Below, piece after piece: positions 1-64,000 of a stretch of 64,000 nt of DNA. The stretch comes from Candidatus Peribacteria bacterium (GTDB lineage: Bacteria > Patescibacteriota > Gracilibacteria > Peribacterales > Peribacteraceae). Numbering within the stretch: position 1 is the stretch's first letter; each line of letters opens with the position of its first letter. The stretch is from positions 30,504-94,503 of the forward strand of contig DMXL01000007.1 in the NCBI GenBank assembly GCA_003483925.1. The letters run 5' to 3'. The notes beneath the pieces were generated by a model. The model did no database searches, was not told where the DNA came from, and worked only from the letters and a program-made list of their open reading frames with translations. The position numbers and the translations under genes were made by a program.

Positions 1-289
1 ATTGCCGATCGCTGTCCATGTATCCCACGTACTCCTTCGTCGCTCTGTCACACCCGGATCGCACCGCACTGCCATAGCCCTTATTTCCTTCGTGCCGGAC
101 GAGCTTCAAGAACGAATACTCTTTCTGCAGAACACAGAGCTTCTCCCACGTGGCATCTCTGGATCCGTCATCCACTGCGACGATTTCGCCGTCGATCCCG
201 CGTCGCGCAAACCATGCGACGATATCTTTCACCGTATCGGAAATATTCTCCTCCTCGTTGAAACACGGAATGGCAATGGAAAGTTGCAT
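1..289 (-). CDS. Glycosyltransferase family 2 (polyprenyl-phosphate sugar synthase-like), 5' part only; gene continues past the left edge
   Basis: My own minus-strand translation from the ATG at 287-289 reads MQLSIAIPCFNEEENISDTVKDIVAWF..IVAVDDGSRDATW..HEGNKGYGSAVRSG..GYMDSDRQ. It carries the GT2 motifs IPCxNEE, DDGSxD and DxD. It is absent from the ORF track because the window edge truncates it. Confidence 0.8.
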   Translation of the reverse strand, partial: MQLSIAIPCFNEEENISDTVKDIVAWFARRGIDGEIVAVDDGSRDATWEKLCVLQKEYSFLKLVRHEGNKGYGSAVRSGCDRATKEYVGYMDSDRQ

Positions 290-337
290 ACGCAGCCACT
301 CTAACCATTTTACGAGGATATCGCTACCCGGGATGCT

Positions 338-2191
338 TCACGACCAAAGCCGCCGTACCCATCGCAGAGGAGCCAATCCCCATCGCACCACTCTCCACGG
401 GAGCATCTCCGTGGCGCCTTCGGTCATGGATGGGAAATTCTTGAGCGACAACACCATCGCAATGAATGTGAAAAGGTGTCCCGTGGCAATCGCCTCATTC
501 GCCCCGGAAAATTCGATGAAGAATCCGTCATCGAGTGCCGAGACGGTGACGGGGTGAATGATATTGCCAAGGAATAGGACCGAAGCAGAAATATACAAGA
601 TCCTTCCCACGCGCCCCTCGAATGCAAGCGGGAGCAACAGCGCCATCGCCGGGAAAAGATACCGCTCATGCATTTCCGTGAGGAACAGGAAGAATGCATA
701 CGCGATGAGGCCTGCCGCAATCAGCGCGGCGTGAGTCTTCCCCGCATGCGGGTGCACGGATGCCACAAGAGCACGCCGCATGGACCAGAGAACCCACGCA
801 CTCGCGAGCGCGAAGAGCACGATCCCAAGTGTTCGATACGTACAGATATTCAGAAAGAGCCCGGTATCGAGCTTCCCGGCCCCTGAGCCGTAAAGGGCCT
901 GCCAAAAATTGTAGGCGTTCTCGGATAGATGATTCATAAATCCGATCGATCCGCTGTAGACACTCCAGATTTTGCCCAGAGCACCCTCCAGAGCAAACGG
1001 CGACAGCACGACGAGTGCCGTTGCTGCCGCGCCGATCGCCCACTTGCCCCTCTGCCTCCATCCGACGCACAGCCACAGCACACCCATAACCGGCAGCAAT
1101 GCGAGCCCCTGCATTTTCGTGAGCAGCGTCGCCGCCGAGAGCGCCCCCGCCAACACCCAGTATCCCGAGAGTGCGGAGGTGAGTGCGGAGACCATGAAGA
1201 AGGTGTACCACGCATCCGTCTGTCCCCAGATGACCGCATCGTGAACCACTGCAGGATGGAGAACGTAGACCAAGGCCGCGAAACGCGCCGCTCTCTCGCC
1301 TTTCCAACGATAGATGACGAAAGCGAGCAAGAGCGCCGTGGCAAGATCGAAGAGGATACTCGGTAATTTCACGAAGAACCGATGCGCAGGATGAAACACT
1401 TCGAAAGAAGGAGACACCAACCAACGATAGAGGTGCCCTTCTGCCGCAAAAATGTAGATGGAGAGCGGAGGATAATTCGGCAGCATGTTCTTCTCGACCT
1501 GTTCCGAATAGGAACGAATCACGCCCAGCTGCGTGGCGCTCTGCGACCACTGCTGGTTCAGAACCATATCGTATTCGTAGCCATGTTGACCGACGAAAAG
1601 CAGCCGGATGGCAAGGCCGACGACCATGATGAGGGTCATCCATTGCGTGTGCGAACCCCATTTGCGCCATCGCATATACTCCCGGACATACCAGAGAACC
1701 AGCAGAGAGAGACATGCGAAGACCGCCAAATGGATGGGGTCCGTCCATCCGACGGAAATGAAGAAGTGATCCCAACTGCCGCCGCTCTTGATGACGGCGT
1801 GAATGGAATTGGATCCCGCGCGAAGGTACTTCGCCAAATTGAGCCGCTGTTTATAGGTGTGCGTCCCGCTGCAGATATCTGAGATCTGGCCCGATACCGG
1901 AATGCCGTTGATCAGCAATTCCTTCAGACAGTCATCCGGTTCAATCGAATAAATGAATGAGTGAAAATCACCAAGCATGAATGCGGTATCAACGGTCAGA
2001 TCCCCCACATCCGGACGGACAAGCAGGGGCATGGACGCCACCTGCGTCTGTCCGGTTCCGTATCGATAGTACGTACTGCGGAAGGAAGGAGACGTGCGAA
2101 CGTGCACCACCAATACAACGACGACGAGGCCGATAAAGATGAACGTATTCTCGAGAAAATTTCGCGTGTCCGGCCGGAACATGGACTTCAT
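338..2191 (-). CDS. Polytopic membrane protein, GT-C-fold glycosyltransferase-like (putative mannosyltransferase)
   Basis: 617-aa ORF with an N-terminal TM (FIFIGLVVVVLVV) and an extracytoplasmic domain of about 130 aa. Many hydrophobic helices follow, with loop motifs NYPPLSIY and WGQTDAWY reminiscent of lipid-linked-sugar transferases. The family cannot be assigned by eye. Confidence 0.55.
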   Translation of the reverse strand: MKSMFRPDTRNFLENTFIFIGLVVVVLVVHVRTSPSFRSTYYRYGTGQTQVASMPLLVRPDVGDLTVDTAFMLGDFHSFIYSIEPDDCLKELLINGIPVSGQISDICSGTHTYKQRLNLAKYLRAGSNSIHAVIKSGGSWDHFFISVGWTDPIHLAVFACLSLLVLWYVREYMRWRKWGSHTQWMTLIMVVGLAIRLLFVGQHGYEYDMVLNQQWSQSATQLGVIRSYSEQVEKNMLPNYPPLSIYIFAAEGHLYRWLVSPSFEVFHPAHRFFVKLPSILFDLATALLLAFVIYRWKGERAARFAALVYVLHPAVVHDAVIWGQTDAWYTFFMVSALTSALSGYWVLAGALSAATLLTKMQGLALLPVMGVLWLCVGWRQRGKWAIGAAATALVVLSPFALEGALGKIWSVYSGSIGFMNHLSENAYNFWQALYGSGAGKLDTGLFLNICTYRTLGIVLFALASAWVLWSMRRALVASVHPHAGKTHAALIAAGLIAYAFFLFLTEMHERYLFPAMALLLPLAFEGRVGRILYISASVLFLGNIIHPVTVSALDDGFFIEFSGANEAIATGHLFTFIAMVLSLKNFPSMTEGATEMLPWRVVRWGLAPLRWVRRLWS

Positions 2192-2252
2192 TCTACCGAG
2201 AAAGAACTTTCGAATCGAGACAAGCCGGCGGCAGTTTGTCTGAAATCAACTC

Positions 2253-3638
2253 TCAGTGCGCAACGGCAGGTCTTCTGGCCCTCAGTATGTACAGCATGCG
2301 CCGTACGCGAGAGGAGAGCGGAGGATAGAGTTGTACAGCAATGAGGAAAGCGATCACGATCGGAATTCCGGCCATCGGCCGGTGGTAGCGGCCGTCGTAT
2401 GTCGCCAGCACGTTGCCGATGGCCGGCACGATCCAGAGAGACAGCCCGGCCCAGGCAAGGAATGCTGTTTTCGCATACACGAGCCCTCCGATAAGAACCG
2501 CCGCAACGATCCAAAATACCGCCTGCATGATTCCCCCGAACAAGGGAGAAACATCGGGGAATGGAGCCGCCAACACGATGCCCTCCCAGAAATGTCGCAG
2601 AAGCTCCGTGGGAACGGTGAGATAGTACTGATTGCTGGCGGCATCCAGGTCCTCGCTCAACTGGCGAAGATTCTGACCGGAATACTGCGCATGCATAAAG
2701 TCACTCCACGATCCGAACCGGATATCCCCCTCACATACACGAGGAGGCGTGTTCCGGAAGAGCTGGTGATCGCATGCATACGTCAGATTGGCGTTTCCTG
2801 TCCTCCATAGAGCATGCAAACCCGTTCCGCTGACAGGCGAGAGCGAGCCCCACCCGATCCAGTGCACCGCCGAAAGACTGAGGGGGAGCAAAATGATGAG
2901 CGCAATCACCATGCATGCTTTCTTCAGCTCATGCCGCCACAAGTTGATCCACACGAATGCCAGCAGGATCAGGCCGCCGTAGAACATCCACTGAGCCTTG
3001 AACTGAACAATCATCAACGAGAAGAGAAACGTGCCGATGAGGAGAGAGGTCTCCCCCTTCCTGCCGCTCCACAACAACATGCTGAAGTACAAAAGGAAGA
3101 AGAGCCGAAGAAACGGCTCGGGTAAGAGCTTGTTTGTGAGTTGCCACTGGGGGAAGACGAAACAGAGCACGCTCAGCGATATCACTGCCACAATCGGGCC
3201 ATATCTCTTGTACATCGCAGCGAAAAACAACAGATAGGACGCACCGAGCGCGATCTTCATGAGAAGCGGCAGAAGGATATCCACAGAGGAACCGCTGAAG
3301 AACTTCAGTGCCAGGTACGCCGTTCCCACGCCGATATCCCGAAAGGGAACGGCGGTGAGGTACTCTCCCCACCGACCGGCAAACTCCTCTCCATAGGTTT
3401 GAAAATCATGCCGTACCCCGAAGAAATGCTCCGCAAGATACCGATAGTCCGCATCATCCCAATGATGTACCTGCCACTCCTGAGGCGGGGAAAACACGCT
3501 GCCATGCGTCGATACGTACCATCCGAACGACAGAAGGATGATGCCGACTGCACACAGGAACACGACTGCCTGCGAGGTGCGCGAAATGCCTTTCACCGAT
3601 GAGAGTCTGCGTACATCGTGTTGTCTGTGCAAGCCCAT
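2253..3638 (-). CDS. Polytopic membrane protein, unknown function (glycan-assembly context)
   Basis: The ORF track gives 2253..3872. I prefer the ATG at 3636-3638 (MGLHRQHDVRRL..AVVFLCAVGIILL) because the longer N-terminus is low-complexity and overlaps the divergent neighbour. The protein has multiple TM helices. Confidence 0.5.
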   Translation of the reverse strand: MGLHRQHDVRRLSSVKGISRTSQAVVFLCAVGIILLSFGWYVSTHGSVFSPPQEWQVHHWDDADYRYLAEHFFGVRHDFQTYGEEFAGRWGEYLTAVPFRDIGVGTAYLALKFFSGSSVDILLPLLMKIALGASYLLFFAAMYKRYGPIVAVISLSVLCFVFPQWQLTNKLLPEPFLRLFFLLYFSMLLWSGRKGETSLLIGTFLFSLMIVQFKAQWMFYGGLILLAFVWINLWRHELKKACMVIALIILLPLSLSAVHWIGWGSLSPVSGTGLHALWRTGNANLTYACDHQLFRNTPPRVCEGDIRFGSWSDFMHAQYSGQNLRQLSEDLDAASNQYYLTVPTELLRHFWEGIVLAAPFPDVSPLFGGIMQAVFWIVAAVLIGGLVYAKTAFLAWAGLSLWIVPAIGNVLATYDGRYHRPMAGIPIVIAFLIAVQLYPPLSSRVRRMLYILRARRPAVAH

Positions 3639-3659
3639 TCCTCTATCCTTCGGCCCGTC

Positions 3660-5084
3660 ATGGACATTTTCCTGCGGCGAGGAACACTGTGGCTGCGACA
3701 CAAATGGGATCTGGTGCTCGTCGTCGGTCTTGCTGTACTCATCTTCGCGCTGCAGGTGTGGTACCTCCGCCTCGCCGCGGCCCCCTATACCGATGAGAGT
3801 ATCTATGCGCAGGCCGGAAGGATGATGTTCCTGCAAGGATATGTGCCCTACAAGGATTTTGCCTTGCCCCACCCTCCGCTCCTCGCGCTCTTCTCAGGAG
3901 TAGGCTTCTGGATCTTCCACTCCATGTTCCCTGCCCGGGTGGTCTATCTGTTCCTGAACTGCGCAAGTCTCCTACCGCTCTATCTCCTGCTGAAACACCT
4001 CAGCAAACAGCGTGTCGCGGCCCTTGCAGCAGTCCTCTTCTACGCCACATACAGCGACATGGTGCACCACGACTGGAGATTCCTCGCGCTCCGGCAACTC
4101 TCCAACGTGTTCCTCATCATGTTTCTCTACTTCGGCATTGTCCAACCGACCAAGAAGAGCGGTTTTTGGTGGCAATTGGCCTTCGCTCTCGGGAGCGTCC
4201 TCACCTTCCTGCAAACTGCGTTCAACCTCGCCGTCGTCTCCCTCGCCCTGATCTTCTCCCGGCCCAACGGCGAGCGCCGATCCGCATTCTTCCGATACGC
4301 GAAAATCGGCGGCGGCGCGCTCATGGCACTTCTCCTCCTCTTCCTCCTGATCCCCCAAAGTCTCGACATGCTCATCCTCACTCATCTCGGTGAACGATTG
4401 GGGAACGGCGTCGGCAGGATCGATCGCATGCTGAACGCGGCACGTGTCCTGGACGGTTACTTCTACGTCCTCGGTACGGCTTCCCTCCTGGCCGGTCTCC
4501 TCTTTCTCAAGAACCTGCGATGGTATCTCCTCGCGATGCTGGCAATGATCATCGGGGTCTCCATCCCCCGCGAATTCTGGACGCATTACTACGTCATTGC
4601 GGGTCCGGCGTTCGCCTGCGGAATCATGTGTTTTTGCCTCCTGATTCGCAGGTTTCTCACGAACCGGCTGCTCTGGGTGGGCTACGTGCTCGTCGGTATG
4701 GCCGTCGCTTATCAGCTCTGGCTGAATGTTCCGGGCCTCTGGAGTGAGTGGATGCACAATGTCAATCCTCAGTACTACGAGCTCGCGGCTCGCGTCTCGA
4801 CTTCGGCAAATCCCATTCTCACCTTCACGCAACCCATTTACGCAGTCGATGCCGACAGAGACATCGCGTACTACTACTACGCGACGGAGGCCCGCGTGCT
4901 TCCTTCGCTCTCCGCCGATGAGTTCTCCTCGCTGGCCTCGCAGGCCTGCCTCATCCTCCTCTCGGGACGAGACCTGGGATTCGTCCCGCAGGATATCCAG
5001 GATACCTGGGCGCGGATCTATACATCCGTGCCCTGGAACGGAGAGGAAAAGATCTTCGTGACACACAATCCCCAATGCCAATGA
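3660..5084 (+). CDS. GT-C membrane glycosyltransferase, ArnT/PMT_2-like
   Basis: The ORF track gives 3618..5084 with a GTG start. I prefer the ATG at 3660 (MDIFLRRGTLWLRHKWDLVLVVGL). The first-loop motif DESIYAQAG..PYKDFALPHPPL resembles ArnT/PMT-type enzymes, and the protein has many TM helices. Confidence 0.65.
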   Translation: MDIFLRRGTLWLRHKWDLVLVVGLAVLIFALQVWYLRLAAAPYTDESIYAQAGRMMFLQGYVPYKDFALPHPPLLALFSGVGFWIFHSMFPARVVYLFLNCASLLPLYLLLKHLSKQRVAALAAVLFYATYSDMVHHDWRFLALRQLSNVFLIMFLYFGIVQPTKKSGFWWQLAFALGSVLTFLQTAFNLAVVSLALIFSRPNGERRSAFFRYAKIGGGALMALLLLFLLIPQSLDMLILTHLGERLGNGVGRIDRMLNAARVLDGYFYVLGTASLLAGLLFLKNLRWYLLAMLAMIIGVSIPREFWTHYYVIAGPAFACGIMCFCLLIRRFLTNRLLWVGYVLVGMAVAYQLWLNVPGLWSEWMHNVNPQYYELAARVSTSANPILTFTQPIYAVDADRDIAYYYYATEARVLPSLSADEFSSLASQACLILLSGRDLGFVPQDIQDTWARIYTSVPWNGEEKIFVTHNPQCQ

Positions 5085-6430
5085 GCGTCTCCGACATCCT
5101 CCCGCTCCTCCCCTCTCTCCTCCTCGCCTCCGTGATGGTCATGGCGGGGGTGATGCTGCTCCAGCAGTTTGTGACGCGTGCAGAAGTGCGCATGCAGACA
5201 GCCGTGTTCCTCGGGGGCAGCATGCTGCGGATCCTCTACGCACTCTCCACGCCGGCAACTCTCCGCTCGTATGACGTAAGGGGTCACCTGGAATTCATCC
5301 AGCTCATGGCGGAGCGCCTGCAGATCCCCCTCTCCACCGCGGGATGGGAGTACTCCCAGGCTCCCCTCTACTACGCCATCACGGGCCTGTGGTGGCGGAT
5401 GATGAGTGCACTGGGGAGGCCGCCATCACTCATTCTTCTCGATCTGCAAACTTTCAGCCTGCTGCTCTCCATCGCCACGCTCCTGCTCTGCTTCTGGATC
5501 GGATACGCCCTCTTCACCCGTTCCGCTGAACGCACCGAGCGGCTGCTCTTCACTGCCACCTGCGCTTCGTTCCCCGGACTCGTGTTCATCTCTTCGCGCA
5601 TCTCCAATGATGCACTGTTAAGCTTCTTCCTCTTCCTCTCATTCGCCCTGATGTTGCATTGGTGGCGGAGCGGCAAGACGACAGATTGGCTTTTCCTCTG
5701 TGCGTGCTGCGCGGCGGCATTCCTCTCCAAATTCACCGCTCTGCTGCTCCTTCCGTGCATCGCTCTCCTCTGGATTATCCGCACGAGGAATTCGCCGTTT
5801 GTTTGCGTGAAATACGGACTGCTCGGGCTCCTCATTATCGGCCTCCTCGCCGGATGGTTCCCCGTTGTGAAATTCCTCGAACCACGCCTGAGGATGATGC
5901 CCTTCGGCCCGACGGGGCTCAACCCGAGACTCCTCGTGGGAAATCACCTTTCCGACTATCTGATCTTCAATCCGTTTGCCGTGATCGCCATCCCCTTCAA
6001 TCAAACGTGGATCCCCGCCTTCCGACGGGAGATCTTCTGGGAATTTCTCTTCAAGTCCCTCTTCTTCGGGGAATTTCTCTTCCTGCGTCTTATCCGTCTG
6101 TCGTCGCTCATGCTCCTCCTCGCCCTTCCCCTACTCCCCGTCGGGATCAGAGGCCTCTGGCAGTCCGTCCGACGAAACCTGAGAGAAACACTGCCCGTGA
6201 GTCTCGTCTTCTTCTCCCTCCTCTTCGGGCTCGTGGCCTACCGCGTCCTGCAGCCGTATGCCTGTTCGCAGGATTTTCGTTTCGTTCCGCTCTTGCTCGT
6301 ACCAATGCTCTTCTTCGTGTTGCGAGGGATTTCCGCTCCCCCGCGCTGGTTGCGCTACGGCTTCTTCCCGCTCCTCACGCTCGATGTCCTCTGCGTGATC
6401 TTCCTCCTGCTGCTTCCAAGATTCGGATGA
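5075..6430 (+). CDS. GT-C membrane glycosyltransferase, ArnT/PMT_2-like
   Basis: 451-aa multi-TM ORF overlapping the previous gene by 10 nt. It carries YDVRGHLEFIQ..GWEYSQAPLYYAI loop motifs of the same type as 3660..5084. Confidence 0.6.
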   Translation: MPMSVSDILPLLPSLLLASVMVMAGVMLLQQFVTRAEVRMQTAVFLGGSMLRILYALSTPATLRSYDVRGHLEFIQLMAERLQIPLSTAGWEYSQAPLYYAITGLWWRMMSALGRPPSLILLDLQTFSLLLSIATLLLCFWIGYALFTRSAERTERLLFTATCASFPGLVFISSRISNDALLSFFLFLSFALMLHWWRSGKTTDWLFLCACCAAAFLSKFTALLLLPCIALLWIIRTRNSPFVCVKYGLLGLLIIGLLAGWFPVVKFLEPRLRMMPFGPTGLNPRLLVGNHLSDYLIFNPFAVIAIPFNQTWIPAFRREIFWEFLFKSLFFGEFLFLRLIRLSSLMLLLALPLLPVGIRGLWQSVRRNLRETLPVSLVFFSLLFGLVAYRVLQPYACSQDFRFVPLLLVPMLFFVLRGISAPPRWLRYGFFPLLTLDVLCVIFLLLLPRFG

Positions 6431-6432
6431 CC

Positions 6433-6459
6433 AAAAAAAGGGGCCGCGAGGCCCCTTTT
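6433..6459. terminator. Bidirectional rho-independent terminator between convergent genes
   Basis: aaaaaaa-GGGGCC-gcga-GGCCCC-tttt. The GC stem has an A-run on one side and a T-run on the other. Confidence 0.7.
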
Positions 6460-6481
6460 CAATTATCCTATCAAGTCCCGA

Positions 6482-6928
6482 TCATTTCTGCCCCGGCACG
6501 CTCGACTGTGCCCCGGGCTTGACCGGTTGGATCTGGACCGGAACGACATCGAGGATGATGTTCTTCTTCTCATTGTAGAGAATGGCACGATCCGGAGTGA
6601 CGACGAGGAAATCCCCGTTTTCCGCCTTGTTGTAGAAGGGGTTGCGCTGCCTCAGCGCGGCGACATCGACGATTGTCGCAACGGTCGGCGTGACCTCTTC
6701 ATTGATCTTCATAAGCTTCTTCACTTTGTTGATGACACGCTGTGCTTCCGCGCGATTTTCGCTGCTGCCTCCCGTTTGGAGCTGTTCCAAACGCATGGTG
6801 AGCTGCTGGAGCTGCTGCTCCGCGACACGCCGCTTCACTTCAAGCGTTCCCGCCAGCGCCACGAGAGCGATGACAAGGATAATGAGGAGCATCCTGCCGA
6901 GAGAAGCTGTGGAACCGGGAGTATCCAT
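6482..6928 (-). CDS. Single-pass membrane protein with coiled-coil stalk, unknown function
   Basis: The ORF track gives 6482..7009. The ATG at 6926-6928 (MDTPGSTASLGRMLLIILVIALVALAG) gives a TM followed by AEQQLQQLTMRLEQLQ and a small C-terminal domain. Confidence 0.5.
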   Translation of the reverse strand: MDTPGSTASLGRMLLIILVIALVALAGTLEVKRRVAEQQLQQLTMRLEQLQTGGSSENRAEAQRVINKVKKLMKINEEVTPTVATIVDVAALRQRNPFYNKAENGDFLVVTPDRAILYNEKKNIILDVVPVQIQPVKPGAQSSVPGQK

Positions 6929-7021
6929 AGGAGAGAGAGGAAAGGAAACGAGGCGCGACAAACCGCGTTCATCCGGTCTAGGATAGAGAATCAGCCGTTC
7001 ATTGCGCAAGGGGCATTTGAA

Positions 7022-7126
7022 TAGGGTTAGGATCAGGGTTAGGGTTAGGGGTCGATGCTTTACATGCGCTAAGTTGGTGGTTATTTTTCTTCAATACCTA
7101 ATCCTAAATCCTAACCCTAACCCTAC
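7022..7126. repeat. Inverted clusters of telomere-like hexamers: (TTAGGG-like)n, a spacer of about 45 nt, then (CCCTAA-like)n
   Basis: The left arm reads tagggttaggatcagggttagggttagggg and the right arm reads cctaatcctaaatcctaaccctaaccctac. The right arm overlaps the TAG stop (7123-7125) of the giant gene. Confidence 0.8.
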
Positions 7127-10100
7127 GGCACGGATTGCTCGGCAGGAGTGCTTTCAGCGGGAACAACGGGCGGCGGCTCCGCGGAAGGTTCCTGCGGAGG
7201 CGTCTCTTCGGGCGGAGTATCTGCAGCCGATGATGCTTCACTGCTCCCCTGCCCCTCTGCAGATGATGATACCGACGATTGCGCAGCTTCACTGGACGCA
7301 GAACTCACCGCTGAGCTTGCAGCGGAAGATTGCTGCTCGCTGGAAGAGGAAGAACTGGAACTGGACTCAGGAGCTTCGCTGGAAAGAGCGCTTGATTGCT
7401 CGCTGGAAGAGGAAGATGCACTGGAGACCACCGAAGATTCAGACGACGAACTGCTGCCCGTTTCGACCGTGGATCCGCTGCCGGCAGGAGGCTCATCCGG
7501 TGCAACGGTGCTGCCCGTTTCTACGATGGGCTCCGACGGCGGCGGCGTGATGACGATATCCTCCGCTACCACCGGCTGGAAGCCATCCGGCAGGATGAGA
7601 CGCGGGTTGCGCTCCGCGTTCCAGTTAAACTCCATCAGGAGATCCGGATGCGTCCAGACATAGTCCTGATGGTAACGGCTGCAGTTGAACGGCCTACCGT
7701 CACTGTCGAGCGGAACCTGGCCGCGGATGCAGCCGTTCCAGATGGCGCTCGAACTGACCGGAACGCCGAGGCTGTCCACCGGGAATGGCAAGAGCTGCGG
7801 CTCGGGTTGCGAACCCATGCCTTCGGCGGTCTTCGGCGCATTCGTTGCGAGTGCCAACCATGAGAAGAGAATAGGCTGTCGCGCAGGTTCCGCGAGACGG
7901 ATGGAGAAGCCTGTGGAGGTCGCCGTCGTCACGCCGTAGAGGACGGGTGTGTCCGCCGACGCACTCACGACAGGAGTCGCGTAGAACGGACGGGAGAACT
8001 CCACTGTGACGGCTGTTCCGGTTTTCGGGATGAACGCATATCCCGCCTGGTTGCTGCTTACCCGCAGCTCACCCTGTACATCGACCGTTCCGAGGAACTT
8101 CGCAAGACCGCTGATGGTGACGTTTCCGAGAACGGTCAGACCTTTGCGCACCATGATGCTCTCGATATCGACGGCAGCGCCCGTGGATGTATCGATCGCT
8201 TCGGGCGAGAAAGTCTTGCCGTTGAGGAGCAGCGTCCCCTCGACGTTCACGGTGCCGCGCAGCGTGGCACCGGATGTCGTCGATACTGCCGCGGCGTGGA
8301 TGGTCCCGTCGACGTACAGATTCGTGACACGCATCGCTCCGCGGACAGTGAGATCGGAGCGGAAGAACGCCGGACCGGAGACAGTGAACTGATTGGCAAC
8401 CGTCAGAGAGCCGGTCACCGTGAGCGACTGCCGCGTGACGGCATCCGTAACGGCGGAGACGAGCTCCTGTTTGGACGGCACCACCGGCGCCTTGAGCAGA
8501 GTGGAGCCGGTGTAGGCCAGCAGCAGATTCACGAGGCGGGCGGGGTCCAGACGATCGACGGCCCCCGTGACGAGAAGCTGCACTTCATCTTCGATCTTGA
8601 GCTCCGCAACGGCGGTCGCCACGTGCTGCTCCACGGCCTCGACCGTCAGCGAGGAATTCCTGCGGGAAATGAGCACACTCACCGATCCTTGTCCTGCGGA
8701 GAGCGGTTCGAGCGCCACGCCGACGGTCGGCTCCCCGGCCTGCGCCCTGCGCGCGTATCCCGGAATGGATGCGGGTGTGAGAGCATCTCCCGTCCGGATG
8801 GCCAGTCCCTTTTCGACGATCACCTTGGCCGGGATCTGTCCGATGAGACCAACGAGAACGGTGCCCGGCACGGGGATGCCATCGGCACCCGTGATGGTGT
8901 TCCCCACGAAGGCCGGACGGGTGGAGACGATACCGACGACGTTCGGATCGGCGGCATCAGGACATCGGATGACGGCATTCTTGCGATCAAGGTCGATGCA
9001 GACGAGCTCCCCCGGCTTGAGATCCTCCTGCGAAGTGAAGAACCATTCCGCGTAGTCTGCGCCGGTGGATGCGTACGCGTTGTCCGAGTAGACATGACCG
9101 TCCGCCGTGACGCGGAAGGAGATGTCCTCGTCGCCCACGACATCGGAGATAACCTTGAAGACATTCTGGCTTCCCGTCGTCTCCTCCGTATCGATGATGA
9201 GCGACTCGCGGTTGTCGGCATTCAGCGCCTTCAGGTAGAGCTTGTCGTCCGTGGCGAGGGTGGAGCCGGAGGCGCGGTAGAGATTCGTGTCGAAGGTGCC
9301 CTGGTAGCCGAAGAGGAGATGCGGGGCGGAGCCGCTCTTCGCATTCATGTCGATGACCAGCCCGGGGGCGTTGGTCGCTTCGGAGTCGATGAGCATGCCC
9401 GTGCCGTTGCCGTCCATGTTGAGATAGATGGCGCCGGTGCTCGTCGTCTGAGAGGTGGACACGGAGAGCCTGCGACCCGACATGGTGCCCATGACTTCGA
9501 GAGTGGTCTCGGGGGCGGTCGTGCCGATGCCGACCTTGCCGTCGAGAACGGTGGTCCCGGACACGGAGAGATTGCCCCAGATATCCGCACCTTGATCGAC
9601 CCGCAGACTGGATCCCGACATGTTGCCGCGGATTTTGAAGTTTCCGGTCACTGTTCCGCCGCCATTCAAGTAGGCGAGACCGTCAATCGAAAGCGTGCCC
9701 GTGGCGGCGAGGTTGCCGGTGACGTTTGCATTTCCTGTCACGAGGACACCAGCATTGAGGTAGGAAAGTCCATCGATCGAGAGGGTGCCGGATCCGGCGA
9801 TGTTGCCGGAAGTCACTTGGTTCCCCGTGATAACTGCGCCGCCGTTGAGATAGGAGACACCATCAATCGAAAGAGTGCCGGTGCCGGCAATATTCCCGGA
9901 GGTGTTCAGATTTCCCGTGATCACGGTGTTGTTATTCAGATAGATCAATCCGTCGACAGAAAGAGCGCCGGACGAAGTGAGACGATCCTGGGCATGGACG
10001 AGACGGCCGGAAGCCGTGCCCATGATCTCGAGAGAGGAGCCTGTGATGGTCGAAGTGAGTGTGAAGACGGATCCTGCGAGGGTGAGACCCTGGCCGGCGG

Positions 10101-13100
10101 AGTAGCTCGAGGCCGCAGTCGAATCCGTCGCCCAGACGAGCTGCCCGGCTCCGTCCGTCTTGAGGACTTTGCCGGAGGCGGCGCCATCACCGTACGGGAA
10201 CGTGTAGGTGACGCCGTTCAATTTCAGAGTCGAGCCGAAGGATGCGGCACCCGTGATGGAGAGGGTTCCGGTGGCAGAGAGGTTGCCGGTGGCATTGAGA
10301 TTGCCGGTGACGATGGCGCCGCCGTTCAAGTAGGCCAAACCATCGACGGATAAGGTGCCGGAAGACGTGAGGCGATCTTGTGCGTGGACGAGGCGGCCGG
10401 ACATGGTGCCGATGACTTCGAGGGTGGTTTCGGGAGTGGTGGTGCCGATACCGACACTTCCGTCGAGAACGGTGGTCCCGGACACGGAGAGATTGCCCCA
10501 GATATCCGCACCTTGATCGACCCGCAGACTGGATCCCGACATGTTGCCGCGGATTTTGAAGTTGCCGGTCACCGTTCCGCCGCCGTTCAAGTAGGCGAGA
10601 CCGTCAATGGAGAGAGTCCCCGTGCCCGCGATATTACCGCTCGTCGTCTGGTTCCCCGCAATAATCGCTCCCCCGTTTAAGTACGCGATGCCGTCGATGG
10701 AGAGCGTGCCCGTTCCAGCGATGTTGCCGGAGGTATTCAGGTTTCCCGTGATGATGGTGTTGTTATTCAGATAGATCAATCCGTCGACAGAAAGAGCGCC
10801 GGACGAAGTGAGACGATCCTGGGCATGGACGAGACGGCCGGAAGCCGTGCCCATGATCTCGAGAGAGGAGCCTGTGATGGTCGAAGTGAGTGTGAAGACG
10901 GATCCTGCGAGGGTGAGACCCTGACCGGCGGCGTAGGAGCCGCCCGTATTGTCATCCGTCGCCCAGACGAGCTGCCCTGCGCCATCTGTCTTGAGCACTT
11001 TGCCGGAGGCCGCGCCATCGCCCCACGGGAAGGTGTAGGTGACGCCGTTTAAAGAAAGCGTGGAGCCGAAGACGGCAGCGCCATTGAAGTAGCTGGTACC
11101 GTCGATGGAGAGAGTGCCCGTGGCGGAGAAATTGCCGGTGGCATTGAGATTCCCCGTCACGACGGCGCCACCGTTTAAGTAGGCAAGACCGTCAATCGAG
11201 AGCGTTCCTGTGCCAGCGATGTTTCCGCTCGTCGTCTGATTCCCCGTAATGACCGCTCCCCCGTTCAAGTAGGCGAGGCCGTCGATGGAGAGCGTACCGG
11301 TTCCTGCGATGTTCCCTGTGGTATTGAAGTTGCCTGTCACGACAGTGTCCGCATTCAGGAAGACCAAACCATCCACGGAGAGAGCACCGGAGGAGGTCAG
11401 ACGATCCTGGGCGTGGACGAGACGGCCGGAGGCGGTCCCCATGACCTCGAGAGATGTCCCGGAGAAGGAATTGGAAAGTGAAAAGACCGTGCCTGCGAGG
11501 GTGAGACCTTGGCCGGCTGCCACGGAGCCGACGGTATTGTCGTCCGTGGCCCAGATGAGCTGGCCCGCTCCATCCGTTTTGAGAACTTTTCCTGAAGCGG
11601 CGCCATCCCCATACGGGAAGGTGTAGGTGACGCCGTTCAATTTCAGAGTCGAGCCGAAGGATGCGACACCCGTGATGGAGAGGGTGCCCGATCCTGCAAT
11701 GTTGCCGGTCGTCACTTGATTCCCCGTGATGACGGTGTTGTTGTTAAGGAAGATCAAACCATCCACGGAGAGGGCGCCGGACGAAGTGAGGCGATCTTGG
11801 GCGTGGACGAGGCGGCCGGAAGCGGTGCCCATGATCTCGAGTGAGGAACCTGTAAGGGTCGAGGAGAGAGAGAAGACGCTTCCCGCAAGCGTGAGACCCT
11901 GGCCGACTGTGTACGTCCCGCCCGTGGTGTCATCCGTGGCCCAGACGAGTTGCCCGGCACCGTTCGTCTTGAGGACTTTGCCGGAGGCGGCTCCGTCGCC
12001 CCAAGGGAAGGTGTAGGTGACACCATTGAGAGAGAGTGTGGAGCCGAAGATGGCGGCGCCATTGAAGTAGCTGGTGCCGTCGATGGAGAGCGTGCCCGTG
12101 GCGGAGAGATTGCCGGTGGCATTGAGATTCCCCGTCACGACGGCGCCACCGTTTAAGTAGGCCAGACCATCCACGGACAAGGTGCCGGAGGAGGCCAAGG
12201 AATCACGTACCCGTAAGCTATGACCGGACATGGTCCCAATAACTTCGAGGGCGGTTGTGGGACTTTGTGTGCCGATACCAACATTGGCATCGAAAATTGC
12301 ATCTCCGCTCGCTACATACAATCCCCAATTCGTGGCAGCTCCGCTTGCATAGCCATAGACTCCAATATTTTTCGTTGATGCTCCCACCGCCGAAGCCACC
12401 ACTCCGTATTTTGTCCCCGCACCTGCATGGTTTGAGTACAAATACGCCGCTCTATCGACGAGAGGATCTGCATTGTACACTTCAAATTTCCCCAACGGAT
12501 TCGCAAGTCCAATCGCCACTTGCCCAGTTGCAATATTTGTAAAGAGAAGTGGTGCTGCCCCTGTTCCCGTGACATAGAGGCTCTTGCCCGACATCGTGCC
12601 GGTTGCCGTGAGGTTCCCCGTGACGCGCGTATTGTTGTTGAGATACGTAAGGCCATCGATGGAAAGTGTACCGGTTCCCGCGATGTTCCCTGTGGTATTG
12701 AAATTCCCCGTCACAACCGTGTTGTTGTTGAGGAAGATCAAACCGTCCACGGACAGGGTGCCGGAAGACGTGAGGCGGTCTTGTGCATGAACGAGGCGGC
12801 CGGAGGCAGTCCCCATGACCTCAAGACTGGACCCCGTGATGGTCGAAGAGAGCGTGAAGACGGATCCGGCGAGCGTGAGACCCTGGCCGGCGGAGTAGCT
12901 GGTACCGGTATTCGCATCCGTGGCCCAGATGAGCTGGCCTGCTCCATCCGTTTTGAGCACTTTGCCGGAGGCAGAGCCGTCGCCATACGGGAACGTGTAG
13001 GTGACGCCGTTCAGTTTGAGTGTCGAACCGAAGGACGCGGCACCGGTGATGGAGAGAGTGCCCGATCCTGCAATGTTGCCAGTCGTCACAAGATTTCCTG

Positions 13101-16100
13101 TAATGAGAGCACCACCATTGAGGTAGGCCAGACCATCCACGGACAAGGTGCCGGAGGAGGCCAAGGAGTCACGCATGCGCAAGCTGTGACCGGACATGGC
13201 TCCGTTCACCTCGAGAGTAGTCGTTGGATTGCTTGTTCCGATACCGACACTGCCATCGTTTGCAATTCTCATCCTTTCGTAATTCGTACCAGTGACCCTC
13301 GTCCCGAAGGTCAGATACCCTTCATTCGTTGTATTGCCAATGTAGATTTCTGCCTGATCGTTGCCTGTCCAATAGATTTTGCTGCCATCATCAACAACAG
13401 CGAAGGATAGATTATTATCCGTTCCACGAACACCGAAACGGTTATTGACGTCCATTGTGTAGCCGGACGTCGGCGTCGCCACTCCAATACCAACCCAACC
13501 ATTGGCAATATCTGTGATAATGAGCGGCGATGCTCCTGTTCCCGTGACGTAGAGGCTCCTGCCCGACATCGTTCCGGTCGCCGTGAGATTGCCCGTAACG
13601 CGGGTGTTATTGTTCAAGTAGGTGAGACCGTCGATCGAGAGCGTGCCTGAGCCTGCGATGTTCCCCGTGGTATTCAGGTTTCCCGTGATCACCGTGTTGT
13701 TGTTGAGGAAGATCAAACCGTCCACGGACAGGGTGCCGGAAGACGTGAGGCGGTCTTGTGCATGAACGAGGCGGCCGGAGGCGGTCCCCATGACCTCAAG
13801 ACTGGACCCCGTGATGGTCGAAGAAAGCGTGAAGACGGATCCGGCGAGCGTGAGGCCCTGGCCGGCGGAGTAGCTGGTGCCGGTATTCGCATCCGTGGCC
13901 CAGATGAGCTGGCCCGCTCCATCCGTCTTGAGCACTTTTCCTGAAGCGGCGCCGTCTCCGTACGGGAAGGTGTAGGTGACGCCGTTCAATTTCAGAGTCG
14001 AGCCGAACGATGCGGCACCGGTGACGGAGAGGGTGCCGGAACCGGCGATATTGCCGGAGGTCACTTGGTTCCCCGTAATAACCGCTCCCCCGTTCAAGTA
14101 GGCGAGGCCGTCGATGGAGAGTACTCCGGAAGCGGAGAGGCCTCCCTTCACCCACAGCGCATCATCGGTCGCGAGGAGATTCGCGGCTTTGCGGTAGAGA
14201 TTCACGTCATACGTCCCCTGGTATCCGAAGAGCAGATGCGGATTCAAGACATTGGTGCCGTCCGTCGCATTGGCGCCGATATCGATGACGAGAGCGGGCT
14301 GGCCCGCAGCCACGGAACGGATGCGCGCACCCGTGCCGTTCACGTTCATGTCGAAGACAGAACCCGCAATGCGCGGAATACTATTCGTCTCAACTCTCAG
14401 CCCGCCCGAGGCGGTGAGGAGATCCTGCGCATGAAGCATGTTGCCGGACATGGTGCCGGCGACTTCGAGCGCGAGTCCGCTTTCGATCACCTGGGAAGCC
14501 GTCCCACCGACCTTGATGAGCAGCCCGCCCGTCATCGTGTCGCCCTGCACCATGACATACCGCGCGTCGCCGGCAGTCGTATCGAGACCGCCTTCATCAG
14601 TTGCCCAAACAAGCTGTCCCGCGCCATTCGTCTTGAGAACCTTTCCGGAAGAGGCGCCATCCCCGTACGGGAACGTATAAGTGACGCCATTGATGCGAAG
14701 GGTCGAACCGAAGACCGTGGCACCGTTTAAGTAGGATGTGCCGTCCACAGAGAGAGCGCCGGAGGACGTCAGGAGACTCTGCGCATGAATGACAGCGCCG
14801 GACATGGTGCCGGCGATCTCGAGCGCAAGGCCGCTCTCGATCACCTGGGAGGCCGTCCCGCCGACCTTGATGAGCAGCCCGCCCGTCATCGTGTCGCCCT
14901 GCACCATCACGTAGCGCCGGTCAGCCGATGTGGTATCCAAGCCACTGCCGGTCGTGTCATCGATCCCGCAGACGAGATTGCCACTCGCATCGGTCTCGAG
15001 AGCGCAGCTCACGAACGATGAGAACTTCACCGTCGCACCGGCGACCGTAAGATTGTCCTGCAGAGAGGCCGCCCCGTCGATCGAGAGGGTTCCCGAGGCG
15101 GCTAAGTTGCCTGATGTGCGGAGAGTGCCCGTTACCACCGTGTTGTTATTGAGATAGACGAGACCGTCGACCGAGAGGGAACCGGAAGCCGCGAGGTTCC
15201 CGTCGATGAGCGTGGCACCCGAGACGGCGAGCGAGCCCCAGATGTCCGCATTGCGATCGACGCGCAGGCTGGAGCCCGACATGTTGCCGCGGACTTTCAG
15301 GTTCCCCGTGACGGTGGCGCCGGCATTCAGGTAGGCGAGACCATCGACGGAGAGCGTGCCGGACGACGTGAGACGATCCTGCGCCCACACGCTGCGACCC
15401 GACATCGTCCCCATGATCTCGAGAGCGGTCCCGGAGAAGGAGTTCGAGAGCGAGAAGCCCGTGCCCGAGAGGGTGAGACCCTGACCGGCGGAGTAGTGAG
15501 TGCCGGTGTTCGCGTCCGTGGCCCACACAAGCTGCCCCGCACCGTTCGTCTTGAGCACTCTGCCCGAGGCAGCACCGTCACCGTAGGGGAACGTGTAGGT
15601 GACGCCATTCAATTTCAGCGTCGATCCGAAGAATGCGGCCCCTTCGATCGAGAGGGTACCGGAACCTGCGATATTGCCGGTGGTCACTTGATTCCCGGTG
15701 ATGAGAACGCCCGCATTGAGATAAGTCAGTCCATCCACAGATAGCGTGCCGGAAGCGGAGAGGTTCCCTGTGACGGATTCGTTTCCCGTGACGATCAAGC
15801 CGCCGTTCAAGGACGCAAGCCCGTCGATGGAGAGGGTGCCGGAGGCCGCGAGGTTGCCCGTGACGGATTCGTTTCCCGTGACGATCAAGCCGCCGTTCAA
15901 GTACGCAAGCCCGTCGATCGACAAGGTTCCCGAACCGGCGATATTGCCGGTCGTCGTGAAATTCCCCGTGACCACCGTGTCGCTGTTCAGGAAGGTGAGG
16001 CCGTCCACCGAGAGAGAGCCGGAGGAGGTCAGGCGATCTTGAGCATGGAGAATGAAACCGGACGCCGTTCCCACAACTTCGAGCAGCACACCCTCCTCCA

Positions 16101-18141
16101 CCGCCGGGATGATCGTGAGACTTCCCGCGGACATGATGAGCAGCCCTCCGGTCATTGTGTCACCGGAAGCCCGCACGTACCGGCGATCCGCATGTGCGAT
16201 CGACATTCCCGTTCCCGTACCGCCTGGACCCACGTCATCGATACCGCAGACGATGTTGCCGGCGGCATCCGTCTCGAGGTTGCAGGTGTCGTATCCTGCG
16301 AGCTTCACCGTATTGCCGAAAGATGCCGTCCCGGTGATGGAGATTGCGCCCGAGCCGCCGATGTTGCCGCCGGTGAGCAAGGTGGTCGCAATGAAGACGG
16401 CGCTGTTCAAGTAGCTGGTTCCGTCCACCGACAGCGTGCCAGAGGCCGAGAGGTTACCCGTGACGGATTCGTTCCCCGTCACGATCAAGCCGCCGTTCAA
16501 ATAGGCCAAACCGTCCACGGACAGGCTGCCGGAAGCAGAGAGTTGATCCTGTACATGGACCGTGCGGCCGGACATGGTGCCGGAAACCTCGAGAGCGAGA
16601 CCTGCTTCGATTGCTTCGGAGGCGGCCCCGCCCACGTGGATGAGGAGACCTCCGGTCATCGTGTCACCAGAAACATTCACGTACCGGTTGTCCGCATCAC
16701 CGATCTCGATGCCGCCCTCGTCCGTGCCGCAGATGAGCACGCCGGACTCCGTCGTGTCGATGGTATTGCAACCCCGCAGACCAGAGAGCAGGAGCGTCGT
16801 ACCAGAGATGGAACCTGCCACCTCGAGTCTCGCACCGGCCTCATTTTTGCCGATCGCCACCGAATCGCCGACCGAGGTCAAACGCACAACCGTCCCGTCA
16901 TCCGTCCATCCGGATATGGCATTCACGACAACCGTTCCCCCATCCGTAGTGGTATCTCCTCCTCCACCACCTCCGCCCCCCCCTCCACCACCGAATCGCC
17001 GATCGCTTCCGGTGCGCTCATCGAGAGGTTGTCGCCCCGTACCGATGGTGGGATTACCCTGATCATCAAGCGGGAAGTCCTTCCACACGGGCTTGCCGTA
17101 CTCGATCGTGAGGTACTGTCCGTCCGTGCCGGGTCCGATGAAGTCCCACATATTCGTCGGGCGGCCATAGACATCCCATCCGCTCGTCGCATTGGGCGCC
17201 CATGCCCACTCGCTCGCTCCGCTGCCCGGAGCCGCTCCGTACATCGGAGAACTTGCGGGACGGGCCACCATGCGTTCCCGCCTGCGTTCCTCAGCACGCA
17301 TCGCCACCTGGTGTGCCGGGGAATCCACCGGTACCCGCAGGAGCACCTCGGCACCCTTGCCGTCCTTGGACGGCTGTTGGGCGACGCCGAGGAACACGAA
17401 GCCGTCACTCATCTTGGCAGTCGCGCCCGCAGTGCTCTCGAGCGTGAGGCGGTGACGAAGGAGATCCGGATCCGTCGAGAGCGTCCGACTGGTCATGACA
17501 TGATTCGCATCGGTCTTCTTCGCCTCTTCGCGGATGGCATAGAGCGGCGAGACATTCGCCAATCCGTTCCCAAATGGGATCACCGTCTGCACGAGACTCG
17601 TCTTGGTCAACCGCACACCGGAGCCAGAGAGGAATTCTCTCGGCAGGTCCTTGAGCTGCATCACATTCCAAACCTGAGAGCCTCGCCCTGTGAGAAATGA
17701 AAGCCACTGAGTCGAAGGACCTCCGCTGCGATTGAGGAGGAGAAGAAAGACCATGAATGCGGCGCCGACGAGCGCGGAACGCACGGGCAGTTTCTGCTTC
17801 TCCGAAAGTGCATGAGGCAGCTCGACCGGTTGCGGCTGTGCCGGCGTCTCCGAAAGGACGACTGCGTGCGCGCGATGCCGGGCGATGTATCGCGTGACCT
17901 GCGCGCGCGACCACCCCGTGATCGCCTGCAAATACCGGCGGACCACCCCCCTCTCAGCACGCGGAAGAGACTCATACCGAACTGTCGTGAGGACCTGCTC
18001 GATACACTCCACACCACGCACCGAAGAATCGACCGGCACCCCACCTTCCGGAGAGCCGAGGAAGGCTCTCATGGAGGCGACCGAAGTCAGGGGGTGGGTG
18101 AAGGGATCCATGTGTGCGTTTTTTGTTTTGGGTGAGCCCAA
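7123..18141 (-). CDS. Giant (3672 aa) membrane-anchored, repeat-rich surface protein with tail-fibre-like repeats
   Basis: Single uninterrupted ORF. It starts at TTG 18141, or more likely at ATG 18111 (MDPFTHPL). The N-terminal soluble part is about 110 aa with an HTH-like VRRYLQAITGWSRAQVTRYIARH, followed by a hydrophobic anchor SALVGAAFMVFLLLLN. A G12 tract comes next, then dozens of G-N-x-x-x-S-G-x-LSVDGLAYLNGG type repeats. I count eight copies of LNGVTYTFP(Y/W)GDGAASGKVLKT.GAGQL.WATD. There is an ADYAEWF..PGELV motif at 9040-9060, and the tail is Ser- and Pro-rich. Confidence 0.85.
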   Translation of the reverse strand: MGSPKTKNAHMDPFTHPLTSVASMRAFLGSPEGGVPVDSSVRGVECIEQVLTTVRYESLPRAERGVVRRYLQAITGWSRAQVTRYIARHRAHAVVLSETPAQPQPVELPHALSEKQKLPVRSALVGAAFMVFLLLLNRSGGPSTQWLSFLTGRGSQVWNVMQLKDLPREFLSGSGVRLTKTSLVQTVIPFGNGLANVSPLYAIREEAKKTDANHVMTSRTLSTDPDLLRHRLTLESTAGATAKMSDGFVFLGVAQQPSKDGKGAEVLLRVPVDSPAHQVAMRAEERRRERMVARPASSPMYGAAPGSGASEWAWAPNATSGWDVYGRPTNMWDFIGPGTDGQYLTIEYGKPVWKDFPLDDQGNPTIGTGRQPLDERTGSDRRFGGGGGGGGGGGGDTTTDGGTVVVNAISGWTDDGTVVRLTSVGDSVAIGKNEAGARLEVAGSISGTTLLLSGLRGCNTIDTTESGVLICGTDEGGIEIGDADNRYVNVSGDTMTGGLLIHVGGAASEAIEAGLALEVSGTMSGRTVHVQDQLSASGSLSVDGLAYLNGGLIVTGNESVTGNLSASGTLSVDGTSYLNSAVFIATTLLTGGNIGGSGAISITGTASFGNTVKLAGYDTCNLETDAAGNIVCGIDDVGPGGTGTGMSIAHADRRYVRASGDTMTGGLLIMSAGSLTIIPAVEEGVLLEVVGTASGFILHAQDRLTSSGSLSVDGLTFLNSDTVVTGNFTTTGNIAGSGTLSIDGLAYLNGGLIVTGNESVTGNLAASGTLSIDGLASLNGGLIVTGNESVTGNLSASGTLSVDGLTYLNAGVLITGNQVTTGNIAGSGTLSIEGAAFFGSTLKLNGVTYTFPYGDGAASGRVLKTNGAGQLVWATDANTGTHYSAGQGLTLSGTGFSLSNSFSGTALEIMGTMSGRSVWAQDRLTSSGTLSVDGLAYLNAGATVTGNLKVRGNMSGSSLRVDRNADIWGSLAVSGATLIDGNLAASGSLSVDGLVYLNNNTVVTGTLRTSGNLAASGTLSIDGAASLQDNLTVAGATVKFSSFVSCALETDASGNLVCGIDDTTGSGLDTTSADRRYVMVQGDTMTGGLLIKVGGTASQVIESGLALEIAGTMSGAVIHAQSLLTSSGALSVDGTSYLNGATVFGSTLRINGVTYTFPYGDGASSGKVLKTNGAGQLVWATDEGGLDTTAGDARYVMVQGDTMTGGLLIKVGGTASQVIESGLALEVAGTMSGNMLHAQDLLTASGGLRVETNSIPRIAGSVFDMNVNGTGARIRSVAAGQPALVIDIGANATDGTNVLNPHLLFGYQGTYDVNLYRKAANLLATDDALWVKGGLSASGVLSIDGLAYLNGGAVITGNQVTSGNIAGSGTLSVTGAASFGSTLKLNGVTYTFPYGDGAASGKVLKTDGAGQLIWATDANTGTSYSAGQGLTLAGSVFTLSSTITGSSLEVMGTASGRLVHAQDRLTSSGTLSVDGLIFLNNNTVITGNLNTTGNIAGSGTLSIDGLTYLNNNTRVTGNLTATGTMSGRSLYVTGTGASPLIITDIANGWVGIGVATPTSGYTMDVNNRFGVRGTDNNLSFAVVDDGSKIYWTGNDQAEIYIGNTTNEGYLTFGTRVTGTNYERMRIANDGSVGIGTSNPTTTLEVNGAMSGHSLRMRDSLASSGTLSVDGLAYLNGGALITGNLVTTGNIAGSGTLSITGAASFGSTLKLNGVTYTFPYGDGSASGKVLKTDGAGQLIWATDANTGTSYSAGQGLTLAGSVFTLSSTITGSSLEVMGTASGRLVHAQDRLTSSGTLSVDGLIFLNNNTVVTGNFNTTGNIAGTGTLSIDGLTYLNNNTRVTGNLTATGTMSGKSLYVTGTGAAPLLFTNIATGQVAIGLANPLGKFEVYNADPLVDRAAYLYSNHAGAGTKYGVVASAVGASTKNIGVYGYASGAATNWGLYVASGDAIFDANVGIGTQSPTTALEVIGTMSGHSLRVRDSLASSGTLSVDGLAYLNGGAVVTGNLNATGNLSATGTLSIDGTSYFNGAAIFGSTLSLNGVTYTFPWGDGAASGKVLKTNGAGQLVWATDDTTGGTYTVGQGLTLAGSVFSLSSTLTGSSLEIMGTASGRLVHAQDRLTSSGALSVDGLIFLNNNTVITGNQVTTGNIAGSGTLSITGVASFGSTLKLNGVTYTFPYGDGAASGKVLKTDGAGQLIWATDDNTVGSVAAGQGLTLAGTVFSLSNSFSGTSLEVMGTASGRLVHAQDRLTSSGALSVDGLVFLNADTVVTGNFNTTGNIAGTGTLSIDGLAYLNGGAVITGNQTTSGNIAGTGTLSIDGLAYLNGGAVVTGNLNATGNFSATGTLSIDGTSYFNGAAVFGSTLSLNGVTYTFPWGDGAASGKVLKTDGAGQLVWATDDNTGGSYAAGQGLTLAGSVFTLTSTITGSSLEIMGTASGRLVHAQDRLTSSGALSVDGLIYLNNNTIITGNLNTSGNIAGTGTLSIDGIAYLNGGAIIAGNQTTSGNIAGTGTLSIDGLAYLNGGGTVTGNFKIRGNMSGSSLRVDQGADIWGNLSVSGTTVLDGSVGIGTTTPETTLEVIGTMSGRLVHAQDRLTSSGTLSVDGLAYLNGGAIVTGNLNATGNLSATGTLSITGAASFGSTLKLNGVTYTFPYGDGAASGKVLKTDGAGQLVWATDSTAASSYSAGQGLTLAGSVFTLTSTITGSSLEIMGTASGRLVHAQDRLTSSGALSVDGLIYLNNNTVITGNLNTSGNIAGTGTLSIDGVSYLNGGAVITGNQVTSGNIAGSGTLSIDGLSYLNAGVLVTGNANVTGNLAATGTLSIDGLAYLNGGGTVTGNFKIRGNMSGSSLRVDQGADIWGNLSVSGTTVLDGKVGIGTTAPETTLEVMGTMSGRRLSVSTSQTTSTGAIYLNMDGNGTGMLIDSEATNAPGLVIDMNAKSGSAPHLLFGYQGTFDTNLYRASGSTLATDDKLYLKALNADNRESLIIDTEETTGSQNVFKVISDVVGDEDISFRVTADGHVYSDNAYASTGADYAEWFFTSQEDLKPGELVCIDLDRKNAVIRCPDAADPNVVGIVSTRPAFVGNTITGADGIPVPGTVLVGLIGQIPAKVIVEKGLAIRTGDALTPASIPGYARRAQAGEPTVGVALEPLSAGQGSVSVLISRRNSSLTVEAVEQHVATAVAELKIEDEVQLLVTGAVDRLDPARLVNLLLAYTGSTLLKAPVVPSKQELVSAVTDAVTRQSLTVTGSLTVANQFTVSGPAFFRSDLTVRGAMRVTNLYVDGTIHAAAVSTTSGATLRGTVNVEGTLLLNGKTFSPEAIDTSTGAAVDIESIMVRKGLTVLGNVTISGLAKFLGTVDVQGELRVSSNQAGYAFIPKTGTAVTVEFSRPFYATPVVSASADTPVLYGVTTATSTGFSIRLAEPARQPILFSWLALATNAPKTAEGMGSQPEPQLLPFPVDSLGVPVSSSAIWNGCIRGQVPLDSDGRPFNCSRYHQDYVWTHPDLLMEFNWNAERNPRLILPDGFQPVVAEDIVITPPPSEPIVETGSTVAPDEPPAGSGSTVETGSSSSSESSVVSSASSSSSEQSSALSSEAPESSSSSSSSSEQQSSAASSAVSSASSEAAQSSVSSSAEGQGSSEASSAADTPPEETPPQEPSAEPPPVVPAESTPAEQSVP

Positions 18142-18164
18142 GTGAGCCTTAGGCTCATCTCAGA

Positions 18165-18193
18165 ATTATAGCGTATTTTGGCTTCCAATTCAA
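18165..18193 (-). promoter_or_regulatory. Sigma70-like promoter of the giant gene (TTGAAT-N17-TATAAT)
   Basis: Reverse complement of 18188-18193 is TTGAAT and of 18165-18170 is TATAAT, with a 17-nt spacer. This predicts a leader of about 45 nt to the ATG at 18111. Confidence 0.5.
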
Positions 18194-18257
18194 CATCCGA
18201 AGAGAGGGGTGTCAAACAGACCTGACAGGCCGCCGAAATGGGCTTCGTTGCACCCCC

Positions 18258-19253
18258 ATGAGGGGGCTAAGCTTAAGCCCTATGATCGCCCCTTCCACCC
18301 TCCAGCCGTTCCTCGGCTCCACCCTCTCTTCGACAGACTATTCAGGCCTTGGCAAGAAGTATGTCGGCAAGGTCCGGGATGTCTACATCCAGGAAGCGAA
18401 AAAACGCCGGATCCTCATCGCCACCGATCGTCAGTCTGCATTCGACATCCTCTGGTGCCAAATCCCGCTCAAGGGGCAGGTCTTAAGCGAGCTGAGTTCC
18501 TGGTGGTTCAAACGCATCGAGGACATCATGCCGACACATGTCATCGCCTTCCCCGATCCCAATGTCACCGTCGGCAAGGAGCTCAAGATGCTGCAAGTGG
18601 AAATCGTGGTGCGCGGGTACCTCACAGGATCGAGCAAGACGGCTGCGTGGACGAACTATGCCGCGGGCATGCGTGCCTTCTGCGGCAACACATTGCCGGA
18701 CGGCATGGTGAAGAACCAAGCATTCACTTCACCGATCATCACTCCGACCACGAAGGGCGAAGATGATGAGCTCATCGACCCTGCCGGCATCGTCGCACAC
18801 GGCTACGCGACGAAAGAGCAGTGGAAGGAGATCGAGGAGAAGGCTTTCGCCCTCTTCGAGCGCGGCCAGCACGTTGCGCGCGAGCGCGGTCTCATCCTCG
18901 TCGATACCAAGTACGAGATGGGCTACGACGAGCACGGAGTCCTCACCGTCGCCGACGAGGTTCACACGCCGGACTCATCGCGGTACTGGATCGCGGAGAG
19001 CTACCCGTCGCGGTTCGGAGCCAAGGAAGAACCCGAGAGCCTCGATAAGGAGTTTTTCCGCTTGTGGCTGCGAAGCCAGGGCTTCGAGTACGGCGGCTTC
19101 CGCCCCGCGATCACCGACGAGGTGCGCCTCATGCTGGGCGCGAAGTATATCGATCTCTACGAACGGGTGACGGGCGAACGATTCAAGATCCCAACAGAGA
19201 CGAATGTCGCCGAACGCATCCGGAAGAATCTTGAGCCGTACATGATCGCGTGA
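18258..19253 (+). CDS. purC: Phosphoribosylaminoimidazole-succinocarboxamide (SAICAR) synthase
   Basis: Motifs GKVRDVY, IATDRQSAFD and LILVDTKYEMG match SAICAR synthetase. An alternative start is the ATG at 18282 (MIAPSTLQ). Confidence 0.85.
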   Translation: MRGLSLSPMIAPSTLQPFLGSTLSSTDYSGLGKKYVGKVRDVYIQEAKKRRILIATDRQSAFDILWCQIPLKGQVLSELSSWWFKRIEDIMPTHVIAFPDPNVTVGKELKMLQVEIVVRGYLTGSSKTAAWTNYAAGMRAFCGNTLPDGMVKNQAFTSPIITPTTKGEDDELIDPAGIVAHGYATKEQWKEIEEKAFALFERGQHVARERGLILVDTKYEMGYDEHGVLTVADEVHTPDSSRYWIAESYPSRFGAKEEPESLDKEFFRLWLRSQGFEYGGFRPAITDEVRLMLGAKYIDLYERVTGERFKIPTETNVAERIRKNLEPYMIA

Positions 19254-19270
19254 CACTGATTTACACTGAG

Positions 19271-19345
19271 GTGAATTGTCACAGTGAGTTCGTCGAACTG
19301 CGACAATTCACTGCATGTCATGGTTCGACGGACTCACCATGACAT
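19271..19345. repeat. REP-like hairpin doublet (cores in opposite orientation)
   Basis: Hairpin A is GTGAATTGTC-acaGTGAGTTCGTCGAActgc-GACAATTCAC. Hairpin B is ATGTCATGG-TTCGACGGACTCA-CCATGACAT, whose core is the reverse complement of the TGAG..GTCGAA type. The doublet lies just after the purC stop. Confidence 0.7.
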
Positions 19346-19349
19346 GCGA

Positions 19350-19796
19350 TTAGTCGATAGGTTCTTCGATTTTCCACCCCGGCCTGATGCCGTTCGCCGC
19401 AGTGAATCCGGCTGGCACTTCGAGCGCGGCGCGGATCGGGCCGATGGAGCGATAGATGGGACAGGGATCGGTGCACGGGACCATCGTCTGCACCGATTCA
19501 AATTCATTTCCGGCGTCGAAGAAGATGACATCCAACGGGAAGGAAACGTTCTTCATCCAGAAGGCTTCCTCGCGCGGCGGATCGAACCGGAAGAGCATCC
19601 CGTGACCGTTTGCGAGTCCCTCCCGGAACATCAATCCGTTCTCGATATCCTCGGAAGACTCGACAATCTCGACGCTGACCTCCACCTGCCGTTCGCCCGG
19701 GCCTCTCAGGGTGATGACGCGCTCGACCTTCTCGGCGGAGAGCTGTGTGCACGCGGAGAGGAGAATGGCCGACAGGAGAACCGCTGCACGTTTCAT
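19350..19796 (-). CDS. DUF192-like lipoprotein
   Basis: 148 aa. It has a signal peptide with lipobox (MKRAAVLLSAILLSAC). GHGMLFRF..FWMKNVSFPLDVIFFD resembles DUF192. Its ATG overlaps the rpe stop (ATGA). Confidence 0.6.
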   Translation of the reverse strand: MKRAAVLLSAILLSACTQLSAEKVERVITLRGPGERQVEVSVEIVESSEDIENGLMFREGLANGHGMLFRFDPPREEAFWMKNVSFPLDVIFFDAGNEFESVQTMVPCTDPCPIYRSIGPIRAALEVPAGFTAANGIRPGWKIEEPID

Positions 19797-20437
19797 CCGC
19801 GGAGTTGGGAAATAGCTTTTGCCCTGTCTTTAGCGGAAAAAATGAAGTTGCCAGCCACGAGATTCGTCGCACCGGCGGACCGGCAGGCAACCGCCGTCTC
19901 CTGATCAACGCCGCCGTCCATCTGGATCATGAGGCCGGGGCGCTTCGCGTGCGCCTCGGAAACCTTCGCGAGTACTTCGGCGATGAACCCCTGCCCGCCG
20001 AACCCCGGATGCACGGACATGACGAGGAGCAGATCGATATCGTCGAAACTATCTTCGATCTTCGTGAGCGGCGTCTCCGGATTGAGGGCGATTCCGGCCG
20101 TGGCTCCACTCTTGCGAATGGCTTGCAGAAGGGCTCTGCGAGCTTTCGAATCCTGGACGGCTTCGGCATGGAACGTGATATGTTTCACGTGCAACTTCTG
20201 AAATTCTCCGATGCGATCGGACGGGTTGCTTACCATGAGATGCACATCGATCGGCAGGCGCGTCTTGAGGCACTTCACCACCGGCGCGCCGAAGCTCAAG
20301 TTCGGAACGAAGTGCCCGTCCATGACATCGATCTGCAGCCAATCCGCATGATCTTTCACGCTCTCGATTTCATCCTGCAGATGTCCGAGATCGGCAGAAA
20401 GAATGGAGGGGGTGATGAGGACGGAAGAACGTGACAT
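19793..20437 (-). CDS. rpe: Ribulose-phosphate 3-epimerase
   Basis: Motifs ITPSILSADLGHL, DVMDGHFVPNLSFG, HLMV, VHPGFGGQ and DGGV. Confidence 0.9.
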   Translation of the reverse strand: MSRSSVLITPSILSADLGHLQDEIESVKDHADWLQIDVMDGHFVPNLSFGAPVVKCLKTRLPIDVHLMVSNPSDRIGEFQKLHVKHITFHAEAVQDSKARRALLQAIRKSGATAGIALNPETPLTKIEDSFDDIDLLLVMSVHPGFGGQGFIAEVLAKVSEAHAKRPGLMIQMDGGVDQETAVACRSAGATNLVAGNFIFSAKDRAKAISQLRG

Positions 20438-20462
20438 ACCAGCATGCTAGCAGGAATCTCCC

Positions 20463-21386
20463 TTAGAGGAACAGAACGGAAAGGAGTGGAATAAAGGGCA
20501 GAGCAATGAGCGTACTCACCATTACCGCCACGGAAGCCTTCTCGGGGTGCACCTTGAGCGCCGACGAATAGACGACGGTGTTCACCGCGAGCGGCACCAT
20601 GCCCATGAGAAGGAGTACCCCATGCACATCTTCTCCGAAGACATGCAAAAAATGCCGATCGATCCCGATGAGCATGAGCATGAGCGCAGGCCAGATGACA
20701 CACTTGGCGATCGTCGTGAAGACGAGGAGCCGCCCATCGAACGCCGAGCGACTCTGCCGGGCGAGAGCGATCCCGATGAGCATCATGCCGAAGATGCTGT
20801 ATGCGCTGCGCACGCCGTCGAGTGCCGTGACGAGCAACGCCGGGGGAGTGAATCCAACGGCATTGACTGCGAGGCCGAGGACGAACGCATACAAGAGCGG
20901 CAACTTGATCAATTTCACCACGCTCTCGCGGTACGAATAGTTGCCGCGGGCAAGTAGGAAGAATCCCGTGGTGCATTCGTACAGAACGAATCCGAAGGAA
21001 CTTAAGACCACGATACCGAGGATATCTTTCGGGAAGAGGGCCAGAGCCACCGGGATGCCGAAATACCCCGTATTGCCGTTCGCAGAGGCAAACGCGGCAA
21101 GATTGCGCATAGAGTCCCCCCTCTTCCAAACGCATGATCCTATCGAAAAGAAAATCCAACAGAGCGTGCTGCAAATGATCAGGAAAAGAAGCGGAAGGGA
21201 GAGCGTCCCGCGATTGAGCGTAACAGTCATCGCCCCGTCCATGACAACGAGCGGCGAGAGAATGTACAGAAGCAGGAAGGCAACGGGGTCCCGCTTCACT
21301 CTAAAAAATACGCCCGCAACATATCCGAGGGCGATGAGGATGTAGAGCGGGAAGAGCTTTTGGAGAAGGATGAAGAAGAGCTCCAT
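20463..21386 (-). CDS. AEC (auxin efflux carrier) family transporter
   Basis: The ORF track gives 20463..21413. The ATG at 21384-21386 (MELFFILLQKLFPLYILIALGYVAG) avoids overlap with rpiB. The protein has about 10 TM helices and a typical AEC N-terminus. Confidence 0.65.
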   Translation of the reverse strand: MELFFILLQKLFPLYILIALGYVAGVFFRVKRDPVAFLLLYILSPLVVMDGAMTVTLNRGTLSLPLLFLIICSTLCWIFFSIGSCVWKRGDSMRNLAAFASANGNTGYFGIPVALALFPKDILGIVVLSSFGFVLYECTTGFFLLARGNYSYRESVVKLIKLPLLYAFVLGLAVNAVGFTPPALLVTALDGVRSAYSIFGMMLIGIALARQSRSAFDGRLLVFTTIAKCVIWPALMLMLIGIDRHFLHVFGEDVHGVLLLMGMVPLAVNTVVYSSALKVHPEKASVAVMVSTLIALPFIPLLSVLFL

Positions 21387-21390
21387 GGAT

Positions 21391-21828
21391 CTATCGGTCG
21401 AGATCTTGAACACGCTTCACATGCCTCCCCCCCTCGAAGTCCGTCGTGAGGAAGATATCTGTGAAACGCTTGGCATCTTCTTCCTTGGTCAACCGGTCGC
21501 CGAGGCTCATCACATTCGCATCGTTGTGGGCGCGTGCGAGGCGCGCGGTTTCATCACTGTAGACGAGCGCCGCGCGAATGCCGCGGACTTTGTTCGCCGC
21601 CATGGCTTCGCCATTGCCGCTCCCGCCGAAGATGATCCCAAAGATCCCCTGCTCGAGGACGACGGCGCAGCCCTTGCGAATGATCGCCGGATAATCCACG
21701 GACTCCTCGGAAAAAGTCCCGGAGTCGATCACATCGACGCCCTTCGAAGTAAGATACTTTTTTATGGCTTCCTTGAGAGGAAAACCTGCATGGTCAGCGG
21801 CGAGGGCGACGCGCGGAGGGAGCTTCAC
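21391..21828 (-). CDS. rpiB: Ribose-5-phosphate isomerase B
   Basis: Motifs LAADHAGFPLKE and GIIFGGSGNGEAMAANKVRGIRAAL match the RpiB/LacAB family. GTG start at 21826-21828. Confidence 0.85.
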   Translation of the reverse strand: MKLPPRVALAADHAGFPLKEAIKKYLTSKGVDVIDSGTFSEESVDYPAIIRKGCAVVLEQGIFGIIFGGSGNGEAMAANKVRGIRAALVYSDETARLARAHNDANVMSLGDRLTKEEDAKRFTDIFLTTDFEGGRHVKRVQDLDR

Positions 21829-21874
21829 GGGAGAAAGGATAGCACCCTCTTCCGCGCTTCACTATGCTAGTGGC
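21829..21874. promoter_or_regulatory. Back-to-back near-leaderless promoters for rpiB (-) and tpiA (+)
   Basis: On the minus strand, the extended -10 TGCTATCCT (21836-21844) lies 7 nt from the rpiB GTG. On the plus strand, TATGCT (21863-21868) lies 6 nt from the tpiA ATG. Confidence 0.45.
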
Positions 21875-22585
21875 ATGAGTGACCGCAAATACCTCATCGC
21901 CGCCAACTGGAAAATGAACCCGGCGCCGCAGGGCGCACTTGCGAAGGATTCTCCGTACCGCACCTTAAGCTCTGTGGACGTATGGGTGTTCCCCACGTAT
22001 CTCGACTTACAGCCCTGCATCGAAGCAGGACTCATCACGGGGGCACAGCTCGGATCGAGCGCTGCGAATGGAGCCCACACGGGCGACGTGAGTATGACGA
22101 TGCTGACAGAACTCAAGTGCCGGTCGGTCCTCTGCGGGCATTCGGAACGGCGCCACGGCCGCCACGAGACGAACGAGGAAGTGATCGCGCAGACGATTGC
22201 CGCTCTCGAAGCGGGACTCCACCCGATCGTGTGCGTCGGCGAGACCCTGAAACAGCGTGAAGCCGGCGAGGAGAAGGAGGTGGTGCGCAAGCAGTTGGAA
22301 GGTCTCCCCGTCGAGTCGCGTATCATCATCGCTTACGAGCCGGTTTGGGCTATAGGTACAGGAAAAACCGCCACTCCGGCGCAAGCACAGGAGATGCATG
22401 CCTCCATCCGGGGTCTCCTGCCCAAGGACGTGCGAGACTCCACGCGCATCCTCTACGGAGGATCGGTGAAGCCGGATAATGCTCCAGAGCTCCTCAAACA
22501 AAAGGATATTGATGGCGCCCTCGTAGGAGGAGCGTCCCTCAAGCCGGATGAATTCCGCGCTATCGTGGAGGCGGCAATCGGATGA
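21875..22585 (+). CDS. tpiA: Triosephosphate isomerase
   Basis: The ORF track starts at 21764. The ATG at 21875 gives MSDRKYLIAANWKMN. Motifs CGHSERR and AYEPVWAIGTG are present. Confidence 0.9.
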   Translation: MSDRKYLIAANWKMNPAPQGALAKDSPYRTLSSVDVWVFPTYLDLQPCIEAGLITGAQLGSSAANGAHTGDVSMTMLTELKCRSVLCGHSERRHGRHETNEEVIAQTIAALEAGLHPIVCVGETLKQREAGEEKEVVRKQLEGLPVESRIIIAYEPVWAIGTGKTATPAQAQEMHASIRGLLPKDVRDSTRILYGGSVKPDNAPELLKQKDIDGALVGGASLKPDEFRAIVEAAIG

Positions 22586-22588
22586 GTT

Positions 22589-23527
22589 CTAGACTCTCCG
22601 TTTCTCCGCCACCGCTGTCACGAAAGCGCAGAAGTACGCGAGTTGTATCTGTCCGAAAATCGCCACCAGGAGCGATGCCACGGAGCCTGTCCAGAGGATG
22701 AGGCCCGTGAAGATATTCATGAGGAGCGTCAAAAGTACGATCACCAGAAAGAACGAGATGATGAGGAACCCCCACCGCGCACGCGTCCGATCGAAGCTCT
22801 CCCGAATGCTCTCAAGGGGCGCCGTACCGTGCAGATGAATGGGGAGAGCCGGCAGGCTCCGCGGGAGCAGGATGAGCGCGGGAAGCGCGCTTGCGATGAG
22901 CAACAACGCCGCAGGGAGGGCGGACTCCATAAATCGCGCGGAAAGCAGCAGAACGACGAAAGGCAACCACAGGAGCGAACTGAAAAAGACCCAAAGATCT
23001 GTCAGGAGCATCTTCGGGAATGCCCGTAGCGACCGGCGAACCATCGCAAGCACGTCCGTACCTTGCTGCATGATCACAAAGAAGAACGCACTGGAAAATA
23101 CAATGATGATCACTGAGAGAACCATGTGGAGGAGACGGAGCGGCGCAACCACCTGCGTGGCGATGCGCGCACGGGACTGAAGCAGGGCATCGCGCTCCTC
23201 CTTGGGCATGGCTTGTAATGCCTGCTCCGCTTCCATGAGCTTGCCGATTGCATCGTCGAACGCAGTCTGGTCTCCGCTCTGCATGCGTTCATTGAGTACA
23301 TTCAGACGATCCTCGCCCAACTCCAGCGAGATGAGGGCGCGCTTGTACTGCATCTCCATCTCCCGATCGATGGACCCCTGTACGGCGAAGAGGATGATGC
23401 CGAAGAGCACCGAGCCGACGATCATCGGCTTCCCTGTGCCTAACAGAAGCGACCAGCTGTTCTTGAGAAGTTTGAGAAAGAGAACCATAACGCTGCCCCC
23501 CACTCTACGCGCCGGCGCAAGCCTCAC
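22589..23527 (-). CDS. Membrane protein, unknown function
   Basis: 312-aa ORF with several TM helices and a coiled central loop. The start may instead be M14 at 23488 (MVLFLKLL). No recognisable motif. Confidence 0.45.
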   Translation of the reverse strand: MRLAPARRVGGSVMVLFLKLLKNSWSLLLGTGKPMIVGSVLFGIILFAVQGSIDREMEMQYKRALISLELGEDRLNVLNERMQSGDQTAFDDAIGKLMEAEQALQAMPKEERDALLQSRARIATQVVAPLRLLHMVLSVIIIVFSSAFFFVIMQQGTDVLAMVRRSLRAFPKMLLTDLWVFFSSLLWLPFVVLLLSARFMESALPAALLLIASALPALILLPRSLPALPIHLHGTAPLESIRESFDRTRARWGFLIISFFLVIVLLTLLMNIFTGLILWTGSVASLLVAIFGQIQLAYFCAFVTAVAEKRRV

Positions 23528-23533
23528 AAAGCG

Positions 23534-24613
23534 CTAGTTCTTGACCCACTGGCCGTTTCCAACGGTCTTCGCCGCACCGGACAATTCCAACATCGTCAGC
23601 GTCGCATTCACGGGACCCGCCGCGAGACCTGCGCGCTGGGCGATGTCCCCGACCGATTGCGGCATGGTTGTGAGTGCTCCGTGGACCTTCGCCTCCTGAT
23701 TGGAACGCGGAGTGAAGGAGGATGTCGATCGGTCTGCAGCGACGATGCCGACTTCCTGCAACACGTCCTGAGGAGTCGTGACGAGCTTGGCCAAGCCGCG
23801 GGAGATGATCTGATGACAGCCGATGAAATTTTCGTCGAAGATCTGTCCCGGAACCGCAAATACATCGCGTCCGTAGTCCAACGCCAGATCGGCGGTGATG
23901 AGTGCTCCGCTCCCCTCGCCCGCCTCGAGCACGATCGTCCCCAAGGAGAGTCCCGCGATGATGCGATTGCGCGCGGGGAACGTAAACTTATCGGGAGTCG
24001 TATCGAGTGGAAATTCCGAAAGGAGGAGGCCTCCCCCTTTGACGATTTCCTCCGCGAGGCGGGCGTTCTTCGCCGGAAAGATGGAGGCCAATCCATGACC
24101 GAGCGCCGCGACAGTTTTCCCTCCGGCGCGCATGGTCTCCCTGGCCACTACGGCATCAATCCCTTCGGCCAATCCGCTCACCGTGACAACCCCGGCCGCA
24201 ACGATCGGTCCTACAAATGCCTCCGCCACACGCTGGCCGTAGGGCGATATCTTGCGCGTACCGACGAGCGCGATACACGGTTGATCCAGAATCGTGAGAT
24301 CTCCCCGGTAATAGAGAAACATCGGCGGGTCGCCGATCTCCTTCAGTCGAGACGGATAGGCATCATCTTCGATGGTGAGGAAATGCACGTCGCGCTTCTT
24401 GAGCTCCGCTTCGTACTGATCGACATCAAATTCTTCCAGCCGGTTGAGGACCTTCATGACCGTATCGCCGCGGCAGCCGAGCTTCGTGAGGAATTCCTCG
24501 CCGATCGCGCCCAGTGCCCGGTCGAGATCGCCGAACGCCCCCTTGAGCATGTCCGCACGCTTCTTCGTGAGAAGATGGAGCCAAGACCAGGTGAGGGCGG
24601 CGGTACGATCCAT
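23534..24613 (-). CDS. dprA: DNA-processing protein A (DprA/Smf)
   Basis: Motifs LVGTRKISPYG, GLAEGIDAVVARE, FPARNRIIAGLS and VLEAGEGSGALITA. The ORF track N-terminus (to 24754) is the antisense of the tRNA, so I place the start at the ATG at 24611-24613 (MDRTAALTW). Confidence 0.85.
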   Translation of the reverse strand: MDRTAALTWSWLHLLTKKRADMLKGAFGDLDRALGAIGEEFLTKLGCRGDTVMKVLNRLEEFDVDQYEAELKKRDVHFLTIEDDAYPSRLKEIGDPPMFLYYRGDLTILDQPCIALVGTRKISPYGQRVAEAFVGPIVAAGVVTVSGLAEGIDAVVARETMRAGGKTVAALGHGLASIFPAKNARLAEEIVKGGGLLLSEFPLDTTPDKFTFPARNRIIAGLSLGTIVLEAGEGSGALITADLALDYGRDVFAVPGQIFDENFIGCHQIISRGLAKLVTTPQDVLQEVGIVAADRSTSSFTPRSNQEAKVHGALTTMPQSVGDIAQRAGLAAGPVNATLTMLELSGAAKTVGNGQWVKN

Positions 24614-24669
24614 AATGGAAAGAAATTGTTGCGCATCTGCTGCTCCCACGCCACAATTTCTCTCGCTAA

Positions 24670-24744
24670 GCCGCCCTAGCTCAGTGGTAGAGCATCGGTA
24701 TCGTAAACCGAGGGTCGTGGGTTCAAATCCCATGGGCGGCTCCA
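24670..24744 (+). tRNA. tRNA-Thr (anticodon CGU), CCA encoded
   Basis: Hand-folded cloverleaf. The acceptor stem GCCGCCC/GGGCGGC is perfect. D arm is GCTC-AGTGGTA-GAGC. The anticodon arm TCGGT-ATCGTAA-ACCGA gives anticodon CGT. T arm is GTGGG-TTCAAAT-CCCAT, followed by T and CCA. Confidence 0.93.
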
Positions 24745-24747
24745 ATC

Positions 24748-24776
24748 TTGACATCTTCTATCAAGAGAAGTACGGT
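24748..24776 (+). promoter_or_regulatory. Candidate promoter of the asd leader (TTGACA-N17-TACGGT)
   Basis: TTGACA lies at 24748-24753 and TACGGT at 24771-24776. The leader-peptide ATG follows 8 nt later. Confidence 0.4.
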
Positions 24777-24784
24777 GCGATCAG

Positions 24785-24832
24785 ATGGTCTCCACCGTCC
24801 CCCTCACGGCCACCACGAAGCGCATCCCCTGA
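24785..24832 (+). CDS. Putative attenuator leader peptide 1 (15 aa: MVSTVPLTATTKRIP)
   Basis: The sequence is ATG GTC TCC ACC GTC CCC CTC ACG GCC ACC ACG AAG CGC ATC CCC TGA. Four of its 15 codons are Thr. The ACC-ACG-AAG codons overlap stem segment 1. Confidence 0.5.
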   Translation: MVSTVPLTATTKRIP

Positions 24833-24860
24833 TGTGCTGAGGTTTCGTGAGTATCGAATC

Positions 24861-24886
24861 ACAACCTCAGCGGAGGTTGTTTTTTG
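24861..24886 (+). terminator. Attenuator terminator 1
   Basis: ACAACCTC-agcg-GAGGTTGT followed by a T-run. The left arm can alternatively pair with GAGGTT at 24839-24844. Confidence 0.65.
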
Positions 24887-24908
24887 TATTCCTTCCCCCT
24901 TTCTTTCT

Positions 24909-24953
24909 ATGGCACACCGCCAAGCGACGAAGACCACGAAGCACACGCCCTAA
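24909..24953 (+). CDS. Putative attenuator leader peptide 2 (14 aa: MAHRQATKTTKHTP)
   Basis: The sequence is ATG GCA CAC CGC CAA GCG ACG AAG ACC ACG AAG CAC ACG CCC TAA. It has four Thr and two Lys codons. The same text forms the C-terminus of a spurious 169-aa track ORF. Confidence 0.5.
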   Translation: MAHRQATKTTKHTP

Positions 24954-24981
24954 TCAGGTCGAGGTTTCGTGATCAAGAACT

Positions 24982-25009
24982 GCAACCTCGGCCTCGGGGT
25001 TGTTTTTTT
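24982..25009 (+). terminator. Attenuator terminator 2
   Basis: GCAACCTCG-gcct-CGGGGTTG followed by T7. The left arm can alternatively pair with GAGGTT at 24961-24966. Confidence 0.65.
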
Positions 25010-25032
25010 ATATTCCCTTTCCCATCTTCCCC

Positions 25033-26109
25033 ATGAAAAACATTCCTTCCCCCTCCGGCGAGCGTCTGCCGGTGGAAATTCTCGGCGCCACCGGCATGGT
25101 GGGCCAGCACCTCATCACGCGGCTCACGGAGCATCCGTGGTTCCGCATCGAAGCGCTCAAAGCATCGGAGCGCTCCGCGGGCAAACGCTACGGAGACACT
25201 GTGGATTGGGCTCTCCCGCAACCCATTCCCAGAGACATAGCGCAGATGGAAGTGCTCGCCTGCGAACCTTCATTGCCGGGACGTATCGCGCTCTCCGGAC
25301 TCGATGCCGATATCGCCGGACCCATCGAGGAGCAGTTCGCAGAGTTCGGTTACCCGGTCGTCTCGAACGCGCGCAACCACCGATTCGATCCCGATGTGCC
25401 GCTGCTCATTCCCGAGGTGAACCGCGATCACCTCGCAATCATCGCCCATCAACGTTTCGCCGTCGGCTGCATCATCACCAATCCCAACTGTTCGACCGTC
25501 GGCATCACAATGGCCTTGAAACCGCTTCAGGATGCGTTCGGCGTCGAAGCGGCGGACATCGTCACCCTCCAGGCGGCATCGGGCGCGGGCAACCGACCGG
25601 GAGTCTCGAGTCTGCGTCTCATCGACAACACCATTCCTTTCATCGCCGGTGAAGAGGAAAAAATCCAAACAGAGCCGAAAAAAATCCTCGGCACGTATCG
25701 TGACGGTGTCATCCGTCCAGCCGAGATGGCGATCAGCGCGCAGTGCAATCGCGTCCCCGTGCGCGACGGGCACACGGCCTGCGTAAAAGTCGCCTTACGA
25801 ACGCGCGCTTCCCTTGAGAGCGTGATGGCGGCATTCGAGTCGTACGGAAGTCCGCTCAAAGAGCTTGAGCTGCCTTCGGCTCCCGACCATCCTCTCATCG
25901 TTCATCACCATCCCGCTCACCCGCAACCGTACTTTCATCGCGATCTTGAAGATGGAATGGCCGCAAGTGTCGGGCGAATCCAGCCGTGCGGCGTACTCGA
26001 CTACAAGTTCGTCGTGCTTTCGCACAATACCGTCCGCGGCGCAGCAGGTGCGGCTATTCTCAATGCCGAGCTCCTCGTTCGCACCGCCCTCTCGCAGGCA
26101 ATTCGGTGA
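25033..26109 (+). CDS. asd: Aspartate-semialdehyde dehydrogenase
   Basis: The ORF track starts at 25000. The ATG at 25033 gives MKNIPSPSGERLPVEILGATGMVGQ (Rossmann GxxGxxG). NPNCSTVG carries the active-site Cys. RVPVRDGHT and HNTVRGAAGAAILNAELL are also present. Confidence 0.85.
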   Translation: MKNIPSPSGERLPVEILGATGMVGQHLITRLTEHPWFRIEALKASERSAGKRYGDTVDWALPQPIPRDIAQMEVLACEPSLPGRIALSGLDADIAGPIEEQFAEFGYPVVSNARNHRFDPDVPLLIPEVNRDHLAIIAHQRFAVGCIITNPNCSTVGITMALKPLQDAFGVEAADIVTLQAASGAGNRPGVSSLRLIDNTIPFIAGEEEKIQTEPKKILGTYRDGVIRPAEMAISAQCNRVPVRDGHTACVKVALRTRASLESVMAAFESYGSPLKELELPSAPDHPLIVHHHPAHPQPYFHRDLEDGMAASVGRIQPCGVLDYKFVVLSHNTVRGAAGAAILNAELLVRTALSQAIR

Positions 26110-26122
26110 ACGGCGCCACCAG

Positions 26123-26156
26123 AAACAACCGCTTCGCGACAGAGGCGGTTGTTTTT
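26123..26156. terminator. Bidirectional terminator between asd and the convergent TPR gene
   Basis: AAACAACCGC-ttcgcgacagag-GCGGTTGTTT followed by tt. It overlaps the TAA stop of the minus-strand gene. Confidence 0.6.
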
Positions 26157-27624
26157 ATAGCTTCCCCTTCTCCTTCAAAATCCCCTCCCACTTCTGCGCC
26201 TCCTCCTGTTTAGAGGGATCCAGCTTGAGCGAGAGGTAGAGCTCCTTCAGGCCTTCGTCATACATCCCCTTCTTCCCGTAGGCGATGCCGAGGTTTGCGT
26301 GCGCGAGAGCGCGCTTGGGATCGATTTCGACAGCCTTCTCAAGGTGCTCGATAGCCTCATCCAGCTTGCCATCCTGGAAAAGCATCCACCCAAGATTGTG
26401 CTGCGCAATGAAGGTATCCGGGTACGAGGCAACGGCACGGCGATAGAGGAGCTCCGTCGAAGCCCACGTGAGGCTCTGGCGGTAGCTCAAGACCCCGAGC
26501 ACTGCGGCGAGCGCACAGAGCACCACGGAGGAAATCCCATGAGACCAATTCACCTTGAGCAGATCTGTAAGCCAAAATATGGCTGCAACTGCCAAGACGA
26601 TGATGCCGAGAGATGCGAGGTACGCGTAGCGGTCCGAAGCGTAGAAGATCTCCCCTCCTTTGTAGAAGGTGACGAAACTTGGAGCGAGCAGGAGGAGGTA
26701 CCACAATCCCCATATCGTCATCCACTTCGTCTTGCGCGCAAGGAGGCACGCCACGATGAGTAGGGCTGCAAGGATGATCGCGGAGACGAAGAATGCGGAA
26801 ACCGTGAACGTGATCGGACCGGTGTAGTGATAGAACACGGAGAAACGCAGAGGCCAGAAGATCTTCCCGATGTAAAAGACCGTGCTCTTCACCGAAACAA
26901 TGGCGATTTCCCACGGGGTAAGCCCGATGATGTTGTGTTCCTTCCCGACGATGGCGACGACGCCGAAAATGATACTGAGGACGAGGTAGGGCCACTTGGC
27001 GGCTACTTTACGCAGACTCAGGCGACCGTCGCGCATCCAATCGATCAGAACGAGGATAACGGGCAGAACGGCGATGGACACCTTTGCGAGGAGGCCGCAG
27101 AGAAAGAGCAGGAGACTTAAGACCTTGAGCATCGTGGATTTTCGCTCGCGGAAGCTCAGATACGCGACGACGGACGCGAGGAAGAACGCCCCGGACAGCA
27201 GGTCCTTGCGCGCGCTCACCCACGCGACTGCCTCCGTCTGAAGTGGGTGAACGGAGAAGAGCAGGGACGCGAGGAAGGCGATCTCCCGACGCCCCGTGAG
27301 CTTCACGAGCATCCAGAAGATCAGGAGCACATTCAGGATGTGAAGGAGGAGGTTGTCGAAGTGGTAGACGAAGGGATTCAAGCCGAAGAGGAAGTGCTCG
27401 AGTTGGTAGCTTAAGAGTGTGAACGGGACGTAGAGCTCCGGATCGAATGTCGTGAATGCTTTCCAGATCGCACCGAAAGAGAAATCCGTGATGATGGGGT
27501 TCTGATAGACGAGGATGCCGTCATCCCAGTTCACGAAACCATTCGAGAGCGATGCGGCGTAAACCGCAAGGACCGCGCCCGCAAGGATGAGGGCGAGAAG
27601 CCGGTCGGTGAGCCAGGAGCGCAT
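26155..27624 (-). CDS. GT-C membrane glycosyltransferase with C-terminal TPR repeats (PMT/TMTC-like)
   Basis: 489 aa. The N-terminal multi-TM part carries a WDDGILVYQNP loop motif. The C-terminal part has TPR-like repeats (AIEHLEKAVEIDPKRALAHANLGIAYGKKGMYDEGLKELYLSLKLDP). Confidence 0.7.
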   Translation of the reverse strand: MRSWLTDRLLALILAGAVLAVYAASLSNGFVNWDDGILVYQNPIITDFSFGAIWKAFTTFDPELYVPFTLLSYQLEHFLFGLNPFVYHFDNLLLHILNVLLIFWMLVKLTGRREIAFLASLLFSVHPLQTEAVAWVSARKDLLSGAFFLASVVAYLSFRERKSTMLKVLSLLLFLCGLLAKVSIAVLPVILVLIDWMRDGRLSLRKVAAKWPYLVLSIIFGVVAIVGKEHNIIGLTPWEIAIVSVKSTVFYIGKIFWPLRFSVFYHYTGPITFTVSAFFVSAIILAALLIVACLLARKTKWMTIWGLWYLLLLAPSFVTFYKGGEIFYASDRYAYLASLGIIVLAVAAIFWLTDLLKVNWSHGISSVVLCALAAVLGVLSYRQSLTWASTELLYRRAVASYPDTFIAQHNLGWMLFQDGKLDEAIEHLEKAVEIDPKRALAHANLGIAYGKKGMYDEGLKELYLSLKLDPSKQEEAQKWEGILKEKGKL

Positions 27625-27626
27625 GT

Positions 27627-27714
27627 GAGGGCTAAGGTTAGGGTTAGGGTTAGGGATGAGGTTACACTGCTGAGATAGTTTCCCTAATCCTAACCCTAAT
27701 GCCTAACCCTAAAT
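27627..27714. repeat. Inverted clusters of telomere-like hexamers (TTAGGG)n / (CCCTAA)n
   Basis: The left arm reads gagggctaaggttagggttagggttagggatgaggtta, the spacer is 17 nt, and the right arm reads ccctaatcctaaccctaatgcctaaccctaaat. The right arm overlaps the TAG stop (27709-27711) of the ATPase gene. Confidence 0.8.
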
Positions 27715-29952
27715 AATCGGTTCTTCAAATTTCTCCTCAATCTCCGCAATCTCCCCCTCCTTGGGCGCTTCGCTCGCCGCTTCGTCCCACTTCTTAAGCA
27801 TCTCCTCCACCTTCTTCTTCGGCTGGCAGTACTTCTTGCGGGAGAGCTCGATGATTTCCCGCGTGTGATCCTCCGCCGGCTTCGGCACATCGACCGTGCG
27901 TCCGGAGAAGGCTTCGCGGATCTCCCCCTTCACGGACATCTTCACGTAGAACTCCCGAACGCCGAGATTGATGATGTCGCGCTCTTTGAAGATCGGCTCG
28001 TACTCCTTCTCAAGAACCGCAGCATCCTCGGCCCCGACGCGGAAGCTGATCATGGATCCGACATTACCGAAAACCGTCTGGCGGATCCTCGAAGAGAGCT
28101 GCCCCATGTACTGATGGGCAATCGTGAGATTGAGATGATACTTGCGGGCCTCGGAGAGAATCTCATAGAACGTATCGGTCGCGAAGTTCTGGAATTCATC
28201 GACGTAGAAGTAGAAATCCGGCCGCTGCTCCTCCTCCACACTCGCACGGCTCATCGCCGCCTGGTACATCTTCGTGATGATCATCGAACCGAGAAGTGAG
28301 GAGTTTTCCTCTCCAAGGAGCCCTTTGGAGACTTTCATGAGTAGGATCTTCTTCTGATCCATGACTTCGCGGATGTCGAACCGGGTCGTGGGCTGCCCGA
28401 TGATGTTGCGGATCATATTCGTCGCGACGAACTGGCCGACTTTGTTGAGAAGCGGCGTGATGGCTTCGGAGTCGAACTTCTCGGACCACGCGGCGAACTC
28501 GGACACCCAGAAGCTCTTCACGACGTTGTCCTGGATACGCGCAACGATCTTCTGACGGTAGTTCTTGTCATTGAGCATCTTCAGGATCGAGAGAACCGTC
28601 GTGTTCGGGCTGTCAAGGAGCGCCAGCGTGGTGTAGCGAAGCACGTGCTCGAGACGGTACGACCAGTTGTCCCCGAAGAGCTTCTTGAAGATATCGAGGA
28701 AACCGATGGTGAGCTGCATCTTGTACGCCTCGTCGACTTTGGCGAGCGGATTGAAAGCGATGGGGAACTCCGTATCTCCAGGGTCGAAGAGGATCACATC
28801 GTCGATGCGATTTTTGGGGACGTGCCGCAGCACGCAATCCACCAGATCTCCGTGCGGATCGAGCACCGCCACTCCCCTGCCGCGATCCAGATCCTCCTTG
28901 ATGAGCAGCTCCAGGAGCTTGCTTTTCCCCACGCCCGATTTGCCGACGACGTACAGGTGGCGCCTGCGGTCTTCGAGACGCACGCCGAATCGCACGAAAT
29001 TGTTGTGGTAATTGGTGATGCCAAAGGTGCTCACGTCTTTCTCGCCCGTCCGCGGCAAGTCCTGCGGGGGGTCGGACTTGCGTGCGAGAACGTGGACGAT
29101 GTGGTGCACGTGATCGGTGTTGGGAAGGTGGTAGAGCGTCGCCGTCTCCTTCGCGCTCAGAATGTACGTCTTCGCATGCTCCCGTGCCCGATACTTCTGG
29201 AGGAATCCTGCCGACTCCGTCGCCCGCGTCGCCGTGAAGCCGTTGACGTCCGAATCATTGAAATGGTAGAAGCTGTTATTCACGGCTTCGATCTTGCGAA
29301 CGGCTTCGTCGAAGCTCCGCGAGAGGAACGCGCAGCGGATCGATACCCTGAAGGGCTTGGTCTTCTCCTTCTCCTTCGCGATCTCGTAGCGAACGGCCTG
29401 GATGCCCCTGCGGCCCTCCTTACGCAGACGATCGCGGATGGAGAAGAACTTTTTGAGGTTCGCGAGCTTGAAACGCACGCTCCTGAGGAAATGATACAAC
29501 GCATTGTCCGCGTGCGGTTCCACGATGATCTGGACCCACACCTGCTCCCCGCTCTCGATCTTCGAGATCACCGAGAAGAGACGGGACATGCTGTCTTCCT
29601 CGAAGCGGTCGTAGGTCTTCACCGGATACACGTCCCTCTCCTTCAACCTCAACTCGCACCCCGCGAAGTGGTGCTTCGAAGGATCGAACGCGGCCGCGTA
29701 ATCCTTCGTTTCCCGGATTTCCGCATCGGGAAAGGTGGCATAGATGAGACCTTCAATCGTTTCCACGTATTTCTCATCCATCACCACGTAGAAATACGTG
29801 TACTGTTCGTACCCAAGATACTCGAAAGAGAACCGTTCCTCCGTCACGGTGTTACGCAAGCTCACGAGCAGATCCTGGAATTTCGACTCCAGTTTTTTGT
29901 TGTCTTTCGTTCCCTGCGGCACGACGATGTGGAGGAAGTGCAGCTTGGTCAT
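27709..29952 (-). CDS. Soluble VirD4/TraD-like (TraM-recognition-type) P-loop ATPase
   Basis: 747 aa. Walker A is VVGKSGVGKSKLLE and Walker B is FYFYVDEFQNF. AHQYMGQL..FGNVGSMISFRVGAEDA resembles type IV coupling protein or DUF87-type ATPases. I see no N-terminal TM helices. Confidence 0.65.
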   Translation of the reverse strand: MTKLHFLHIVVPQGTKDNKKLESKFQDLLVSLRNTVTEERFSFEYLGYEQYTYFYVVMDEKYVETIEGLIYATFPDAEIRETKDYAAAFDPSKHHFAGCELRLKERDVYPVKTYDRFEEDSMSRLFSVISKIESGEQVWVQIIVEPHADNALYHFLRSVRFKLANLKKFFSIRDRLRKEGRRGIQAVRYEIAKEKEKTKPFRVSIRCAFLSRSFDEAVRKIEAVNNSFYHFNDSDVNGFTATRATESAGFLQKYRAREHAKTYILSAKETATLYHLPNTDHVHHIVHVLARKSDPPQDLPRTGEKDVSTFGITNYHNNFVRFGVRLEDRRRHLYVVGKSGVGKSKLLELLIKEDLDRGRGVAVLDPHGDLVDCVLRHVPKNRIDDVILFDPGDTEFPIAFNPLAKVDEAYKMQLTIGFLDIFKKLFGDNWSYRLEHVLRYTTLALLDSPNTTVLSILKMLNDKNYRQKIVARIQDNVVKSFWVSEFAAWSEKFDSEAITPLLNKVGQFVATNMIRNIIGQPTTRFDIREVMDQKKILLMKVSKGLLGEENSSLLGSMIITKMYQAAMSRASVEEEQRPDFYFYVDEFQNFATDTFYEILSEARKYHLNLTIAHQYMGQLSSRIRQTVFGNVGSMISFRVGAEDAAVLEKEYEPIFKERDIINLGVREFYVKMSVKGEIREAFSGRTVDVPKPAEDHTREIIELSRKKYCQPKKKVEEMLKKWDEAASEAPKEGEIAEIEEKFEEPII

Positions 29953-29961
29953 TTAGGCTAG

Positions 29962-29990
29962 ATTCTGCATGATTTACGGCCTTTTGTAAA
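29962..29990 (-). promoter_or_regulatory. Candidate promoter of the ATPase gene (TTTACA-N17-CAGAAT)
   Basis: Reverse complement of 29985-29990 is TTTACA and of 29962-29967 is CAGAAT. The ATG follows 9 nt later. Confidence 0.4.
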
Positions 29991-30053
29991 CACCGATCGG
30001 GGGTATTTTGCGAGACATAAGACGTAAGCCATAAGCTCACGGCTCACAGCTTT

Positions 30054-31727
30054 TCAATACACCTCCTTCCGGTAGCAATTCTCGCAGTAGATCTGCATCT
30101 CCGTATCCGCGGGGTAGCTCGTGACCATGGGGACGGAACACTTCGCGCACAAGCCTTCGCGCAGCTTCCACGGGTTCTGCTCGCGAGAACGCCGTAGGTG
30201 GCGGCAGTCCGGGCAAGAGTCCGGGAGAGGGATGCGGCGCGCGCGATATACGGCGAGCTCTTGGGGAACGATCTTGTAATTCTTCCCACACTCTTCGCAC
30301 ACGAGCACGCTTTCCATCGCGTCGTTCGCAACCTGATCGATCGCATCGGGCACCCGGTACGTCTGCGCGCGGGGTACGCGCGGCTCGGGCGGGTGCCAGC
30401 GATAGCCGAGTTCCTTCGCCTGCTCTTCCATAAGCGGGAAACGCTCCATCGCTGCGGTCTCGTTGTACGCAAATGGCGCGCAGGAAGCCGGGAAGAATTC
30501 TCCCCATTCACCGTTCACTCTCATGGCCGCGATGATCCGTGGCACGAGGCGCTCGTATTCGTCTTTCGTATACTGCTTGTTCAGGATGCAGTACTGGCTG
30601 CGGCGGAGCCCGATGCATCCGAAAATGTCTTTTGAAGCGGTGATGAAAAAGGAGTAGTGCACGCGCTGGCACCCCGACGTGCGCAGACAGAAGCTCGTGC
30701 CGTACGACGCCGCGACGGATGTGGTTTCGTAGATGAGCTCACTGTCCCTCCCGCCGGTATAAGCGTCCATGGCATCCCGATACAGGTTCACGTCGTAGAG
30801 ATACCGTCCGTCCACGGAATCGAATGCTCCGTAACATTGCAGACAGTTCTTGCAACGGAAGAGATTGTCACCGGTGACGTTCTCGCACTGGATGTTCATG
30901 AGATTGCGGCGAATCGCCTTGCGCCGGATCCCGCGGTACATGCTCTCAGCCATCTTCACCATCTTGCGGGAGCCGAAGTCGAACTCCCGAAGCTTTGCTT
31001 CATATGCATCCTTCGTGAGTTGCTCGTTGAGGAAGTAGTATCGCTTCCCGCGGAGATTGCTGCACATGAAGCAGTCCAAGCAATTGCGACAGTCCAGGAG
31101 AAACGCACAGTTTGCGCAGTCGCTGCAGAAGAAGAGGTAGCGGCTGTCAGTGCAGTTCATGCATTCCACGCACTCGTAAAGGAAGGATGATTTCTTCACC
31201 TGCGTACAATCCGTGCAATCGGAGCTCCGACTCCCGCGGTAGGTGTAGAGCATGTCCTGGGATTGATGTGTACGCGCGCAGAGGTAGCAATTCTTGCTTT
31301 CGCGCACGTCGCTGTTGAACTCGCAGTTCTCCGAGAGCTCCACGCGCAGCGATGGGAGCGGGATCGCGAGCGCGAAGCTCCGGAATTGATCGAAGAACGG
31401 GCGCGCAGCATCGTATGGACGTCCGTATGCAAGCGGATCGAAGGCATCGGAGAACCAGTGGTTCTTCTCACAGACTTTGTGAGGAGAGTCGGGAGAGAAC
31501 ACCGAGATGATGTCCTGTCCCGTGACATCGCATTTTCGCCGGTAGAGCTGCCGCTCGTTTCGAAAGCTCATCCTCCTTCGCTGCCGACAGTCGGGGCACA
31601 GGGTCGGTGGCGGGATGAGCTCCTTCTTCCCGGCGAAGACAGGCGAAACTCTCTCGAGGAACGTGAGGTCGTCCTCCGTGACATCGAAGGGGGCACGGCA
31701 CCAAGAGTTCAAGCAAATCTTCTGCAT
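30054..31727 (-). CDS. Cys-rich array paralogue G1 (uncharacterised zinc-ribbon/Cys-ladder family)
   Basis: 557 aa. The N-terminus reads MQKICLNSWCRAPFDV..PPPTLCPDCRQRRR..YRRKCDVTGQDII. A Cys ladder follows. The C-terminal module keeps all Cys (VCEECGKNYKI..CPDCRH..CAKC..YCENCYRKEVY*). Confidence 0.85.
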   Translation of the reverse strand: MQKICLNSWCRAPFDVTEDDLTFLERVSPVFAGKKELIPPPTLCPDCRQRRRMSFRNERQLYRRKCDVTGQDIISVFSPDSPHKVCEKNHWFSDAFDPLAYGRPYDAARPFFDQFRSFALAIPLPSLRVELSENCEFNSDVRESKNCYLCARTHQSQDMLYTYRGSRSSDCTDCTQVKKSSFLYECVECMNCTDSRYLFFCSDCANCAFLLDCRNCLDCFMCSNLRGKRYYFLNEQLTKDAYEAKLREFDFGSRKMVKMAESMYRGIRRKAIRRNLMNIQCENVTGDNLFRCKNCLQCYGAFDSVDGRYLYDVNLYRDAMDAYTGGRDSELIYETTSVAASYGTSFCLRTSGCQRVHYSFFITASKDIFGCIGLRRSQYCILNKQYTKDEYERLVPRIIAAMRVNGEWGEFFPASCAPFAYNETAAMERFPLMEEQAKELGYRWHPPEPRVPRAQTYRVPDAIDQVANDAMESVLVCEECGKNYKIVPQELAVYRARRIPLPDSCPDCRHLRRSREQNPWKLREGLCAKCSVPMVTSYPADTEMQIYCENCYRKEVY

Positions 31728-31799
31728 ACGCTGATTCTAGCAAGGGATGAGGGGCATGTAGTACGTATTATGAGAGATTGGTTCTCCTGCCCATACCCC
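31728..31799 (-). promoter_or_regulatory. Array junction cassette with extended -10 (TGCTAGAAT) for G1
   Basis: Reverse complement of 31734-31742 is TGCTAGAAT, 6 nt from the ATG. The cassette contains the shared string gaggggcatgtagtacgtattatg. Confidence 0.5.
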
Positions 31800-31910
31800 T
31801 TACTACACCTCTTTGAGGTAGCACTCCTCGCCCATTCGACTCCGTCTCGCTGCGCTCGCCTCCGCTCAGGGTGAATCGTGTTGTAAGCGAAAGAGGAATT
31901 GAGTTGATAT
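31800..31910 (-). repeat. REP-like core plus ghost gene terminus downstream of G2
   Basis: The minus strand after the G2 stop reads ..CACGATTCACCCTGAGCGGAGGCGAGCGCAGCGAGACGGAGTCGA-ATGGGCGAGGAGTGCTACCTCAAAGAGGTGTAGTAA. This gives a degenerate second copy of the family C-terminus (MGEECYLKEV**). Confidence 0.7.
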
Positions 31911-33611
31911 TCAGTATACTTCTTTCAGATAACACGATTCGCAGTACACAATTTCCGGTCTCTCGGGCGCATAGGTCGTCTCCATTGACTTGCCGCACTT
32001 CGCACACGCACGCTTCCAGAGCTTGCGTGGATTGCGTAAGGCCCTGCGTGCGGCATGGCGCACTTCGAAATGCCGGCGCGGGAGAGGCACATGCAGTTTT
32101 CGATAGAGACCAAGCTCGCTCGGCTGGATTTTGAATAGTTTCCCGGATACCTCGCAGCGGATGGCCCACTGGAGCACATCATCGGGAACGGCATCGATCG
32201 TTTCGGGAAGACGATCGCCAGAGACCACCTTTGTGACAGATGGCATTTCCTCGCGCATCTCGCGCCACCGCCATCCGCGTTTCTTCACCTCCTCCTTCGT
32301 GAGCGGATAGTAATCCTGAGCGACGGTTTCGTTGTACGAAAAGGCGGAGAGCGTGGGAGGGAAAAACTCTCCCCATGTCCCCTCTTTTCGCATCTGTTCA
32401 ATAATCTTCGGAGTCAATCGTCCGTATTCTTCTTCCGTGTACTGCGTATTCAGAATGCAGTGCCGCATCTTCTTCAAGCCCACGCAGCCGAAACAATCGT
32501 TGGCACCCTGGAGACAGTAGATGGAGTAGCAGAGATTCGAGACACCGAACGACTGGTAGTAGCAACAAATGAGCCGTTCGACGCCCGCTCCCACGTAGGC
32601 GCAGTTGTACACGAGGTTCATCTTGTCACCCCATGCGTCGACGTCCTGCGCGTCCGATCCGCCCATCATGCAGTTCGTGCAATGACGACAATCGCGCATG
32701 TCCATGCAATCGTAGGAATCATGCATGTTCTTGCAGGAGATGAGGTTGTCGCCCGTTACCTCTTCACTCATCACCGTACGAGTGGCTTTGCGCGGGTATC
32801 TGAGGAAAAGAGCCTCCGCTTGCGCACGCAGCGCCTCCACGCCGGCATGCGTGTGAAGGGCGAATGCCGCCTTCCGGAGAGCGAACTCCTCCTTGGAAAC
32901 CGGCTCATTGAAGATATGATACTCCTTCTGGTGCAGATTCACGCACCCGATGCAGTTCCGGCAACTTGAGCAATCAAGGAGGAACGCGCTATCCGAGCAG
33001 TTGCTACAGAAGCGCGAATACAGCAGATGAAAACACTCCTGGCAGTGGATGCACTCGTAACAGAGCTCGCACTGCTTGAGGCTGTAGAAATCGCAACAAT
33101 CCTTGAGGAGCGCGTAGACTTCGCCATAGTAGGAGTCCTGCGCCTGCTCCCCGTCAAAGATCAGGTAACAGTTCTGCAGACGGTATCCGTCGTGTGCGTA
33201 GTCGCTGTTGATGTTGTCAGTGAGCGCGAGGATGGAGATTTTCGGGACGGCGTACCACAGATCGCGGAATTGATCGAAGAACGGGCGCGAGAAATCGTAC
33301 GCCCTACCGAAGGAAAGAGGATCCCAGTTATCCCCCCACCAGCACGCAGGACAGAAGACGGTAAAGGGGGAATCGGCAGGATAGATGGCGATGATGCGCT
33401 TCTTGCAATGATCGCACACACGCGGGTACAGCGTCCGTTCATTGCGCATGGCCAACCTTCTCTGCTGACGGCAGTCGAGGCAAAAGGCGGGGGGAGGAAC
33501 GGATTCTTTCTTTCTATTGAATACAGGAGAGATCTTGTCATAGAACGCAAGATCATCCTGCGCGATCTCGAAGGCGGAAGCGCACCACGGGTTGGCGCAG
33601 ATTTTCTGCAT
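31911..33611 (-). CDS. Cys-rich array paralogue G2
   Basis: 566 aa. It starts MQKICANPWCASAFEI..PPPAFCLDCRQQRR, contains CFGCVGLKKMRHCILNTQYTEEEY, and ends CAKCGKSMETTYAPERPEIVYCESCYLKEVY*. Confidence 0.85.
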   Translation of the reverse strand: MQKICANPWCASAFEIAQDDLAFYDKISPVFNRKKESVPPPAFCLDCRQQRRLAMRNERTLYPRVCDHCKKRIIAIYPADSPFTVFCPACWWGDNWDPLSFGRAYDFSRPFFDQFRDLWYAVPKISILALTDNINSDYAHDGYRLQNCYLIFDGEQAQDSYYGEVYALLKDCCDFYSLKQCELCYECIHCQECFHLLYSRFCSNCSDSAFLLDCSSCRNCIGCVNLHQKEYHIFNEPVSKEEFALRKAAFALHTHAGVEALRAQAEALFLRYPRKATRTVMSEEVTGDNLISCKNMHDSYDCMDMRDCRHCTNCMMGGSDAQDVDAWGDKMNLVYNCAYVGAGVERLICCYYQSFGVSNLCYSIYCLQGANDCFGCVGLKKMRHCILNTQYTEEEYGRLTPKIIEQMRKEGTWGEFFPPTLSAFSYNETVAQDYYPLTKEEVKKRGWRWREMREEMPSVTKVVSGDRLPETIDAVPDDVLQWAIRCEVSGKLFKIQPSELGLYRKLHVPLPRRHFEVRHAARRALRNPRKLWKRACAKCGKSMETTYAPERPEIVYCESCYLKEVY

Positions 33612-33619
33612 GGGGGGCT

Positions 33620-33628
33620 AGTATAGCA
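33620..33628 (-). promoter_or_regulatory. Extended -10 (TGCTATACT) for G2
   Basis: Reverse complement of 33620-33628 is TGCTATACT. An 8-nt spacer (AGCCCCCC) separates it from the ATG. Confidence 0.45.
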
Positions 33629-33659
33629 AACATCGTCATAGTGAGGGGCCCCGCACAAA

Positions 33660-33770
33660 TCAATAAACCTCTTTGAGATAGCAATCTTCGCCCATTCGAC
33701 TCCGTCTCGCTGCGCTCGCCTCCGCTCAGGGTGAATCGTGCTGTAAGCGAAAGGGGAATTGGGTTGATAT
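33660..33770 (-). repeat. REP-like core plus ghost gene terminus downstream of G3
   Basis: This is the same 111-nt element as 31800..31910. It ends ..GGAGTCGA-ATGGGCGAAGATTGCTATCTCAAAGAGGTTTATTGA (MGEDCYLKEVY*). Confidence 0.7.
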
Positions 33771-35453
33771 TCAGTATACTTCTTTCAGATAACACGATTC
33801 GCAGTAGACAATTTCCGGCCGATCCGGGGCATAGGTTGTCTCCATCTCCTTGCCGCACTTCGCGCACGCGCGCTTCCAGAGCTTGCGGGGATTCCTTTGA
33901 GCCATCAGCCTGCGATGGCGTTCGTCGGGGTGGAAATGGGAAACGGGAAGCCGCATCTTCCGGTAGAAATCCAGCTCCTGCTTGATGACCCTGAAGGGAC
34001 GCCCCGTGGCTTCGCACTTGATCACCCAGTTCAAGATGTCATCGGGGACATCGTCGATGGAGTCCGGCAGCTTCCGGGCGGGAATCACTTTGTCCGCCTT
34101 CGGCATATCGTCGCGCTCCTCCTTCCATCTCCATCCCCTCTTCTCCGCGTCTTGCTTCGTGAGAGGGAAGAAATCAGAGGCAACGGAGTCGTTGTAGGCG
34201 TAGAGGCTCCTCTCGACGGGAAAGAACTCACCATACTCCTGGGTTTTACGCATATGTTCAATGATCTTCGGTACGAGCGTCTCGTACTCCTCCTTGGAAT
34301 ATTGCTTGTTCAAGATGCAATGTTTTCCTCGCGCATGCAGCCCGTCGCATCCGAAGCAGTCGGATTGGTAGAAGCAGGAGCTTAAGTAGAGGGAGCGCGG
34401 GGAGGCGATGGTGCAATAGCTGAAGCGCGTGAGGTAGTTCTTCTCTCCGCCGGAGGACATCTCGTAACAGAGCTCGATATCCTTGTCGTGTGAGGCCAAG
34501 TCCATGGAATCTTTGACTCCTTCGCACTCGAAGATGTACGAGGAATCCTCGACATTGAAGCAGTCGGAGCAATTCATGGCGTTGCGACAGTTGGAGAGGT
34601 ACGTTCCCGTGGACCCCTCGCAATTGAGCTGGATCTGCGCCCGCTTGGGGACGGTCACGTCGAAGGCGGCGAATTCCGCCTGAAGATCTTCCGGAGAAGT
34701 TTGCCGGTACTGCCGGAGGATGTCCGCATAGGCTTCTTCCGTGAGCTGCTCATTTTTGAAGCAGTACTGCTTGTTACGGATCCCACTGCACATGAAACAG
34801 TCTTTGGCGTTGGTACAATCTCGTAAGTAGTTTGAGAACGAGCATTGACGACAGTTCACGAGGTGATGCGCAGAATTGCAGCCGTCGCAGTTGGTGCTCT
34901 CCGCAACAAGCTCGCATCGGTTGAGCACATTGGAGTTGGCGCAGTCGCGACAGTACTGACTCTTGCGCAGGTAATAGCAATCTTCCACGAAATAACTCCC
35001 CGGACAGAGGTACGCGTTCTTGCTGAAGGCGAGGAGGAGATTATATTCGCAGTTCTCGTTATTCAGCTGGAGAGCGGCCGCCTGCGGCACCGTGTGCTGG
35101 AGCTCCTCGAATTGCTGGAAGAATGGCTTGGAGAAATCGAAATCTCTGCCGTAGTCCATCGGGTCCCAACGATCCGACCACCAGCAATCCGTGCAGTACA
35201 CCGTGTACGGGCTCTCGGGAGCGAAGGAGGAAATGGTCGTTTTCTTGCAGAGACCGCAGGTATGCCTGTAAATGCTATGTTCATTGCGAAACGCGTGCCT
35301 CCGTTGCAGCCGGCAATCGGGACAGAGGGTAGGAGGCGGAATAAGGAATTTCTTCCTGCCGAAGGCCGGTGAAATTTTCTCGTAAAACTTCAAGTCATCA
35401 TCGGTGACCTTGAAGGGGGCACGACACCAAGAGTTCAAGCAAATCTTCTGCAT
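33771..35453 (-). CDS. Cys-rich array paralogue G3
   Basis: 560 aa. It starts MQKICLNSWCRAPFKV, contains CFGCDGLHARGKHCILNKQYSKEEYE, and ends ..HFHPDERHRR..CAKCGKEMETTYAPDRPEIVYCESCYLKEVY*. Confidence 0.85.
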   Translation of the reverse strand: MQKICLNSWCRAPFKVTDDDLKFYEKISPAFGRKKFLIPPPTLCPDCRLQRRHAFRNEHSIYRHTCGLCKKTTISSFAPESPYTVYCTDCWWSDRWDPMDYGRDFDFSKPFFQQFEELQHTVPQAAALQLNNENCEYNLLLAFSKNAYLCPGSYFVEDCYYLRKSQYCRDCANSNVLNRCELVAESTNCDGCNSAHHLVNCRQCSFSNYLRDCTNAKDCFMCSGIRNKQYCFKNEQLTEEAYADILRQYRQTSPEDLQAEFAAFDVTVPKRAQIQLNCEGSTGTYLSNCRNAMNCSDCFNVEDSSYIFECEGVKDSMDLASHDKDIELCYEMSSGGEKNYLTRFSYCTIASPRSLYLSSCFYQSDCFGCDGLHARGKHCILNKQYSKEEYETLVPKIIEHMRKTQEYGEFFPVERSLYAYNDSVASDFFPLTKQDAEKRGWRWKEERDDMPKADKVIPARKLPDSIDDVPDDILNWVIKCEATGRPFRVIKQELDFYRKMRLPVSHFHPDERHRRLMAQRNPRKLWKRACAKCGKEMETTYAPDRPEIVYCESCYLKEVY

Positions 35454-35551
35454 ACGCTGATTCTAGCAAGGAATGAGGGGCATGTAGTACGTATTATGTA
35501 TTATGGGATATGGGATTGGTTCTCCTGCCCATACCCCTTACTACATACCCC
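35454..35551 (-). promoter_or_regulatory. Array junction cassette: structured spacer plus extended -10 (TGCTAGAAT) for G3
   Basis: The -10 is the reverse complement of 35460-35468, 6 nt from the ATG. A 14-bp inverted repeat pairs aggggcatgtagta (35476-35489) with tactacatacccct (35539-35552). It encloses an inner gggatatggg/cccatacccc hairpin. Confidence 0.55.
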
Positions 35552-37231
35552 TTAATACACCTCTTTGAGGTAGCACTCTTCACAGAAAACTATTTCAGGG
35601 CGTTCTGGCGAGTATGTCGTCTCGATCCCCTTCCCGCACTTGGCACATGTCCGGCTCCAGAGGTGGCGAGGATTGCGCAGCTGCATGCGACGACGATGCC
35701 GGCAATCGTGACAGGATGAAGGAATCGGCAAGAGCATCTCCCGATAGAAGCGAAGTTCCTGAGGGATGATCTTGAAATTTCTCCCGCACGTTGCGCAGGC
35801 GAGGGTCTCCTGCAAGATGTCATCCTTGACCGTGCGGATGTCTGGGGGAACCGCGTGTTTGTTGGAAGAGAACCCCCTCTCCTCCATTTCCTTCCATCGC
35901 CATTTTCGCTTGAGGATTTCACCTTTGGTGAGGGGGAAATACTCCTGCGCGACAGACTCGTTGTAGGCGAATGGAGAGCGAGCGGCAGGGAGAAACTCCC
36001 CCCACGTACCGTCCTTGACCATCTGCTCAATGATTTTCTGAGCCAGCTTCTCATACTCTTCTTTCGTGTATTGCTTGTTGAGGATGCAGTAACGCTTGTG
36101 CTTGAGACTGATGCAGCCGAAGAGATCCGCGGAATTATTGTGGCAGCAGTCGCTGTAGAGAAGATCTCTCCCCTCCGCGCAGATGTGGCAGAAGAGGAGG
36201 TGGTATCCCGCCATTCCCGCGTGCAGCTCGTAATTGAGCTGGCTCTGCACCAGCCAGCCGTGCTCGTAGGTGTCCATGGAGTCTTTGTTCTTCCCTGAAT
36301 CGTAAATGTACGCGCTGTCTTCCACGTCACGGCAGTTGAAGCAGTGCTTCACGTTCTTGCAGTTGTAGAGATCGTCTCCGGACACAGAAGTGCAGTTGAT
36401 CTGCAACGCGAAACGGTGCGGGAATGTCAGCTTGAACGCACGCCACTTCTCTGCGAAGGCGGCGAATGCTTCGGGGGAAGTGAGGAGCTCTTCCTTCACG
36501 CGCGCATACTCCTGCGCGGACACAGGTTGATTGAAGATGTGGAGTTCCTTCTGCCGTAGCCCTACGCAGCCGATGCACCGCTCGCACCCCTTGCACTCGT
36601 AGCAGAAGAGACTGTCACGACAATTCTGGCAGGATTGAGAAAAGGCTGTCCCGTAACAGTGCAAGCAGTACGAACAGTCGTAGCATCGCTCGCAATATTC
36701 GCAGTACATCGAGTCCACCACGTTCTTGCTCTCCAGCACCCAGTGACCGTAGTAGCAGTCCTCGCACTTGCCGAGCGCCACGCCCATGTAGCAGTTCTTA
36801 TTGTTCGCGGAATGGCTCGTGTAGATGCAGTTCTCGCTGTGCAGGTTGAAGAGGTAGAGGCGGGGAACACGCATTCGTAGCTCGGCAACCTGTTCGAGAA
36901 ATGGCCGCGTGAAATCGACGTCCGTCCCGTACTCCAGCGCATCCCATTGATCCCCCCACCAGCATTCGTAGCAATAGACGGCGTACGGGGAATCCGGCGC
37001 GTACATGGACACGATAGATTTCCCGCACCGATCACAGGTATCCCGGTACAGATTACGCTCATTGCGCCATGCAAGCCGGCGGCGCTGCCTGCAATCGGGG
37101 CAGAGTGTCGGAGGAGGAATCTCGTACTTCTTGCCGCCAACGCTGGGAGAGAGCTCGTCCAAGAGCGCAAGATCACTCTGTGTGACCTCGAAGGGGGCAC
37201 GGCACCAAGAGTTCAAGCAAATCTTCTGCAT
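35552..37231 (-). CDS. Cys-rich array paralogue G4
   Basis: 559 aa with 43 Cys by my count. It starts MQKICLNSWCRAPFEV. The C-terminal module keeps its Cys (CATCGRNFKI..SCHDCRH..CAKCGK..FCEECYLKEVY*). Confidence 0.85.
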   Translation of the reverse strand: MQKICLNSWCRAPFEVTQSDLALLDELSPSVGGKKYEIPPPTLCPDCRQRRRLAWRNERNLYRDTCDRCGKSIVSMYAPDSPYAVYCYECWWGDQWDALEYGTDVDFTRPFLEQVAELRMRVPRLYLFNLHSENCIYTSHSANNKNCYMGVALGKCEDCYYGHWVLESKNVVDSMYCEYCERCYDCSYCLHCYGTAFSQSCQNCRDSLFCYECKGCERCIGCVGLRQKELHIFNQPVSAQEYARVKEELLTSPEAFAAFAEKWRAFKLTFPHRFALQINCTSVSGDDLYNCKNVKHCFNCRDVEDSAYIYDSGKNKDSMDTYEHGWLVQSQLNYELHAGMAGYHLLFCHICAEGRDLLYSDCCHNNSADLFGCISLKHKRYCILNKQYTKEEYEKLAQKIIEQMVKDGTWGEFLPAARSPFAYNESVAQEYFPLTKGEILKRKWRWKEMEERGFSSNKHAVPPDIRTVKDDILQETLACATCGRNFKIIPQELRFYREMLLPIPSSCHDCRHRRRMQLRNPRHLWSRTCAKCGKGIETTYSPERPEIVFCEECYLKEVY

Positions 37232-37329
37232 ACGCTGATTCTAGCAAGGGACGAGGGGCATGTAGTACGTATTATGTATTATGGGATATGGGATTGGTTC
37301 TCCTGCCCATACCCCTTACTACATACCCC
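37232..37329 (-). promoter_or_regulatory. Array junction cassette plus extended -10 (TGCTAGAAT) for G4
   Basis: Nearly identical to 35454..35551. The -10 is the reverse complement of 37238-37246. Confidence 0.55.
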
Positions 37330-38979
37330 TTAATACACCTCTTTGAGGTAGCACTCTTCACACAGGATTCTGCCGTCATACTCCGTCGGCCAGCTTGTCT
37401 GAGTCCCCTTCCGACACTTCCCGCACGCCACTTCTCGCAAGGTCCCGTCGAAGGGGATCAGGCGGAAATTCTCCTGCAGCCGGCGCATGTAGTACGTAGA
37501 GGGAAGCGGCGAGCCGAGATCTTTTGCGAACGCGATGTCCGCCTCGGCGATCTGGAACGGGCGCCGGGCCACGGAGTCCCAAAAGACTTTCTTCGAAAGA
37601 TCATCGGTGGATGCGTCGCTGCGGTCCGGCACGAGGGAAGCTTCGAGAGTGTCCACCGTTCGTTCCTCTCTCTCCTCTCGCATCCGGAAGCCCTTCCCTC
37701 TCCCCTGTTCCTTCGAGAGAGGCCAGTGAAAGCCCGCTAAGCTCTCCTCGTACGGATTCGCGGCGAAGTGCGCGGGGAAGAATTTTCCGTACTCACCACT
37801 ATACTTCATCATCGCAATGATTGCTGCTTTCTTCTTCTCGTACTCCTCCGGCTCATGGGGCGTATTGAAGATGTGATACTTCTTTTTGACGAGCCCGCAA
37901 CAGCCGAAACAATGCTGGCACTGGAAGCAGTGGGCGCAGTACTCCAGGAACTTGCACTGAATGAGGCCGTAACCGAAGCGGACAGAGTAACATTTATCGA
38001 GAGCGGAGGAGCTCATGTACACCAGCTCGTCCTCGTAGAAGTTCACGCAATCCAAACAGTCTTTGGAGTGCACACCTCCGCGAATGCAGTGAATGCAATC
38101 CTCGACATCCTGCGTCGCAAAAAAGCAATTGATACTCCGCCTGCATCCGTCGAGGTAATTCCCCGTTGCGTCCTCCGAAAGGTCGATCAGGAGCGCGCGA
38201 TGCCAGGCACGGGTCCGGAGCATGTCCAGAAATTCTCTACGCGCTTTTTCATACGTGTTCCGCGAGCGAAAATCGAACTCTCTTGCCCTCCGCAGGTATT
38301 CTTCCTCCGTGTACTGCTGATTACGAATACAGTACTGCTTGTTCCGAAGGTTACTGCAGAGAATGCAGCGGTTGCAGTTGCGGCAATCATAGAGAAAAGC
38401 GCTGTCACTGCACTGTCTGCAATGTAACGTGAAGAGCGCCCGGAAGCAGAAAAAGGAGAATATACAATCGAGGGTGCGCTGCGAATCGCACGAGAAGACG
38501 CTGAATTGGGAATCCTTGACCCTCAACATGCGGAAGCAGTAGCGAAGATTCTCGTCCTTGACGCCGGAGTGGCTGAGATAGCAGTTCCGGGAGTACCACC
38601 AGTCATCCGTGTACTCGCAATTCTCGTTCCCCGCTCCCAGATTGTGCGGGATGGGACAGCGACGGAAGAGTTCCCACATCTGAGGGAAGAGCGGCTTGCG
38701 AAGATCGATCTCGGCCGAAGGCGGATCCGCGTGCTTGATCCACTCGTCCTTGTGCCACACGGGATAAGGACAATCCTGAGAGAAGACGGAGATGATCTGC
38801 TTGCCCGTCTTATCGCATGTGCGCTTGTGGAGCGCCCAGTGTTGCCAGAAGGCGCCGAGGATCTGCCAGCGTGCGATGGGACTTACGTCCGGCTCGCCTT
38901 CGACCCCCAATTTCTTGCGCAGTGCCATCTCGGCGGACGAAACTTCGAAGGTACGACCGGTGACGGGGCAGGTGGGCAT
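37330..38979 (-). CDS. Cys-rich array paralogue G5 (CPVTGRTF subfamily)
   Basis: 549 aa. It starts MPTCPVTGRTFEVSSAEMALRKKLG, so the first N-terminal ribbon is replaced. It ends ..CGKCRKGTQTSWPTEYDGRILCEECYLKEVY*. It begins 7 nt after the G6 stop. Confidence 0.85.
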   Translation of the reverse strand: MPTCPVTGRTFEVSSAEMALRKKLGVEGEPDVSPIARWQILGAFWQHWALHKRTCDKTGKQIISVFSQDCPYPVWHKDEWIKHADPPSAEIDLRKPLFPQMWELFRRCPIPHNLGAGNENCEYTDDWWYSRNCYLSHSGVKDENLRYCFRMLRVKDSQFSVFSCDSQRTLDCIFSFFCFRALFTLHCRQCSDSAFLYDCRNCNRCILCSNLRNKQYCIRNQQYTEEEYLRRAREFDFRSRNTYEKARREFLDMLRTRAWHRALLIDLSEDATGNYLDGCRRSINCFFATQDVEDCIHCIRGGVHSKDCLDCVNFYEDELVYMSSSALDKCYSVRFGYGLIQCKFLEYCAHCFQCQHCFGCCGLVKKKYHIFNTPHEPEEYEKKKAAIIAMMKYSGEYGKFFPAHFAANPYEESLAGFHWPLSKEQGRGKGFRMREEREERTVDTLEASLVPDRSDASTDDLSKKVFWDSVARRPFQIAEADIAFAKDLGSPLPSTYYMRRLQENFRLIPFDGTLREVACGKCRKGTQTSWPTEYDGRILCEECYLKEVY

Positions 38980-38986
38980 GGGAGGT

Positions 38987-40693
38987 TCAGTATACCTCCT
39001 TCAGATAGCATTCCTCGCACAGAATCCTCCCGTCATACTCCGTCGGCCAGCTTGTCTGAGTCCTCTTCCGACACTTCCCGCACGCCACTTCTCGCAAGAT
39101 CCCGTCGAAGGGGATCAGGCGGAAATTCTCCTGCAGCCGACGCATGTAGTACGTAGAGGGAAGTGGAACCTTCAGATCCTGTGCGAAAGCGACGTCCTCC
39201 TTGAGAATCTGAAAGGGGCGAGAAGCGGCTGCATCCCAGTACGGCGTCTTCGTCACCCCTCGACTCGTCCCGCCTCCGCGGGACTCGCTCAGGGTCTGCG
39301 CAAATTGCTCGGCGGCTTCGTCCGCCTGATCGCTTCGATCAGGAACCTCGGAAGAATCCCGCGTATCGGCCTCTCGCTTTTCGTCCCCTTCATGCATCCG
39401 AAATCCCCTCTTCCCCCCTTCCTCCGTCGTCAACGGCCAGTAGAAGCCAGCCAGACTCTCCTCGTACGGATTCGCGGCGAAGTGCGCGGGAAAGAATGTT
39501 CCATACTCGCGACTGCTCTTCATGGCCGCGATGATTTCCCCTTTCTTCTTCTCATACTCCTCCGGCTCATAGGGCTTGTTGAAGATGTAATAGTTCTTCC
39601 CCACTAAGCCGCAGCACCCGAAACAGTGCTGGCATTGGAAACAGTGGGCGCAGTACTCCATGAACTTGCACTGAATCAGGTTGTATCCAAACTTCACGTC
39701 GTAGGAATTATCCTGCACAATCGAGGAGCAATACTGGAGTTCCGACTTGTACGGGCTTATGCAATCCAGTGCATCACGCGTGATGTGGGTGCGAAGAATA
39801 TTCACGCAATCCTCACTTCCTCCCGACATGAAATGACAATTCTCACAATCTTTACATTCATCCAGGTAATTCCCAGACGAGTTTTGTGAACGATCAATGA
39901 AGAGAGCGCGATGCCAGGCGCTCTTTCGAAGCATCTTGAAAAACTCTGTCTTCGCCTGCTCGTAGACAGAACGTGAATGAAAATCCCAGGCTGCAACACG
40001 CTTCTCATACTCCTCTTTGGTAATCTGTTGATTGGCGAAACAATACGATTTATTGCGAAGATTTGTGCAGAACATGCAATGTTGGCAATTACGACAGTCA
40101 TAGAGAAATGCGCTGTCACTGCATTGCCAGCAGTTGAAGGAGAAAAGGACCTGAAAACATTCATGGGAATTGATGAGGTCCACACATCGCTCACTCTTAA
40201 AAGAATACGTGCAGTACTGTGCCGTACGTATCGTATCGATGCGATAGCAGTAGCGAAGGTCTTCGGACAGAACTCCGGAATGGCAGAGATGGCAGTTCTT
40301 GCTGTACCACCAGTCATCGGTGTACTCGCAATTCTCGTTCCCCGCACCCACGTTGTGTGCGATGGGACAGCGACGGAAGAGCTCCCACATCTGAGGAAAG
40401 AGCGGCTTGCGAAGATCGATCTCGGCCGAAGGCGGATCGGCGTGCTTGATCCACTCGTCCTTGTGCCACACGGGATAGGGGCAATCCTGAGAAAAGACGG
40501 AGATGATCTGCTTGCCCGTCTTATCGCATGTGCGCTTGTGGAGCGCCCAGTGCTGCCAGAAGGCGCCGAGGATCTGCCAGCGTACGATGGGACTTACGTC
40601 CGGCTCGCCTTCGATACCCAGTTTCTTGCGCAGTGCCATCTCGGCGGACGAAACTTCGAAGGTACGACCGGTGACGGGGCAAGTCTTCTGCAT
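38987..40693 (-). CDS. Cys-rich array paralogue G6 (CPVTGRTF subfamily)
   Basis: 568 aa. It starts MQKTCPVTGRTFEVSS. Its first ~130 aa and last ~50 aa are nearly identical to G5, while the middle is diverged. Confidence 0.85.
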   Translation of the reverse strand: MQKTCPVTGRTFEVSSAEMALRKKLGIEGEPDVSPIVRWQILGAFWQHWALHKRTCDKTGKQIISVFSQDCPYPVWHKDEWIKHADPPSAEIDLRKPLFPQMWELFRRCPIAHNVGAGNENCEYTDDWWYSKNCHLCHSGVLSEDLRYCYRIDTIRTAQYCTYSFKSERCVDLINSHECFQVLFSFNCWQCSDSAFLYDCRNCQHCMFCTNLRNKSYCFANQQITKEEYEKRVAAWDFHSRSVYEQAKTEFFKMLRKSAWHRALFIDRSQNSSGNYLDECKDCENCHFMSGGSEDCVNILRTHITRDALDCISPYKSELQYCSSIVQDNSYDVKFGYNLIQCKFMEYCAHCFQCQHCFGCCGLVGKNYYIFNKPYEPEEYEKKKGEIIAAMKSSREYGTFFPAHFAANPYEESLAGFYWPLTTEEGGKRGFRMHEGDEKREADTRDSSEVPDRSDQADEAAEQFAQTLSESRGGGTSRGVTKTPYWDAAASRPFQILKEDVAFAQDLKVPLPSTYYMRRLQENFRLIPFDGILREVACGKCRKRTQTSWPTEYDGRILCEECYLKEVY

Positions 40694-40775
40694 ACTCTGA
40701 TCCTAGCAAGGAATGAGGGGCATGTAGTACGTATTATGTATTGGAATATGGGATTGGTTCTCCTGCCCATACCCC
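40694..40775 (-). promoter_or_regulatory. Array junction cassette (short variant) plus extended -10 (TGCTAGGAT) for G6
   Basis: Reverse complement of 40700-40708 is TGCTAGGAT, 6 nt from the ATG. The shared gaggggcatgtagtacgtattatg string is present. Confidence 0.5.
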
Positions 40776-42485
40776 TTAATACACCTCTTTCAGGTAGCAC
40801 TCCTCGCAATACACGATTTCCGCCCTTTCTGGAGCATAAGTTGTTTCAATCGGTTTCGCGCATTTCATACACTTCCGGCTCCAGAGCTTGCGTGGGTTAC
40901 GCAGCATCATGCGGCGGCGGTGACGCTCGTCGGGGTGGAAGTGCGGAACGGGAAGGCGGTGAAAGCGATAGAACTCGAGTTCCTTCTTCACGATCCTGAA
41001 GGGGCGTCCGGCTTGCCCTGAGCCTGTCGAAGGGTCGCCCCCTTCCGACAAAACCGCCCACTGGAGGACGTCATCGGGCACCGCGTCGATGCCGGCGGGC
41101 AAACTCTGCGCCGGAATGACCCTGGAAACTTGCGCGGCATCATCCGTCTCCTCGCGCCAGCCAAACCCCCGTGCCTGAGCCTCCTCACGCGTGAGCGGGA
41201 AATACACCTGCGCCGTCGTCTCGTTGTACGCAAACGGGGAGATCCCCGCCGGGAAAAATTCCCCCCACTCCCTCGTCTGCCGCATGTGCTCGATGATCTT
41301 CGATGCGAGCTTCTCGTACTCTTCTTTCGCGTACTGCTTGTTCAGGATGCAGTACTTCCCGGGCTTCATGCACACACACCCGCACATGTCCGATCCCGTC
41401 TGGACGATGTCGCAGTAGAGGAGGTTTCGAGAGCTCCAGGATCCGTGCGTGAAGATCGTATTGTAGGAGCCGTAGCCGAGGCTCAAGGACTCATACCCGA
41501 GTTGCGCATCCGTCGTGTGGCAGACGTCCAAGAGATCCTTGATCTGAAATCCCGTGAAGATGTAGGCACAATCCTCGCCGTACGAAACATCGAAACAGTG
41601 GCGAAGATTGCGCGAATCCTTGAGGTAATCCCCCGTCACGTTCTCGCAGCTCACCACCTCGCGCGCGCGGTGGATGCTCCGTTCCTTGAGACGGGAAAAT
41701 TCCTGCAACACGTCCTCAAGCTGCCCCTGCGCGACACGATCCATGATCTCCTTCTTGAGGCGTCGATACTCCTCCTGCGGATACTCCTTGTTGCGGATGT
41801 AGTTGCGCTTGTTTCGCAGATTCATGGAGAGCAGGCACTCGGTGCAGCCCTTGCAGTCGAAGAGGAAAGCGCTCGATGAGCAATTGGTGCAGTTCTGGCA
41901 GAAGAACGCCGTGTGGCACTTGTCGACGTCGACGGCTTCGTAGCAGTAGTGCGATTCGGTACAGTCGGACGTATCGGTACAGCCCGTGGACTTGATGACC
42001 TGATAGCCATAGAGACAATCCTCGTTGAACTCGGCGGCGAAGATGAGGTAGCAGTTCTTGTTCGACCCGGAGAGATTGATAAACTCGGAATTCTCGTTGT
42101 TGATCACGTTGAGCGCCAATCTCGGCACCGTGTTCTGCAGTTCTTTCACCTGATCAAAAAACGGACGGCTGAAATCCACTTCCCGCCCGTGGCTCAATGG
42201 ATCGTTGCGATCGGACCACCAGCACTCGGTGCAGTAGACGGGGAACGGACTGCCCGCCGGATACATGGAAATGATGGACTTCTTGCACGCATCACACGCG
42301 CGCCGGTAGAGGCTGCGCTCATTGCGCCAGAAAAGTCTGCGTTGCTGACGGCAGTCGTGACAGAGCGTCGGGGGCGGAATCGCATACTTCTTCCCGCCGA
42401 ATACCGGAAAAAGCTTATCGAGGAGGGCGAGGTCGTCTGAGGTGACCTCGAAACCCGACCGACACTGAGCACAGATCTTCTGCAT
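40776..42485 (-). CDS. Cys-rich array paralogue G7
   Basis: 569 aa. It starts MQKICAQCRSGFEVTSDDL..PPPTLCHDCRQQRR and ends ..HFHPDERHRRR..CMKCAKPIETTYAPERAEIVYCEECYLKEVY*. Confidence 0.85.
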   Translation of the reverse strand: MQKICAQCRSGFEVTSDDLALLDKLFPVFGGKKYAIPPPTLCHDCRQQRRLFWRNERSLYRRACDACKKSIISMYPAGSPFPVYCTECWWSDRNDPLSHGREVDFSRPFFDQVKELQNTVPRLALNVINNENSEFINLSGSNKNCYLIFAAEFNEDCLYGYQVIKSTGCTDTSDCTESHYCYEAVDVDKCHTAFFCQNCTNCSSSAFLFDCKGCTECLLSMNLRNKRNYIRNKEYPQEEYRRLKKEIMDRVAQGQLEDVLQEFSRLKERSIHRAREVVSCENVTGDYLKDSRNLRHCFDVSYGEDCAYIFTGFQIKDLLDVCHTTDAQLGYESLSLGYGSYNTIFTHGSWSSRNLLYCDIVQTGSDMCGCVCMKPGKYCILNKQYAKEEYEKLASKIIEHMRQTREWGEFFPAGISPFAYNETTAQVYFPLTREEAQARGFGWREETDDAAQVSRVIPAQSLPAGIDAVPDDVLQWAVLSEGGDPSTGSGQAGRPFRIVKKELEFYRFHRLPVPHFHPDERHRRRMMLRNPRKLWSRKCMKCAKPIETTYAPERAEIVYCEECYLKEVY

Positions 42486-42493
42486 ACGCAGCT

Positions 42494-42522
42494 ACTGTAC
42501 GCACATCTTTTGACTGTGCAAC
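42494..42522 (-). promoter_or_regulatory. Candidate promoter of G7 (TTGCAC-N17-TACAGT)
   Basis: Reverse complement of 42517-42522 is TTGCAC and of 42494-42499 is TACAGT. The ATG follows 8 nt later. Confidence 0.4.
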
Positions 42523-42615
42523 GAATGCATCACCCGATGCGTATGAATGGTGAATCGTGGCTTCCTGCAGCCATCCACGCTGTGAAAATAGTTGCACCGT
42601 CCTGCAAAGATCCCC

Positions 42616-43410
42616 TCAGGTGCCGACACCGGAATCCCAGAGCTGTTCGAACTGCTTGCGATGGACATTCACGAGCTCCGGATGACGGATGATCACGACC
42701 CGCGGGTTGTCCGCATCGCAGATGAAGTGCGCGACGTGATCCTTCGTGAAACCGAGATAGTCCTTCGCCACGGGAATCGAATCGACCAGCCGGGTGGTGC
42801 GCAACTCCTGCGAGTCCCGCTTCGCGAAGGTCTGCGATTCGGGGGAGTGCGTATTGAAAACGCGACAGAACATGTTTCTGCTGAATCTCTTATGCCGGAA
42901 CCCAAGTTCCTCCGGCGCCTCGTCGGACATCCCTGCGACTTTCCAGTAGTTCTGCATGGACCCCATGCAGAGGAACTCGTCACCACAGAGATCGGGGAGC
43001 TTCAGATACTCCTCCCGGAAGGCATCCAGCCCTTCATGCACTTCTATGGGTTCCGTTCCGTCCCGCGCATCCTCCGAGCTGGCATCGATGAACGGCAAGA
43101 AGTGATCCAGGCGTTTGAGGGCCAGTTGCAGGCGCCGTACCTCCCGTTCCTTCGTCGCGAGCTTTTGGATAAGCGCATCGAGCGTCAGCGGCGCGTAGAC
43201 GGATAACTTCTGATTCATCTTCAGTGCCTGCACCAGTCCGCGATCCTGCAAACGCTTCATCGTTCGATAGGCGGTCACGAGATGCATGCTACTCGCGGCA
43301 GAGAGCTCTCCGATCGTTGCGCGGTGGAGCTTCATGAGGAGGAGATACAGTGTAATCTCCTCTCCGCGCAGACCGGCCAAGCTCAAGAGATGTTGGATCC
43401 TGCGACGCAT
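42616..43410 (-). CDS. TrmB-like winged-helix transcriptional regulator embedded in the array
   Basis: The ORF track gives 42616..43488. The ATG at 43408-43410 gives MRRRIQHLLSLAGLRGEEITLYLLLMKLHRATIGELSAASSMHLVTAYRTMKRLQDRGLV (TrmB-type wHTH). A coiled linker and a C-terminal domain follow. Confidence 0.7.
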   Translation of the reverse strand: MRRRIQHLLSLAGLRGEEITLYLLLMKLHRATIGELSAASSMHLVTAYRTMKRLQDRGLVQALKMNQKLSVYAPLTLDALIQKLATKEREVRRLQLALKRLDHFLPFIDASSEDARDGTEPIEVHEGLDAFREEYLKLPDLCGDEFLCMGSMQNYWKVAGMSDEAPEELGFRHKRFSRNMFCRVFNTHSPESQTFAKRDSQELRTTRLVDSIPVAKDYLGFTKDHVAHFICDADNPRVVIIRHPELVNVHRKQFEQLWDSGVGT

Positions 43411-43417
43411 CGCGAAC

Positions 43418-43445
43418 AGTATAGAGTAGGAAGAGAAGATGTAAA
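43418..43445 (-). promoter_or_regulatory. Candidate promoter of the embedded TrmB gene (TTTACA-N16-TATACT)
   Basis: Reverse complement of 43440-43445 is TTTACA and of 43418-43423 is TATACT. The ATG follows 7 nt later. Confidence 0.45.
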
Positions 43446-43463
43446 GAATATTTGTCAACCCGC

Positions 43464-45158
43464 TTAGTACACCTCTTTGAGGTAGCAACTATCACAATAA
43501 ACAATTTCTGGTCGTTCGGGCGGGTACGTGGTTTCGATTGGCTTCCCGCACTTGCCGCACTTCCGGCTCCAGAGCGTACGGGGATTGCGCAGCCGCAGGC
43601 GGCGGTCGTAGCGCTCATCGGGATGCAGGTGCGGGAGGGGGAGCTTCTGCTTGCGATAGAAGTCGAACTCTTGCTTGAGGAGCCGGAAGGGGCGGCCCGT
43701 GGCTTCGCAGACAATGGCCCAATTGACCACGTCGTCGGGAACATCTTCGATGCGATCGGGGAGGCTTTCTGCGGGGATCGTCTTGGAGACGACCGGCTTC
43801 TTCTCCACGATGTCTCTCCAGTAGAACCCCTGAGCGCGCGCCTCTTTCTCCGTGAGCGGCAGATACTCGTGCGCCAGCGATTCGTTGTAGCCGAAGGAGG
43901 AGAGTGACGGCGGGAAATACAGCCCCCATTCCTTGCGCGTCTTCATCTGCTCGATGATCTTCGGCACGAGAGACTCGTACTCCTCCTTCGTGTACTGCTT
44001 ATTGAAGATGCAGTACTGCTTGCGCTGGAGGCCTATGCAGCCGAAACAATCCTTGCAGTGGAAGCAGTACTCGCAGTAGAGGAGATTCTGACTATGAAAA
44101 ACGAAGAGGCAGTAGGCCGTGGCATACGTCTCGATCGTTCCGAGCGTCTCATAGGCAAGCTCCGGCTTGATGTACATGTTTGAGCAGTCGTAGTTGTCCT
44201 TCACCTGCACCCCCACGATCACGTAGCGGGAATCCTGGCTCTCATTCAAGTCGTAGCAATCGAGGCAATTGCGTGAATTTTCGATGAAATCCCCCGTGCA
44301 GTTCTCGCTGCTCACGATGTTGGCATGCCGATGGATCATCGTTTTCTTAAGCTCCATCCACTTCCTGCACATCTCTTCCATTTTGGCTGACGAGCTGCGG
44401 AACTCCCGGACGCGGAGCTCGTACTCCTCCTTGGAGAGCGGCTCATTGAGGAAGTGGTACTGCTTCTGATGGAGATTACTGCAGAGGCAACAGTTGCTGC
44501 AGCCGTTCAAGTTCCATGAGAAGAGGCAGTCGCGGCAGTTTGTCGAAAAGGCGACGAAGGCGCAATTGTAGGATTTGAAGACAGAGAAACACTCGTAGCA
44601 GAGCTCGGAATTATAGAGGTAGGAACAGTCCACAGAATCCTTGCAGCTCTGCAAGAGCTTGCCGTAGTAACAGTCCTCACAGTACTCCGACGAGTTGATG
44701 AGGTAGCAGTTCTTGCAGTAGCCCGTGCCCGCCGTGAAATCGCAATTCTCGTTCCCGATCACCATTGAACCGAGGAGCGGCACGGCCTTGTGAAGAGAGC
44801 CGAACTGCTCGAAGAACGGACGGGAGAAGTCGTAGGGACGACCGTGCTCGATGAAGTCGCGCTTGTCATCGTTCCACTCATCATGCGTGTAGACGGCATC
44901 CGCCTGGCCCCAGATGGGCTCCTCGTGATAGATGGAGATCATCTCCTTCCCCGTCAAAGTCGCGGGCCTGCGGTAGAAATTCCTCTCATTGCGATGACAT
45001 GTCCGGATCTTCAAGCGACACTGAGGGCAGTACACCGGAAGCGGAGGGTGGATGACCTGACTCCCGAAGCGGAAACCGATCTTCTGCAGAAACGCCTCTT
45101 CATCGGGATAAATCTCGAAGGGGTGCTGGCACCAAGAGTTCAAACAAATCTTCTGCAC
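43464..45158 (-). CDS. Cys-rich array paralogue G8 (GTG start)
   Basis: 564 aa. It starts (GTG)QKICLNSWCQHPFEI and ends ..HLHPDERYDRR..CGKCGKPIETTYPPERPEIVYCDSCYLKEVY*. The start codon at 45156-45158 is GTG where its paralogues have ATG. Confidence 0.8.
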   Translation of the reverse strand: MQKICLNSWCQHPFEIYPDEEAFLQKIGFRFGSQVIHPPLPVYCPQCRLKIRTCHRNERNFYRRPATLTGKEMISIYHEEPIWGQADAVYTHDEWNDDKRDFIEHGRPYDFSRPFFEQFGSLHKAVPLLGSMVIGNENCDFTAGTGYCKNCYLINSSEYCEDCYYGKLLQSCKDSVDCSYLYNSELCYECFSVFKSYNCAFVAFSTNCRDCLFSWNLNGCSNCCLCSNLHQKQYHFLNEPLSKEEYELRVREFRSSSAKMEEMCRKWMELKKTMIHRHANIVSSENCTGDFIENSRNCLDCYDLNESQDSRYVIVGVQVKDNYDCSNMYIKPELAYETLGTIETYATAYCLFVFHSQNLLYCEYCFHCKDCFGCIGLQRKQYCIFNKQYTKEEYESLVPKIIEQMKTRKEWGLYFPPSLSSFGYNESLAHEYLPLTEKEARAQGFYWRDIVEKKPVVSKTIPAESLPDRIEDVPDDVVNWAIVCEATGRPFRLLKQEFDFYRKQKLPLPHLHPDERYDRRLRLRNPRTLWSRKCGKCGKPIETTYPPERPEIVYCDSCYLKEVY

Positions 45159-45240
45159 ACTCTGATTCTAGCAAGGAATGAGGGGCATGTAGTACGTATT
45201 ATGTATGGGGATATGGGATTGGTTCTCCTGCCCATACCCC
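45159..45240 (-). promoter_or_regulatory. Array junction cassette (short variant) plus extended -10 (TGCTAGAAT) for G8
   Basis: Reverse complement of 45165-45173 is TGCTAGAAT, 6 nt from the GTG. Confidence 0.5.
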
Positions 45241-46938
45241 TTAATACACCTCTTTGAGGTAACACTCCTCGCACAGCACCCTCTCCGCCCGTTTAGGGGC
45301 GAATGTGGACTCAATTTCCCGGCCGCACTCGGAACACGGACGCTTCCAGAGCCGACGGGGCGGCCGTCGCTTTAGACGATCCTCATGCCGCTCCTCCGGA
45401 TGCAGATGCGGCAGGGGGAGATGATGCGCCCTGTAGAACTCCAGTTCCTGTTTGATGATACGAAACGGCCGCTTCGTTTTCTCCGAAGTGACAGCCCAGT
45501 TGAGCACATCATCCGGAATCTCCTCGATTGATTGCGGAAGCTCGCCGGCGGGAATCACCTTCTTCACATTCAAAGGCTCATCCACCTCATCACGCCATTT
45601 GTATCCACGCCTGATGGCCTCTTGTTTGGAAATCGGAAAGTATTCCATAGCGATCGTTTCATTGAATGCGAAGGGGCAAACATCTTTGGGGAAGTACTCG
45701 CCCCATTCGTCAGTCTTCCGCATGTGCGCGATAAGTTTTTCGCGCCGCTTTCCGTACTCTTCCTCAGAATATTCCTTGTTCAGAATGCAGTACTGCTTCT
45801 TCTTCAAACCCACACAGCCGAAACAGTTGCGGCATCCGACACAGCTGTCGCAGTACTCCAGATCGGAATTATTTGTGGCACAGGTGGTGCAGAATTTCAG
45901 ATTGAAGGCGTTATTCCCGCATGCTGAACACTGGTACAGTCGTTCGGCCTTGTCGCCCCAGGAGTTGTAGTCCATGCAGGATTTCACGCCCATCGCCACC
46001 TTGGCGCAGTATCGGCAATCCTCCAGATCCTTGCAGTCCAGGCACTGAAACGCGTTCTTAGAGTCGTACAGATGGTCCCCCGTGCAGTTCTCGTTGCGCT
46101 CCGTTTGCGCGTAGCGCTGCGGCTGACTTACGAAGAACTCCTCCGCCTTCTTGTGGAAGGCTCTCATGCCGTCCGTTGTATCCAAATGAAGCTCGGCTTT
46201 GCGCTTCGCGAATTCCTCTCTGGAGAGCCGCTTGTTGAAGATCATGTACTGCTTCTGCCGCTGGTTAATGCAACCGATGCAATCACGGCAACCGATGCAG
46301 TTCTTGAGAAAAAAGCTTCCGGAACAATTCTGACAATCCTGCGAAGAGAAGACGGCGTGGCAGCCGGTGCAATCCACGCTCTCATAGCAAATTTCACTGT
46401 CGTAGCAATTACTGCAATCGACCATATTTTTGCAGTGGTAGACGCGATTGCTGTAGTAACAGTCTTCGTTGTAGTCCACTTCGAAAGACAGGTAGCAGTT
46501 CTTGAGAAAACCGGCGCAGTTCACGTAGTCGCTGTTCTCGATCGTATCCTGAATCAGGAAACGCGCCTGATGCGGCACCACGTTCTTGAGCGCCAGAAAC
46601 TGCGGAAAGAACGGCTGCGAGAAATCGATGTCGCGGCCGAATGCGAGCCCGTCGAAGCGATCACTCCACCACTCCTCCGGTTCAAAGACAGGAAAAGGAT
46701 GATCCGCGTGGTACTGCGAAAGAATACGTTTGCCGGTGGCATCGGATATGCGCCAGTAGAGCCTGCGCGCATCGCGCTCGATCATGCGGCGCATGAGCCT
46801 GCACTCCGGACAGGATTTGGGATCCGGAACGTCAAAATCGCGCAACAATCTCCGATCATCGTCGGAGATCTCGAAGGATGTGCCGCATTCGACGCAGGCT
46901 TGCCGGCCGAAGGCTGGACGAAGGCTGGAACGCTTCAT
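45241..46938 (-). CDS. Cys-rich array paralogue G9
   Basis: 565 aa with a divergent N-terminus (MKRSSLRPAFGRQACVECGTSFEISDDD..CPECRLMRR). It ends ..CSECGREIESTFAPKRAERVLCEECYLKEVY*. Confidence 0.85.
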   Translation of the reverse strand: MKRSSLRPAFGRQACVECGTSFEISDDDRRLLRDFDVPDPKSCPECRLMRRMIERDARRLYWRISDATGKRILSQYHADHPFPVFEPEEWWSDRFDGLAFGRDIDFSQPFFPQFLALKNVVPHQARFLIQDTIENSDYVNCAGFLKNCYLSFEVDYNEDCYYSNRVYHCKNMVDCSNCYDSEICYESVDCTGCHAVFSSQDCQNCSGSFFLKNCIGCRDCIGCINQRQKQYMIFNKRLSREEFAKRKAELHLDTTDGMRAFHKKAEEFFVSQPQRYAQTERNENCTGDHLYDSKNAFQCLDCKDLEDCRYCAKVAMGVKSCMDYNSWGDKAERLYQCSACGNNAFNLKFCTTCATNNSDLEYCDSCVGCRNCFGCVGLKKKQYCILNKEYSEEEYGKRREKLIAHMRKTDEWGEYFPKDVCPFAFNETIAMEYFPISKQEAIRRGYKWRDEVDEPLNVKKVIPAGELPQSIEEIPDDVLNWAVTSEKTKRPFRIIKQELEFYRAHHLPLPHLHPEERHEDRLKRRPPRRLWKRPCSECGREIESTFAPKRAERVLCEECYLKEVY

Positions 46939-47005
46939 GTGATCAGTATACTTCCTTCAAATAACACTCCTCGCCCATTCGACTTCGCTCAGAGTGAAAA
47001 TTGCT
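46939..47005 (-). repeat. REP-like core plus ghost terminus between G10 and G9
   Basis: The minus strand reads AGCAATTTTCACTCTGAGCGAAGTCGA-ATGGGCGAGGAGTGTTATTTGAAGGAAGTATACTGA-TCAC-ATG(G9). The ghost MGEECYLKEVY* is in frame with G10 behind its TGA. Confidence 0.7.
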
Positions 47006-48694
47006 TCAGTAAACCTCTTGAAGATAGCAATTTTCGCAATAGACGATTTCCGGCCGCTCGGGCGCGTAGGTCGTCTCAATTCCCTTTTTACACTTCGCAC
47101 AATTGCGCTTCCAAAGCTTGTAAGGGTTCCTGCGCATCAATCTCTGTCTGTGTCGCTCATCGGGATGGAAGTGCGGCAAGGGAAGCTGCATCTTCCGATA
47201 GAAGTCCATTTCCTGTTTGACGATCTGGAACGGGCGACCCGTTGCTTCACACTCGATGGGTTGGTTGAGCATATCGTCTGAAACATTGGAGATGTCCTCC
47301 GGCAGCTTATGAGCGGAAATATTCTTCCCCGTCTTGGGAGCCTCTTCGACATCGTTGCGCCAACGCCACCCCCCTCTTTCCGCAGATTCTTGCGTGAGCG
47401 GGCAATATTCCTGGGCAATGGTCTCGTTGTACGCAAATGGACTGAGGCTTGCCGGCAAGTACTCGCCCCATTCGCCGTTCGCCCGCATGGATGCGATAAT
47501 TTTCGCCACCAGCGTCTCGTACTCATCCTTCGTATACTGCTTGTTCAAAATGCAGTACCGTTTGTTCTTCAGAGCTACGCAGCCGAAGATGTCGTTGTTG
47601 TGATGACACTCCAGCGAATAGTACACATCGGATCCGTACCAAACGTAGAAACAGGCCATCGACGATTCCAGATCCACCGTGGAACAGACGCTGTAGCAAT
47701 ACCTGTCCCCGTCCGGAGCGCAGAAGGCGCAGTCCTGCGTGCAGAGAGTTTTCGGCGAGAAGTAAATGTATTTGCAGTCTTCGCATTTCTTGCAGTCAAA
47801 GGCATTGAAGCAGTTTTTGGAATTGTAGACACCATCCCCCGTGCAGTTCTCGGAAGCATAAATATTCGCATGCGGGTGGGGCAGTGATGCCTTGAGTTCC
47901 GAAAGCTTTTTCTGAAGACGACCGATGCTGGCATGGGAAAGCGAGGAGAATTCCCGGGAAAGACGCCCGTACTCTTCCGCTGAATATGATTGGTTGAATA
48001 TACAGTACTGCTTCGCCCTCAAGCCGAAACATCCGATGCAATCCGTGCAACCAAGACAGTCTTCGATCATCGTGCAATTGCGGCAATTCCGGCAATTCAC
48101 GAAAAATCGACATCCGTAGCACTGCTCGGAAGCCACACCCTCGTAACAGAGCTCGGACGAATACACCGACAGACAGTCGACGCAGTCTTTGCAGTACACC
48201 ACGAATTTCCCATAGAGGCAGTCCTCATCGTCTCCTGCGCCGAATACCAGATAGCAATTCTTCTGGTTCAGGGCGTAGTTCGTGTAACTGCTGTTCTCGA
48301 TATTCGTGTTGTAGAGCGCGACATGGGGCACTTCCGCGTACAGCTCCTTGAGCTGCTGCCTCAGCGTTCTGGAAAAGTCGTACGCACGACCGTAGGCGAG
48401 CGCATCCCAGCGGTCACCCCACCATGCATCGCGATCGTAGACTTTGTATGGCATATCCGGAGCATAGATGGAGAGCATCGGTTTCCCTGTCAGATCGCAG
48501 GTGCGGTGGTACAGCTTCCTCTCGTTCCGGAAAGAAAGACGCAATTGCTGCCGGCATTCCGGGCACAGAGTCGGCGGCGGAATGGGCTCCTTCTTCCCGT
48601 TGAATACGGGTGAAACCCGCTCGTAGAACTCAAGATCGCCTTCGGTAATCTCGAAGGGCTGCTTGCACCAAACGTTCGCGCAGGTTTTCTGCAT
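47006..48694 (-). CDS. Cys-rich array paralogue G10
   Basis: 562 aa. It starts MQKTCANVWCKQPFEITEGDL and ends ..CAKCKKGIETTYAPERPEIVYCENCYLQEVY*. Confidence 0.85.
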   Translation of the reverse strand: MQKTCANVWCKQPFEITEGDLEFYERVSPVFNGKKEPIPPPTLCPECRQQLRLSFRNERKLYHRTCDLTGKPMLSIYAPDMPYKVYDRDAWWGDRWDALAYGRAYDFSRTLRQQLKELYAEVPHVALYNTNIENSSYTNYALNQKNCYLVFGAGDDEDCLYGKFVVYCKDCVDCLSVYSSELCYEGVASEQCYGCRFFVNCRNCRNCTMIEDCLGCTDCIGCFGLRAKQYCIFNQSYSAEEYGRLSREFSSLSHASIGRLQKKLSELKASLPHPHANIYASENCTGDGVYNSKNCFNAFDCKKCEDCKYIYFSPKTLCTQDCAFCAPDGDRYCYSVCSTVDLESSMACFYVWYGSDVYYSLECHHNNDIFGCVALKNKRYCILNKQYTKDEYETLVAKIIASMRANGEWGEYLPASLSPFAYNETIAQEYCPLTQESAERGGWRWRNDVEEAPKTGKNISAHKLPEDISNVSDDMLNQPIECEATGRPFQIVKQEMDFYRKMQLPLPHFHPDERHRQRLMRRNPYKLWKRNCAKCKKGIETTYAPERPEIVYCENCYLQEVY

Positions 48695-48763
48695 GGACGA
48701 TCAGTATACCTCTTTCAAAGAGCATTCCTCGCCCATTCGACTTCGCTCAGAGTGAAAATTGCT
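48695..48763 (-). repeat. REP-like core plus ghost terminus between G11 and G10
   Basis: The first 40 nt are the same as in 46939..47005. The ghost MGEECSLKEVY* ends 6 nt before the G10 ATG and is in frame behind the G11 TGA. Confidence 0.7.
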
Positions 48764-50428
48764 TCAGTAAACCTCTTGAAGATAGCAATTTTCGCAATAG
48801 ACGGTCTCCGGCCGCTCCGGCGCGTAGGTCGTCTCGATGGGCTTCTTGCACTTCATGCACGTGCGCTTCCAGAGATGACGGGGGTTGCGGAGTGCGAAAC
48901 GCTCCCTCTGCCTCTGCATGAAACACTTGCGAGGCAAAGGCAGTTTCATCGTACGATAAAACGTAAGTTCTTTCGGAATAATTTTGTAAAGCTTGCCGGA
49001 AGATTCGCAGCGCAAAATCTTGTCGCAAATACCTTCATCTGTGTCTCGGATATCGTCAGGCACAGGCACAATTGGACCGAGGTAATTCTGCTCCTCTGAT
49101 CCTTCCTCTTCCTCCTTCCACCTCCATCCTTTCTTCAACACCTGTTCCCTCGTTAACGGGAAGTACTCCTGTGCGATGGTTTCGTTGTAGCCGAACGGTG
49201 AGAGCTCCCGTGGGAAGAATTGCCCCCACTCCTTGGTTTTCCGCATGTGCTCGATGATCCTCGGGACAATCTGTTCGTACTTCTCCTTCGTGTACTGCTT
49301 ATTCAAGATGCAGTAACGCTTCTGCTTGAGACTGACGCAGCCGAAACAATCTTTACAACCATGGCAAGTGTCGCAGTAGGAGAGATTTGCATTGTCATTC
49401 TGACACGCATGACAGGCGATGAGCCGGTAGTTCGGGCCGATGGTGAGGCAGTTGTAGCAAAGCTCGGCGCGCGCGCCCGCGTTGATCCCGCAAAAATTGC
49501 AATCGAGGGAATCGGAGAAGCTGTCGAGCGTGGCGCTGTACAACGTATCTTCGCAGTTCTTCAGATCGTACCCGTCGTAGATGTTCCTGCAATTATAGAG
49601 GTAATCCCCGGTCACCTTCTCACAATTGAAGCCATGGTAATGCTTCACGATTTCCTTACCGATCAGGCTCTGTACCCGCTTCCTTGCCAGCTCCACGGTT
49701 CGTATGTTTCCCGTATTCAGCTCGGCGATTTTTTGCCGATACTCCTCTTTGGAATGGGGCTCGTTAAAAATGTGGCACTCCTTGTTCTTCAGTCCCACGC
49801 ATCCGAAGCAATCGTGGCATCCCACGCAATGCACGAGAAACATCGACGCAGAGCAATTGTCACAGTCACGTGAAAAGCTGAGTGTGTGGCACTGGACGCA
49901 ATCGATGCACTCGTAGCAATATTCCGATCGATAGGTGTAGAGGCAATCGTAGCAATTCTGGGATTGCCAAACGATATGACCGTACATGCAGTCTTCGTTT
50001 CCGACGTTCCCGAAGACAAGATAGCAATTGCGGCTGCCATTCGACATGTTGCAATAGTCGCAATTCTCGCAGTTGACGTTCATGAACGCGATGCGCGGAA
50101 CCGTGCGATGGAGGACAGCCATTTGCTCGAAGAATGGACGTGAGAAATCCATGTCGATTCCGAAGCTGAGACCATCCCATTTGTCGCTCCACCATTCCTG
50201 CAACCCGTAAACGGGAAAGGGGGTTCCGGTGTCATAGACCGACAGCATTTTCTTTCCGGTGAGATCGCACGTGCGGTGATAGAGGTGAAAGAAATTGCGG
50301 AACATGAGCCGCCGCTGGCGGCGGCAGGCCGGGCATTCCACCGGCTCCGGCACGTCCAGCACACGATAGAGCTCCTGCTCCTTGGGGAGGAGAGGGAACG
50401 CCGCGCTGCAATACGTGCATGTCGGCAT
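48764..50428 (-). CDS. Cys-rich array paralogue G11
   Basis: 554 aa. It starts MPTCTYCSAAFPLLPKEQELY..CPACRRQRR and ends ..CMKCKKPIETTYAPERPETVYCENCYLQEVY*. Confidence 0.85.
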   Translation of the reverse strand: MPTCTYCSAAFPLLPKEQELYRVLDVPEPVECPACRRQRRLMFRNFFHLYHRTCDLTGKKMLSVYDTGTPFPVYGLQEWWSDKWDGLSFGIDMDFSRPFFEQMAVLHRTVPRIAFMNVNCENCDYCNMSNGSRNCYLVFGNVGNEDCMYGHIVWQSQNCYDCLYTYRSEYCYECIDCVQCHTLSFSRDCDNCSASMFLVHCVGCHDCFGCVGLKNKECHIFNEPHSKEEYRQKIAELNTGNIRTVELARKRVQSLIGKEIVKHYHGFNCEKVTGDYLYNCRNIYDGYDLKNCEDTLYSATLDSFSDSLDCNFCGINAGARAELCYNCLTIGPNYRLIACHACQNDNANLSYCDTCHGCKDCFGCVSLKQKRYCILNKQYTKEKYEQIVPRIIEHMRKTKEWGQFFPRELSPFGYNETIAQEYFPLTREQVLKKGWRWKEEEEGSEEQNYLGPIVPVPDDIRDTDEGICDKILRCESSGKLYKIIPKELTFYRTMKLPLPRKCFMQRQRERFALRNPRHLWKRTCMKCKKPIETTYAPERPETVYCENCYLQEVY

Positions 50429-50429
50429 A

Positions 50430-50534
50430 TCAATAAACTGTGGAGAGGTAACACTCTTCGCCCTTCGACTCGTTGCTTCGCTCCTCGCTCAGGGTGAATC
50501 TTGCGGTGCCGTTGGTGATCGGTTGGAGTGCCAT
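50430..50534 (-). CDS. Possible bridging small ORF (34 aa) between G12 and G11
   Basis: It encodes MALQPITNGTARFTLSEERSNESKGEECYLSTVY*. Its ATG lies 1 nt after the G12 TGA, and its TGA lies 1 nt before the G11 ATG. It covers the REP-like core and the ghost terminus. Confidence 0.3.
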   Translation of the reverse strand: MALQPITNGTARFTLSEERSNESKGEECYLSTVY

Positions 50535-50535
50535 C

Positions 50536-52194
50536 TCAATAAACAGATGAAAGATAGCAAGATTCGCAATACACGGTCTCCGGCCGCTCCGGCGCATAGG
50601 TCGTCTCTATCCCCTTCCCGCACTTCATGCACGTGCGCTTCCAGAGATGACGGGGATTACGCAGTGCCATGCGCTCGAGCATCCGCTGTTCGAAGCACTT
50701 CTTGGGAGGAGGAATCCCCATCTGACGATAGAAGGCGAACTCCTTCGGAATGATCTTGTACGGCTTCCCGCTGACAGTGCAGCGCAGAATCTTTCCGCAG
50801 AGGGACTCGTCCGATTGCTCGATCGTGTCCGGCACGGTGACTTCCGGTCCGAGATACGACTGCCCCTCGCCATCCGCGCACCACTTCCAACCGCGTTTCT
50901 CGGCCTCTTTTTGAGAGAGAGGATAGTAATCCTGCGCCATCGTTTCGTTGTATCCGAAGGGTGAGTACTTGGTGGGGAAAAATTCCCCCCACTCCTGCGT
51001 CTGCCTCATGTGGGCAATGATGCGCGGCACGAGCTCTTCGTATTCCTCTTTTGAGTACTGCTTATTGAGAATGCAGTACTTCTTGTGTTTCAAACCGCTG
51101 CACCCGAAGCAGTGCTCGCAATGGAAGCAGAGACTGCAGTAGAGAATGTCATGATCGAACCAGCAAATATCATTGAAGCAGTGCATCGTATTCGCTTCGC
51201 TCCCCACGGCTTCGTAGACCAATTCGGAACGGTCGTCATTATTCACGTCTACGGCATCTTTCATGGATGTCGCATTCGCCACGTACGCGCAATCCTGCAC
51301 GCCGATGACTTCGTAGCAGACACGCGCATTCCGCGAATTGATGATGGCATTGCCCGTGCAGTTTTCCGTATTGATCGCATCCATGTATTTGCGCGGCATT
51401 TCGCGCTTGCGCTCCTCGAAATTCTTGCGCACAAGCTTCATGTCCTGCCGAAGCTGCCGTACGAGTTCCTCGTATTTTCCTTTCGTGTACCGGACATTCC
51501 CGACGCAATACTGTGCGTTCTGGAGGTTGTAGCACGCGAAGCAATCGCGGCACCCTCGCAAGTTGTAGCCGAGAAAGCAGTCGAAACAGTTGGAACAATT
51601 CTGCAGGTACTGACAGTGATAACAGCGATCGGAATCAACGACTTCGTAACAGAGTTCGCAACTCTCGACATTGGCGCAGTCGCAGATGCTCCGCGACATT
51701 TGCGAGCGGTTGCAGTAAAAACTGTCCTCGCATCCATAGCACGTGAAAAGGAGGTAACTGTTCTTGTTCCGCAGCGAAAAATTGCAGTACTCGCTGTTTT
51801 CGTGGTCTTTGTTGATCAAACTGATCCTCGGTACCTTGAGGAAGAGTTCATGAAACTGCCCGAAGAACGGCCGCGAAAAATCGAAGCTTCTCCCGTACGC
51901 AAGCGGATCCCATTGATCACCCCAAAAAGCATCCTGGTCATACACTTTCTGCGGACTCCCCGTGGTATACATGGAGATGATCTGCCGGCCGGTGAGATCG
52001 CATTTGCGATGATAGAGAGAGCGCTCGTTGCGAAACGCCAGCCTCCTCTGCTGCCGACAATCCGGGCACAGAGTCGGCGGCGGGATGAGCTCCTTCTTTC
52101 CAGCGAAAACGGGCGATACCTTTTCGTAGAACGCGAGATCGTCGGGGGTGATCTCGAAGGATTGCCGGCATTGCGTACAGGTTTTTTGCATCAT
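50536..52194 (-). CDS. Cys-rich array paralogue G12
   Basis: The ORF track gives 50536..52215. Family alignment favours (M)MQKTCTQCRQSFEITPDDL at 52194 or 52191. The start overlaps the G13 stop (ATGATG over TGA). It ends ..CMKCGKGIETTYAPERPETVYCESCYLSSVY*. Confidence 0.8.
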   Translation of the reverse strand: MMQKTCTQCRQSFEITPDDLAFYEKVSPVFAGKKELIPPPTLCPDCRQQRRLAFRNERSLYHRKCDLTGRQIISMYTTGSPQKVYDQDAFWGDQWDPLAYGRSFDFSRPFFGQFHELFLKVPRISLINKDHENSEYCNFSLRNKNSYLLFTCYGCEDSFYCNRSQMSRSICDCANVESCELCYEVVDSDRCYHCQYLQNCSNCFDCFLGYNLRGCRDCFACYNLQNAQYCVGNVRYTKGKYEELVRQLRQDMKLVRKNFEERKREMPRKYMDAINTENCTGNAIINSRNARVCYEVIGVQDCAYVANATSMKDAVDVNNDDRSELVYEAVGSEANTMHCFNDICWFDHDILYCSLCFHCEHCFGCSGLKHKKYCILNKQYSKEEYEELVPRIIAHMRQTQEWGEFFPTKYSPFGYNETMAQDYYPLSQKEAEKRGWKWCADGEGQSYLGPEVTVPDTIEQSDESLCGKILRCTVSGKPYKIIPKEFAFYRQMGIPPPKKCFEQRMLERMALRNPRHLWKRTCMKCGKGIETTYAPERPETVYCESCYLSSVY

Positions 52195-53921
52195 ATGAGC
52201 GATTCCTGATAACACTTCTCGCAGTATATTTTCTCAGGACGATCCGGCGCGTAAGTGGTCCGGATCGCAATGCCGCATGCATCACACATGCGTTCGCAGA
52301 GAACGCGTTTGTTGCGCATCGCCATCTGTTTCCGGTAACGCGCGAAGAAGCTGGTCCGGGGCAGCGGCACATGTAACTGCTTATGGAATTTGAGTTCCTG
52401 CGGAATAATTTTGTATTGTTTTCCGCTCTCGGAGCAGGTCAGTATTTTCCTGCAAATGTCATCGGTTGCGTCGTCAATGCTGTCCGGAATCTCCACCTTC
52501 GGACCCAGGTATTGATCCTTCTTCTCTACCTCATCAAACCATCGCCAACCGCGCGCAAGAACCTCCTTTTTGGTGAGCGGGAAGTAATCTTGAGCCAGTG
52601 TCTCGTTGTAGGCAAAACACGATGTCTCCGTGGGGAAGAATTCGCCCCATTCGTGCGTTGATCGCATGTGCTCGATGATCTTCGGCACGAGTTTCTCGTA
52701 CTCCTCCTTGGTGTATTGCTTGTTCAAAATGCAGTATTCCTTGCGTCTTAAGCCGACGCAGGCAAAACAGTGCTTCGAATGGTGACACAGCTGGCAATAC
52801 ATCATATCGCTCATGCTGGCGAGCGTATGGTTGCAGAAGTAGCAGCTATGCAGCTCATATCCCGCGACGGAGCACTCGTAGAGTCTCTCCGCTTCGCCGC
52901 ATTCGTGAATGTCCATACAGTTTTTTAACGGCATGAATCCCTGGAAGACGTGCCTGCAGTCCCACAGATCTTCGCTGTCAAAGCAGTTGTAGGCGTTCTT
53001 GCAGTTCACCAAATAGTCACCAACGACATCTTCGTTCTGCACTCCGTGCATATACTTCTGCGGGAACTCCAACCTGAGCGTGTCGAAACGCCGGCGCGCG
53101 GACTCCACGACCGATTGGCTTCCGAGCATGGCGCGGAACGATTCAAATTCCTCTTTGGATACCTGCTTGTTCTCAATGAAGTACTCCTTGTTTTTCAGAT
53201 TGCTGCACATCAGACATTTTTTGCAGCCCGTGCAGTTTTTGAGGAACATCGATTCCGCGCAATTGTCGCAGTCCTGAAGGTACGACGAACCGTAGCATTT
53301 CACGCAATCGATGCATTCGTAGCAGAGTTCGGATTTCCTCGTGCGATAGCACCCAACGCAGTTTGCGCACTGGTTTATGCTGTAGCTGAAATAGCAGTCC
53401 CGGTTTTGGTCGGAATCAAAGATCAGATAGCAATCCTTGTTCTTCCCGGCGTAATTCGTGTAGTCGCAGTTTTCGTCGAACTCGTAGCCCGTCATCAGGT
53501 TCGGCCGCGGCACGGCATCGAACAGTTCTTTCCACTGTTCGAAAAACGGCCGGGGGAAATCGAAATCTCTCTGGTATGCATGCGGATCCCACTTGTCGCT
53601 GTACCAGTCCTCTTGGGCGTAGACCCTGTAAGGAGAGGATGGATGGATATTGGAAATGATCTGCGCTCCCGAAAGATCGCACTTCCTCTCGTAGAGGTTT
53701 ACGTGATTCACGTGCGATTGCCTTCGCCGCAATCTGCAATCGGGACAGAGCGTGGGAGGAGGGAGACTCATCGTTTTCCCTCCGATCTCGGGGGAAAGTT
53801 CACGCAACATGGCCAGATCTTCATCCGAGATTTCGAATGCCGATGAGCAGTGACGGCAATTTACAGACACAAAAAAAATGGTGAAGATACTAATGAGGAT
53901 CGGATTTTCGCCAAGGGTCAT
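52191..53921 (-). CDS. Cys-rich array paralogue G13 (first gene of the array, atypical N- and C-termini)
   Basis: 576 aa. MTLGENPILISIFTIFFVSV precedes the family start NCRHCSSAFEISDEDL. It ends ..CDACGIAIRTTYAPDRPEKIYCEKCYQESLI*. An internal GTG (VSVNC) is an alternative start. Confidence 0.75.
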   Translation of the reverse strand: MTLGENPILISIFTIFFVSVNCRHCSSAFEISDEDLAMLRELSPEIGGKTMSLPPPTLCPDCRLRRRQSHVNHVNLYERKCDLSGAQIISNIHPSSPYRVYAQEDWYSDKWDPHAYQRDFDFPRPFFEQWKELFDAVPRPNLMTGYEFDENCDYTNYAGKNKDCYLIFDSDQNRDCYFSYSINQCANCVGCYRTRKSELCYECIDCVKCYGSSYLQDCDNCAESMFLKNCTGCKKCLMCSNLKNKEYFIENKQVSKEEFESFRAMLGSQSVVESARRRFDTLRLEFPQKYMHGVQNEDVVGDYLVNCKNAYNCFDSEDLWDCRHVFQGFMPLKNCMDIHECGEAERLYECSVAGYELHSCYFCNHTLASMSDMMYCQLCHHSKHCFACVGLRRKEYCILNKQYTKEEYEKLVPKIIEHMRSTHEWGEFFPTETSCFAYNETLAQDYFPLTKKEVLARGWRWFDEVEKKDQYLGPKVEIPDSIDDATDDICRKILTCSESGKQYKIIPQELKFHKQLHVPLPRTSFFARYRKQMAMRNKRVLCERMCDACGIAIRTTYAPDRPEKIYCEKCYQESLI

Positions 53922-54010
53922 TGTCTACTCAAGCGTCAAATATGTCCAACAACTGGCGTTTAATCGCATGTTTTTTGCCTTATGTTAGCCAAAATCAAGA
54001 TACAAAAATC

Positions 54011-54041
54011 TGTAGAAAACTTTCTACAACAATAGTATACT
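54011..54041 (+). promoter_or_regulatory. Perfect palindrome (candidate operator) plus -10 of the flanking TrmB gene
   Basis: TGTAGAAA-AC-TTTCTACA lies at 54011-54028. TATACT lies at 54036-54041, 7 nt from the GTG start at 54049. Confidence 0.5.
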
Positions 54042-54048
54042 GATCCCG

Positions 54049-54804
54049 GTGATCACGGAACTCTTAAAGCTCGGCCTCACAGACGAGGAAGCGAAGGTGT
54101 ACCTCGCAGTTCTCGAGATCAATGGCGGGCCGGTCTCCACCATCGCGCGCAAAGCGGGCATTAATCGCGTCGGGTGCTACCACACGCTTGAGAAACTGAA
54201 GCGCAAGCGCCTCCTCTCCCAGTACGATAAGAACGGCGTGAAGTGCTTCGCGCCGGAGGAGCCCGAGAAACTCGAGGAGCTGGCGCTGGAGAGGGTGCAT
54301 ATCGCCAAGAGTCTCCTTCCCCAGCTCAAGTCCCTCACCGGATCTCTCGGATTTAAGCCCAAGATCCGCTTCTACGAAGGCCAGGAGGGCGTCGAACGCG
54401 TGTTTTCCGAGTCCTTGAGCGCCAAAAAGGAGATCCTCGGCTACACGAATCTCAAGACCGTCACGGAGTTCTTCCCGGCCTTCTTCCGAGACTACACGCA
54501 TACGCGGCTCAAGAAAGGCATCAAAACGCGCTATCTCTCACCCAATACCGCCGAGAGCGTCCACGTGATCGATCCGTTCCTCCCCCCTCGCTACGATCCG
54601 AATCTCATCGAAATCCTGCTCGTGAACAAGGAACAGTTCCCTTTCGAGAACGAAGTGCTCATCTTCGGCAATACCGTGGGCATCGTCTCCCTTAAGAAAG
54701 AAGAACTTCTGGGCCTGCTTATCGAGAGCGCTTCGTTCGCCCGCACCATGCGCGCCGTCTTCGACTTGGCATGGTTGGGGGCAACGGCGTTCGTGGCGAA
54801 GTAA
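54049..54804 (+). CDS. TrmB-like winged-helix transcriptional regulator (flanks the array, divergent)
   Basis: 251 aa with a GTG start. LGLTDEEAKVYLAVLEINGGPVSTIARKAGINRVGCYHTLEKLKRKRLL is a typical TrmB N-terminus. Confidence 0.75.
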   Translation: MITELLKLGLTDEEAKVYLAVLEINGGPVSTIARKAGINRVGCYHTLEKLKRKRLLSQYDKNGVKCFAPEEPEKLEELALERVHIAKSLLPQLKSLTGSLGFKPKIRFYEGQEGVERVFSESLSAKKEILGYTNLKTVTEFFPAFFRDYTHTRLKKGIKTRYLSPNTAESVHVIDPFLPPRYDPNLIEILLVNKEQFPFENEVLIFGNTVGIVSLKKEELLGLLIESASFARTMRAVFDLAWLGATAFVAK

Positions 54805-54885
54805 TGTGAATATGGTGAAGTGAAACGTTCATGACTCCAGTTCCCTCAGCATCGAATGACAGTTGCACGCTCTTGACGTGTCTGA

Positions 54886-54993
54886 CCCCCTCTCCCTCAC
54901 CCTCCCCCTATGGGGGAGGGAAACGTATGATCCTCTCGTCAGAGTCGGTGCCTCTGTTCCCTCTCCCGACGGGAGAGGGTAAGGGTGAGGGGG
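54886..54993. repeat. C/G-run hairpin repeat cluster
   Basis: It contains the hairpins CCCTCCCCC-tat-GGGGGAGGG (54900-54920) and CCCTCTCCC-gac-GGGAGAGGG (54959-54979). There is also a long-range ccctcaccct/agggtgaggg pairing. It translates as SPSPSPYGGG..PTGEGKGEG in a spurious ORF. Confidence 0.65.
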
Positions 54994-55121
54994 TGCGGCG
55001 GACAGAGCACTTCTTCCCCTCTCTCGACGCTGGAAACGGAAGAGCCTACGAAAGTCTCTCCCCCAAAGCTGGAGGGTTATGTGGAACTCCCACCAAGGGG
55101 ATTGAATATCTCCCCCATTTC

Positions 55122-55130
55122 TGCTATACT
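55122..55130 (+). promoter_or_regulatory. Extended -10 (TGCTATACT)
   Basis: The nonamer is identical to the one upstream of G2. It lies 24 nt upstream of the ATG at 55155. Confidence 0.4.
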
Positions 55131-55154
55131 AATGAGATTCCTACACAAAAACCC

Positions 55155-55511
55155 ATGTCCATCGAAGCCTGCATCGCGCATGCGATCCACAACGACCTCG
55201 ATATCATCGAGGCCCTTCCCGAGGTGCACGACCTCAATGTCGAGGACCTCGAGCCGTATATCGAGAGCTACATCGTCTCGGTGCAGGAGTCGCTGCGACG
55301 CGTGATCTCGGAACGCGGGGAGCCCTATCTGAAGGCAAAAGACGCCGCCGGCCTCTGCGCCACGTGCCTCGAGGAAGGGATCGGCCTTCCGCCTGCGATG
55401 CTCCTCAAAATGTGCCAGACCATCCTCCAGCTCTCCACGGTGGATGCGCGCTTCATCCTCGATACCGATCAGGGCGCGAGCCTGTACTACATGAAGATGA
55501 CCATCGCCTAA
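55155..55511 (+). CDS. Hypothetical small acidic protein (118 aa)
   Basis: The ORF track gives 54831..55511, but the first 108 codons are repeat translation. I place the start at the ATG at 55155 (MSIEACIAHAIHNDLDIIEALPEVHDL). No recognisable motif. Confidence 0.45.
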   Translation: MSIEACIAHAIHNDLDIIEALPEVHDLNVEDLEPYIESYIVSVQESLRRVISERGEPYLKAKDAAGLCATCLEEGIGLPPAMLLKMCQTILQLSTVDARFILDTDQGASLYYMKMTIA

Positions 55512-55558
55512 GGGAAGAGCATCTTCGACCTTTCCTCTTGTGCATTGTTCACTTTGCA

Positions 55559-55592
55559 GTGTCACCTTTTTCGTAACCGAAAAAGGTGACAC
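55559..55592. terminator. Bidirectional terminator (perfect 15-bp stem)
   Basis: GTGTCACCTTTTTCG-taac-CGAAAAAGGTGACAC. It sits between convergent genes (55155..55511 on + and rpsI on -). Confidence 0.7.
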
Positions 55593-55655
55593 CAAAAAGG
55601 TTCCGGCGCTGATGCTCGTCGCCTGTACGACTAAGGCTCGCAGGGCGCCGAGGGA

Positions 55656-56060
55656 TCATCTCTTCTGCCACTGTGGCGCACGGCGGGCACGCTTGAGACC
55701 CGGCTTCTTGCGTTCCTTGATACGTGCATCGCGGCGGAGGAAGCCCTCATGCTTAAGGCTGGCGCGCAGCTCGGCGTTCAGGAGGACCAGCGCGCGGCTG
55801 ATGCCGTGGCGCACGGCGTCGGACTGTGCGGACTTACCCCCTCCCAAGACCATAGCCTCGACGTCCACGGTCTTTGAGAGATTGGCGACGGTGAGGGGTG
55901 CGACGGCATTCTCGATCTGGATGCCCGCGAAGTACTCCTTGAGAGGCTTACTGTTGACCGTCACGGCACCGGAGCCGTCTTCGAAGAGGCGCACCTGCGC
56001 AATGGCGGTTTTGCGCTTCCCCACGCTGTAGTGGTACGAACGGCTGCTTGCTGCGGACAT
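55656..56060 (-). CDS. rpsI: 30S ribosomal protein S9
   Basis: Motifs GKRKTAIAQVRL, GGGKSAQSDAVRHGISRAL and the C-terminal KKPGLKRARRAPQWQKR. Confidence 0.9.
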   Translation of the reverse strand: MSAASSRSYHYSVGKRKTAIAQVRLFEDGSGAVTVNSKPLKEYFAGIQIENAVAPLTVANLSKTVDVEAMVLGGGKSAQSDAVRHGISRALVLLNAELRASLKHEGFLRRDARIKERKKPGLKRARRAPQWQKR

Positions 56061-56065
56061 AATGC

Positions 56066-56491
56066 TTAAGAGAGGGAAAGAGGAGCGGGTTTCTGTGCCT
56101 CGTGGCCGTGCAGAGCATCGGCGAAGACATGGAGACGCTTGAGCATCTGCGGACGAAGGCGATTGACGGGAAGCATCCCCTTCACCGCCCGCTCGATGAC
56201 GTTGACCGGATCACGCTCCATCATCTGCTTCAGGGAAGAGGTGTGAATGTGCCCGAGGTAGCCCGTATGCTTCACGTACGTTTTGCGATAGAGCTTGGTG
56301 GGGTGGATCCCCAGCTTGGCGGCATTGATGACGATGACATGATCGCCGCACAGCTGGTGCGGAGAATAGCTGGCGCGGTGCTTGCCACGGAGCACCGTGG
56401 ACACCTTCACCGCCAAGCGTCCCAGGGACTTGCCATCGGCATCGATCAGATGCCATTTCGGAGCCGACGGCGGGATAACGGACGTCTTCAT
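56066..56491 (-). CDS. rplM: 50S ribosomal protein L13
   Basis: Motifs WHLIDADGKSLGRLA, GDHVIVINA, YVKHTGYLG and GMLP. Confidence 0.9.
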   Translation of the reverse strand: MKTSVIPPSAPKWHLIDADGKSLGRLAVKVSTVLRGKHRASYSPHQLCGDHVIVINAAKLGIHPTKLYRKTYVKHTGYLGHIHTSSLKQMMERDPVNVIERAVKGMLPVNRLRPQMLKRLHVFADALHGHEAQKPAPLSLS

Positions 56492-56928
56492 GCTTTCTTG
56501 GCGGAAACGGCTTTCTTCTTGGATGCGGTCTTCTTCTCAGCCTCCTGTTCTTTCGCCGTCTGCGGCTGAACGGCATCGATGAGGCTCAGATCCACCAGCT
56601 GTGCGCCGTCGCCCTTGCGGGAACCCACCGCAACGGCCCGCGTGAGGCCGGAAGGACGCTTGGCGTAACGACCCACAAGCACCTCCATGATCTTGCGGCA
56701 GGCATTGCGATCCGTCACGTAGGCGTTGATGGCACGGATAGCCTGCTGCGGGCTCTTGCGCTTCGCAATCGTGATGAGACGGTCCACGACGGGCTGCACG
56801 ACCTTGGCGCGGCTGCGCGTGGTGCGCACCACTTCGTAGAGCAGCAGCGACGTCACGAGATTGCGCTGCAACAGTCTACTGTGCGCGGGTTTCTGCGTGA
56901 GCCGGAAGCGGGTGGTGCGGTGACGCAT
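56488..56928 (-). CDS. rplQ: 50S ribosomal protein L17
   Basis: Starts MRHRTTRFRLTQKPAHSRLLQRNLVTSLLLYEVVRTT. Its stop overlaps the rplM start (ATGA). Confidence 0.9.
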   Translation of the reverse strand: MRHRTTRFRLTQKPAHSRLLQRNLVTSLLLYEVVRTTRSRAKVVQPVVDRLITIAKRKSPQQAIRAINAYVTDRNACRKIMEVLVGRYAKRPSGLTRAVAVGSRKGDGAQLVDLSLIDAVQPQTAKEQEAEKKTASKKKAVSAKKA

Positions 56929-56966
56929 GGAGGAGGGATTGTCAGGATCGGATCATCATCTGTCAA

Positions 56967-57965
56967 TCAGGAGTCAAGGTTCTCTTCGGCCAGGGAGAGG
57001 CCGCGTTCGCTTAAAGTTTTGCGGACTTCTTCGAGTGCTTTCGCTCCGAAGCCGCGGAAGTTCGAGAGGCTGGCTTCCGTACATTTGGTGAGTTGCTCGA
57101 TGGAGCCGACGCCCGCATTGATGAGGGCGTTCAAGGTGCGCGGCGAGAAGTTGAGGATTTCGATCGGCGTGTAGCTCTCTTTCACCGGTGCCGTGTCCTC
57201 CGGTCCGCGCGGCCCCTGTGCCCCTGCACGTGAGAAGTCAGCGATGAAATCGCTCTCCACCACTTTGTCCGGGCTGCCGAAGTACTCGAAGTAGCTCTTG
57301 AGGAGCTGGGAAGCGAACTGGACGGCTTCCTCGGCCTTGAGCGAGCCATTCGTCATCACGTCGAGGACGAGCTTGTCGAGGTTCGTGCGCTGGCCGACGC
57401 GAGCCGACTCCACCTCGAACCGGACTTTCGAAACGGGACTGAAGACCGCGTCGATGTGGATGAGACCAGGCTCGTTCTGCTTCTTATTGCGCTCGGCAGC
57501 AGGCATGTAGCCCACACCCTTCTCCACGGTGATATCCATATCGATCTGACCGCCCTTCTCGATGGTGAGAATTGTGAGTTCCGGATCGAGAATCTCGATG
57601 TCGGACGACACCTTCAGATCCTTCGCCTTGAGGACTTTCGGACCCTTCGCGGAGAGGGTGACGACCTCCGCGTCCTTGTTGAACTTGCGGAGCTTGAGCT
57701 GCTTTAAGTTGAGGCAGATGTCGACCACGGTCTCGCGGACCCCCTTGATCGTCGTGTATTCGTGCTGAACGTTCTTCAGGCGCACGGAAGTGACCGCAGC
57801 GCCGGGGAGGCTGGAGAGCAATGCACGCCGCATCGCGTTGCCAAGCGTCATGCCGAACCCCGGAGGGAGCGGCGAGATCACGAAGATCACGTGGGTGTCA
57901 TCACCCTTTTTGACGGGTGTCGCGCTGAAGACGGGCAAACCGATTTCTTCCTGAATGATGTGCAT
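56967..57965 (-). CDS. rpoA: DNA-directed RNA polymerase subunit alpha
   Basis: The ORF track extends to 58190. The ATG at 57963-57965 gives MHIIQEEIGLPVF..ISPLPPGFGMTLGNAMRRALLSSLPGAA. The C-terminal domain contains IEILNFSPRTLNALINAGV. Confidence 0.9.
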   Translation of the reverse strand: MHIIQEEIGLPVFSATPVKKGDDTHVIFVISPLPPGFGMTLGNAMRRALLSSLPGAAVTSVRLKNVQHEYTTIKGVRETVVDICLNLKQLKLRKFNKDAEVVTLSAKGPKVLKAKDLKVSSDIEILDPELTILTIEKGGQIDMDITVEKGVGYMPAAERNKKQNEPGLIHIDAVFSPVSKVRFEVESARVGQRTNLDKLVLDVMTNGSLKAEEAVQFASQLLKSYFEYFGSPDKVVESDFIADFSRAGAQGPRGPEDTAPVKESYTPIEILNFSPRTLNALINAGVGSIEQLTKCTEASLSNFRGFGAKALEEVRKTLSERGLSLAEENLDS

Positions 57966-58029
57966 GGGCGAAGAAGGGAAGAGAATGGTGGAGAGAAAAG
58001 GGGGAGACCCCGGAGACCGGGGGTGAAGA

Positions 58030-58647
58030 TCAACTTCGCGAGTAGAACTCGATGACCTGACGCATATCGATGGCCTGTTCCGCCGCATCGGGCTCAGGCA
58101 GCGCCGCAACCTCGAACTTGAGGGCACCTCCATCGACACGCATCCACTTGGGAGGGAGATACTTCTCATGCGCGGCAGTGATGGTGGCAAAGACCGGCGA
58201 CCCTTTGGATCGCGGTCGAACGGAGACGACGTCGCCCTGTTTCAGGCGATACGACGGCACCGTGACGCGGCGCCCGTTGATCATGAAATGCCCATGGCCA
58301 GCAAACTGGCGGGCCTGGAAGCGCGTGAGAGCGAATCCGGCACGGTAGATGGCGTTGTCGAGCCGACGCTCGAGCAACTGTTTGAAGACATCACCCGTCT
58401 GCCCCTTGATGGAGCTCGCCTCATGGTAGAGGCGCGCAAACTGGCGCTCGGAGAGACCGTAAATATCACGCACTTTCTGCTTCTCCATGAGCTGCTGCGC
58501 ATACGGCGACTTACGACCGGCACGATCGCGCGCCGACTTTCCCGGCGGCTGCGGTTTGCGCGCGAGGATCTTGTCGTACTTGTCGCTTCCGTAGAGATTC
58601 ACTCCCTGTCTGCGACAACGCCGTGCTTTGGGTCCGATATACTTCAT
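58030..58647 (-). CDS. rpsD: 30S ribosomal protein S4
   Basis: Motifs MKYIGPKARRCRRQGVNLY, YAQQLMEKQKVR and LERRLDNAIYRAGFA. Confidence 0.9.
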   Translation of the reverse strand: MKYIGPKARRCRRQGVNLYGSDKYDKILARKPQPPGKSARDRAGRKSPYAQQLMEKQKVRDIYGLSERQFARLYHEASSIKGQTGDVFKQLLERRLDNAIYRAGFALTRFQARQFAGHGHFMINGRRVTVPSYRLKQGDVVSVRPRSKGSPVFATITAAHEKYLPPKWMRVDGGALKFEVAALPEPDAAEQAIDMRQVIEFYSRS

Positions 58648-58668
58648 GAAAGAGGAAAAGGGGAATGC

Positions 58669-59112
58669 TTAGACGCGCCGTCTGCGCCGCGGTCGGCACC
58701 CGCCGTGAGGAATGGGGGTAACATCGACAATCGCATCAAGGTTGAGTCCCGCACCCTGGAGGCCACGGATGGCCTGTTCCCGTCCGGGGCCGAGCCCCTT
58801 CACCTCCACACGCACCGATTGAATGCCGAAGCCCGCGACCGTCTCCGCCGCTTTCTCTGCAGCGACTTTGGCCGCATAGGGCGTGGACTTGCGCGTACCG
58901 GCGAACCCACACAACCCCGCGGAGGCTCCGCCGAGCTTGTTCCCTTCGAGATCCGTGAATGTCACGATCGTGTTGTTCTCACCGGCGCGAATGCACACGC
59001 GTGCCTGCGGCACGGTGCGCTTCACCTTCTTGCGACGCACCTTCGGCGCCGCACCTTCGGTGGCGGGGGTCAGAGCTTGCTCGGTGGTGGACTTCTTCTG
59101 CTCGGGGTCCAT
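58669..59112 (-). CDS. rpsK: 30S ribosomal protein S11
   Basis: Motifs ENNTIVTFTDLEGN, GTRKSTPYAA and VKGLGPGREQAIRGL. It has an N-terminal extension of about 30 aa. Confidence 0.9.
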   Translation of the reverse strand: MDPEQKKSTTEQALTPATEGAAPKVRRKKVKRTVPQARVCIRAGENNTIVTFTDLEGNKLGGASAGLCGFAGTRKSTPYAAKVAAEKAAETVAGFGIQSVRVEVKGLGPGREQAIRGLQGAGLNLDAIVDVTPIPHGGCRPRRRRRV

Positions 59113-59130
59113 GAGAAAGGAAAGGGGGGA

Positions 59131-59511
59131 TTATGTCTTCGTCAGGGTGACGCGGCCGGAGAGTCCGGTCTTCTTCTTGCCACGCTTCGTGCGCGCGTTG
59201 CGGCGCGAGGTCTGCCCGCGGACAGGCAATTTCTTGCGGTGGCGGTTCCCCCGCCACGTGCCGATGTCCTGCAAACGCTTGATGTCCATCGCCACCTTGC
59301 GCGTGAGCTCGCCCTCAACCACTTCGCGTTCGACGCGTGCGCGCACGCGTGCCTGCTCCTCCTCCGAGAGCGTGTCCGCCTTACGGTCGACGGAGATATT
59401 GAGCTCCCCGAGGATTCTCGCGGAGAGCGGCTGACCGATGCCCTTGATCGCCGTGAGGGCGATCACGATGCGTTTCTGGCCGGGGAGGACTATGCCCGCA
59501 ATGCGGATCAT
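59131..59511 (-). CDS. rpsM: 30S ribosomal protein S13
   Basis: Motifs MIRIAGIVLPGQKRIVIALTAIKGIG, RLQDIGTWRGNRHR and LPVRGQ. Confidence 0.9.
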   Translation of the reverse strand: MIRIAGIVLPGQKRIVIALTAIKGIGQPLSARILGELNISVDRKADTLSEEEQARVRARVEREVVEGELTRKVAMDIKRLQDIGTWRGNRHRKKLPVRGQTSRRNARTKRGKKKTGLSGRVTLTKT

Positions 59512-59533
59512 GAGAGGGAAAGGAAGGGGGGAA

Positions 59534-59665
59534 TCAGCCTTGGCGCTGCTTGTGCTTGGGATTCTTGCAGACGATGCGCCGGATCATCTTCTTCATGCCG
59601 CCGCTGCGGCGGATGACGAGACGACAGTCTTTGCAGATGGGCTTGACGGAGGCGCGGACTTTCAT
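59534..59665 (-). CDS. rpmJ: 50S ribosomal protein L36 (43 aa, with a short internal insertion)
   Basis: Sequence is [43 protein letters not shown]. It is embedded in a longer track ORF. ATG at 59663-59665. Confidence 0.85.
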
Positions 59666-59955
59666 GAGGCGGAGGGAGAAGCGGTTGGCGGAGTGCCGGC
59701 GTGGGCGGAGAGTTCCGGTGTCTGATCCGAACGAAAGCGGTAGGTGATACGCCCCTTCTCGAGGTCGTAAGGCGTCATCTCCACTTTCACACGATCCCCA
59801 GGGAGGATACGGACCCTGTGAACGCGCATCCGTCCTGCGAGAGTGCAAAGAAGCTCATGTCCTTTTACTTGATCAGAGGTGATCCGAACGCGGAAGGTAG
59901 CATTTGGAAATGTTTCTTCCACTACGCCAATGAGCTCAATTACATCCTTAGACAC
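59662..59955 (-). CDS. infA: Translation initiation factor IF-1 (with C-terminal extension)
   Basis: GTG start. The sequence is [61 protein letters not shown] plus a tail of about 25 aa. Its stop overlaps the rpmJ ATG (ATGA). Confidence 0.85.
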
Positions 59956-60100
59956 AGGCAGAAAACGCGCAAAAATGCCGTGAAATCCTACAGATCAGAC
60001 TCCGCATCATCAAGCCAAGTTGACATGAATGTTCCCTGGAGAGTACAAAATGTATTGCAGAATATTTAAAATATTATCTAATATCAATATATTCAGACCA

Positions 60101-60850
60101 TTACGTGAGTATTTCGCATCCTGTAGGGAGAATAAGCAGCGTATGTTCCTCGTGCGCACAGATCGACCCGTCATCAGTTACGATGGTCCAACCGTCATCC
60201 TTTTCGCTTATTGAGCCGTTTCCGGCGCAAATAATGGGTTCCACGGCAATGATGGTGGAAACGGGCAAGATCGGTCCCGTGCCGGCCTTGCCGCTATTGG
60301 GGATGTCCGGAAACTGGTGAAGATTCGAGCCCAAACCGTGCCCCGTGAGGAAGCGAACCGGCGTGAATCCCCCGTTCTTGGCCATCTCCTCAATGACTGC
60401 GGAGAGATCGCCGACCTTCGCTCCCGCACGCGCGGCAGAGATGGCGGATGCAAGCGCCTGCGAGGTCTTCTCCATGAGACTGCGCGCTTGCGGTGCCACA
60501 TTCCCCACCGCAACCGTGATGCAGGCATCGGTATACAGGTTGTGGTAGAGCACCCCGCAATCGAGAGAGACGATGTCCCCTTCCTTGAGAATCCTCTCCG
60601 AAGGAATGCCATGCACGCACTCGTCATTCACCGACGTGCAGAGGTTGGCGGGATAGCCGTGGTACCCCTTGAAACCCGGGAGAGCCCCCGAATGGGAAAG
60701 AATGAAACGCTGTGCTTCCTGATCGAGCGTGACGGTCTTCACTCCGGGCCGAACCATACCCGCGACGCGCTGGAGGCATTCACGCAGAATCTTCCCGCCT
60801 TCCCGTAAGGCGGCGATTTCTTTCTCGGTGAAGATCTGGAAGTCGGACAC
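60101..60850 (-). CDS. map: Methionine aminopeptidase type I
   Basis: GTG start. Motifs CHGIPSERILKEGDIVSLD, GHGLGSNLH and EPIIC..EHTLLI. Confidence 0.9.
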   Translation of the reverse strand: MSDFQIFTEKEIAALREGGKILRECLQRVAGMVRPGVKTVTLDQEAQRFILSHSGALPGFKGYHGYPANLCTSVNDECVHGIPSERILKEGDIVSLDCGVLYHNLYTDACITVAVGNVAPQARSLMEKTSQALASAISAARAGAKVGDLSAVIEEMAKNGGFTPVRFLTGHGLGSNLHQFPDIPNSGKAGTGPILPVSTIIAVEPIICAGNGSISEKDDGWTIVTDDGSICAHEEHTLLILPTGCEILT

Positions 60851-60858
60851 GGGGACAT

Positions 60859-60932
60859 GCTAGGGCTAGGACGAGGGTTAGGGCTAGAGAAGTTGCTTTG
60901 ATTGTTCCGCAGCGACACCCCTAACCATAAGG
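60859..60932. repeat. Degenerate telomere-like hexamer cluster (TAGGGC/TTAGGG ... CCCTAACC)
   Basis: The left arm reads gctagggctaggacgagggttagggctagag and the right arm reads cccctaaccataagg. It is weaker than the clusters at 7022 and 27627. Confidence 0.5.
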
Positions 60933-60955
60933 AACCTCTGAAAAATTAGGCCAAC

Positions 60956-61027
60956 TTGTCATCCCGAGCGGAGACGAGGGATGACAAACCAACCCATTGT
61001 CATGGTTCGTCTCCGCTCACCATGACA
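60956..61027. repeat. REP-like hairpin doublet (cores in opposite orientation)
   Basis: The hairpins are TTGTCATCCC-GAGCGGAGACGA-GGGATGACAA and TGTCATGG-TTCGTCTCCGCTCA-CCATGACA. The two loops are reverse complements of each other. Confidence 0.7.
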
Positions 61028-61065
61028 TTGACCATCATCGTTTCCTCAGTCCGAATCCCTGCTCC

Positions 61066-61635
61066 CTATTCCCTCAACTCCAATGCTTCCTTCAGCTTCC
61101 CGTACACCTCCTCCACGTCCCCCGATGCATCGATTTCCGCGAGCTTGCCAAGATCTTTGTAGAGCGTAATAACCGGACGCGTCTTCTCGTGGAACGTCTT
61201 CATGCGGCGCCGGATCGTCTCTTCGTCTCTATCATCCTTGCGCCCTTCAATCTTGGCGCGTCCGAGGATGCGCTCAATGGATGTCTCCTCATCGAGCATG
61301 AACTCGATGCAGCGAAACGTGCGGCCCGCCGCCTCCATGATCTCGTCGAAGGAACGCATCTGATCGAGATCGCGCGGGATGCCGTCGAAGAGGATCTTCT
61401 GCTTCGCAGGCCTTTTGCCGATTGCCTCTTTCACCACCTGCATGATGATCGCGAACGGCACGAGCTTGCCGACATCGATGAAGGACTTCACCGTCTCCCC
61501 GAGTGTGGAATCGCTCGCCGCGATCTTCCTCAGTTCCCCGCCCGCTTCGAAAATGTCATACCCGAACTCAGCGGCCAATTTCTTGGCCTGTGTTCCCTTG
61601 CCGCAGCCTTGGATACCGAAGAAAACTAAATCCAT
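61066..61635 (-). CDS. adk: Adenylate kinase (short type)
   Basis: The ORF track extends to 61689. The ATG at 61633-61635 gives MDLVFFGIQGCGKGTQAKKLAAEFG. Motifs ILFDGIPR and GRKDDRDE are present. Confidence 0.88.
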   Translation of the reverse strand: MDLVFFGIQGCGKGTQAKKLAAEFGYDIFEAGGELRKIAASDSTLGETVKSFIDVGKLVPFAIIMQVVKEAIGKRPAKQKILFDGIPRDLDQMRSFDEIMEAAGRTFRCIEFMLDEETSIERILGRAKIEGRKDDRDEETIRRRMKTFHEKTRPVITLYKDLGKLAEIDASGDVEEVYGKLKEALELRE

Positions 61636-61639
61636 TAGA

Positions 61640-62005
61640 TTAAGACTCTTTCGAAGAGCCCCAAGAGAACCGGTGTAAAATATCACCAAGACACTGACGT
61701 ACGGCTGACATCAATCCTTGACCAACGGTCGGCAAACGATGCTCGGCTTGGCATGCCATCACTTCTTGTCCGTCCATGGGATCGAACCGAGCATCCGGAA
61801 ACTGATCGAGAGGCATCGATGAGCCGTAACCCACTACCTCTCCCTTCCGGCCAAATCGGATTTCTACCGCGGCATCAGGAGCAATTTTCAAGTAAACATT
61901 GCCACCTCCTGCGAACTTCGAGGATACGGGTAATTCCGCAAGAGTAAGTCCTGTTCGGTCATTAGCTTCAACGGAGAAAGAGCCTTCTATCATCGGACAA
62001 ATCAT
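61640..62005 (-). CDS. Hypothetical protein inserted between secY and adk
   Basis: The ORF track gives 61640..62101, but its 5' end overlaps the secY terminator. I suggest the ATG at 62005 (MICPMIEGSF..). The region is visibly less GC-rich than its surroundings. No recognisable motif. Confidence 0.35.
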   Translation of the reverse strand: MICPMIEGSFSVEANDRTGLTLAELPVSSKFAGGGNVYLKIAPDAAVEIRFGRKGEVVGYGSSMPLDQFPDARFDPMDGQEVMACQAEHRLPTVGQGLMSAVRQCLGDILHRFSWGSSKES

Positions 62006-62040
62006 ACCTTGCTCACACTCATTCACAAGGTTGAAAACTC

Positions 62041-62088
62041 CTCTATAAATAAACAATCGCGAAGCGCGGGTCTCGTGGGCCCCGCGCT
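62041..62088 (-). terminator. Rho-independent terminator after secY
   Basis: The minus strand reads AGCGCGGG-gcccacgaga-CCCGCGCT followed by TCGCGATTGTTTATTTAT. Confidence 0.55.
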
Positions 62089-62155
62089 GGAGCGACACCA
62101 CTAAGGGGGAAAGAGAGCTCGTGAGAGAAAAACCGTAGGTTTGTCTCTCACGAAA

Positions 62156-63433
62156 TTACACCAATTTGTCGTAATCGTGCGCGAGGAGCTGCGCGTTGAT
62201 CTGCCGGATCAATTCCATCACTACGCCGACCACGATGATGAGTCCGGATCCGGAGATGAGCAGATCCTGATTGCTCAAGGTGGAGAACATGGTGAAGAGG
62301 AGCGGGATGATGGCCACCACGCCGAGGAAGATCCCTCCCCAGAGATTCAAGCGGCTGGAGGTCTTGGCGAGCACTTCGGCCGTCTGGCGGCCGGGGCGCA
62401 CGCCCGGGACGAATCCGCCGCGTTTCTGGATGTTCTCAGCCACTTCCTCGGGCCGGAAGGTCACGGACACGTAGAAATACGTGAACGCGAGCACGAGGAG
62501 GAAGTAGAGGAGGACATACATCATGCTCGGATTCTGCGGATTCATGTACAGAGCGATGAAACTCGTCACCTTCTGGAAGCGGGGAGCCGTGGAGAGAAAC
62601 TGCGCGACGATCGCCGGAAGGGTGATGAGGGATATGGCGAAGATGATCGGGATCATGCCGGCCTGGTTGATGCGGATGGGGATGCCGCCCTGCACGCCGC
62701 GTCCGGCGCCCTGATTGGCGTACGTGATGGGGATGAGGCGGTGCGCGTCCGTGAAGAGCACCACAGCGATGAGCATGGCGACCGAAATGATCGCGAAGAG
62801 GTAGAAGGCACCGAGCTTCCCCTCCCCTGCGATGAAAAGCGAGCTCACCGTCGCGGGGATGCCTGCGACGATGCCCGTGAAGATGATCATGGAGATGCCG
62901 TTGCCGATGCCCTTCTCCGTGATGAGTTCGCCGATCCACATGAGGATCACTGAGCCCGCCGTGACGAAGAGCATCGGCAGGAGCACGTTCGGGAATGAGA
63001 GATCGATGAGGTCGGCGCCGCCGCGCTTGAGGAGGATCAAGAACCCGTAGCTCTGCACGAAAGCGAGCGGCACGGAAACCCAGCGCGTGTAGCGGTTGAT
63101 GGTCTGCTGGCCCGTTACCCCTTCCTTATTGATCGCCTCGAGGGCCGGGAAGATGACCGTACACAGCTGCAGGATGATGGAGGCGTTGATGTAGGGCGAC
63201 AGACCCAGCAGCACGATGGAGAAGTTGTCGATGGAACCGCCTGTGAGGGCTGCGAAGACACCGATGAGCCCGCCGCCGCCCCGCGACTCGAGGAATTGCC
63301 GCAGCGCAAAAGGATCAGCTCCCGGAATGGCGATGTGGGCGGTAAGGCGGTAGACGAACAGGAGCCCGAGGGTGATGAGGATGCGCTTGCGCAGATCCTC
63401 GGAGTGCCAGAGCTGTCGGAGATAAGTGAACAT
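62156..63433 (-). CDS. secY: Preprotein translocase subunit SecY
   Basis: 425 aa with 10 TM helices. Motifs LGLSPYINASII, GELITEKGIGNGISMIIF and RPG..T. Confidence 0.92.
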   Translation of the reverse strand: MFTYLRQLWHSEDLRKRILITLGLLFVYRLTAHIAIPGADPFALRQFLESRGGGGLIGVFAALTGGSIDNFSIVLLGLSPYINASIILQLCTVIFPALEAINKEGVTGQQTINRYTRWVSVPLAFVQSYGFLILLKRGGADLIDLSFPNVLLPMLFVTAGSVILMWIGELITEKGIGNGISMIIFTGIVAGIPATVSSLFIAGEGKLGAFYLFAIISVAMLIAVVLFTDAHRLIPITYANQGAGRGVQGGIPIRINQAGMIPIIFAISLITLPAIVAQFLSTAPRFQKVTSFIALYMNPQNPSMMYVLLYFLLVLAFTYFYVSVTFRPEEVAENIQKRGGFVPGVRPGRQTAEVLAKTSSRLNLWGGIFLGVVAIIPLLFTMFSTLSNQDLLISGSGLIIVVGVVMELIRQINAQLLAHDYDKLV

Positions 63434-63492
63434 GGATCAGAGGCATTCTCAGGCGAGACAACGAAGAACGCAACGGTTCTTCGCTCGCGGGG

Positions 63493-63939
63493 TCAGGAAC
63501 GGAACGGAACAATGTGCACCGAACCGCCTGCCTTCTTCACCTGCTCCTTCGCGGCGGCGGATGCCGCATGCACGGTCAATTCGAATTTCTTCTTCACGTT
63601 GTTGCCCAGCAGCTTGACCGGGCGATTGCTGTGAATGAGCTTCGCGGCCTTGAGAGCGGCAAGATCGTACGTCCCCGGCTCGAGACGCTTCTCAAGCGAG
63701 GTGAGCGTCAAGACCTCGTGCTCGACACGGAACGGGTACGTGAAGCCGTGGAGCTTGGGCTGGCGACGGATGAGCGGCACCTGCCCGCCCTCGAAACCCA
63801 ATCTTCGGCCCTTGCCCGCGCGGGAGTGCTGCCCTTTCGTGCCGCGGCCGGCCGTCGTGCCGCCGCCGGCACTGTTGCCGCGTGCGACGCGCTTGCGGCG
63901 CTGAGTGGAACCCGGTGCTGGCGCGAGTGTATGCAGCAT
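63493..63939 (-). CDS. rplO: 50S ribosomal protein L15
   Basis: Starts MLHTLAPAPGSTQRRKRVARGNSAGGGTTAGRGTKGQHSRAG..FEGGQVPL. Confidence 0.9.
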   Translation of the reverse strand: MLHTLAPAPGSTQRRKRVARGNSAGGGTTAGRGTKGQHSRAGKGRRLGFEGGQVPLIRRQPKLHGFTYPFRVEHEVLTLTSLEKRLEPGTYDLAALKAAKLIHSNRPVKLLGNNVKKKFELTVHAASAAAKEQVKKAGGSVHIVPFRS

Positions 63940-64000
63940 AGAAGGAAGCGTGCCTCGAAGTTTCGAAGCCCGGAGCCAAATCCTAGTGGAGAGGATGTAT

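Follow-up and report, generated by a model that had tools for sequence, protein, structure and literature searches.

Tandem leader-peptide attenuators with Thr/Lys codons predicted to control asd in Candidatus Peribacteria

Described leader-peptide and serial attenuators

Leader-peptide attenuation of transcription has been described mainly in Proteobacteria and Actinobacteria and later in Firmicutes (PMC2965389). The enterobacterial thrL leader (RF00506, Thr_leader) contains a Thr-rich short ORF with codons for a second amino acid, mutually exclusive 1:2, 2:3 and 3:4 helices, and an intrinsic terminator before aspartate-family genes, and follows a multivalent logic. The leader of asd in the 64,000-nt stretch of DNA analyzed here (hereafter the window), from an uncultivated groundwater member of Candidatus Peribacteria, has the same features, the second amino acid being Lys rather than the Ile of thrL. 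In contrast to thrL, which is a single, Shine-Dalgarno-led element controlling thrABC, the Peribacteria element is tandem, begins with an apparently leaderless ORF, belongs to a CPR host and precedes a monocistronic asd, and it has no detectable sequence or structure similarity to thrL.

Leaders with consecutive elements provide further comparisons. In the Salmonella mgtCBR leader, two serial short ORFs each govern which stem-loops form and whether transcription extends into the coding region (PMC3641672), and the arrangement of two short ORFs in series within one leader is what this system has in common with the asd leader. In mycobacteria, leaderless polycysteine short ORFs attenuate downstream operon genes (bioRxiv 10.1101/834739). 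They lie at the 5' end of a leaderless mRNA, as the first asd leader ORF probably does, and their translation speed at the codons of one amino acid sets downstream expression, the principle proposed for asd. They differ in amino acid (Cys) and phylum, and the leaderless status of the asd leader is read from promoter spacing only. Tandem T-boxes and contiguous riboswitches (PMC12452182) also place terminator-based regulators in series, with two consecutive read-through decisions. However, their large aptamers sense tRNA or ligand directly, whereas the proposed sensor at asd is the translating ribosome. The two Salmonella mgt ORFs are reportedly unrelated to each other, respond to different signals, are not attenuator duplicates and precede no amino-acid pathway gene, and the mycobacterial polycysteine control is not known to rely on the canonical 2:3/3:4 intrinsic-terminator switch. 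Compared with these systems, the asd element appears to be a new version of a well-known mechanism, ribosome-mediated attenuation, an assignment that is well supported by comparative and folding data.

Organization of the two units upstream of asd

As read from the sequence, two homologous units lie in series upstream of asd, unit 1 at 24785-24886 and unit 2 at 24909-25010 (Table 1). The units align with 78% column identity, and each contains a 14-15-codon Thr/Lys-rich ORF, a 9-nt segment, a hairpin with a U-run that resembles an intrinsic terminator, and a pyrimidine tract. The whole two-unit region folds better than 200 of 200 shuffles (z = -4.55). Duplicated attenuators with Thr/Lys codons before asd had been proposed in a first-pass annotation made from the letters alone, and all of its elements were found either exactly where it had placed them or 1-4 nt away. 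Its unit limits were confirmed except for the end of unit 2, which is 25010, and the asd gene that it placed after the tandem units is indeed present, with the ATG corrected to 25033. Together with the conservation in relatives and the folding described below, these data make the reading of the region as two duplicated leader-peptide transcription attenuators, whose Thr/Lys codons would control asd, well supported. No further unit copies were detected in the window by nhmmer profiles built from 4 and then from 13 units.

Table 1 Features of the asd leader region in the window, and attenuators of the same general type in more distant loci.
Feature	Position	Strand	Details
tRNA-Thr(CGU)	24670..24744	+	Neighbour gene, not a conserved part of the element
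Putative leader promoter	24748..24776	+	-35 TTGACA (24748-24753), 17-nt spacer, -10 TACGGT (24771-24776); read from sequence
Leader ORF 1	24785..24832	+	MVSTVPLTATTKRIP, then stop; regulatory codons Thr8, Thr10, Thr11, Lys12 at 24806-24820
Unit-1 1:2 helix (anti-antiterminator)	24803..24851	+	Minimum-energy fold
Unit-1 segment 2	24836..24844	+	GCUGAGGUU, antiterminator 5' arm; perfect complement of 24863-24871
Unit-1 intrinsic terminator (predicted)	24861..24885	+	ACAACCUC-AGCG-GAGGUUGU (24861-24880) + U6 (24880-24885)
Unit-1 segment 3	24863-24871	+	AACCUCAGC; common to terminator and antiterminator
Pyrimidine-only tract	24889..24908	+	No Shine-Dalgarno; abuts leader-2 ATG
Leader ORF 2	24909..24953	+	MAHRQATKTTKHTP, then stop; regulatory codons Thr7, Lys8, Thr9, Thr10, Lys11, Thr13 at 24927-24947
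Unit-2 1:2 helix	24935..24971	+	CACGAAGC 24935-24942 with GGUUUCGUG 24963-24971; minimum-energy fold
Unit-2 segment 2	24958-24966	+	GUCGAGGUU; pairs with 24984-24992
Unit-2 intrinsic terminator (predicted)	24982..25009	+	GCAACCUCG-GCCU-CGGGGUUGU (24982-25003) + U7 (25003-25009)
Unit-2 segment 3	24984-24992	+	AACCUCGGC
Second pyrimidine-rich tract	25010..25032	+	Abuts asd ATG
asd, aspartate-semialdehyde dehydrogenase, archaeal/eukaryotic 'asd_EA' type	25033..26109	+	TIGR00978 E = 2.4e-121; NF006416 E = 3.3e-130
asd own terminator (predicted)	26126..26156	+	CAACCGCUUC-GCGACA-GAGGCGGUUG + U5
Vicinamibacterales Thr-leader attenuators before asd	L048 2693-2850; L121 1133-1290; others		
thr-pathway Thr-leader attenuators	L172 266-405; L022 246-366		L172, thrA-asd-thrB-thrC operon; L022, aspartokinase...asd cluster

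The -35 box of the putative leader promoter starts 4 nt after the tRNA gene; the distance of about 40 nt that had been assigned to the gap between tRNA and promoter is instead the interval separating the end of the tRNA gene from the leader ATG. In the window 8 nt lie between the end of the -10 box and the leader-1 ATG, and TTGACA/TTTGCA and TAnnnT boxes with a 17/18-nt spacer end 6-10 nt before the leader-1 ATG in eight other loci (L001, L161, L162, L165, L168, L169, L171 and L022); the -35 box is unclear in L163. A strict consensus promoter scanner made no call on the window leader promoter because the -10 box matches at 3 of 6 positions. Since the -10 box ends only 6-10 nt before the ATG, the mRNA would be leaderless or near-leaderless, and leader 1 is probably translated as a leaderless mRNA from a transcription start predicted by promoter spacing. 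Several other genes in the window share the short -10-to-ATG spacing.

The same C/T-rich string had also been noted ahead of the leader-2 ATG and the asd ATG, and it corresponds to the two pyrimidine tracts. In the related loci, every terminator is likewise separated from the next ATG by a C/T tract of 20-25 nt. Leader 2 lacks a Shine-Dalgarno sequence, and the asd start is preceded by the same kind of tract. In the window, the stretch between each U-run and the following ATG consists of just 22-23 nt of pyrimidines. Judged from the sequence, this is too short to hold a promoter for leader 2 after terminator 1 or for asd after terminator 2, so that both terminators must be conditional for asd to be expressed. 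This spacing also bears on the possibility that the hairpins with U-runs are constitutive terminators or insulators of the upstream unit and that asd is expressed from elsewhere. No separate terminator follows the tRNA gene of the window ahead of unit 1, so read-through transcripts of this gene would end at terminator 1, as this explanation would have it. However, in most loci a promoter can be read in the interval that separates unit 1 from the upstream gene, the element tracks asd while the upstream gene differs per lineage (tRNA-Thr in the window, an ABC permease in L001 and L162), and a conserved antiterminator and leader ORF would be purposeless in a plain terminator. We give this explanation hardly any weight.

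Leader codons, RNA structures and computed switching

The two leader ORFs carry 4 Thr and 1 Lys in 15 codons and 4 Thr and 2 Lys in 14 codons, respectively, and the four Thr codons and the ACC-ACG-AAG run previously ascribed to each are present in both. Thr and Lys account for 11 of the 29 leader codons in the window, compared with a background of ~10-11% (binomial P ~5e-5 to 2e-4), and for 103 of 241 codons (43%) across the leaders of 15 units, compared with ~10%. All four Thr codons are used in these leaders (ACC 45, ACG 17, ACA 7, ACT 5). The T-T-K core is kept constant through synonymous codon changes while the codons ahead of it diverge freely, and in the orthologous leaders of relatives a TT(K)TTK core is retained between freely diverging N- and C-termini. 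The distance from the ATG to the core is 15, 30, 33, 36 or 39 nt, in frame every time despite the indels. Moreover, all 15 units end their leader ORF within segment 2 or shortly ahead of it, nine of them with the UGA of GCUGAGG and the others 9-12 nt upstream of GAGG. In the window the stop codon is followed by 6-7 nt before GAGGTT and by 3-4 nt before the full 9-nt segment 2, rather than by the 7-10 nt given in the first-pass annotation. An alternative code with UGA as Gly, as in Gracilibacteria, was considered and rejected, as TGA terminates the full-length reading frames of purC, rpe, tpiA and asd.

Four terminator-like sites were found by a scan in 1.1 kb, compared with 0.8 expected, and the two unit terminators and the asd terminator were three of the four matches in a scan of the + strand of the 64-kb window. 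Pairing of GAGGTT (24839-24844) with AACCTC (24864-24869) and of CACGAA (24814-24819) with TTCGTG (24844-24849), both proposed earlier, is correct, as are the unit-2 counterparts. In unit 2, the segment 2 pairing contains a compensatory U-A to C-G change relative to the other units. The RNAalifold consensus of 15 units is the 2:3 helix, with 94.8% of cells paired compared with 24-54% when the partner was slid. Covariation in relatives, which had been suggested as a check, was found for the terminator and the inner hairpin of the 1:2 helix; because the 2:3 helix is near-invariant, it shows little true covariation (one compensatory pair), and its support is conservation and register, not covariation statistics. 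The covariation score of the terminator and inner hairpin is 0.228, compared with 0.140 for shuffles (0 of 500 reached 0.228) and at most 0.104 when slid. Both sides of the inner hairpin have changed in five of eight pairs across units, and the terminator shows A-U to G-C exchange, in either direction, at ACAACC/GCAACC.

The 1:2 helix is more variable. In the minimum-energy fold of unit 1, CUCACGG (24803-24809) and ACC (24812-24814) pair with UCGUGAG (24845-24851) and GGU (24841-24843), and the helix encloses an inner hairpin formed by AGCGCAUC (24819-24826) and GAUGUGCU (24831-24838), with the stop codon inside the hairpin. The register CACGAAGC:GUUUCGUG proposed in the first-pass annotation is the minimum-energy pairing in unit 2 but not in unit 1, and the register varies between units generally. 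What the units share is a more extended helix with imperfections, joining the Thr/Lys codons to GGU(U) and to a GUGnGUG motif further downstream, with the inner covarying hairpin enclosed. Of 13 naked units, 12 form this helix at minimum energy, and the AAG codons are not consistently paired in the minimum-energy folds. Thus, the units contain the features that characterize attenuators of this class: a leader ORF with clustered codons for pathway amino acids, a stop codon placed for the ribosome to occlude segment 2, an intrinsic terminator that follows the leader ORF, precedes the structural gene and shows compensatory changes in relatives, an antiterminator that shares the terminator 5' arm (GCUGAGGUU:AACCUCAGC) and is mutually exclusive with the terminator, and a 1:2 helix with the regulatory codons in its 5' strand.

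Switching between these structures was computed by constrained folding of all 15 units with ribosome masks. Naked RNA prefers the OFF state by 4-13 kcal/mol. When a ribosome occupies the last Thr/Lys codon, the antiterminator is at least as stable as the OFF state in 11 of 15 units and is within 2.6 kcal/mol of it in 14 of 15, and it would form first because segment 4 has not yet been made. Placing the ribosome at the stop codon leaves OFF the more stable state by 7-16 kcal/mol in every unit, and a mask extending to stop +13 abolishes the antiterminator in all 15. The comparison of alternative folds that had been suggested to check the attenuator model therefore came out in its favour, with 15 of 15 units switching as predicted under the masks, and it supports by computation the claim that a stall at Thr/Lys codons favours the 2:3 helix. 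The exception in energetic terms is unit 1 of L001, whose stalled state has no thermodynamic preference for the antiterminator (+7.9 kcal/mol); in unit 2 of the same locus, the OFF bias of the naked RNA is just 4.3 kcal/mol.

From these features and the modelled folds, we propose, with a probability of roughly 0.8, that the region is a serial pair of ribosome-mediated attenuators tying asd transcription to the charging of tRNA-Thr and probably also tRNA-Lys. Transcription would start ~0-2 nt before the first AUG from the TTGACA-17-TACGGT promoter. The Thr/Lys codons (ACC/ACG/AAG) would act as segment 1, the 5' strand of a helix whose partners, GGU and GUGnGUG, overlap and flank segment 2; segment 2 is the complement of segment 3, the terminator 5' arm, and segment 4 with the U-run would complete the terminator. 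When Thr- and Lys-tRNA are ample, the ribosome would reach the stop codon, located inside segment 2 or 3-12 nt before it, and cover segment 2, upon which the 3:4 terminator would form and RNA polymerase would stop. Untranslated RNA would fold into 1:2 and 3:4 and be terminated too. Upon a stall on the Thr/Lys codons, 1:2 would be melted and segment 2 freed, and the 2:3 antiterminator would allow read-through. Read-through of unit 1 would expose unit 2, whose ORF would repeat the test, and asd would be made only after both checkpoints are passed, which should make the response sharper and deeper.

A different sensor may also be considered, namely a trans-acting factor (an RNA-binding protein, an uncharged tRNA or a small ligand) that reads ACC-ACC-AAG or GCUGAGGUUU, the ORFs being incidental. 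In favour of this, segments 2 and 3 are nearly invariant across units, much like the binding sites of ligands or proteins, a short direct repeat (ACCACCAAG twice) makes up the regulatory region, and leader 2 lacks a Shine-Dalgarno sequence. In contrast, the short and constant spacing of the ATG from the -10 box, the retention of the frame over five leader lengths, the invariable placement of the stop codon and the retention of Thr through four synonymous codons all point to translation. In addition, T-box (RF00230), lysine riboswitch (RF00168) and asd RNA motif (RF01732) models gave no match at E <= 10 in the window or at E <= 1 in its relatives, and units of ~100 nt are too short for a T-box. 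A trans-acting sensor is therefore very unlikely.

Conservation, amino acids probably sensed and wider occurrence

Close relatives were gathered through protein searches followed by look-up of the encoding contigs. Eight related Peribacteria/Patescibacteria loci, with seven distinct leader sequences, carry the same element ahead of asd; their Asd identity is 58-69% and their upstream neighbour genes differ. Two units are present in L001, L161, L162, L163 and L165 and one unit in L168, L169 and L171; counted by lineage, the tandem form occurs in five including the window and the single form in two (three loci). Six contigs from Rifle-type samples are identical to the window over the whole leader and therefore add no information from strain variants; SAMN03842452 is one of the samples that contain the locus. 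A scan of metagenome contigs with Asd yielded no close Peribacteria relative, the best match being 58% identical. Searching ~170 asd loci with nhmmer unit profiles returned only the orthologous positions and a marginal match in L022 (E = 0.03), and the pattern GCTGAGGTT-N12-42-AACCTCAGC retrieved 24 generic palindromic hairpins but no true unit from viral contigs. Locus L164 (dapA-asd) has no attenuator before asd or dapA, showing that the element is not universal in the clade.

This distribution also bears on whether the main products could be the ~100-nt terminated RNAs or the peptides, acting in trans, with cis control of asd secondary or vestigial in an auxotrophic symbiont. Since naked RNA terminates in its ground state, short RNAs should be plentiful, and Peribacteria reportedly lack most amino-acid synthesis; attenuator sRNAs and leader peptides with trans roles are known from Sinorhizobium (rnTrpL/peTrpL; PMC6614838, PMC7298713). 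However, the peptides are conserved in the Thr/Lys core only, and in the loci examined the element was seen only at asd or thr-pathway genes. We consider such a trans role highly improbable and retain the view that the units are cis-acting attenuators of asd.

The asd product is the common precursor of Lys/DAP and Thr/Met. In the window asd is monocistronic and the next gene downstream is convergent. ThrA (which covers the aspartokinase domain), ThrB, ThrC and DapA from related loci found no counterpart in the window by tblastn. Genomes of Ca. Peribacter riflensis from the same aquifer are reported to have few amino-acid biosynthesis genes and to allow synthesis of Ala, Ser and Gly only (PMC4736985). 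Given so few amino-acid synthesis genes, Thr/Lys feedback may not match the use of asd, which may be DAP for peptidoglycan.

Thr-leader attenuators were also found before asd or thr operons in Acidobacteriota, Ignavibacteriales and Anaerolineae loci. Those of Vicinamibacterales, L172 and L022 resemble the Peribacteria element in having an asd_EA-type asd, a -10 box that ends 6-8 nt before the leader ATG, and Thr codons (ACC/ACG) that pair with a downstream GGUGGUG/GUG. Moreover, the Vicinamibacterales leaders mix Thr with Lys and Arg (TTKTTTRKR), and the stop codon of the L172 leader lies within GGCUGAGG. They differ in being single units with peptides of 19-31 aa and other terminators and antiterminators, and in belonging to other phyla, and their nhmmer similarity to the Peribacteria units is absent or, for L022, marginal.

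These leaders are informative as to which amino acids are sensed. The attenuators may be real but respond to threonine only, with AAG kept for the nucleotides of the 1:2 helix or for spacing. In keeping with this, the more distant thr-operon leaders have Thr runs without Lys (10 Thr and 0 Lys in L172; 8 Thr in L022), and 29 of 29 Lys codons in the leaders of the units are AAG, with no AAA, despite ~31% AAA among the Lys codons of window genes, which fits a constraint at the nucleotide level; the exclusive use of AAG could thus reflect RNA pairing rather than Lys sensing. However, the inconsistent pairing of AAG noted above speaks against this constraint. Furthermore, Lys codons are specific to stand-alone asd leaders, in Peribacteria as in Vicinamibacterales, and not to thr-operon leaders, and multivalent control of a branch-point enzyme predicts Lys in precisely such leaders. 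Sensing of Thr alone is thus unlikely, and joint sensing of Thr and Lys is the reading we prefer.

None of the leaders is represented in Rfam. No leader-family match was obtained for window positions 24300-25400 at E <= 10, including RF00506, or for nine related loci at E <= 1, and the Vicinamibacterales, L172 and L022 leaders have no match at threshold. Permissive scans of the window region and 15 related loci yielded nothing beyond tRNAs, a SAM riboswitch unrelated to the element (L052) and noise; the sole sub-threshold leader-family match was Leu_leader at 31.6 bits (gathering score 50), in an unrelated Ignavibacteriales leader in L003. Both leader ORFs and the motif are thus absent from Rfam, and gene callers would miss them. 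A tentative extension, which we regard as possible but doubtful, is that there exists an uncatalogued, widespread family of leaderless attenuators on asd_EA-type asd that spans Peribacteria/Patescibacteria and Vicinamibacterales and has relatives on thr operons of further uncultivated phyla. In a CPR symbiont with a reduced genome, reported to be devoid of Thr and Lys synthesis, such an attenuator would couple asd, used mainly for DAP and peptidoglycan, to the charging state of tRNAs for amino acids that have to be imported. If so, the ribosome would be the sensor joining cell-wall precursor synthesis to host-derived amino-acid supply. The mechanism needs kinetic coupling of RNA polymerase with the lead ribosome, so its presence would imply such coupling in CPR cells, and tight transcription-translation coupling in CPR would be demonstrated if the family exists.

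A conserved CPR example would in itself widen the phylogenetic range of leader-peptide attenuation, as would the examples in Acidobacteriota, Ignavibacteriales and Anaerolineae. The duplicated checkpoints would offer a clean case for studying tandem-attenuator sharpening and ribosome initiation in these lineages. The model also predicts that Peribacteria should care about Thr/Lys supply at the asd step, which contradicts or refines the view that they have nearly no amino-acid synthesis.

As to the neighbouring tRNA gene, tRNA-Thr(CGU) does lie directly upstream in the window, as the first-pass annotation had reported, but the tie that it drew to the ACG codons of the leaders finds no support. 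The gene is absent in L001, L162, L165 and L169 and on the opposite strand in L163, and the leaders of relatives use ACC far more than ACG. A functional link between the element and this tRNA was rejected on these grounds, and the adjacency is probably incidental.

Organization of the asd leader region

The asd gene is preceded by two tandem units (24785-24886 and 24909-25010), each composed of a leader ORF, a segment 2, a segment 3 and a terminator, with candidate helices 1:2 (anti-antiterminator), 2:3 (antiterminator) and 3:4 (terminator). The sequence agrees with the two-unit layout described in the first-pass annotation, and the duplication that it claimed was borne out by alignment, in which units 1 and 2 share 78% column identity. 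The TTGACA box begins 4 nt 3' of the tRNA-Thr(CGU) gene, and the leader-1 ATG lies 8 nt past TACGGT. A scanner found four terminator-like sites in the 1.1 kb around the element versus 0.8 expected; in the + strand scan of 64 kb there were four matches in all, three of them being both attenuator terminators and the asd terminator. The fold of the leader region had a z-score of -4.55. The asd terminator, which starts and finishes like the attenuator terminators (ACAACC...GGTTGTTTTT), lies between convergent genes and may be bidirectional. The tRNA gene has no terminator of its own ahead of unit 1, so that tRNA read-through transcripts would stop at terminator 1.

In the loci where the promoter is readable, a -10-like hexamer (TAnnnT) finishes 6-10 nt 5' of the leader-1 ATG. 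Similar hexamers (TAGCAT, TAGAAT, TATACT, CAGAAT) lie 6-9 nt from the ATG of other window genes, which have no Shine-Dalgarno sequence. Judging from this short spacing and its recurrence at other window genes, leader 1 is probably translated from a leaderless mRNA, and the recurrence suggests that the genome makes frequent use of leaderless mRNAs. In every locus, a 20-25-nt C/T tract without a Shine-Dalgarno sequence stands ahead of the leader-2 and asd start codons, also after single-unit terminators; further window genes have an upstream region ending in a C-run (e.g. 'cccc ATG'). Because asd must be translated, the C/T tract is evidently a workable initiation region in this lineage, and a pyrimidine tract replacing the purine-rich ribosome-binding site may represent a lineage-specific initiation mode. 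Moreover, the pyrimidine tract alone intervenes between each U-run and the next ATG, leaving no space for an internal promoter, and therefore both terminators must be conditional if asd is expressed.

The gene product is an asd_EA-type aspartate-semialdehyde dehydrogenase (TIGR00978, E = 2.4e-121), and asd is monocistronic since the adjoining downstream gene is convergent. UGA is a true stop codon in this genome. The nearest genomic relative of this Asd is from a Candidatus Peribacteraceae MAG (66% identity), and an identical protein was found on contigs from Rifle-aquifer samples. Both the GC content of the window (57%) and a 3672-aa surface-type ORF match the published description of Ca. Peribacter riflensis, whose 1.25-Mb genome has 58.5% GC and codes for extracellular proteins of very large size (PMC4736985). 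These matches place the host among the Peregrinibacteria/Peribacteria, within the Candidate Phyla Radiation. Few amino-acid biosynthesis genes were reported for Ca. P. riflensis (PMC4736985), and tblastn with ThrA, ThrB, ThrC and DapA found no other aspartate-family genes within the 64-kb window. The main use of asd may be diaminopimelate supply for peptidoglycan, a purpose that feedback by Thr and Lys may not match. Next to each other, the window also encodes two paralogues of ~560 aa that are rich in Cys (MQKIC.N.WC...) and contain numerous CxxC motifs.

Features of the asd leader region and of related or more distant asd loci (window coordinates unless a locus is named)
Feature	Position	Strand	Sequence or remark
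tRNA-Thr(CGU) gene	24670-24744	+	
Putative leader promoter boxes	24748-24753; 24771-24776		TTGACA, 17-nt spacer, TACGGT; read from sequence
Leader ORF 1	24785-24832		15 codons, MVSTVPLTATTKRIP then stop
Unit-1 segment 2	24836-24844		GCTGAGGTT
Unit-1 segment 3	24863-24871		AACCTCAGC, perfect complement of GCTGAGGTT
Unit-1 terminator	24861-24885		hairpin ACAACCTC-AGCG-GAGGTTGT, then T6
Pyrimidine-only tract before leader-2 ATG	24889-24908		
Leader ORF 2	24909-24953		MAHRQATKTTKHTP then stop
Unit-2 segment 2	24958-24966		GTCGAGGTT
Unit-2 segment 3	24984-24992		AACCTCGGC
Unit-2 terminator	24982-25003 (hairpin)		then T7
Second pyrimidine-rich tract, before asd	25010-25032		asd ATG 25033
asd terminator	26126-26156		CAACCGCTTC-GCGACA-GAGGCGGTTG-T5
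-10-like hexamers at other genes	20438-20460 (upstream of rpe start); 31728-31750 (upstream of gene ending 31727); 33612-33635; 29953-29975	-	
Surface-type ORF, 3672 aa	7123-18141	-	long, highly repetitive Gly/Thr/Ser-rich units, Ser-rich C-terminus
Cys-rich paralogues	30054-31727; 31911-33611	-	
L001 leaders			unit 1 MTRARITTVTTKRAPEAS; unit 2 MDETRTTATKTTTKPP
L161 leaders			unit 1 MRSHSLTTKTTKRAPAC; unit 2 MAMNTTAMQTTTKPP
L162 leaders			unit 1 MTFSSITTTTQKRAPEAS; unit 2 MVTPSTATKTTKPP
L163 leaders			unit 1 MILARLTTKTTKRAPAC; unit 2 MTSSTKTKISKPP
L165 leaders			unit 1 MSATVTTTKTKTARKRG; unit 2 MTTKTKTARKRG
L168 leader			single unit MQLIVTTTTKTTKRAERQR
L169, L171 leader			single unit MASAVFTTKTTKTTPLSG
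Vicinamibacterales/Acidobacteriota-type loci	L048 2693-2850; L121 1133-1290; L037 2778-2935; L110, L116, L118, L050		
Thr-run leader loci	L172 266-405; L022 246-366; L002 ~306-480; L003 266-428; L007 ~257-430		
Further Thr-run leader loci	L041, L052, L061, L064, L078 at ~1200-1500		

Leader coding signature and predicted switching

Across the 15 units compared, Thr and Lys account for 103 of 241 leader codons, versus a background of ~10%. All four synonymous Thr codons are used (ACC 45, ACG 17, ACA 7, ACT 5), the T-T-K core is retained and the codons ahead of it vary freely. Spacing between the ATG and the invariant AAG varies among five lengths (15, 30, 33, 36 and 39 nt), with the frame kept in all; the stop codon is the UGA within a conserved GCUGAGG in nine units and lies 9-12 nt 5' of GAGG in the rest. 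Selection for translating the regulatory codons would predict such a coding pattern; neither selection acting on the peptide nor selection for just an RNA motif would do so. Lys is written as AAG in all 29 of its leader codons (in the window at 24818-24820, 24930-24932 and 24939-24941) and never as AAA, compared with ~31% AAA among Lys codons of window genes. This exclusive usage could reflect the choice of a tRNA-Lys isoacceptor, or a nucleotide-level constraint such as RNA pairing, so that the leaders may or may not sense Lys alongside Thr.

The 2:3 antiterminator (GCUGAGGUU:AACCUCAGC) is the RNAalifold consensus helix of the 15 units, being paired in 94.8% of cells versus 24-54% with the partner slid by 1-3 columns. 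For covariation, segments of fixed length were assembled into an anchored pseudo-alignment. On it, the terminator together with the hairpin adjoining segment 2 scored 0.228, compared with 0.140 +/- 0.017 for shuffles (0/500 as high) and at most 0.104 for the slid control, with changes on both sides in seven pairs. Covariation, which the first-pass annotation had named as a check, is real in the terminator and in this hairpin, whereas the near-invariant 2:3 helix has only one compensatory change (U-A to C-G, window unit 2). In 12 of 13 units, the naked minimum-energy fold combines the terminator with a long, imperfect 1:2 helix, in which the Thr/Lys codons pair with the segment-2 GGU and a downstream GUGnGUG motif. 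The CACGAAGC:GUUUCGUG pairing originally proposed for 1:2 is the minimum-energy form in window unit 2 but not in unit 1, whose fold favours CUCACGG:UCGUGAG plus ACC:GGU.

Units were also folded with ribosome-covered nucleotides (the A-site codon plus 10 nt) blocked. With no ribosome, the terminator state was favoured by 4-13 kcal/mol in 15/15 units. When the last Thr/Lys codon was occupied by a ribosome, the antiterminator equalled or exceeded the terminator state in stability in 11/15 units and came within 2.6 kcal/mol of it in 14/15, the exception being unit 1 of the related locus L001. A ribosome at the stop codon covers segment 2, and the terminator state was then ahead by 7-16 kcal/mol in all 15 units. 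In transcripts ending before segment 4, the antiterminator formed in all units modelled. The modelled switching behaviour is that of classical attenuation.

Conservation and history of the tandem units

In DNA fetched around Asd homologues of 58-69% identity, the element lies directly 5' of asd in eight loci, five with two units (L001, L161, L162, L163 and L165) and three, from two lineages, with a single unit (L168, L169 and L171); it is missing from one relative, L164, in which dapA and asd overlap. The gene 5' of the element varies by locus (ABC permease, nitroreductase, recJ or dprA). The tRNA-Thr(CGU) neighbour noted in the first-pass annotation is present in the window but not conserved, being missing from most related loci and on the opposite strand in L163. 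The changing upstream neighbours and the missing or inverted tRNA gene indicate that the element belongs to asd rather than to the tRNA, whose adjacency is probably incidental. Within the dprA-asd intergenic region, the tRNA gene shares the strand of asd in the window and that of dprA in L163 (2333-2405), so that these relatives differ by a local inversion.

In L001, L161, L162 and L163, unit 1 groups with unit 1 and unit 2 with unit 2, and the duplication is therefore older than their divergence. Within L165, unit 1 and unit 2 are most similar to one another (78% identity), a sequence pattern indicative of either gene conversion or a second duplication event. Together with the single-unit lineages, these patterns imply that the tandem state arose or persisted more than once, which suggests that the arrangement is useful. 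As two serial checkpoints, the units should have termination efficiencies that multiply.

Relation to known attenuators and to other asd leaders

Every sequence-testable defining feature of ribosome-mediated attenuators was found in the element, which is by predicted mechanism a member of this class. The mechanism first proposed remains the best-supported explanation, with a probability of roughly 80%, given the conservation, codon signature, covariation and switching folds. No match to Rfam Thr_leader or another curated family was found in window 24300-25400 (E <= 10) or in nine related loci (E <= 1). Every unusual feature of the element has its own separate precedent: tandem attenuators in Salmonella mgtCBR (PMC3641672), leaderless regulatory short ORFs in mycobacteria (10.1101/834739), and serial arrangement in tandem T-boxes and riboswitches (PMC12452182). 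The searchable literature yielded no description of attenuation by leader peptides in Peregrinibacteria or Patescibacteria, nor of a Thr/Lys leader on asd; according to a 2010 survey, leader-peptide systems had until then been known from Proteobacteria and Actinobacteria only, to which the survey added Firmicutes (PMC2965389). The finding is real; it is of interest chiefly for its lineage, for its tandem and probably leaderless architecture, and for the uncatalogued family that it points to, which appears to be broad.

A simple further scan of all fetched asd loci looked for short Thr-rich ORFs with a terminator behind them. In Vicinamibacterales (Acidobacteriota), leaderless-looking Thr/Lys/Arg leaders (e.g. 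MFARTTTKPTPRKRVPTTGTSRVGGVCALGA) with a clear 1:2 / 2:3 / 3:4 architecture lie directly 5' of asd. They differ from the Peribacteria leader and are longer (~30 aa, TTKxTTRKR...). Their terminator is strong and their antiterminator clear, a -10 box again lies ~8 nt before the ATG, and by sequence they look like an uncatalogued asd attenuator family. Thr-run leaders with terminators also precede asd-containing operons, including thrA-asd-thrB-thrC (L172), aspartokinase...asd (L022) and those of Ignavibacteriales and Anaerolineae MAGs. None of the wider-scan leaders reached the Rfam threshold, the L003 leader scoring 31.6 bits on Leu_leader versus a gathering score of 50. Lys codons are present in leaders of stand-alone asd and lacking in thr-operon leaders, a distribution that fits multivalent control of the branch-point enzyme. 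In addition, a SAM riboswitch (RF00162, 80.8 bits) lies just 3' of asd in an Anaerolineales MAG (L052 4119-4238), where it presumably controls an adjoining Met-branch gene.

Follow-up and report, generated by a model that had tools for sequence, protein, structure and literature searches.

A tandem array of 13 Cys-rich paralogues belongs to a conserved cassette with TrmB-type regulators and a soluble VirD4/VirB4-superfamily ATPase

We analysed a 64,000-nt stretch of Candidatus Peribacteria DNA (the window). It carries 13 collinear minus-strand paralogues, G1 to G13, of 549 to 576 amino acids with 33 to 45 Cys each, as read from the ORF listing and translations (Table 1). One TrmB-type regulator gene lies inside the array, and a second diverges from its head. 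The likely start codon of G12, the ATG at 52194, shares nucleotides with the stop codon of G13 (an ATGA overlap already described in the initial annotation). Translation of G13 probably begins at the GTG at 53870, so that its hydrophobic N-terminal extension would remain untranslated. The mechanical ORF of the internal regulator starts at a TTG at 43488. The ATPase gene just downstream of G1 was overlooked in the initial annotation; G1, the final array gene, lies 101 nt upstream of it.

Table 1. Features of the array and its flanks in the window
Feature	Coordinates	Strand	Description
ATPase	27709..29952	-	Soluble, 747 aa; N-terminal DUF8128, then VirD4/TraD/VirB4-type P-loop domain
G1	30054..31727	-	Family paralogue, 557 aa, 38 Cys
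G2	31911..33611	-	Family paralogue, 566 aa, 40 Cys
G3	33771..35453	-	Family paralogue, 560 aa, 38 Cys
G4	35552..37231	-	Family paralogue, 559 aa, 43 Cys; copy modelled with AlphaFold2
G5	37330..38979	-	Divergent-subfamily copy, 549 aa
G6	38987..40693	-	Divergent-subfamily copy, 568 aa
G7	40776..42485	-	Family paralogue, 569 aa, 33 Cys
Internal regulator	42616..43410	-	TrmB-type winged-helix, 264 aa from ATG at 43410 (gene callers)
G8	43464..45158	-	Family paralogue, 564 aa, GTG start
G9	45241..46938	-	Family paralogue, 565 aa
G10	47006..48694	-	Family paralogue, 562 aa
G11	48764..50428	-	Family paralogue, 554 aa, 45 Cys
G12	50536..52194	-	Family paralogue; mechanical ORF from GTG at 52215
G13	52191..53921	-	First family paralogue of the array
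Divergent regulator	54049..54804	+	TrmB-type, at array head, 251 aa
Palindrome	54011..54028		Perfect, TGTAGAAA-GT-TTTCTACA, in the divergent intergenic region
P element	35454..35551	-	Junction module with nearly identical copies; ends TTGCTAGAATCAGCGT immediately before ATG
P element, other copies	31728-31800, 37232-37329, 40694-40775, 45159-45240
X element	46939..47005	-	After TGA stop: ATTCACyCTGAGCG, 0-20 nt insert, GAGTCGAATGG, pseudo-3′ end
X element, other copies	31801-31910, 33662-33770, 48695-48763, 50429-50535

All 13 copies proposed in the initial annotation match the family HMM over profile positions 1 to 557, beyond chance; its consensus motifs were recovered in the alignment consensus, and its Cys count for G4 agrees with ours. 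The gaps that it placed in the upstream half were found (67, 69, 82, and 107 nt), as was the coupled short ORF, MGEECYLKEVY plus stop, after G10 and G11. G5 and G6 are separated by 7 nt. The array is genuine rather than an assembly artefact: the same gene order occurs in four differently named assembly records, and an identical G4 protein is found on 16 contigs, the four shown being three ENA records and NCBI GCA_001789155.1. Because the paralogues are so diverged, collapse or inflation of copies by an assembler is impossible. The absence of a signal peptide or transmembrane helix held for G1 to G12 (maximum Kyte-Doolittle value, ≤1.36 in a 19-residue window), while the exception suspected for G13 comes down to a maximum of 1.60 reached solely in the N-terminal extension, which other members lack. 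The description as a true array of an uncharacterised Cys-rich family without signal peptide is thereby upheld.

The proteins are built from a zinc module, solenoid A, a helical hairpin, solenoid B, a conserved segment, and a second zinc module, in that order. Each zinc module comprises a treble-clef finger and a CxxC-x17-CxxC ribbon, with a basic helix next, and the segment after solenoid B is a highly conserved helix/loop (ILNKQYTKEEYE...EWGEFFP..SPFAYNET). Comparison by hhalign revealed significant duplication both of the modules (N against C, 99.8%, E 6e-28) and of the solenoids (A against B, 99.8%, E 3.5e-29). In the alignment, the N-terminal zinc site of G5 is degenerate. The AlphaFold2 model of G4 (pLDDT, 85.5; pTM, 0.86) had no PDB match in a fold search. 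The ~370 residues of solenoids and hinge bracketed by the two modules match no model, and the central region gave no match in Pfam, NCBIfam, PADLOC, or the PDB by sequence or by fold.

The modules themselves resemble known fingers. The zf_Tbcl (PF13451) and zf_Tbcl_2 (PF23477/TIGR04272; CxxC-x17-CxxC) families share their two-finger plan, and Pfam and NCBIfam zinc-ribbon scores for the modules fell slightly under the cut-offs. Proteins annotated as "zinc-ribbon domain containing protein" have the module alone and are likewise uncharacterised in function, whereas the array proteins join two modules to solenoids; a tblastn search of plasmids with G4 returned Firmicutes matches to this module only (residues 466-556, 31 to 33% identity). 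The final 30 residues (CxxC-x17-CxxC-Y) align to the LIM domain at its second finger (CRP1, PDB 1b8t and 1ctl; E 9e-4), but the likeness is limited to that one finger, the array proteins lack LIM architecture, and the Pfam LIM E-value (0.039) is below threshold.

Two to four sites per protein look like genuine four-Cys zinc sites, and the terminal sites are kept or lost as whole sets. The C-x2-C ladder is mostly a period-3 Cys/Ser register for core packing rather than an obligatory metal cluster or a set of conserved ligands. Its positions hold Cys in 30 to 95% of members and each change on their own, to Ser in 41% of replacements, Leu or Val in 13% each, and also Ala or Thr; His and Asp account for ≤2% each overall. 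Beta-solenoids such as the Tenebrio antifreeze protein (1ezg) and the left-handed beta-helices of gamma-carbonic anhydrase and the AGPase C-domain likewise have coil lengths in multiples of three, a strict inward register of small Cys/Ser, and a conserved turn Asn; they were the sole non-finger PDB matches, all weak (E 1.3 to 9, none significant). A disulfide ladder is unlikely because the proteins are cytoplasmic and lack a signal peptide. That the ladder binds many metal ions or Fe-S clusters, for storage, buffering, or as an electron-transfer "wire," with the ATPase unrelated or serving assembly, is highly improbable. The Cys content (25 to 52 per protein, mean 38), the repeated CxxC spacing, and the reducing cytoplasm of an anaerobe would suit such a role, but the ladder residues vary one by one, unlike the terminal four-Cys sets, the CxxCxxCxxxCP motif occurs in 0 of 257 members, and Pfam and NCBIfam detected no Fer4 or other cluster-binding domain. 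Nor would bulk storage require as many as thirteen paralogues that are ancient and specifically conserved.

The family extends well beyond this genome. At E≤1e-30 it comprises at least 2,455 full-length representatives of 50%-identity clusters, all named clusters belong to Patescibacteria (CPR), and CPR genomes commonly carry tandem arrays, with as many as 12 copies; copy number per MAG ranges from 1 to at least 17. Pairwise identity among G1 to G13 is 28 to 49%, apart from G5 and G6, which are 71% identical to each other and ~30% to the remaining copies. By these comparisons G1 to G13 are ancient paralogues, because 12 of the 13 are closer to a relative in another genome than to their array siblings. 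Locus L031 holds orthologues of G4 (86% identity), G5 (75%), G9 (84%, broken into two ORFs), and G11 (76%); the closest relatives of G2 and G7 are 63% (L039) and 64% (L002) identical, respectively, and G1 has no close orthologue among the sampled loci (best relative, 41%).

Orthologues have dN/dS ratios of 0.08 to 0.14 (G4, 0.083; G7, 0.14), and the adjoining ATPase has a ratio of 0.069, indicating purifying selection. The selection for a diversified repertoire suggested earlier, if taken as ongoing, does not fit such old, constrained genes. Nor was there a sign of hypervariable segments in the identity matrix and dN/dS values: conservation is lowest in the solenoids when paralogues are compared, and highest there in the G4 orthologue pair (dN, 0.01 to 0.05). 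Array content and order vary between genomes whose ATPases are 87% identical.

Most genes appear to have private promoters, as the initial annotation proposed for the downstream half; a TAnnnT hexamer ends 6 to 9 nt before the start codon of G1 to G10 and of both TrmB genes. The P element ends in a TGn-extended −10-like box, with 6 nt between it and the start codon, and junctions 35404-35584 and 37182-37362 are 98% identical. The pseudo-3′ end of the X element encodes (M)GEECYLKEVY plus stop, and its codons GTA TAC TGA hold a TATACT box 6 to 8 nt before the next start codon; X elements also occur in L031 (three copies), L025, and L039. Both regulators, identified earlier as TrmB-like, exceed the Pfam TrmB cut-off of 25.6 bits (internal, 34.1; divergent, 36.9). 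The palindrome between the array and the divergent regulator, a candidate operator, overlaps the −35-like hexamer in the promoter-like site of that regulator.

Together with neighbouring genes, the array makes up a conserved cassette of one or more TrmB-type regulators, usually divergent, 1 to at least 13 paralogues, and one soluble VirD4/VirB4-superfamily ATPase. In a family-anchored survey of 79 loci (78 other genomes and the window), 39 contained the TrmB-like family, whose median distance to a family gene was 145 nt; it is thus a cassette member and not "foreign," as it had been called. The common layout is a divergent regulator followed by family genes. Members of the ATPase family occurred in 21 of these loci (median distance, 88 nt), usually co-oriented with the array and at its 3′ end. 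An ATPase-anchored survey of 80 metagenome loci placed a family gene within 3 kb in 43 of the 58 loci whose ATPase was ≥48% identical; of the other 15, the contig ends on the upstream side at the ATPase in 7, and 2 do carry a family gene that the distance filter passed over. Loci with a more distant ATPase had a family gene in 0 of 8 cases. The linkage recurs in MAGs labelled Abawacabacteria, Gracilibacteria, and Paceibacterota. About a third of family loci are single copy, with no regulator or ATPase nearby, which weighs against the client reading given below.

The ATPase scores above Pfam cut-offs for T4SS-DNA_transf (32.0 bits; cut-off, 20.1) and TrwB_AAD_bind (26.1; cut-off, 20.5) and also matches DUF87; DUF8128 was assigned from precomputed Pfam hits. 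It has no transmembrane helix by Kyte-Doolittle analysis and is thus without the N-terminal membrane anchor that canonical coupling proteins have. With a poor model (pLDDT, 64.9), the best Foldseek matches were TrwK/VirB4, DotL, Cag-beta, and an 8rtd chain, and the whole-length matches were to VirB4, not VirD4. Plasmids of Bacillus and Embleya carry full-length homologues within monoderm conjugation clusters, where a "replication-relaxation" gene follows immediately. The protein is 69 to 87% identical across the lineage, compared with 45 to 58% identity for the nearest outside relatives of G4.

A soluble ATPase beside zinc-finger proteins could belong to intracellular nucleic-acid machinery, which we consider unlikely though worth weighing. 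The paralogues would be DNA/RNA-recognition proteins, each solenoid reading a different sequence or structure, that load or direct an FtsK/HerA/VirB4-like translocase in processing of taken-up DNA, segregation, or repair; or they would be plain transcription factors. Up to four treble-clef/ribbon zinc sites with strongly basic helices after them (CRQQRRLAWRNER, CRHRRRMQLRNPR), the LIM-like C-terminal finger, and the missing membrane anchor agree with this. Purifying selection and a core chromosomal site next to rpsI, rpoA, and secY would suit a cellular role, and the window contains dprA at a distance of 3 kb. However, dprA is not a conserved neighbour among related loci, no known DNA- or RNA-binding domain scored above threshold in Pfam or NCBIfam, and dedicated winged-helix regulators are already in the cassette. 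The wide range of copy number and the turnover between close relatives would also be odd for a housekeeping system.

Such turnover, with arrays of ancient types present or absent in close relatives, recalls immunity-gene strings (PMC9484751), and the homogenised junctions point to recombination between repeats. The paralogues might then be sensors or immunity proteins in anti-phage or anti-plasmid defence, with the HerA/VirD4-like ATPase as effector or scaffold, as in HerA-partner defence complexes or tandem immunity genes beside a T7SS ATPase. The ATPase has a partial PADLOC match to mad8 (1.4e-13) and weak HerA matches. We nonetheless regard a defence role as decidedly improbable: the Cys-rich proteins and regulators have no meaningful PADLOC match, no nuclease, toxin, or other effector domain was found, and the ATPase is conserved over a class-level lineage, unlike patchy defence genes. 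The core chromosomal context and the absence of integrase or other mobile-element genes from the window also speak against it, and proteins of ~560 amino acids with four zinc modules are unlike known immunity proteins. In the strings next to the T7SS FtsK-like ATPase EssC (PMC9484751), old, non-identical paralogues likewise stand beside a secretion ATPase and are reshuffled by junction recombination, but these are small immunity proteins paired with known toxins, whereas the array locus has no toxin and encodes large zinc-finger/solenoid proteins.

The reading that we favour, tentatively and a little short of an even chance, is that the paralogues act interchangeably as partners or clients of the one ATPase, which is conserved to a far greater degree. 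A common docking surface would come from the conserved ends and hinge of the paralogues, possibly through binding of the basic helices to the conserved acidic C-terminal tail of the ATPase (..FEEPLI), and the solenoids, which are paralogue specific yet conserved among orthologues, would give each a distinct binding specificity. Within this client reading we lean toward a cargo or effector repertoire, itself possible but doubtful: the ATPase would act as a coupling protein, handing the paralogues to the conjugation-derived type IV secretion system of episymbionts for delivery to the host cell. Each gene would be expressed from its apparent own −10-only, leaderless-type promoter, and the TrmB-type regulators presumably choose the subset expressed. 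Secretion sits awkwardly with the predicted structures, since compact, Zn-stabilised Cys-rich proteins would be a poor fit to a system needing unfolded cargo. Such strong purifying selection and so well conserved an ATPase would be more typical of a core cellular function than of a fast-evolving effector set, and, judged from the gene content, an unanchored ATPase in a window with no other T4SS gene argues against a T4SS link.

There are precedents for paralogous clients. The Bep genes of Bartonella adjoin virB/virD4, and in Xanthomonas the XVIPCD effectors are paralogues recognised by a VirD4-type ATPase. As in the array proteins, conserved terminal regions accompany variable payload regions; the array proteins nevertheless have no sequence or fold relation to these effectors and no BID or XVIPCD domain, their zinc modules are conserved at both ends, and their ATPase is soluble. 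Another related group is the orphan VirD4-like coupling proteins of Patescibacteria: among 2,918 genomes, 5,713 were counted, 148 of them near virB4, and relaxases were rare (PMC12102498). The cassette ATPase likewise passes the coupling-protein cut-offs, lies far from any virB4, and has plasmid homologues in MPF-FATA-like clusters. No partner genes were described for the orphans in that study, whereas the cassette clade (DUF8128 plus ATPase, no transmembrane helix) is tied to Cys-rich arrays and TrmB-type regulators. Weighing against the favoured reading, a Saccharibacteria T4CP homologue was reported not to be essential for epibiotic growth; the authors considered exaptation for another function possible (PMC12102498). 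The cassette gives a testable clue to the targets of the many orphan secretion ATPases found in CPR. ORFs 657-666 of the complete Ca. Peribacter riflensis genome form the same cassette, and a VirB4-like protein is encoded elsewhere in that genome.

Inspection of the ORF listing confirmed the array described in the initial annotation: 13 same-strand ORFs of 549 to 576 amino acids (aa), here G13 (first gene) to G1 (last gene, adjoining an ATPase gene). All 13 align over their full length, and each matches the family hidden Markov model (HMM) over profile positions 1 to 557, as expected from the collinear plan proposed for them. Pairwise identity is 28 to 49%, with the exception of G5/G6 (71%). 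The translations contain 33 to 45 cysteines each, and the earlier count of 43 for G4 was reproduced, as were the ATGA overlap between the G13 stop and the G12 start and, in the upstream half, the intergenic gaps of 67 to 107 nt and the short ORF MGEECYLKEVY*. No copy has a transmembrane (TM) helix. G13, previously flagged as a possible exception, does have a hydrophobic N terminus, but this is confined to an extension absent from other members; a GTG at 53870 gives G13 the usual start, four residues ahead of the first Cys. A protein identical to G4 is encoded on 16 contigs, and the four listed are differently named assembly records with identical gene order, including GCA_001789155.1 (NCBI, groundwater). 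Because the same G4 and the same gene order recur across separate assembly records, an assembly artifact is ruled out and the array is real. The interpretation first placed on it was only partly supported by what follows.

All non-family ORFs of 79 loci carrying family genes were clustered, and only two neighbor families recurred: a TrmB-type regulator and the 747-aa ATPase. Of the 79 loci, 39 contain the regulator; its median distance to a family gene is 145 nt, and it is usually encoded on the opposite strand, immediately upstream of the family-gene run. The TrmB-like gene that had been called foreign to the array is thus one of its regular companions. The ATPase was found in 21 loci (median, 88 nt), where it mostly closes the array at its 3′ end in the same orientation. 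In the window, the order is divergent regulator, G13 to G8, regulator, G7 to G1, ATPase. Both regulators scored above the Pfam TrmB cutoff of 25.6 bits, in agreement with their initial assignment, through an N-terminal winged-helix domain (34.1 bits for the copy inside the array and 36.9 bits for the divergent copy at its head); no C-terminal sensor domain was matched by a model in either. For the reciprocal test, 80 metagenome loci were selected by their ATPase, and a family gene lay within 3 kb in 43 of the 58 loci with an ATPase ≥48% identical and enough flank; among the 15 exceptions, the ATPase was at the upstream end of the contig in 7, and 2 had a family gene missed by the distance filter. 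No family gene was found near more distant ATPases (0 of 8 loci). The complete genome of "Ca. Peribacter riflensis" carries the same cassette, ORFs 666 to 658 (including two wHTH genes) followed by ORF 657, a 748-aa COG0433 ATPase, and has a VirB4-like gene elsewhere. We conclude that the family, TrmB-type regulators, and one clade of soluble type IV secretion system (T4SS)-superfamily ATPase form a conserved cassette. Since rpsI, rpoA, the methionine aminopeptidase gene, and secY lie just past the divergent regulator, the cassette stands in a core chromosomal context, with no obvious mobile island.

Coordinates of features in the window
Feature	Position	Strand	Remark
PMT_2 (dolichyl-phosphate-mannose-type) glycosyltransferase-like gene	338-2191	-	
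PMT_2 (dolichyl-phosphate-mannose-type) glycosyltransferase-like gene	5075-6430	+	
3,672-aa ORF	7123-18141	-	
dprA	23534-24754	-	DNA_processg_A + DprA_WH
tRNA-Thr(CGT)	24670-24744	+	opposite strand, overlaps dprA ORF 5′ end
ATPase gene	27709-29952	-	747 aa
Hairpin	30023-30048	-	11 pairs
Array, G13 to G1	30054-53921	-	
X element copy	31801-31910		
X element copy	33662-33770		
X element copy	46939-47005		
X element copy	48695-48763		
X element copy	50429-50535		
Junctions 98% identical over 181 nt	35404-35584 and 37182-37362		
TrmB-type regulator	42616-43410	-	inside array
Palindrome	54011-54028		candidate operator
TrmB-type regulator	54049-54804	+	divergent, array head
rpsI, rpoA, methionine aminopeptidase gene, secY	55656-63433		

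The ATPase exceeded the Pfam cutoffs for T4SS-DNA_transf (32.0 bits; cutoff, 20.1) and TrwB_AAD_bind (26.1 bits; cutoff, 20.5) and also matched DUF87. It carries the Walker A motif GKSGVGKS and the all-alpha domain signature and falls with the VirD4/TrwB-type P-loop NTPases; its scores were far under the NCBIfam equivalog cutoffs for TraD and VirD4-like proteins. Precomputed annotations assign its N-terminal 320 residues to DUF8128. No TM anchor was detected (maximum Kyte-Doolittle value over a 19-residue window of 1.00, with no window of >1.6), and the window ORFs scanned include no relaxase or mating-pair-formation genes. Identity of the ATPase across the lineage is 69 to 87%, far above that of its Cys-rich neighbors. 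Its AlphaFold2 model is poor (pLDDT of 64.9), and with this model the top Foldseek matches were all T4SS ATPases at TM-scores of 0.22 to 0.35: TrwK/VirB4 over the whole length (about 730 columns; E of 1e-8) and DotL, Cag-beta, and an R388 (8rtd) chain (E of 6e-5 to 3e-4). A model of this quality does not discriminate between a VirB4-like and a VirD4-like architecture. Full-length homologs (23 to 29% identity over 83 to 95% of the length) are encoded on plasmids of Bacillus, Streptomyces-group, Staphylococcus, haloarchaeal, and Sulfolobus hosts; the Bacillus homolog has no TM segment, and one from Embleya has one. In two plasmids examined, the homolog is part of a conjugation cluster of the monoderm type and immediately precedes a "replication-relaxation" gene, with TcpE, PrgI, and VirB4-like genes close by. 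The phage family phrog_5156, of unknown function, also matches the cassette ATPase (PHROG E of 4e-71), and gp156 of the jumbo Bacillus phage G (JN638751.1, 91009-93141) is 23% identical to it over 88% of its length.

A 2025 survey of 2,918 Patescibacteria genomes reported 5,713 VirD4-like coupling proteins, 148 of them near virB4, and found relaxases to be rare; its authors state that exaptation cannot be ruled out (PMC12102498). Most of these proteins are thus encoded far from the secretion apparatus. We found no paper linking such ATPases to the Cys-rich family. PADLOC returned a partial mad8 match (1.4e-13) and weak HerA matches for the ATPase, only weak HTH-type matches for the regulators (E of about 0.006 to 0.03), and none for G4, G5, and G13. 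The array could on this basis be viewed as a defense or immunity repertoire, but signature proteins did not match the PADLOC system models and the mad8 match is partial, and we consider this quite improbable.

A word-indexed search with G4 returned at least 7,452 clusters at 90% identity; among the matches listed, all named ones were from Patescibacteria (CPR) and annotated as hypothetical, and they came from Peregrinibacteria/Peribacteria, Gracilibacteria, and Kerfeld-, Uhr-, and Berkelbacteria. An exhaustive profile search identified 5,795 representatives of 50%-identity clusters at an E of ≤1e-3 and 2,455 at an E of ≤1e-30, almost all of 540 to 580 aa. In Firmicutes, the terminal zinc module alone occurs, as "zinc-ribbon domain containing protein." The family is therefore huge and uncharacterized and, among named relatives, restricted to the CPR. 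Tandem arrays are common across 78 loci sampled from contigs of one genome per species: there are 12 copies within a single 22-kb slice and 9 to 10 in others, one metagenome-assembled genome has at least 17 over two contigs, and about one-third of loci have a single copy. A phage or plasmid origin was rejected, as the whole protein had no match in the phage and plasmid collections searched and the window flank is core chromosome.

In keeping with the initial failure to recognize the family, searches of the paralogs against Pfam, NCBIfam, PADLOC, and PHROGs yielded only subthreshold fingers and one PHROG, phrog_15341 (function unknown), which weakly matched the G4 solenoid (E of 2.4e-5). Nothing on the family, on DUF8128, or on PF13451/PF23477/TIGR04272 turned up in the literature searched. 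Peribacteria Cys-rich proteins of 580 to 3,860 aa, most with a predicted signal peptide and including a 14-gene cluster, have been listed (Anantharaman et al. 2016, Table S4). They are not the present family: that table covers large, mostly signal-peptide-bearing products of other ORFs (e.g., 1089-1102, other pappalysin-like proteins), whereas the family corresponds to ORFs 658-666 of the same genome, annotated only as hypothetical, with one noted as "C-rich... transcription factor??" (Anantharaman et al. 2016 genome). Two rare fusions were seen: P0186 (808 aa) has a C-terminal extension that is winged-helix-like by eye and a degenerate last zinc site, and P0225 (731 aa) has an N-terminal region that is GNAT-like by eye. 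Both could be gene-calling merges.

Profile-profile comparison revealed two internal duplications, residues 1 to 100 with 468 to 559 (99.8%; E of 6e-28) and residues 125 to 240 with 268 to 392 (99.8%; E of 3.5e-29), which give the plan zinc module, solenoid A, helical hairpin, solenoid B, conserved helix/loop segment, zinc module. Each zinc module consists of a treble-clef-like CxxC...CPDC finger, a strongly basic helix, and a CxxC-x17-CxxC ribbon. Scores remained under the curated zinc-ribbon cutoffs (zf_Tbcl_2, 26.2 bits against 27; zf_Tbcl, 19.8 against 24; TIGR04272, 22.6 against 36), and a few database relatives have precomputed PF13451 or PF23477 matches. The sole result of the family profile against PDB sequences was a resemblance of the last finger to the second of the LIM fingers. 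Among 257 members, four-Cys (CCCC) sets are complete at the N-terminal treble clef in 218, at the C-terminal ribbon in 244, and at the two inner sites in 80 and 90, and most members with an incomplete set have lost at least two ligands. Sites kept mostly as complete units in this way look as real zinc sites would be predicted to look.

The central ladder of C-x2-C and C-x-n-C motifs behaves differently from these four-Cys sites. Its cysteines keep a strict period-3 register (positions 145 to 229 are all congruent modulo 3), but each position is Cys in only 30 to 95% of members, with replacement by Ser (41%), Leu/Val, Ala, or Thr and rarely by His or Asp, and the ferredoxin-type motif CxxCxxCxxxCP occurs in none of the 257. 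An obligatory metal-cluster ladder was rejected as the main reading on these grounds, and a role of the family in metal or sulfur handling, to which so many cysteines might be put, is very improbable for want of invariant ligand sets and of that motif. We infer that the ladder probably provides Cys/Ser core packing in a narrow solenoid. No Pfam model covers the approximately 370 central residues. The AlphaFold2 model of G4, confident as a whole (pLDDT of 85.5, pTM of 0.86; 61 to 75 in the solenoid regions), had no Foldseek match in PDB or BFVD at an E of ≤1e-3; below significance, left-handed beta-helix proteins, the sole non-finger matches, appeared beside zinc ribbons. The protein is a candidate for a new class of fold, a solenoid with a period-3 Cys/Ser ladder.

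For 12 of the 13 paralogs, a closer relative exists in another genome than in their own array (best relatives elsewhere: G4, 86%; G11, 76%; G5, 75%; G13, 66%; G7, 64%; G2, 63%), and across multicopy loci the best match was in a different locus for 201 of 221 genes. Orthologs are under purifying selection: dN/dS is 0.083 in the G4 pair and 0.14 in the G7 pair, compared with 0.069 in the ATPase encoded next to the array. On these results, diversifying selection and a recent lineage-specific expansion were both rejected. The hypervariable segments sought by dN/dS did not appear either: dN in the G4 ortholog pair is lowest in the solenoid region (0.01 to 0.05), which between paralogs is the least conserved. 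Solenoids diverged among paralogs and kept among orthologs follow what would be a specificity-determining pattern, not a hypervariable one. As far as comparative sequence data go, the evidence that the paralogs are ancient and under constraint is firm.

Despite this constraint, array content is fluid between genomes. The closest sampled relative (L031), whose ATPase is 87% identical to that in the window, has G13-like, G11-like, novel, G9-like (split in two ORFs), G5-like, and G4-like genes, then a regulator, a G7-like gene, two further novel types, and the ATPase. Its G9 ortholog (L031 5239-6998; 84% identical) consists of two overlapping ORFs, through either pseudogenization by a frameshift or an error in sequencing.

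Scans for generic sigma-70 promoters and for terminators gave no enrichment over shuffled sequence. However, a TAnnnT hexamer ends 6 to 9 nt ahead of the start codon of G1 to G10 and both regulators, and this fixed spacing of a -10-like box to the start codon suggests -10-only promoters that would yield leaderless mRNAs. The P element, a junction module of about 82 to 98 nt specific to this genome, occurs in five nearly identical copies upstream of G1, G3, G4, G6, and G8 and ends in TTGCTAGAATCAGCGT immediately before the ATG. Two 181-nt junctions, each running from the last 33 nt of one gene through a P element into the first 50 nt of its successor, are 98% identical; because the flanking gene bodies share only about 30 to 45% protein identity, recent gene conversion, or else strong DNA-level constraint, is indicated.

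A second module, the X element, follows the TGA stop of G2, G3, G10, G11, and G12 and is also present in related genomes (three copies in L031, and in two other sampled loci, L025 and L039). It has the core ATTCACyCTGAGCG, a 0- to 20-nt insert, GAGTCGAATGG, and a pseudo-3′ end encoding (M)GEECYLKEVY*. At G9, at G10, and where G6 adjoins G5 directly, the codons GTA TAC TGA of the (pseudo-)C terminus form the TATACT box that precedes the following gene. These genes stop with TGA because GTA TAC TGA doubles as the box, and the pseudo-end of the X element is retained because its codons supply it; genes directly followed by a P element (G4, G5, G7, and G9) stop with TAA. Across genomes, the 11-codon pseudo-C terminus keeps the peptide GEECYLKEVY through synonymous changes; it could be translated, repeatedly converted from real gene ends, or constrained as a promoter/ribosome-binding module. 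A ribozyme or known RNA was rejected (no Rfam match at an E of ≤1; predicted structure without compensatory pairs), as was TGA read-through or recoding (pseudo-C terminus in frame in only about half of copies). The perfect palindrome TGTAGAAAGTTTTCTACA overlaps the divergent regulator's own promoter-like site and is a candidate operator. The ATPase gene is preceded by a separate -10-like box, CAGAAT, located 9 nt ahead of its ATG, and therefore may be transcribed apart from the array. The hairpin listed in the table directly follows the G1 stop, ahead of the ATPase gene.

The most likely mechanism, at slightly less than even odds, is that the paralogs act as interchangeable clients of the one ATPase; docking on it would occur via their conserved ends or hinge, and the solenoids would give each its own specificity. 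In the form that we favor, modeled on the effector arrays that VirD4 serves, they would make up a repertoire of T4SS cargo or effectors. The evidence for this form is gene linkage and the conserved termini, but the ATPase lacks a membrane anchor, the clients are compact and zinc stabilized, and the purifying selection resembles that on a core function; a Pfam scan found no known secretion-signal domain in G1 to G13, and we regard the effector form as less likely than not. That the proteins instead constitute an intracellular nucleic-acid-recognition system is, in our estimate, unlikely.

The genomic logic of the cassette resembles the known pattern of a secretion ATPase with paralogous clients, whereas the family itself has no characterized relative; there is a substantial chance, though well short of even, that the cassette is categorically new. 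Equally tentative is the notion of an unrecognized CPR machine, in which a soluble VirB4/VirD4-superfamily motor exapted away from conjugation would work with a library of interchangeable new-fold solenoid specificity subunits. Every such "Cys-ladder solenoid" subunit would be of ancient origin and conserved for a target of its own, and the TrmB-type regulators would select the subunits to be produced, each from its own leaderless promoter. Host-cell components reached by T4SS delivery, or specific nucleic acids within the cell, could be the targets. If so, this would be the first partner assigned to thousands of orphan Patescibacteria coupling-protein homologs.

The CPR account for much of bacterial diversity and are symbionts that live on other cells. 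The locus ties a well-conserved ATPase clade to an uncharacterized family of at least 2,455 clusters, with dedicated regulators in the same cassette, and this tie makes experiments on binding, export to the host, and solenoid targets feasible now. The genome probably just exceeds 1 Mb (chromosome records of related Peribacteria measure 1.25 to 1.31 Mb), and 24 kb of paralogs under purifying selection is a heavy investment at that size; their function likely matters for the lifestyle.

Elsewhere in the window, the 3,672-aa ORF has no Pfam match at an E of ≤1e-3 and may belong to the giant proteins that have been described in Peribacteria. The two PMT_2 genes agree with the multicopy mannosyltransferases reported for "Ca. 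Peribacter." Given the overlap with tRNA-Thr(CGT), the true dprA start is probably further downstream.
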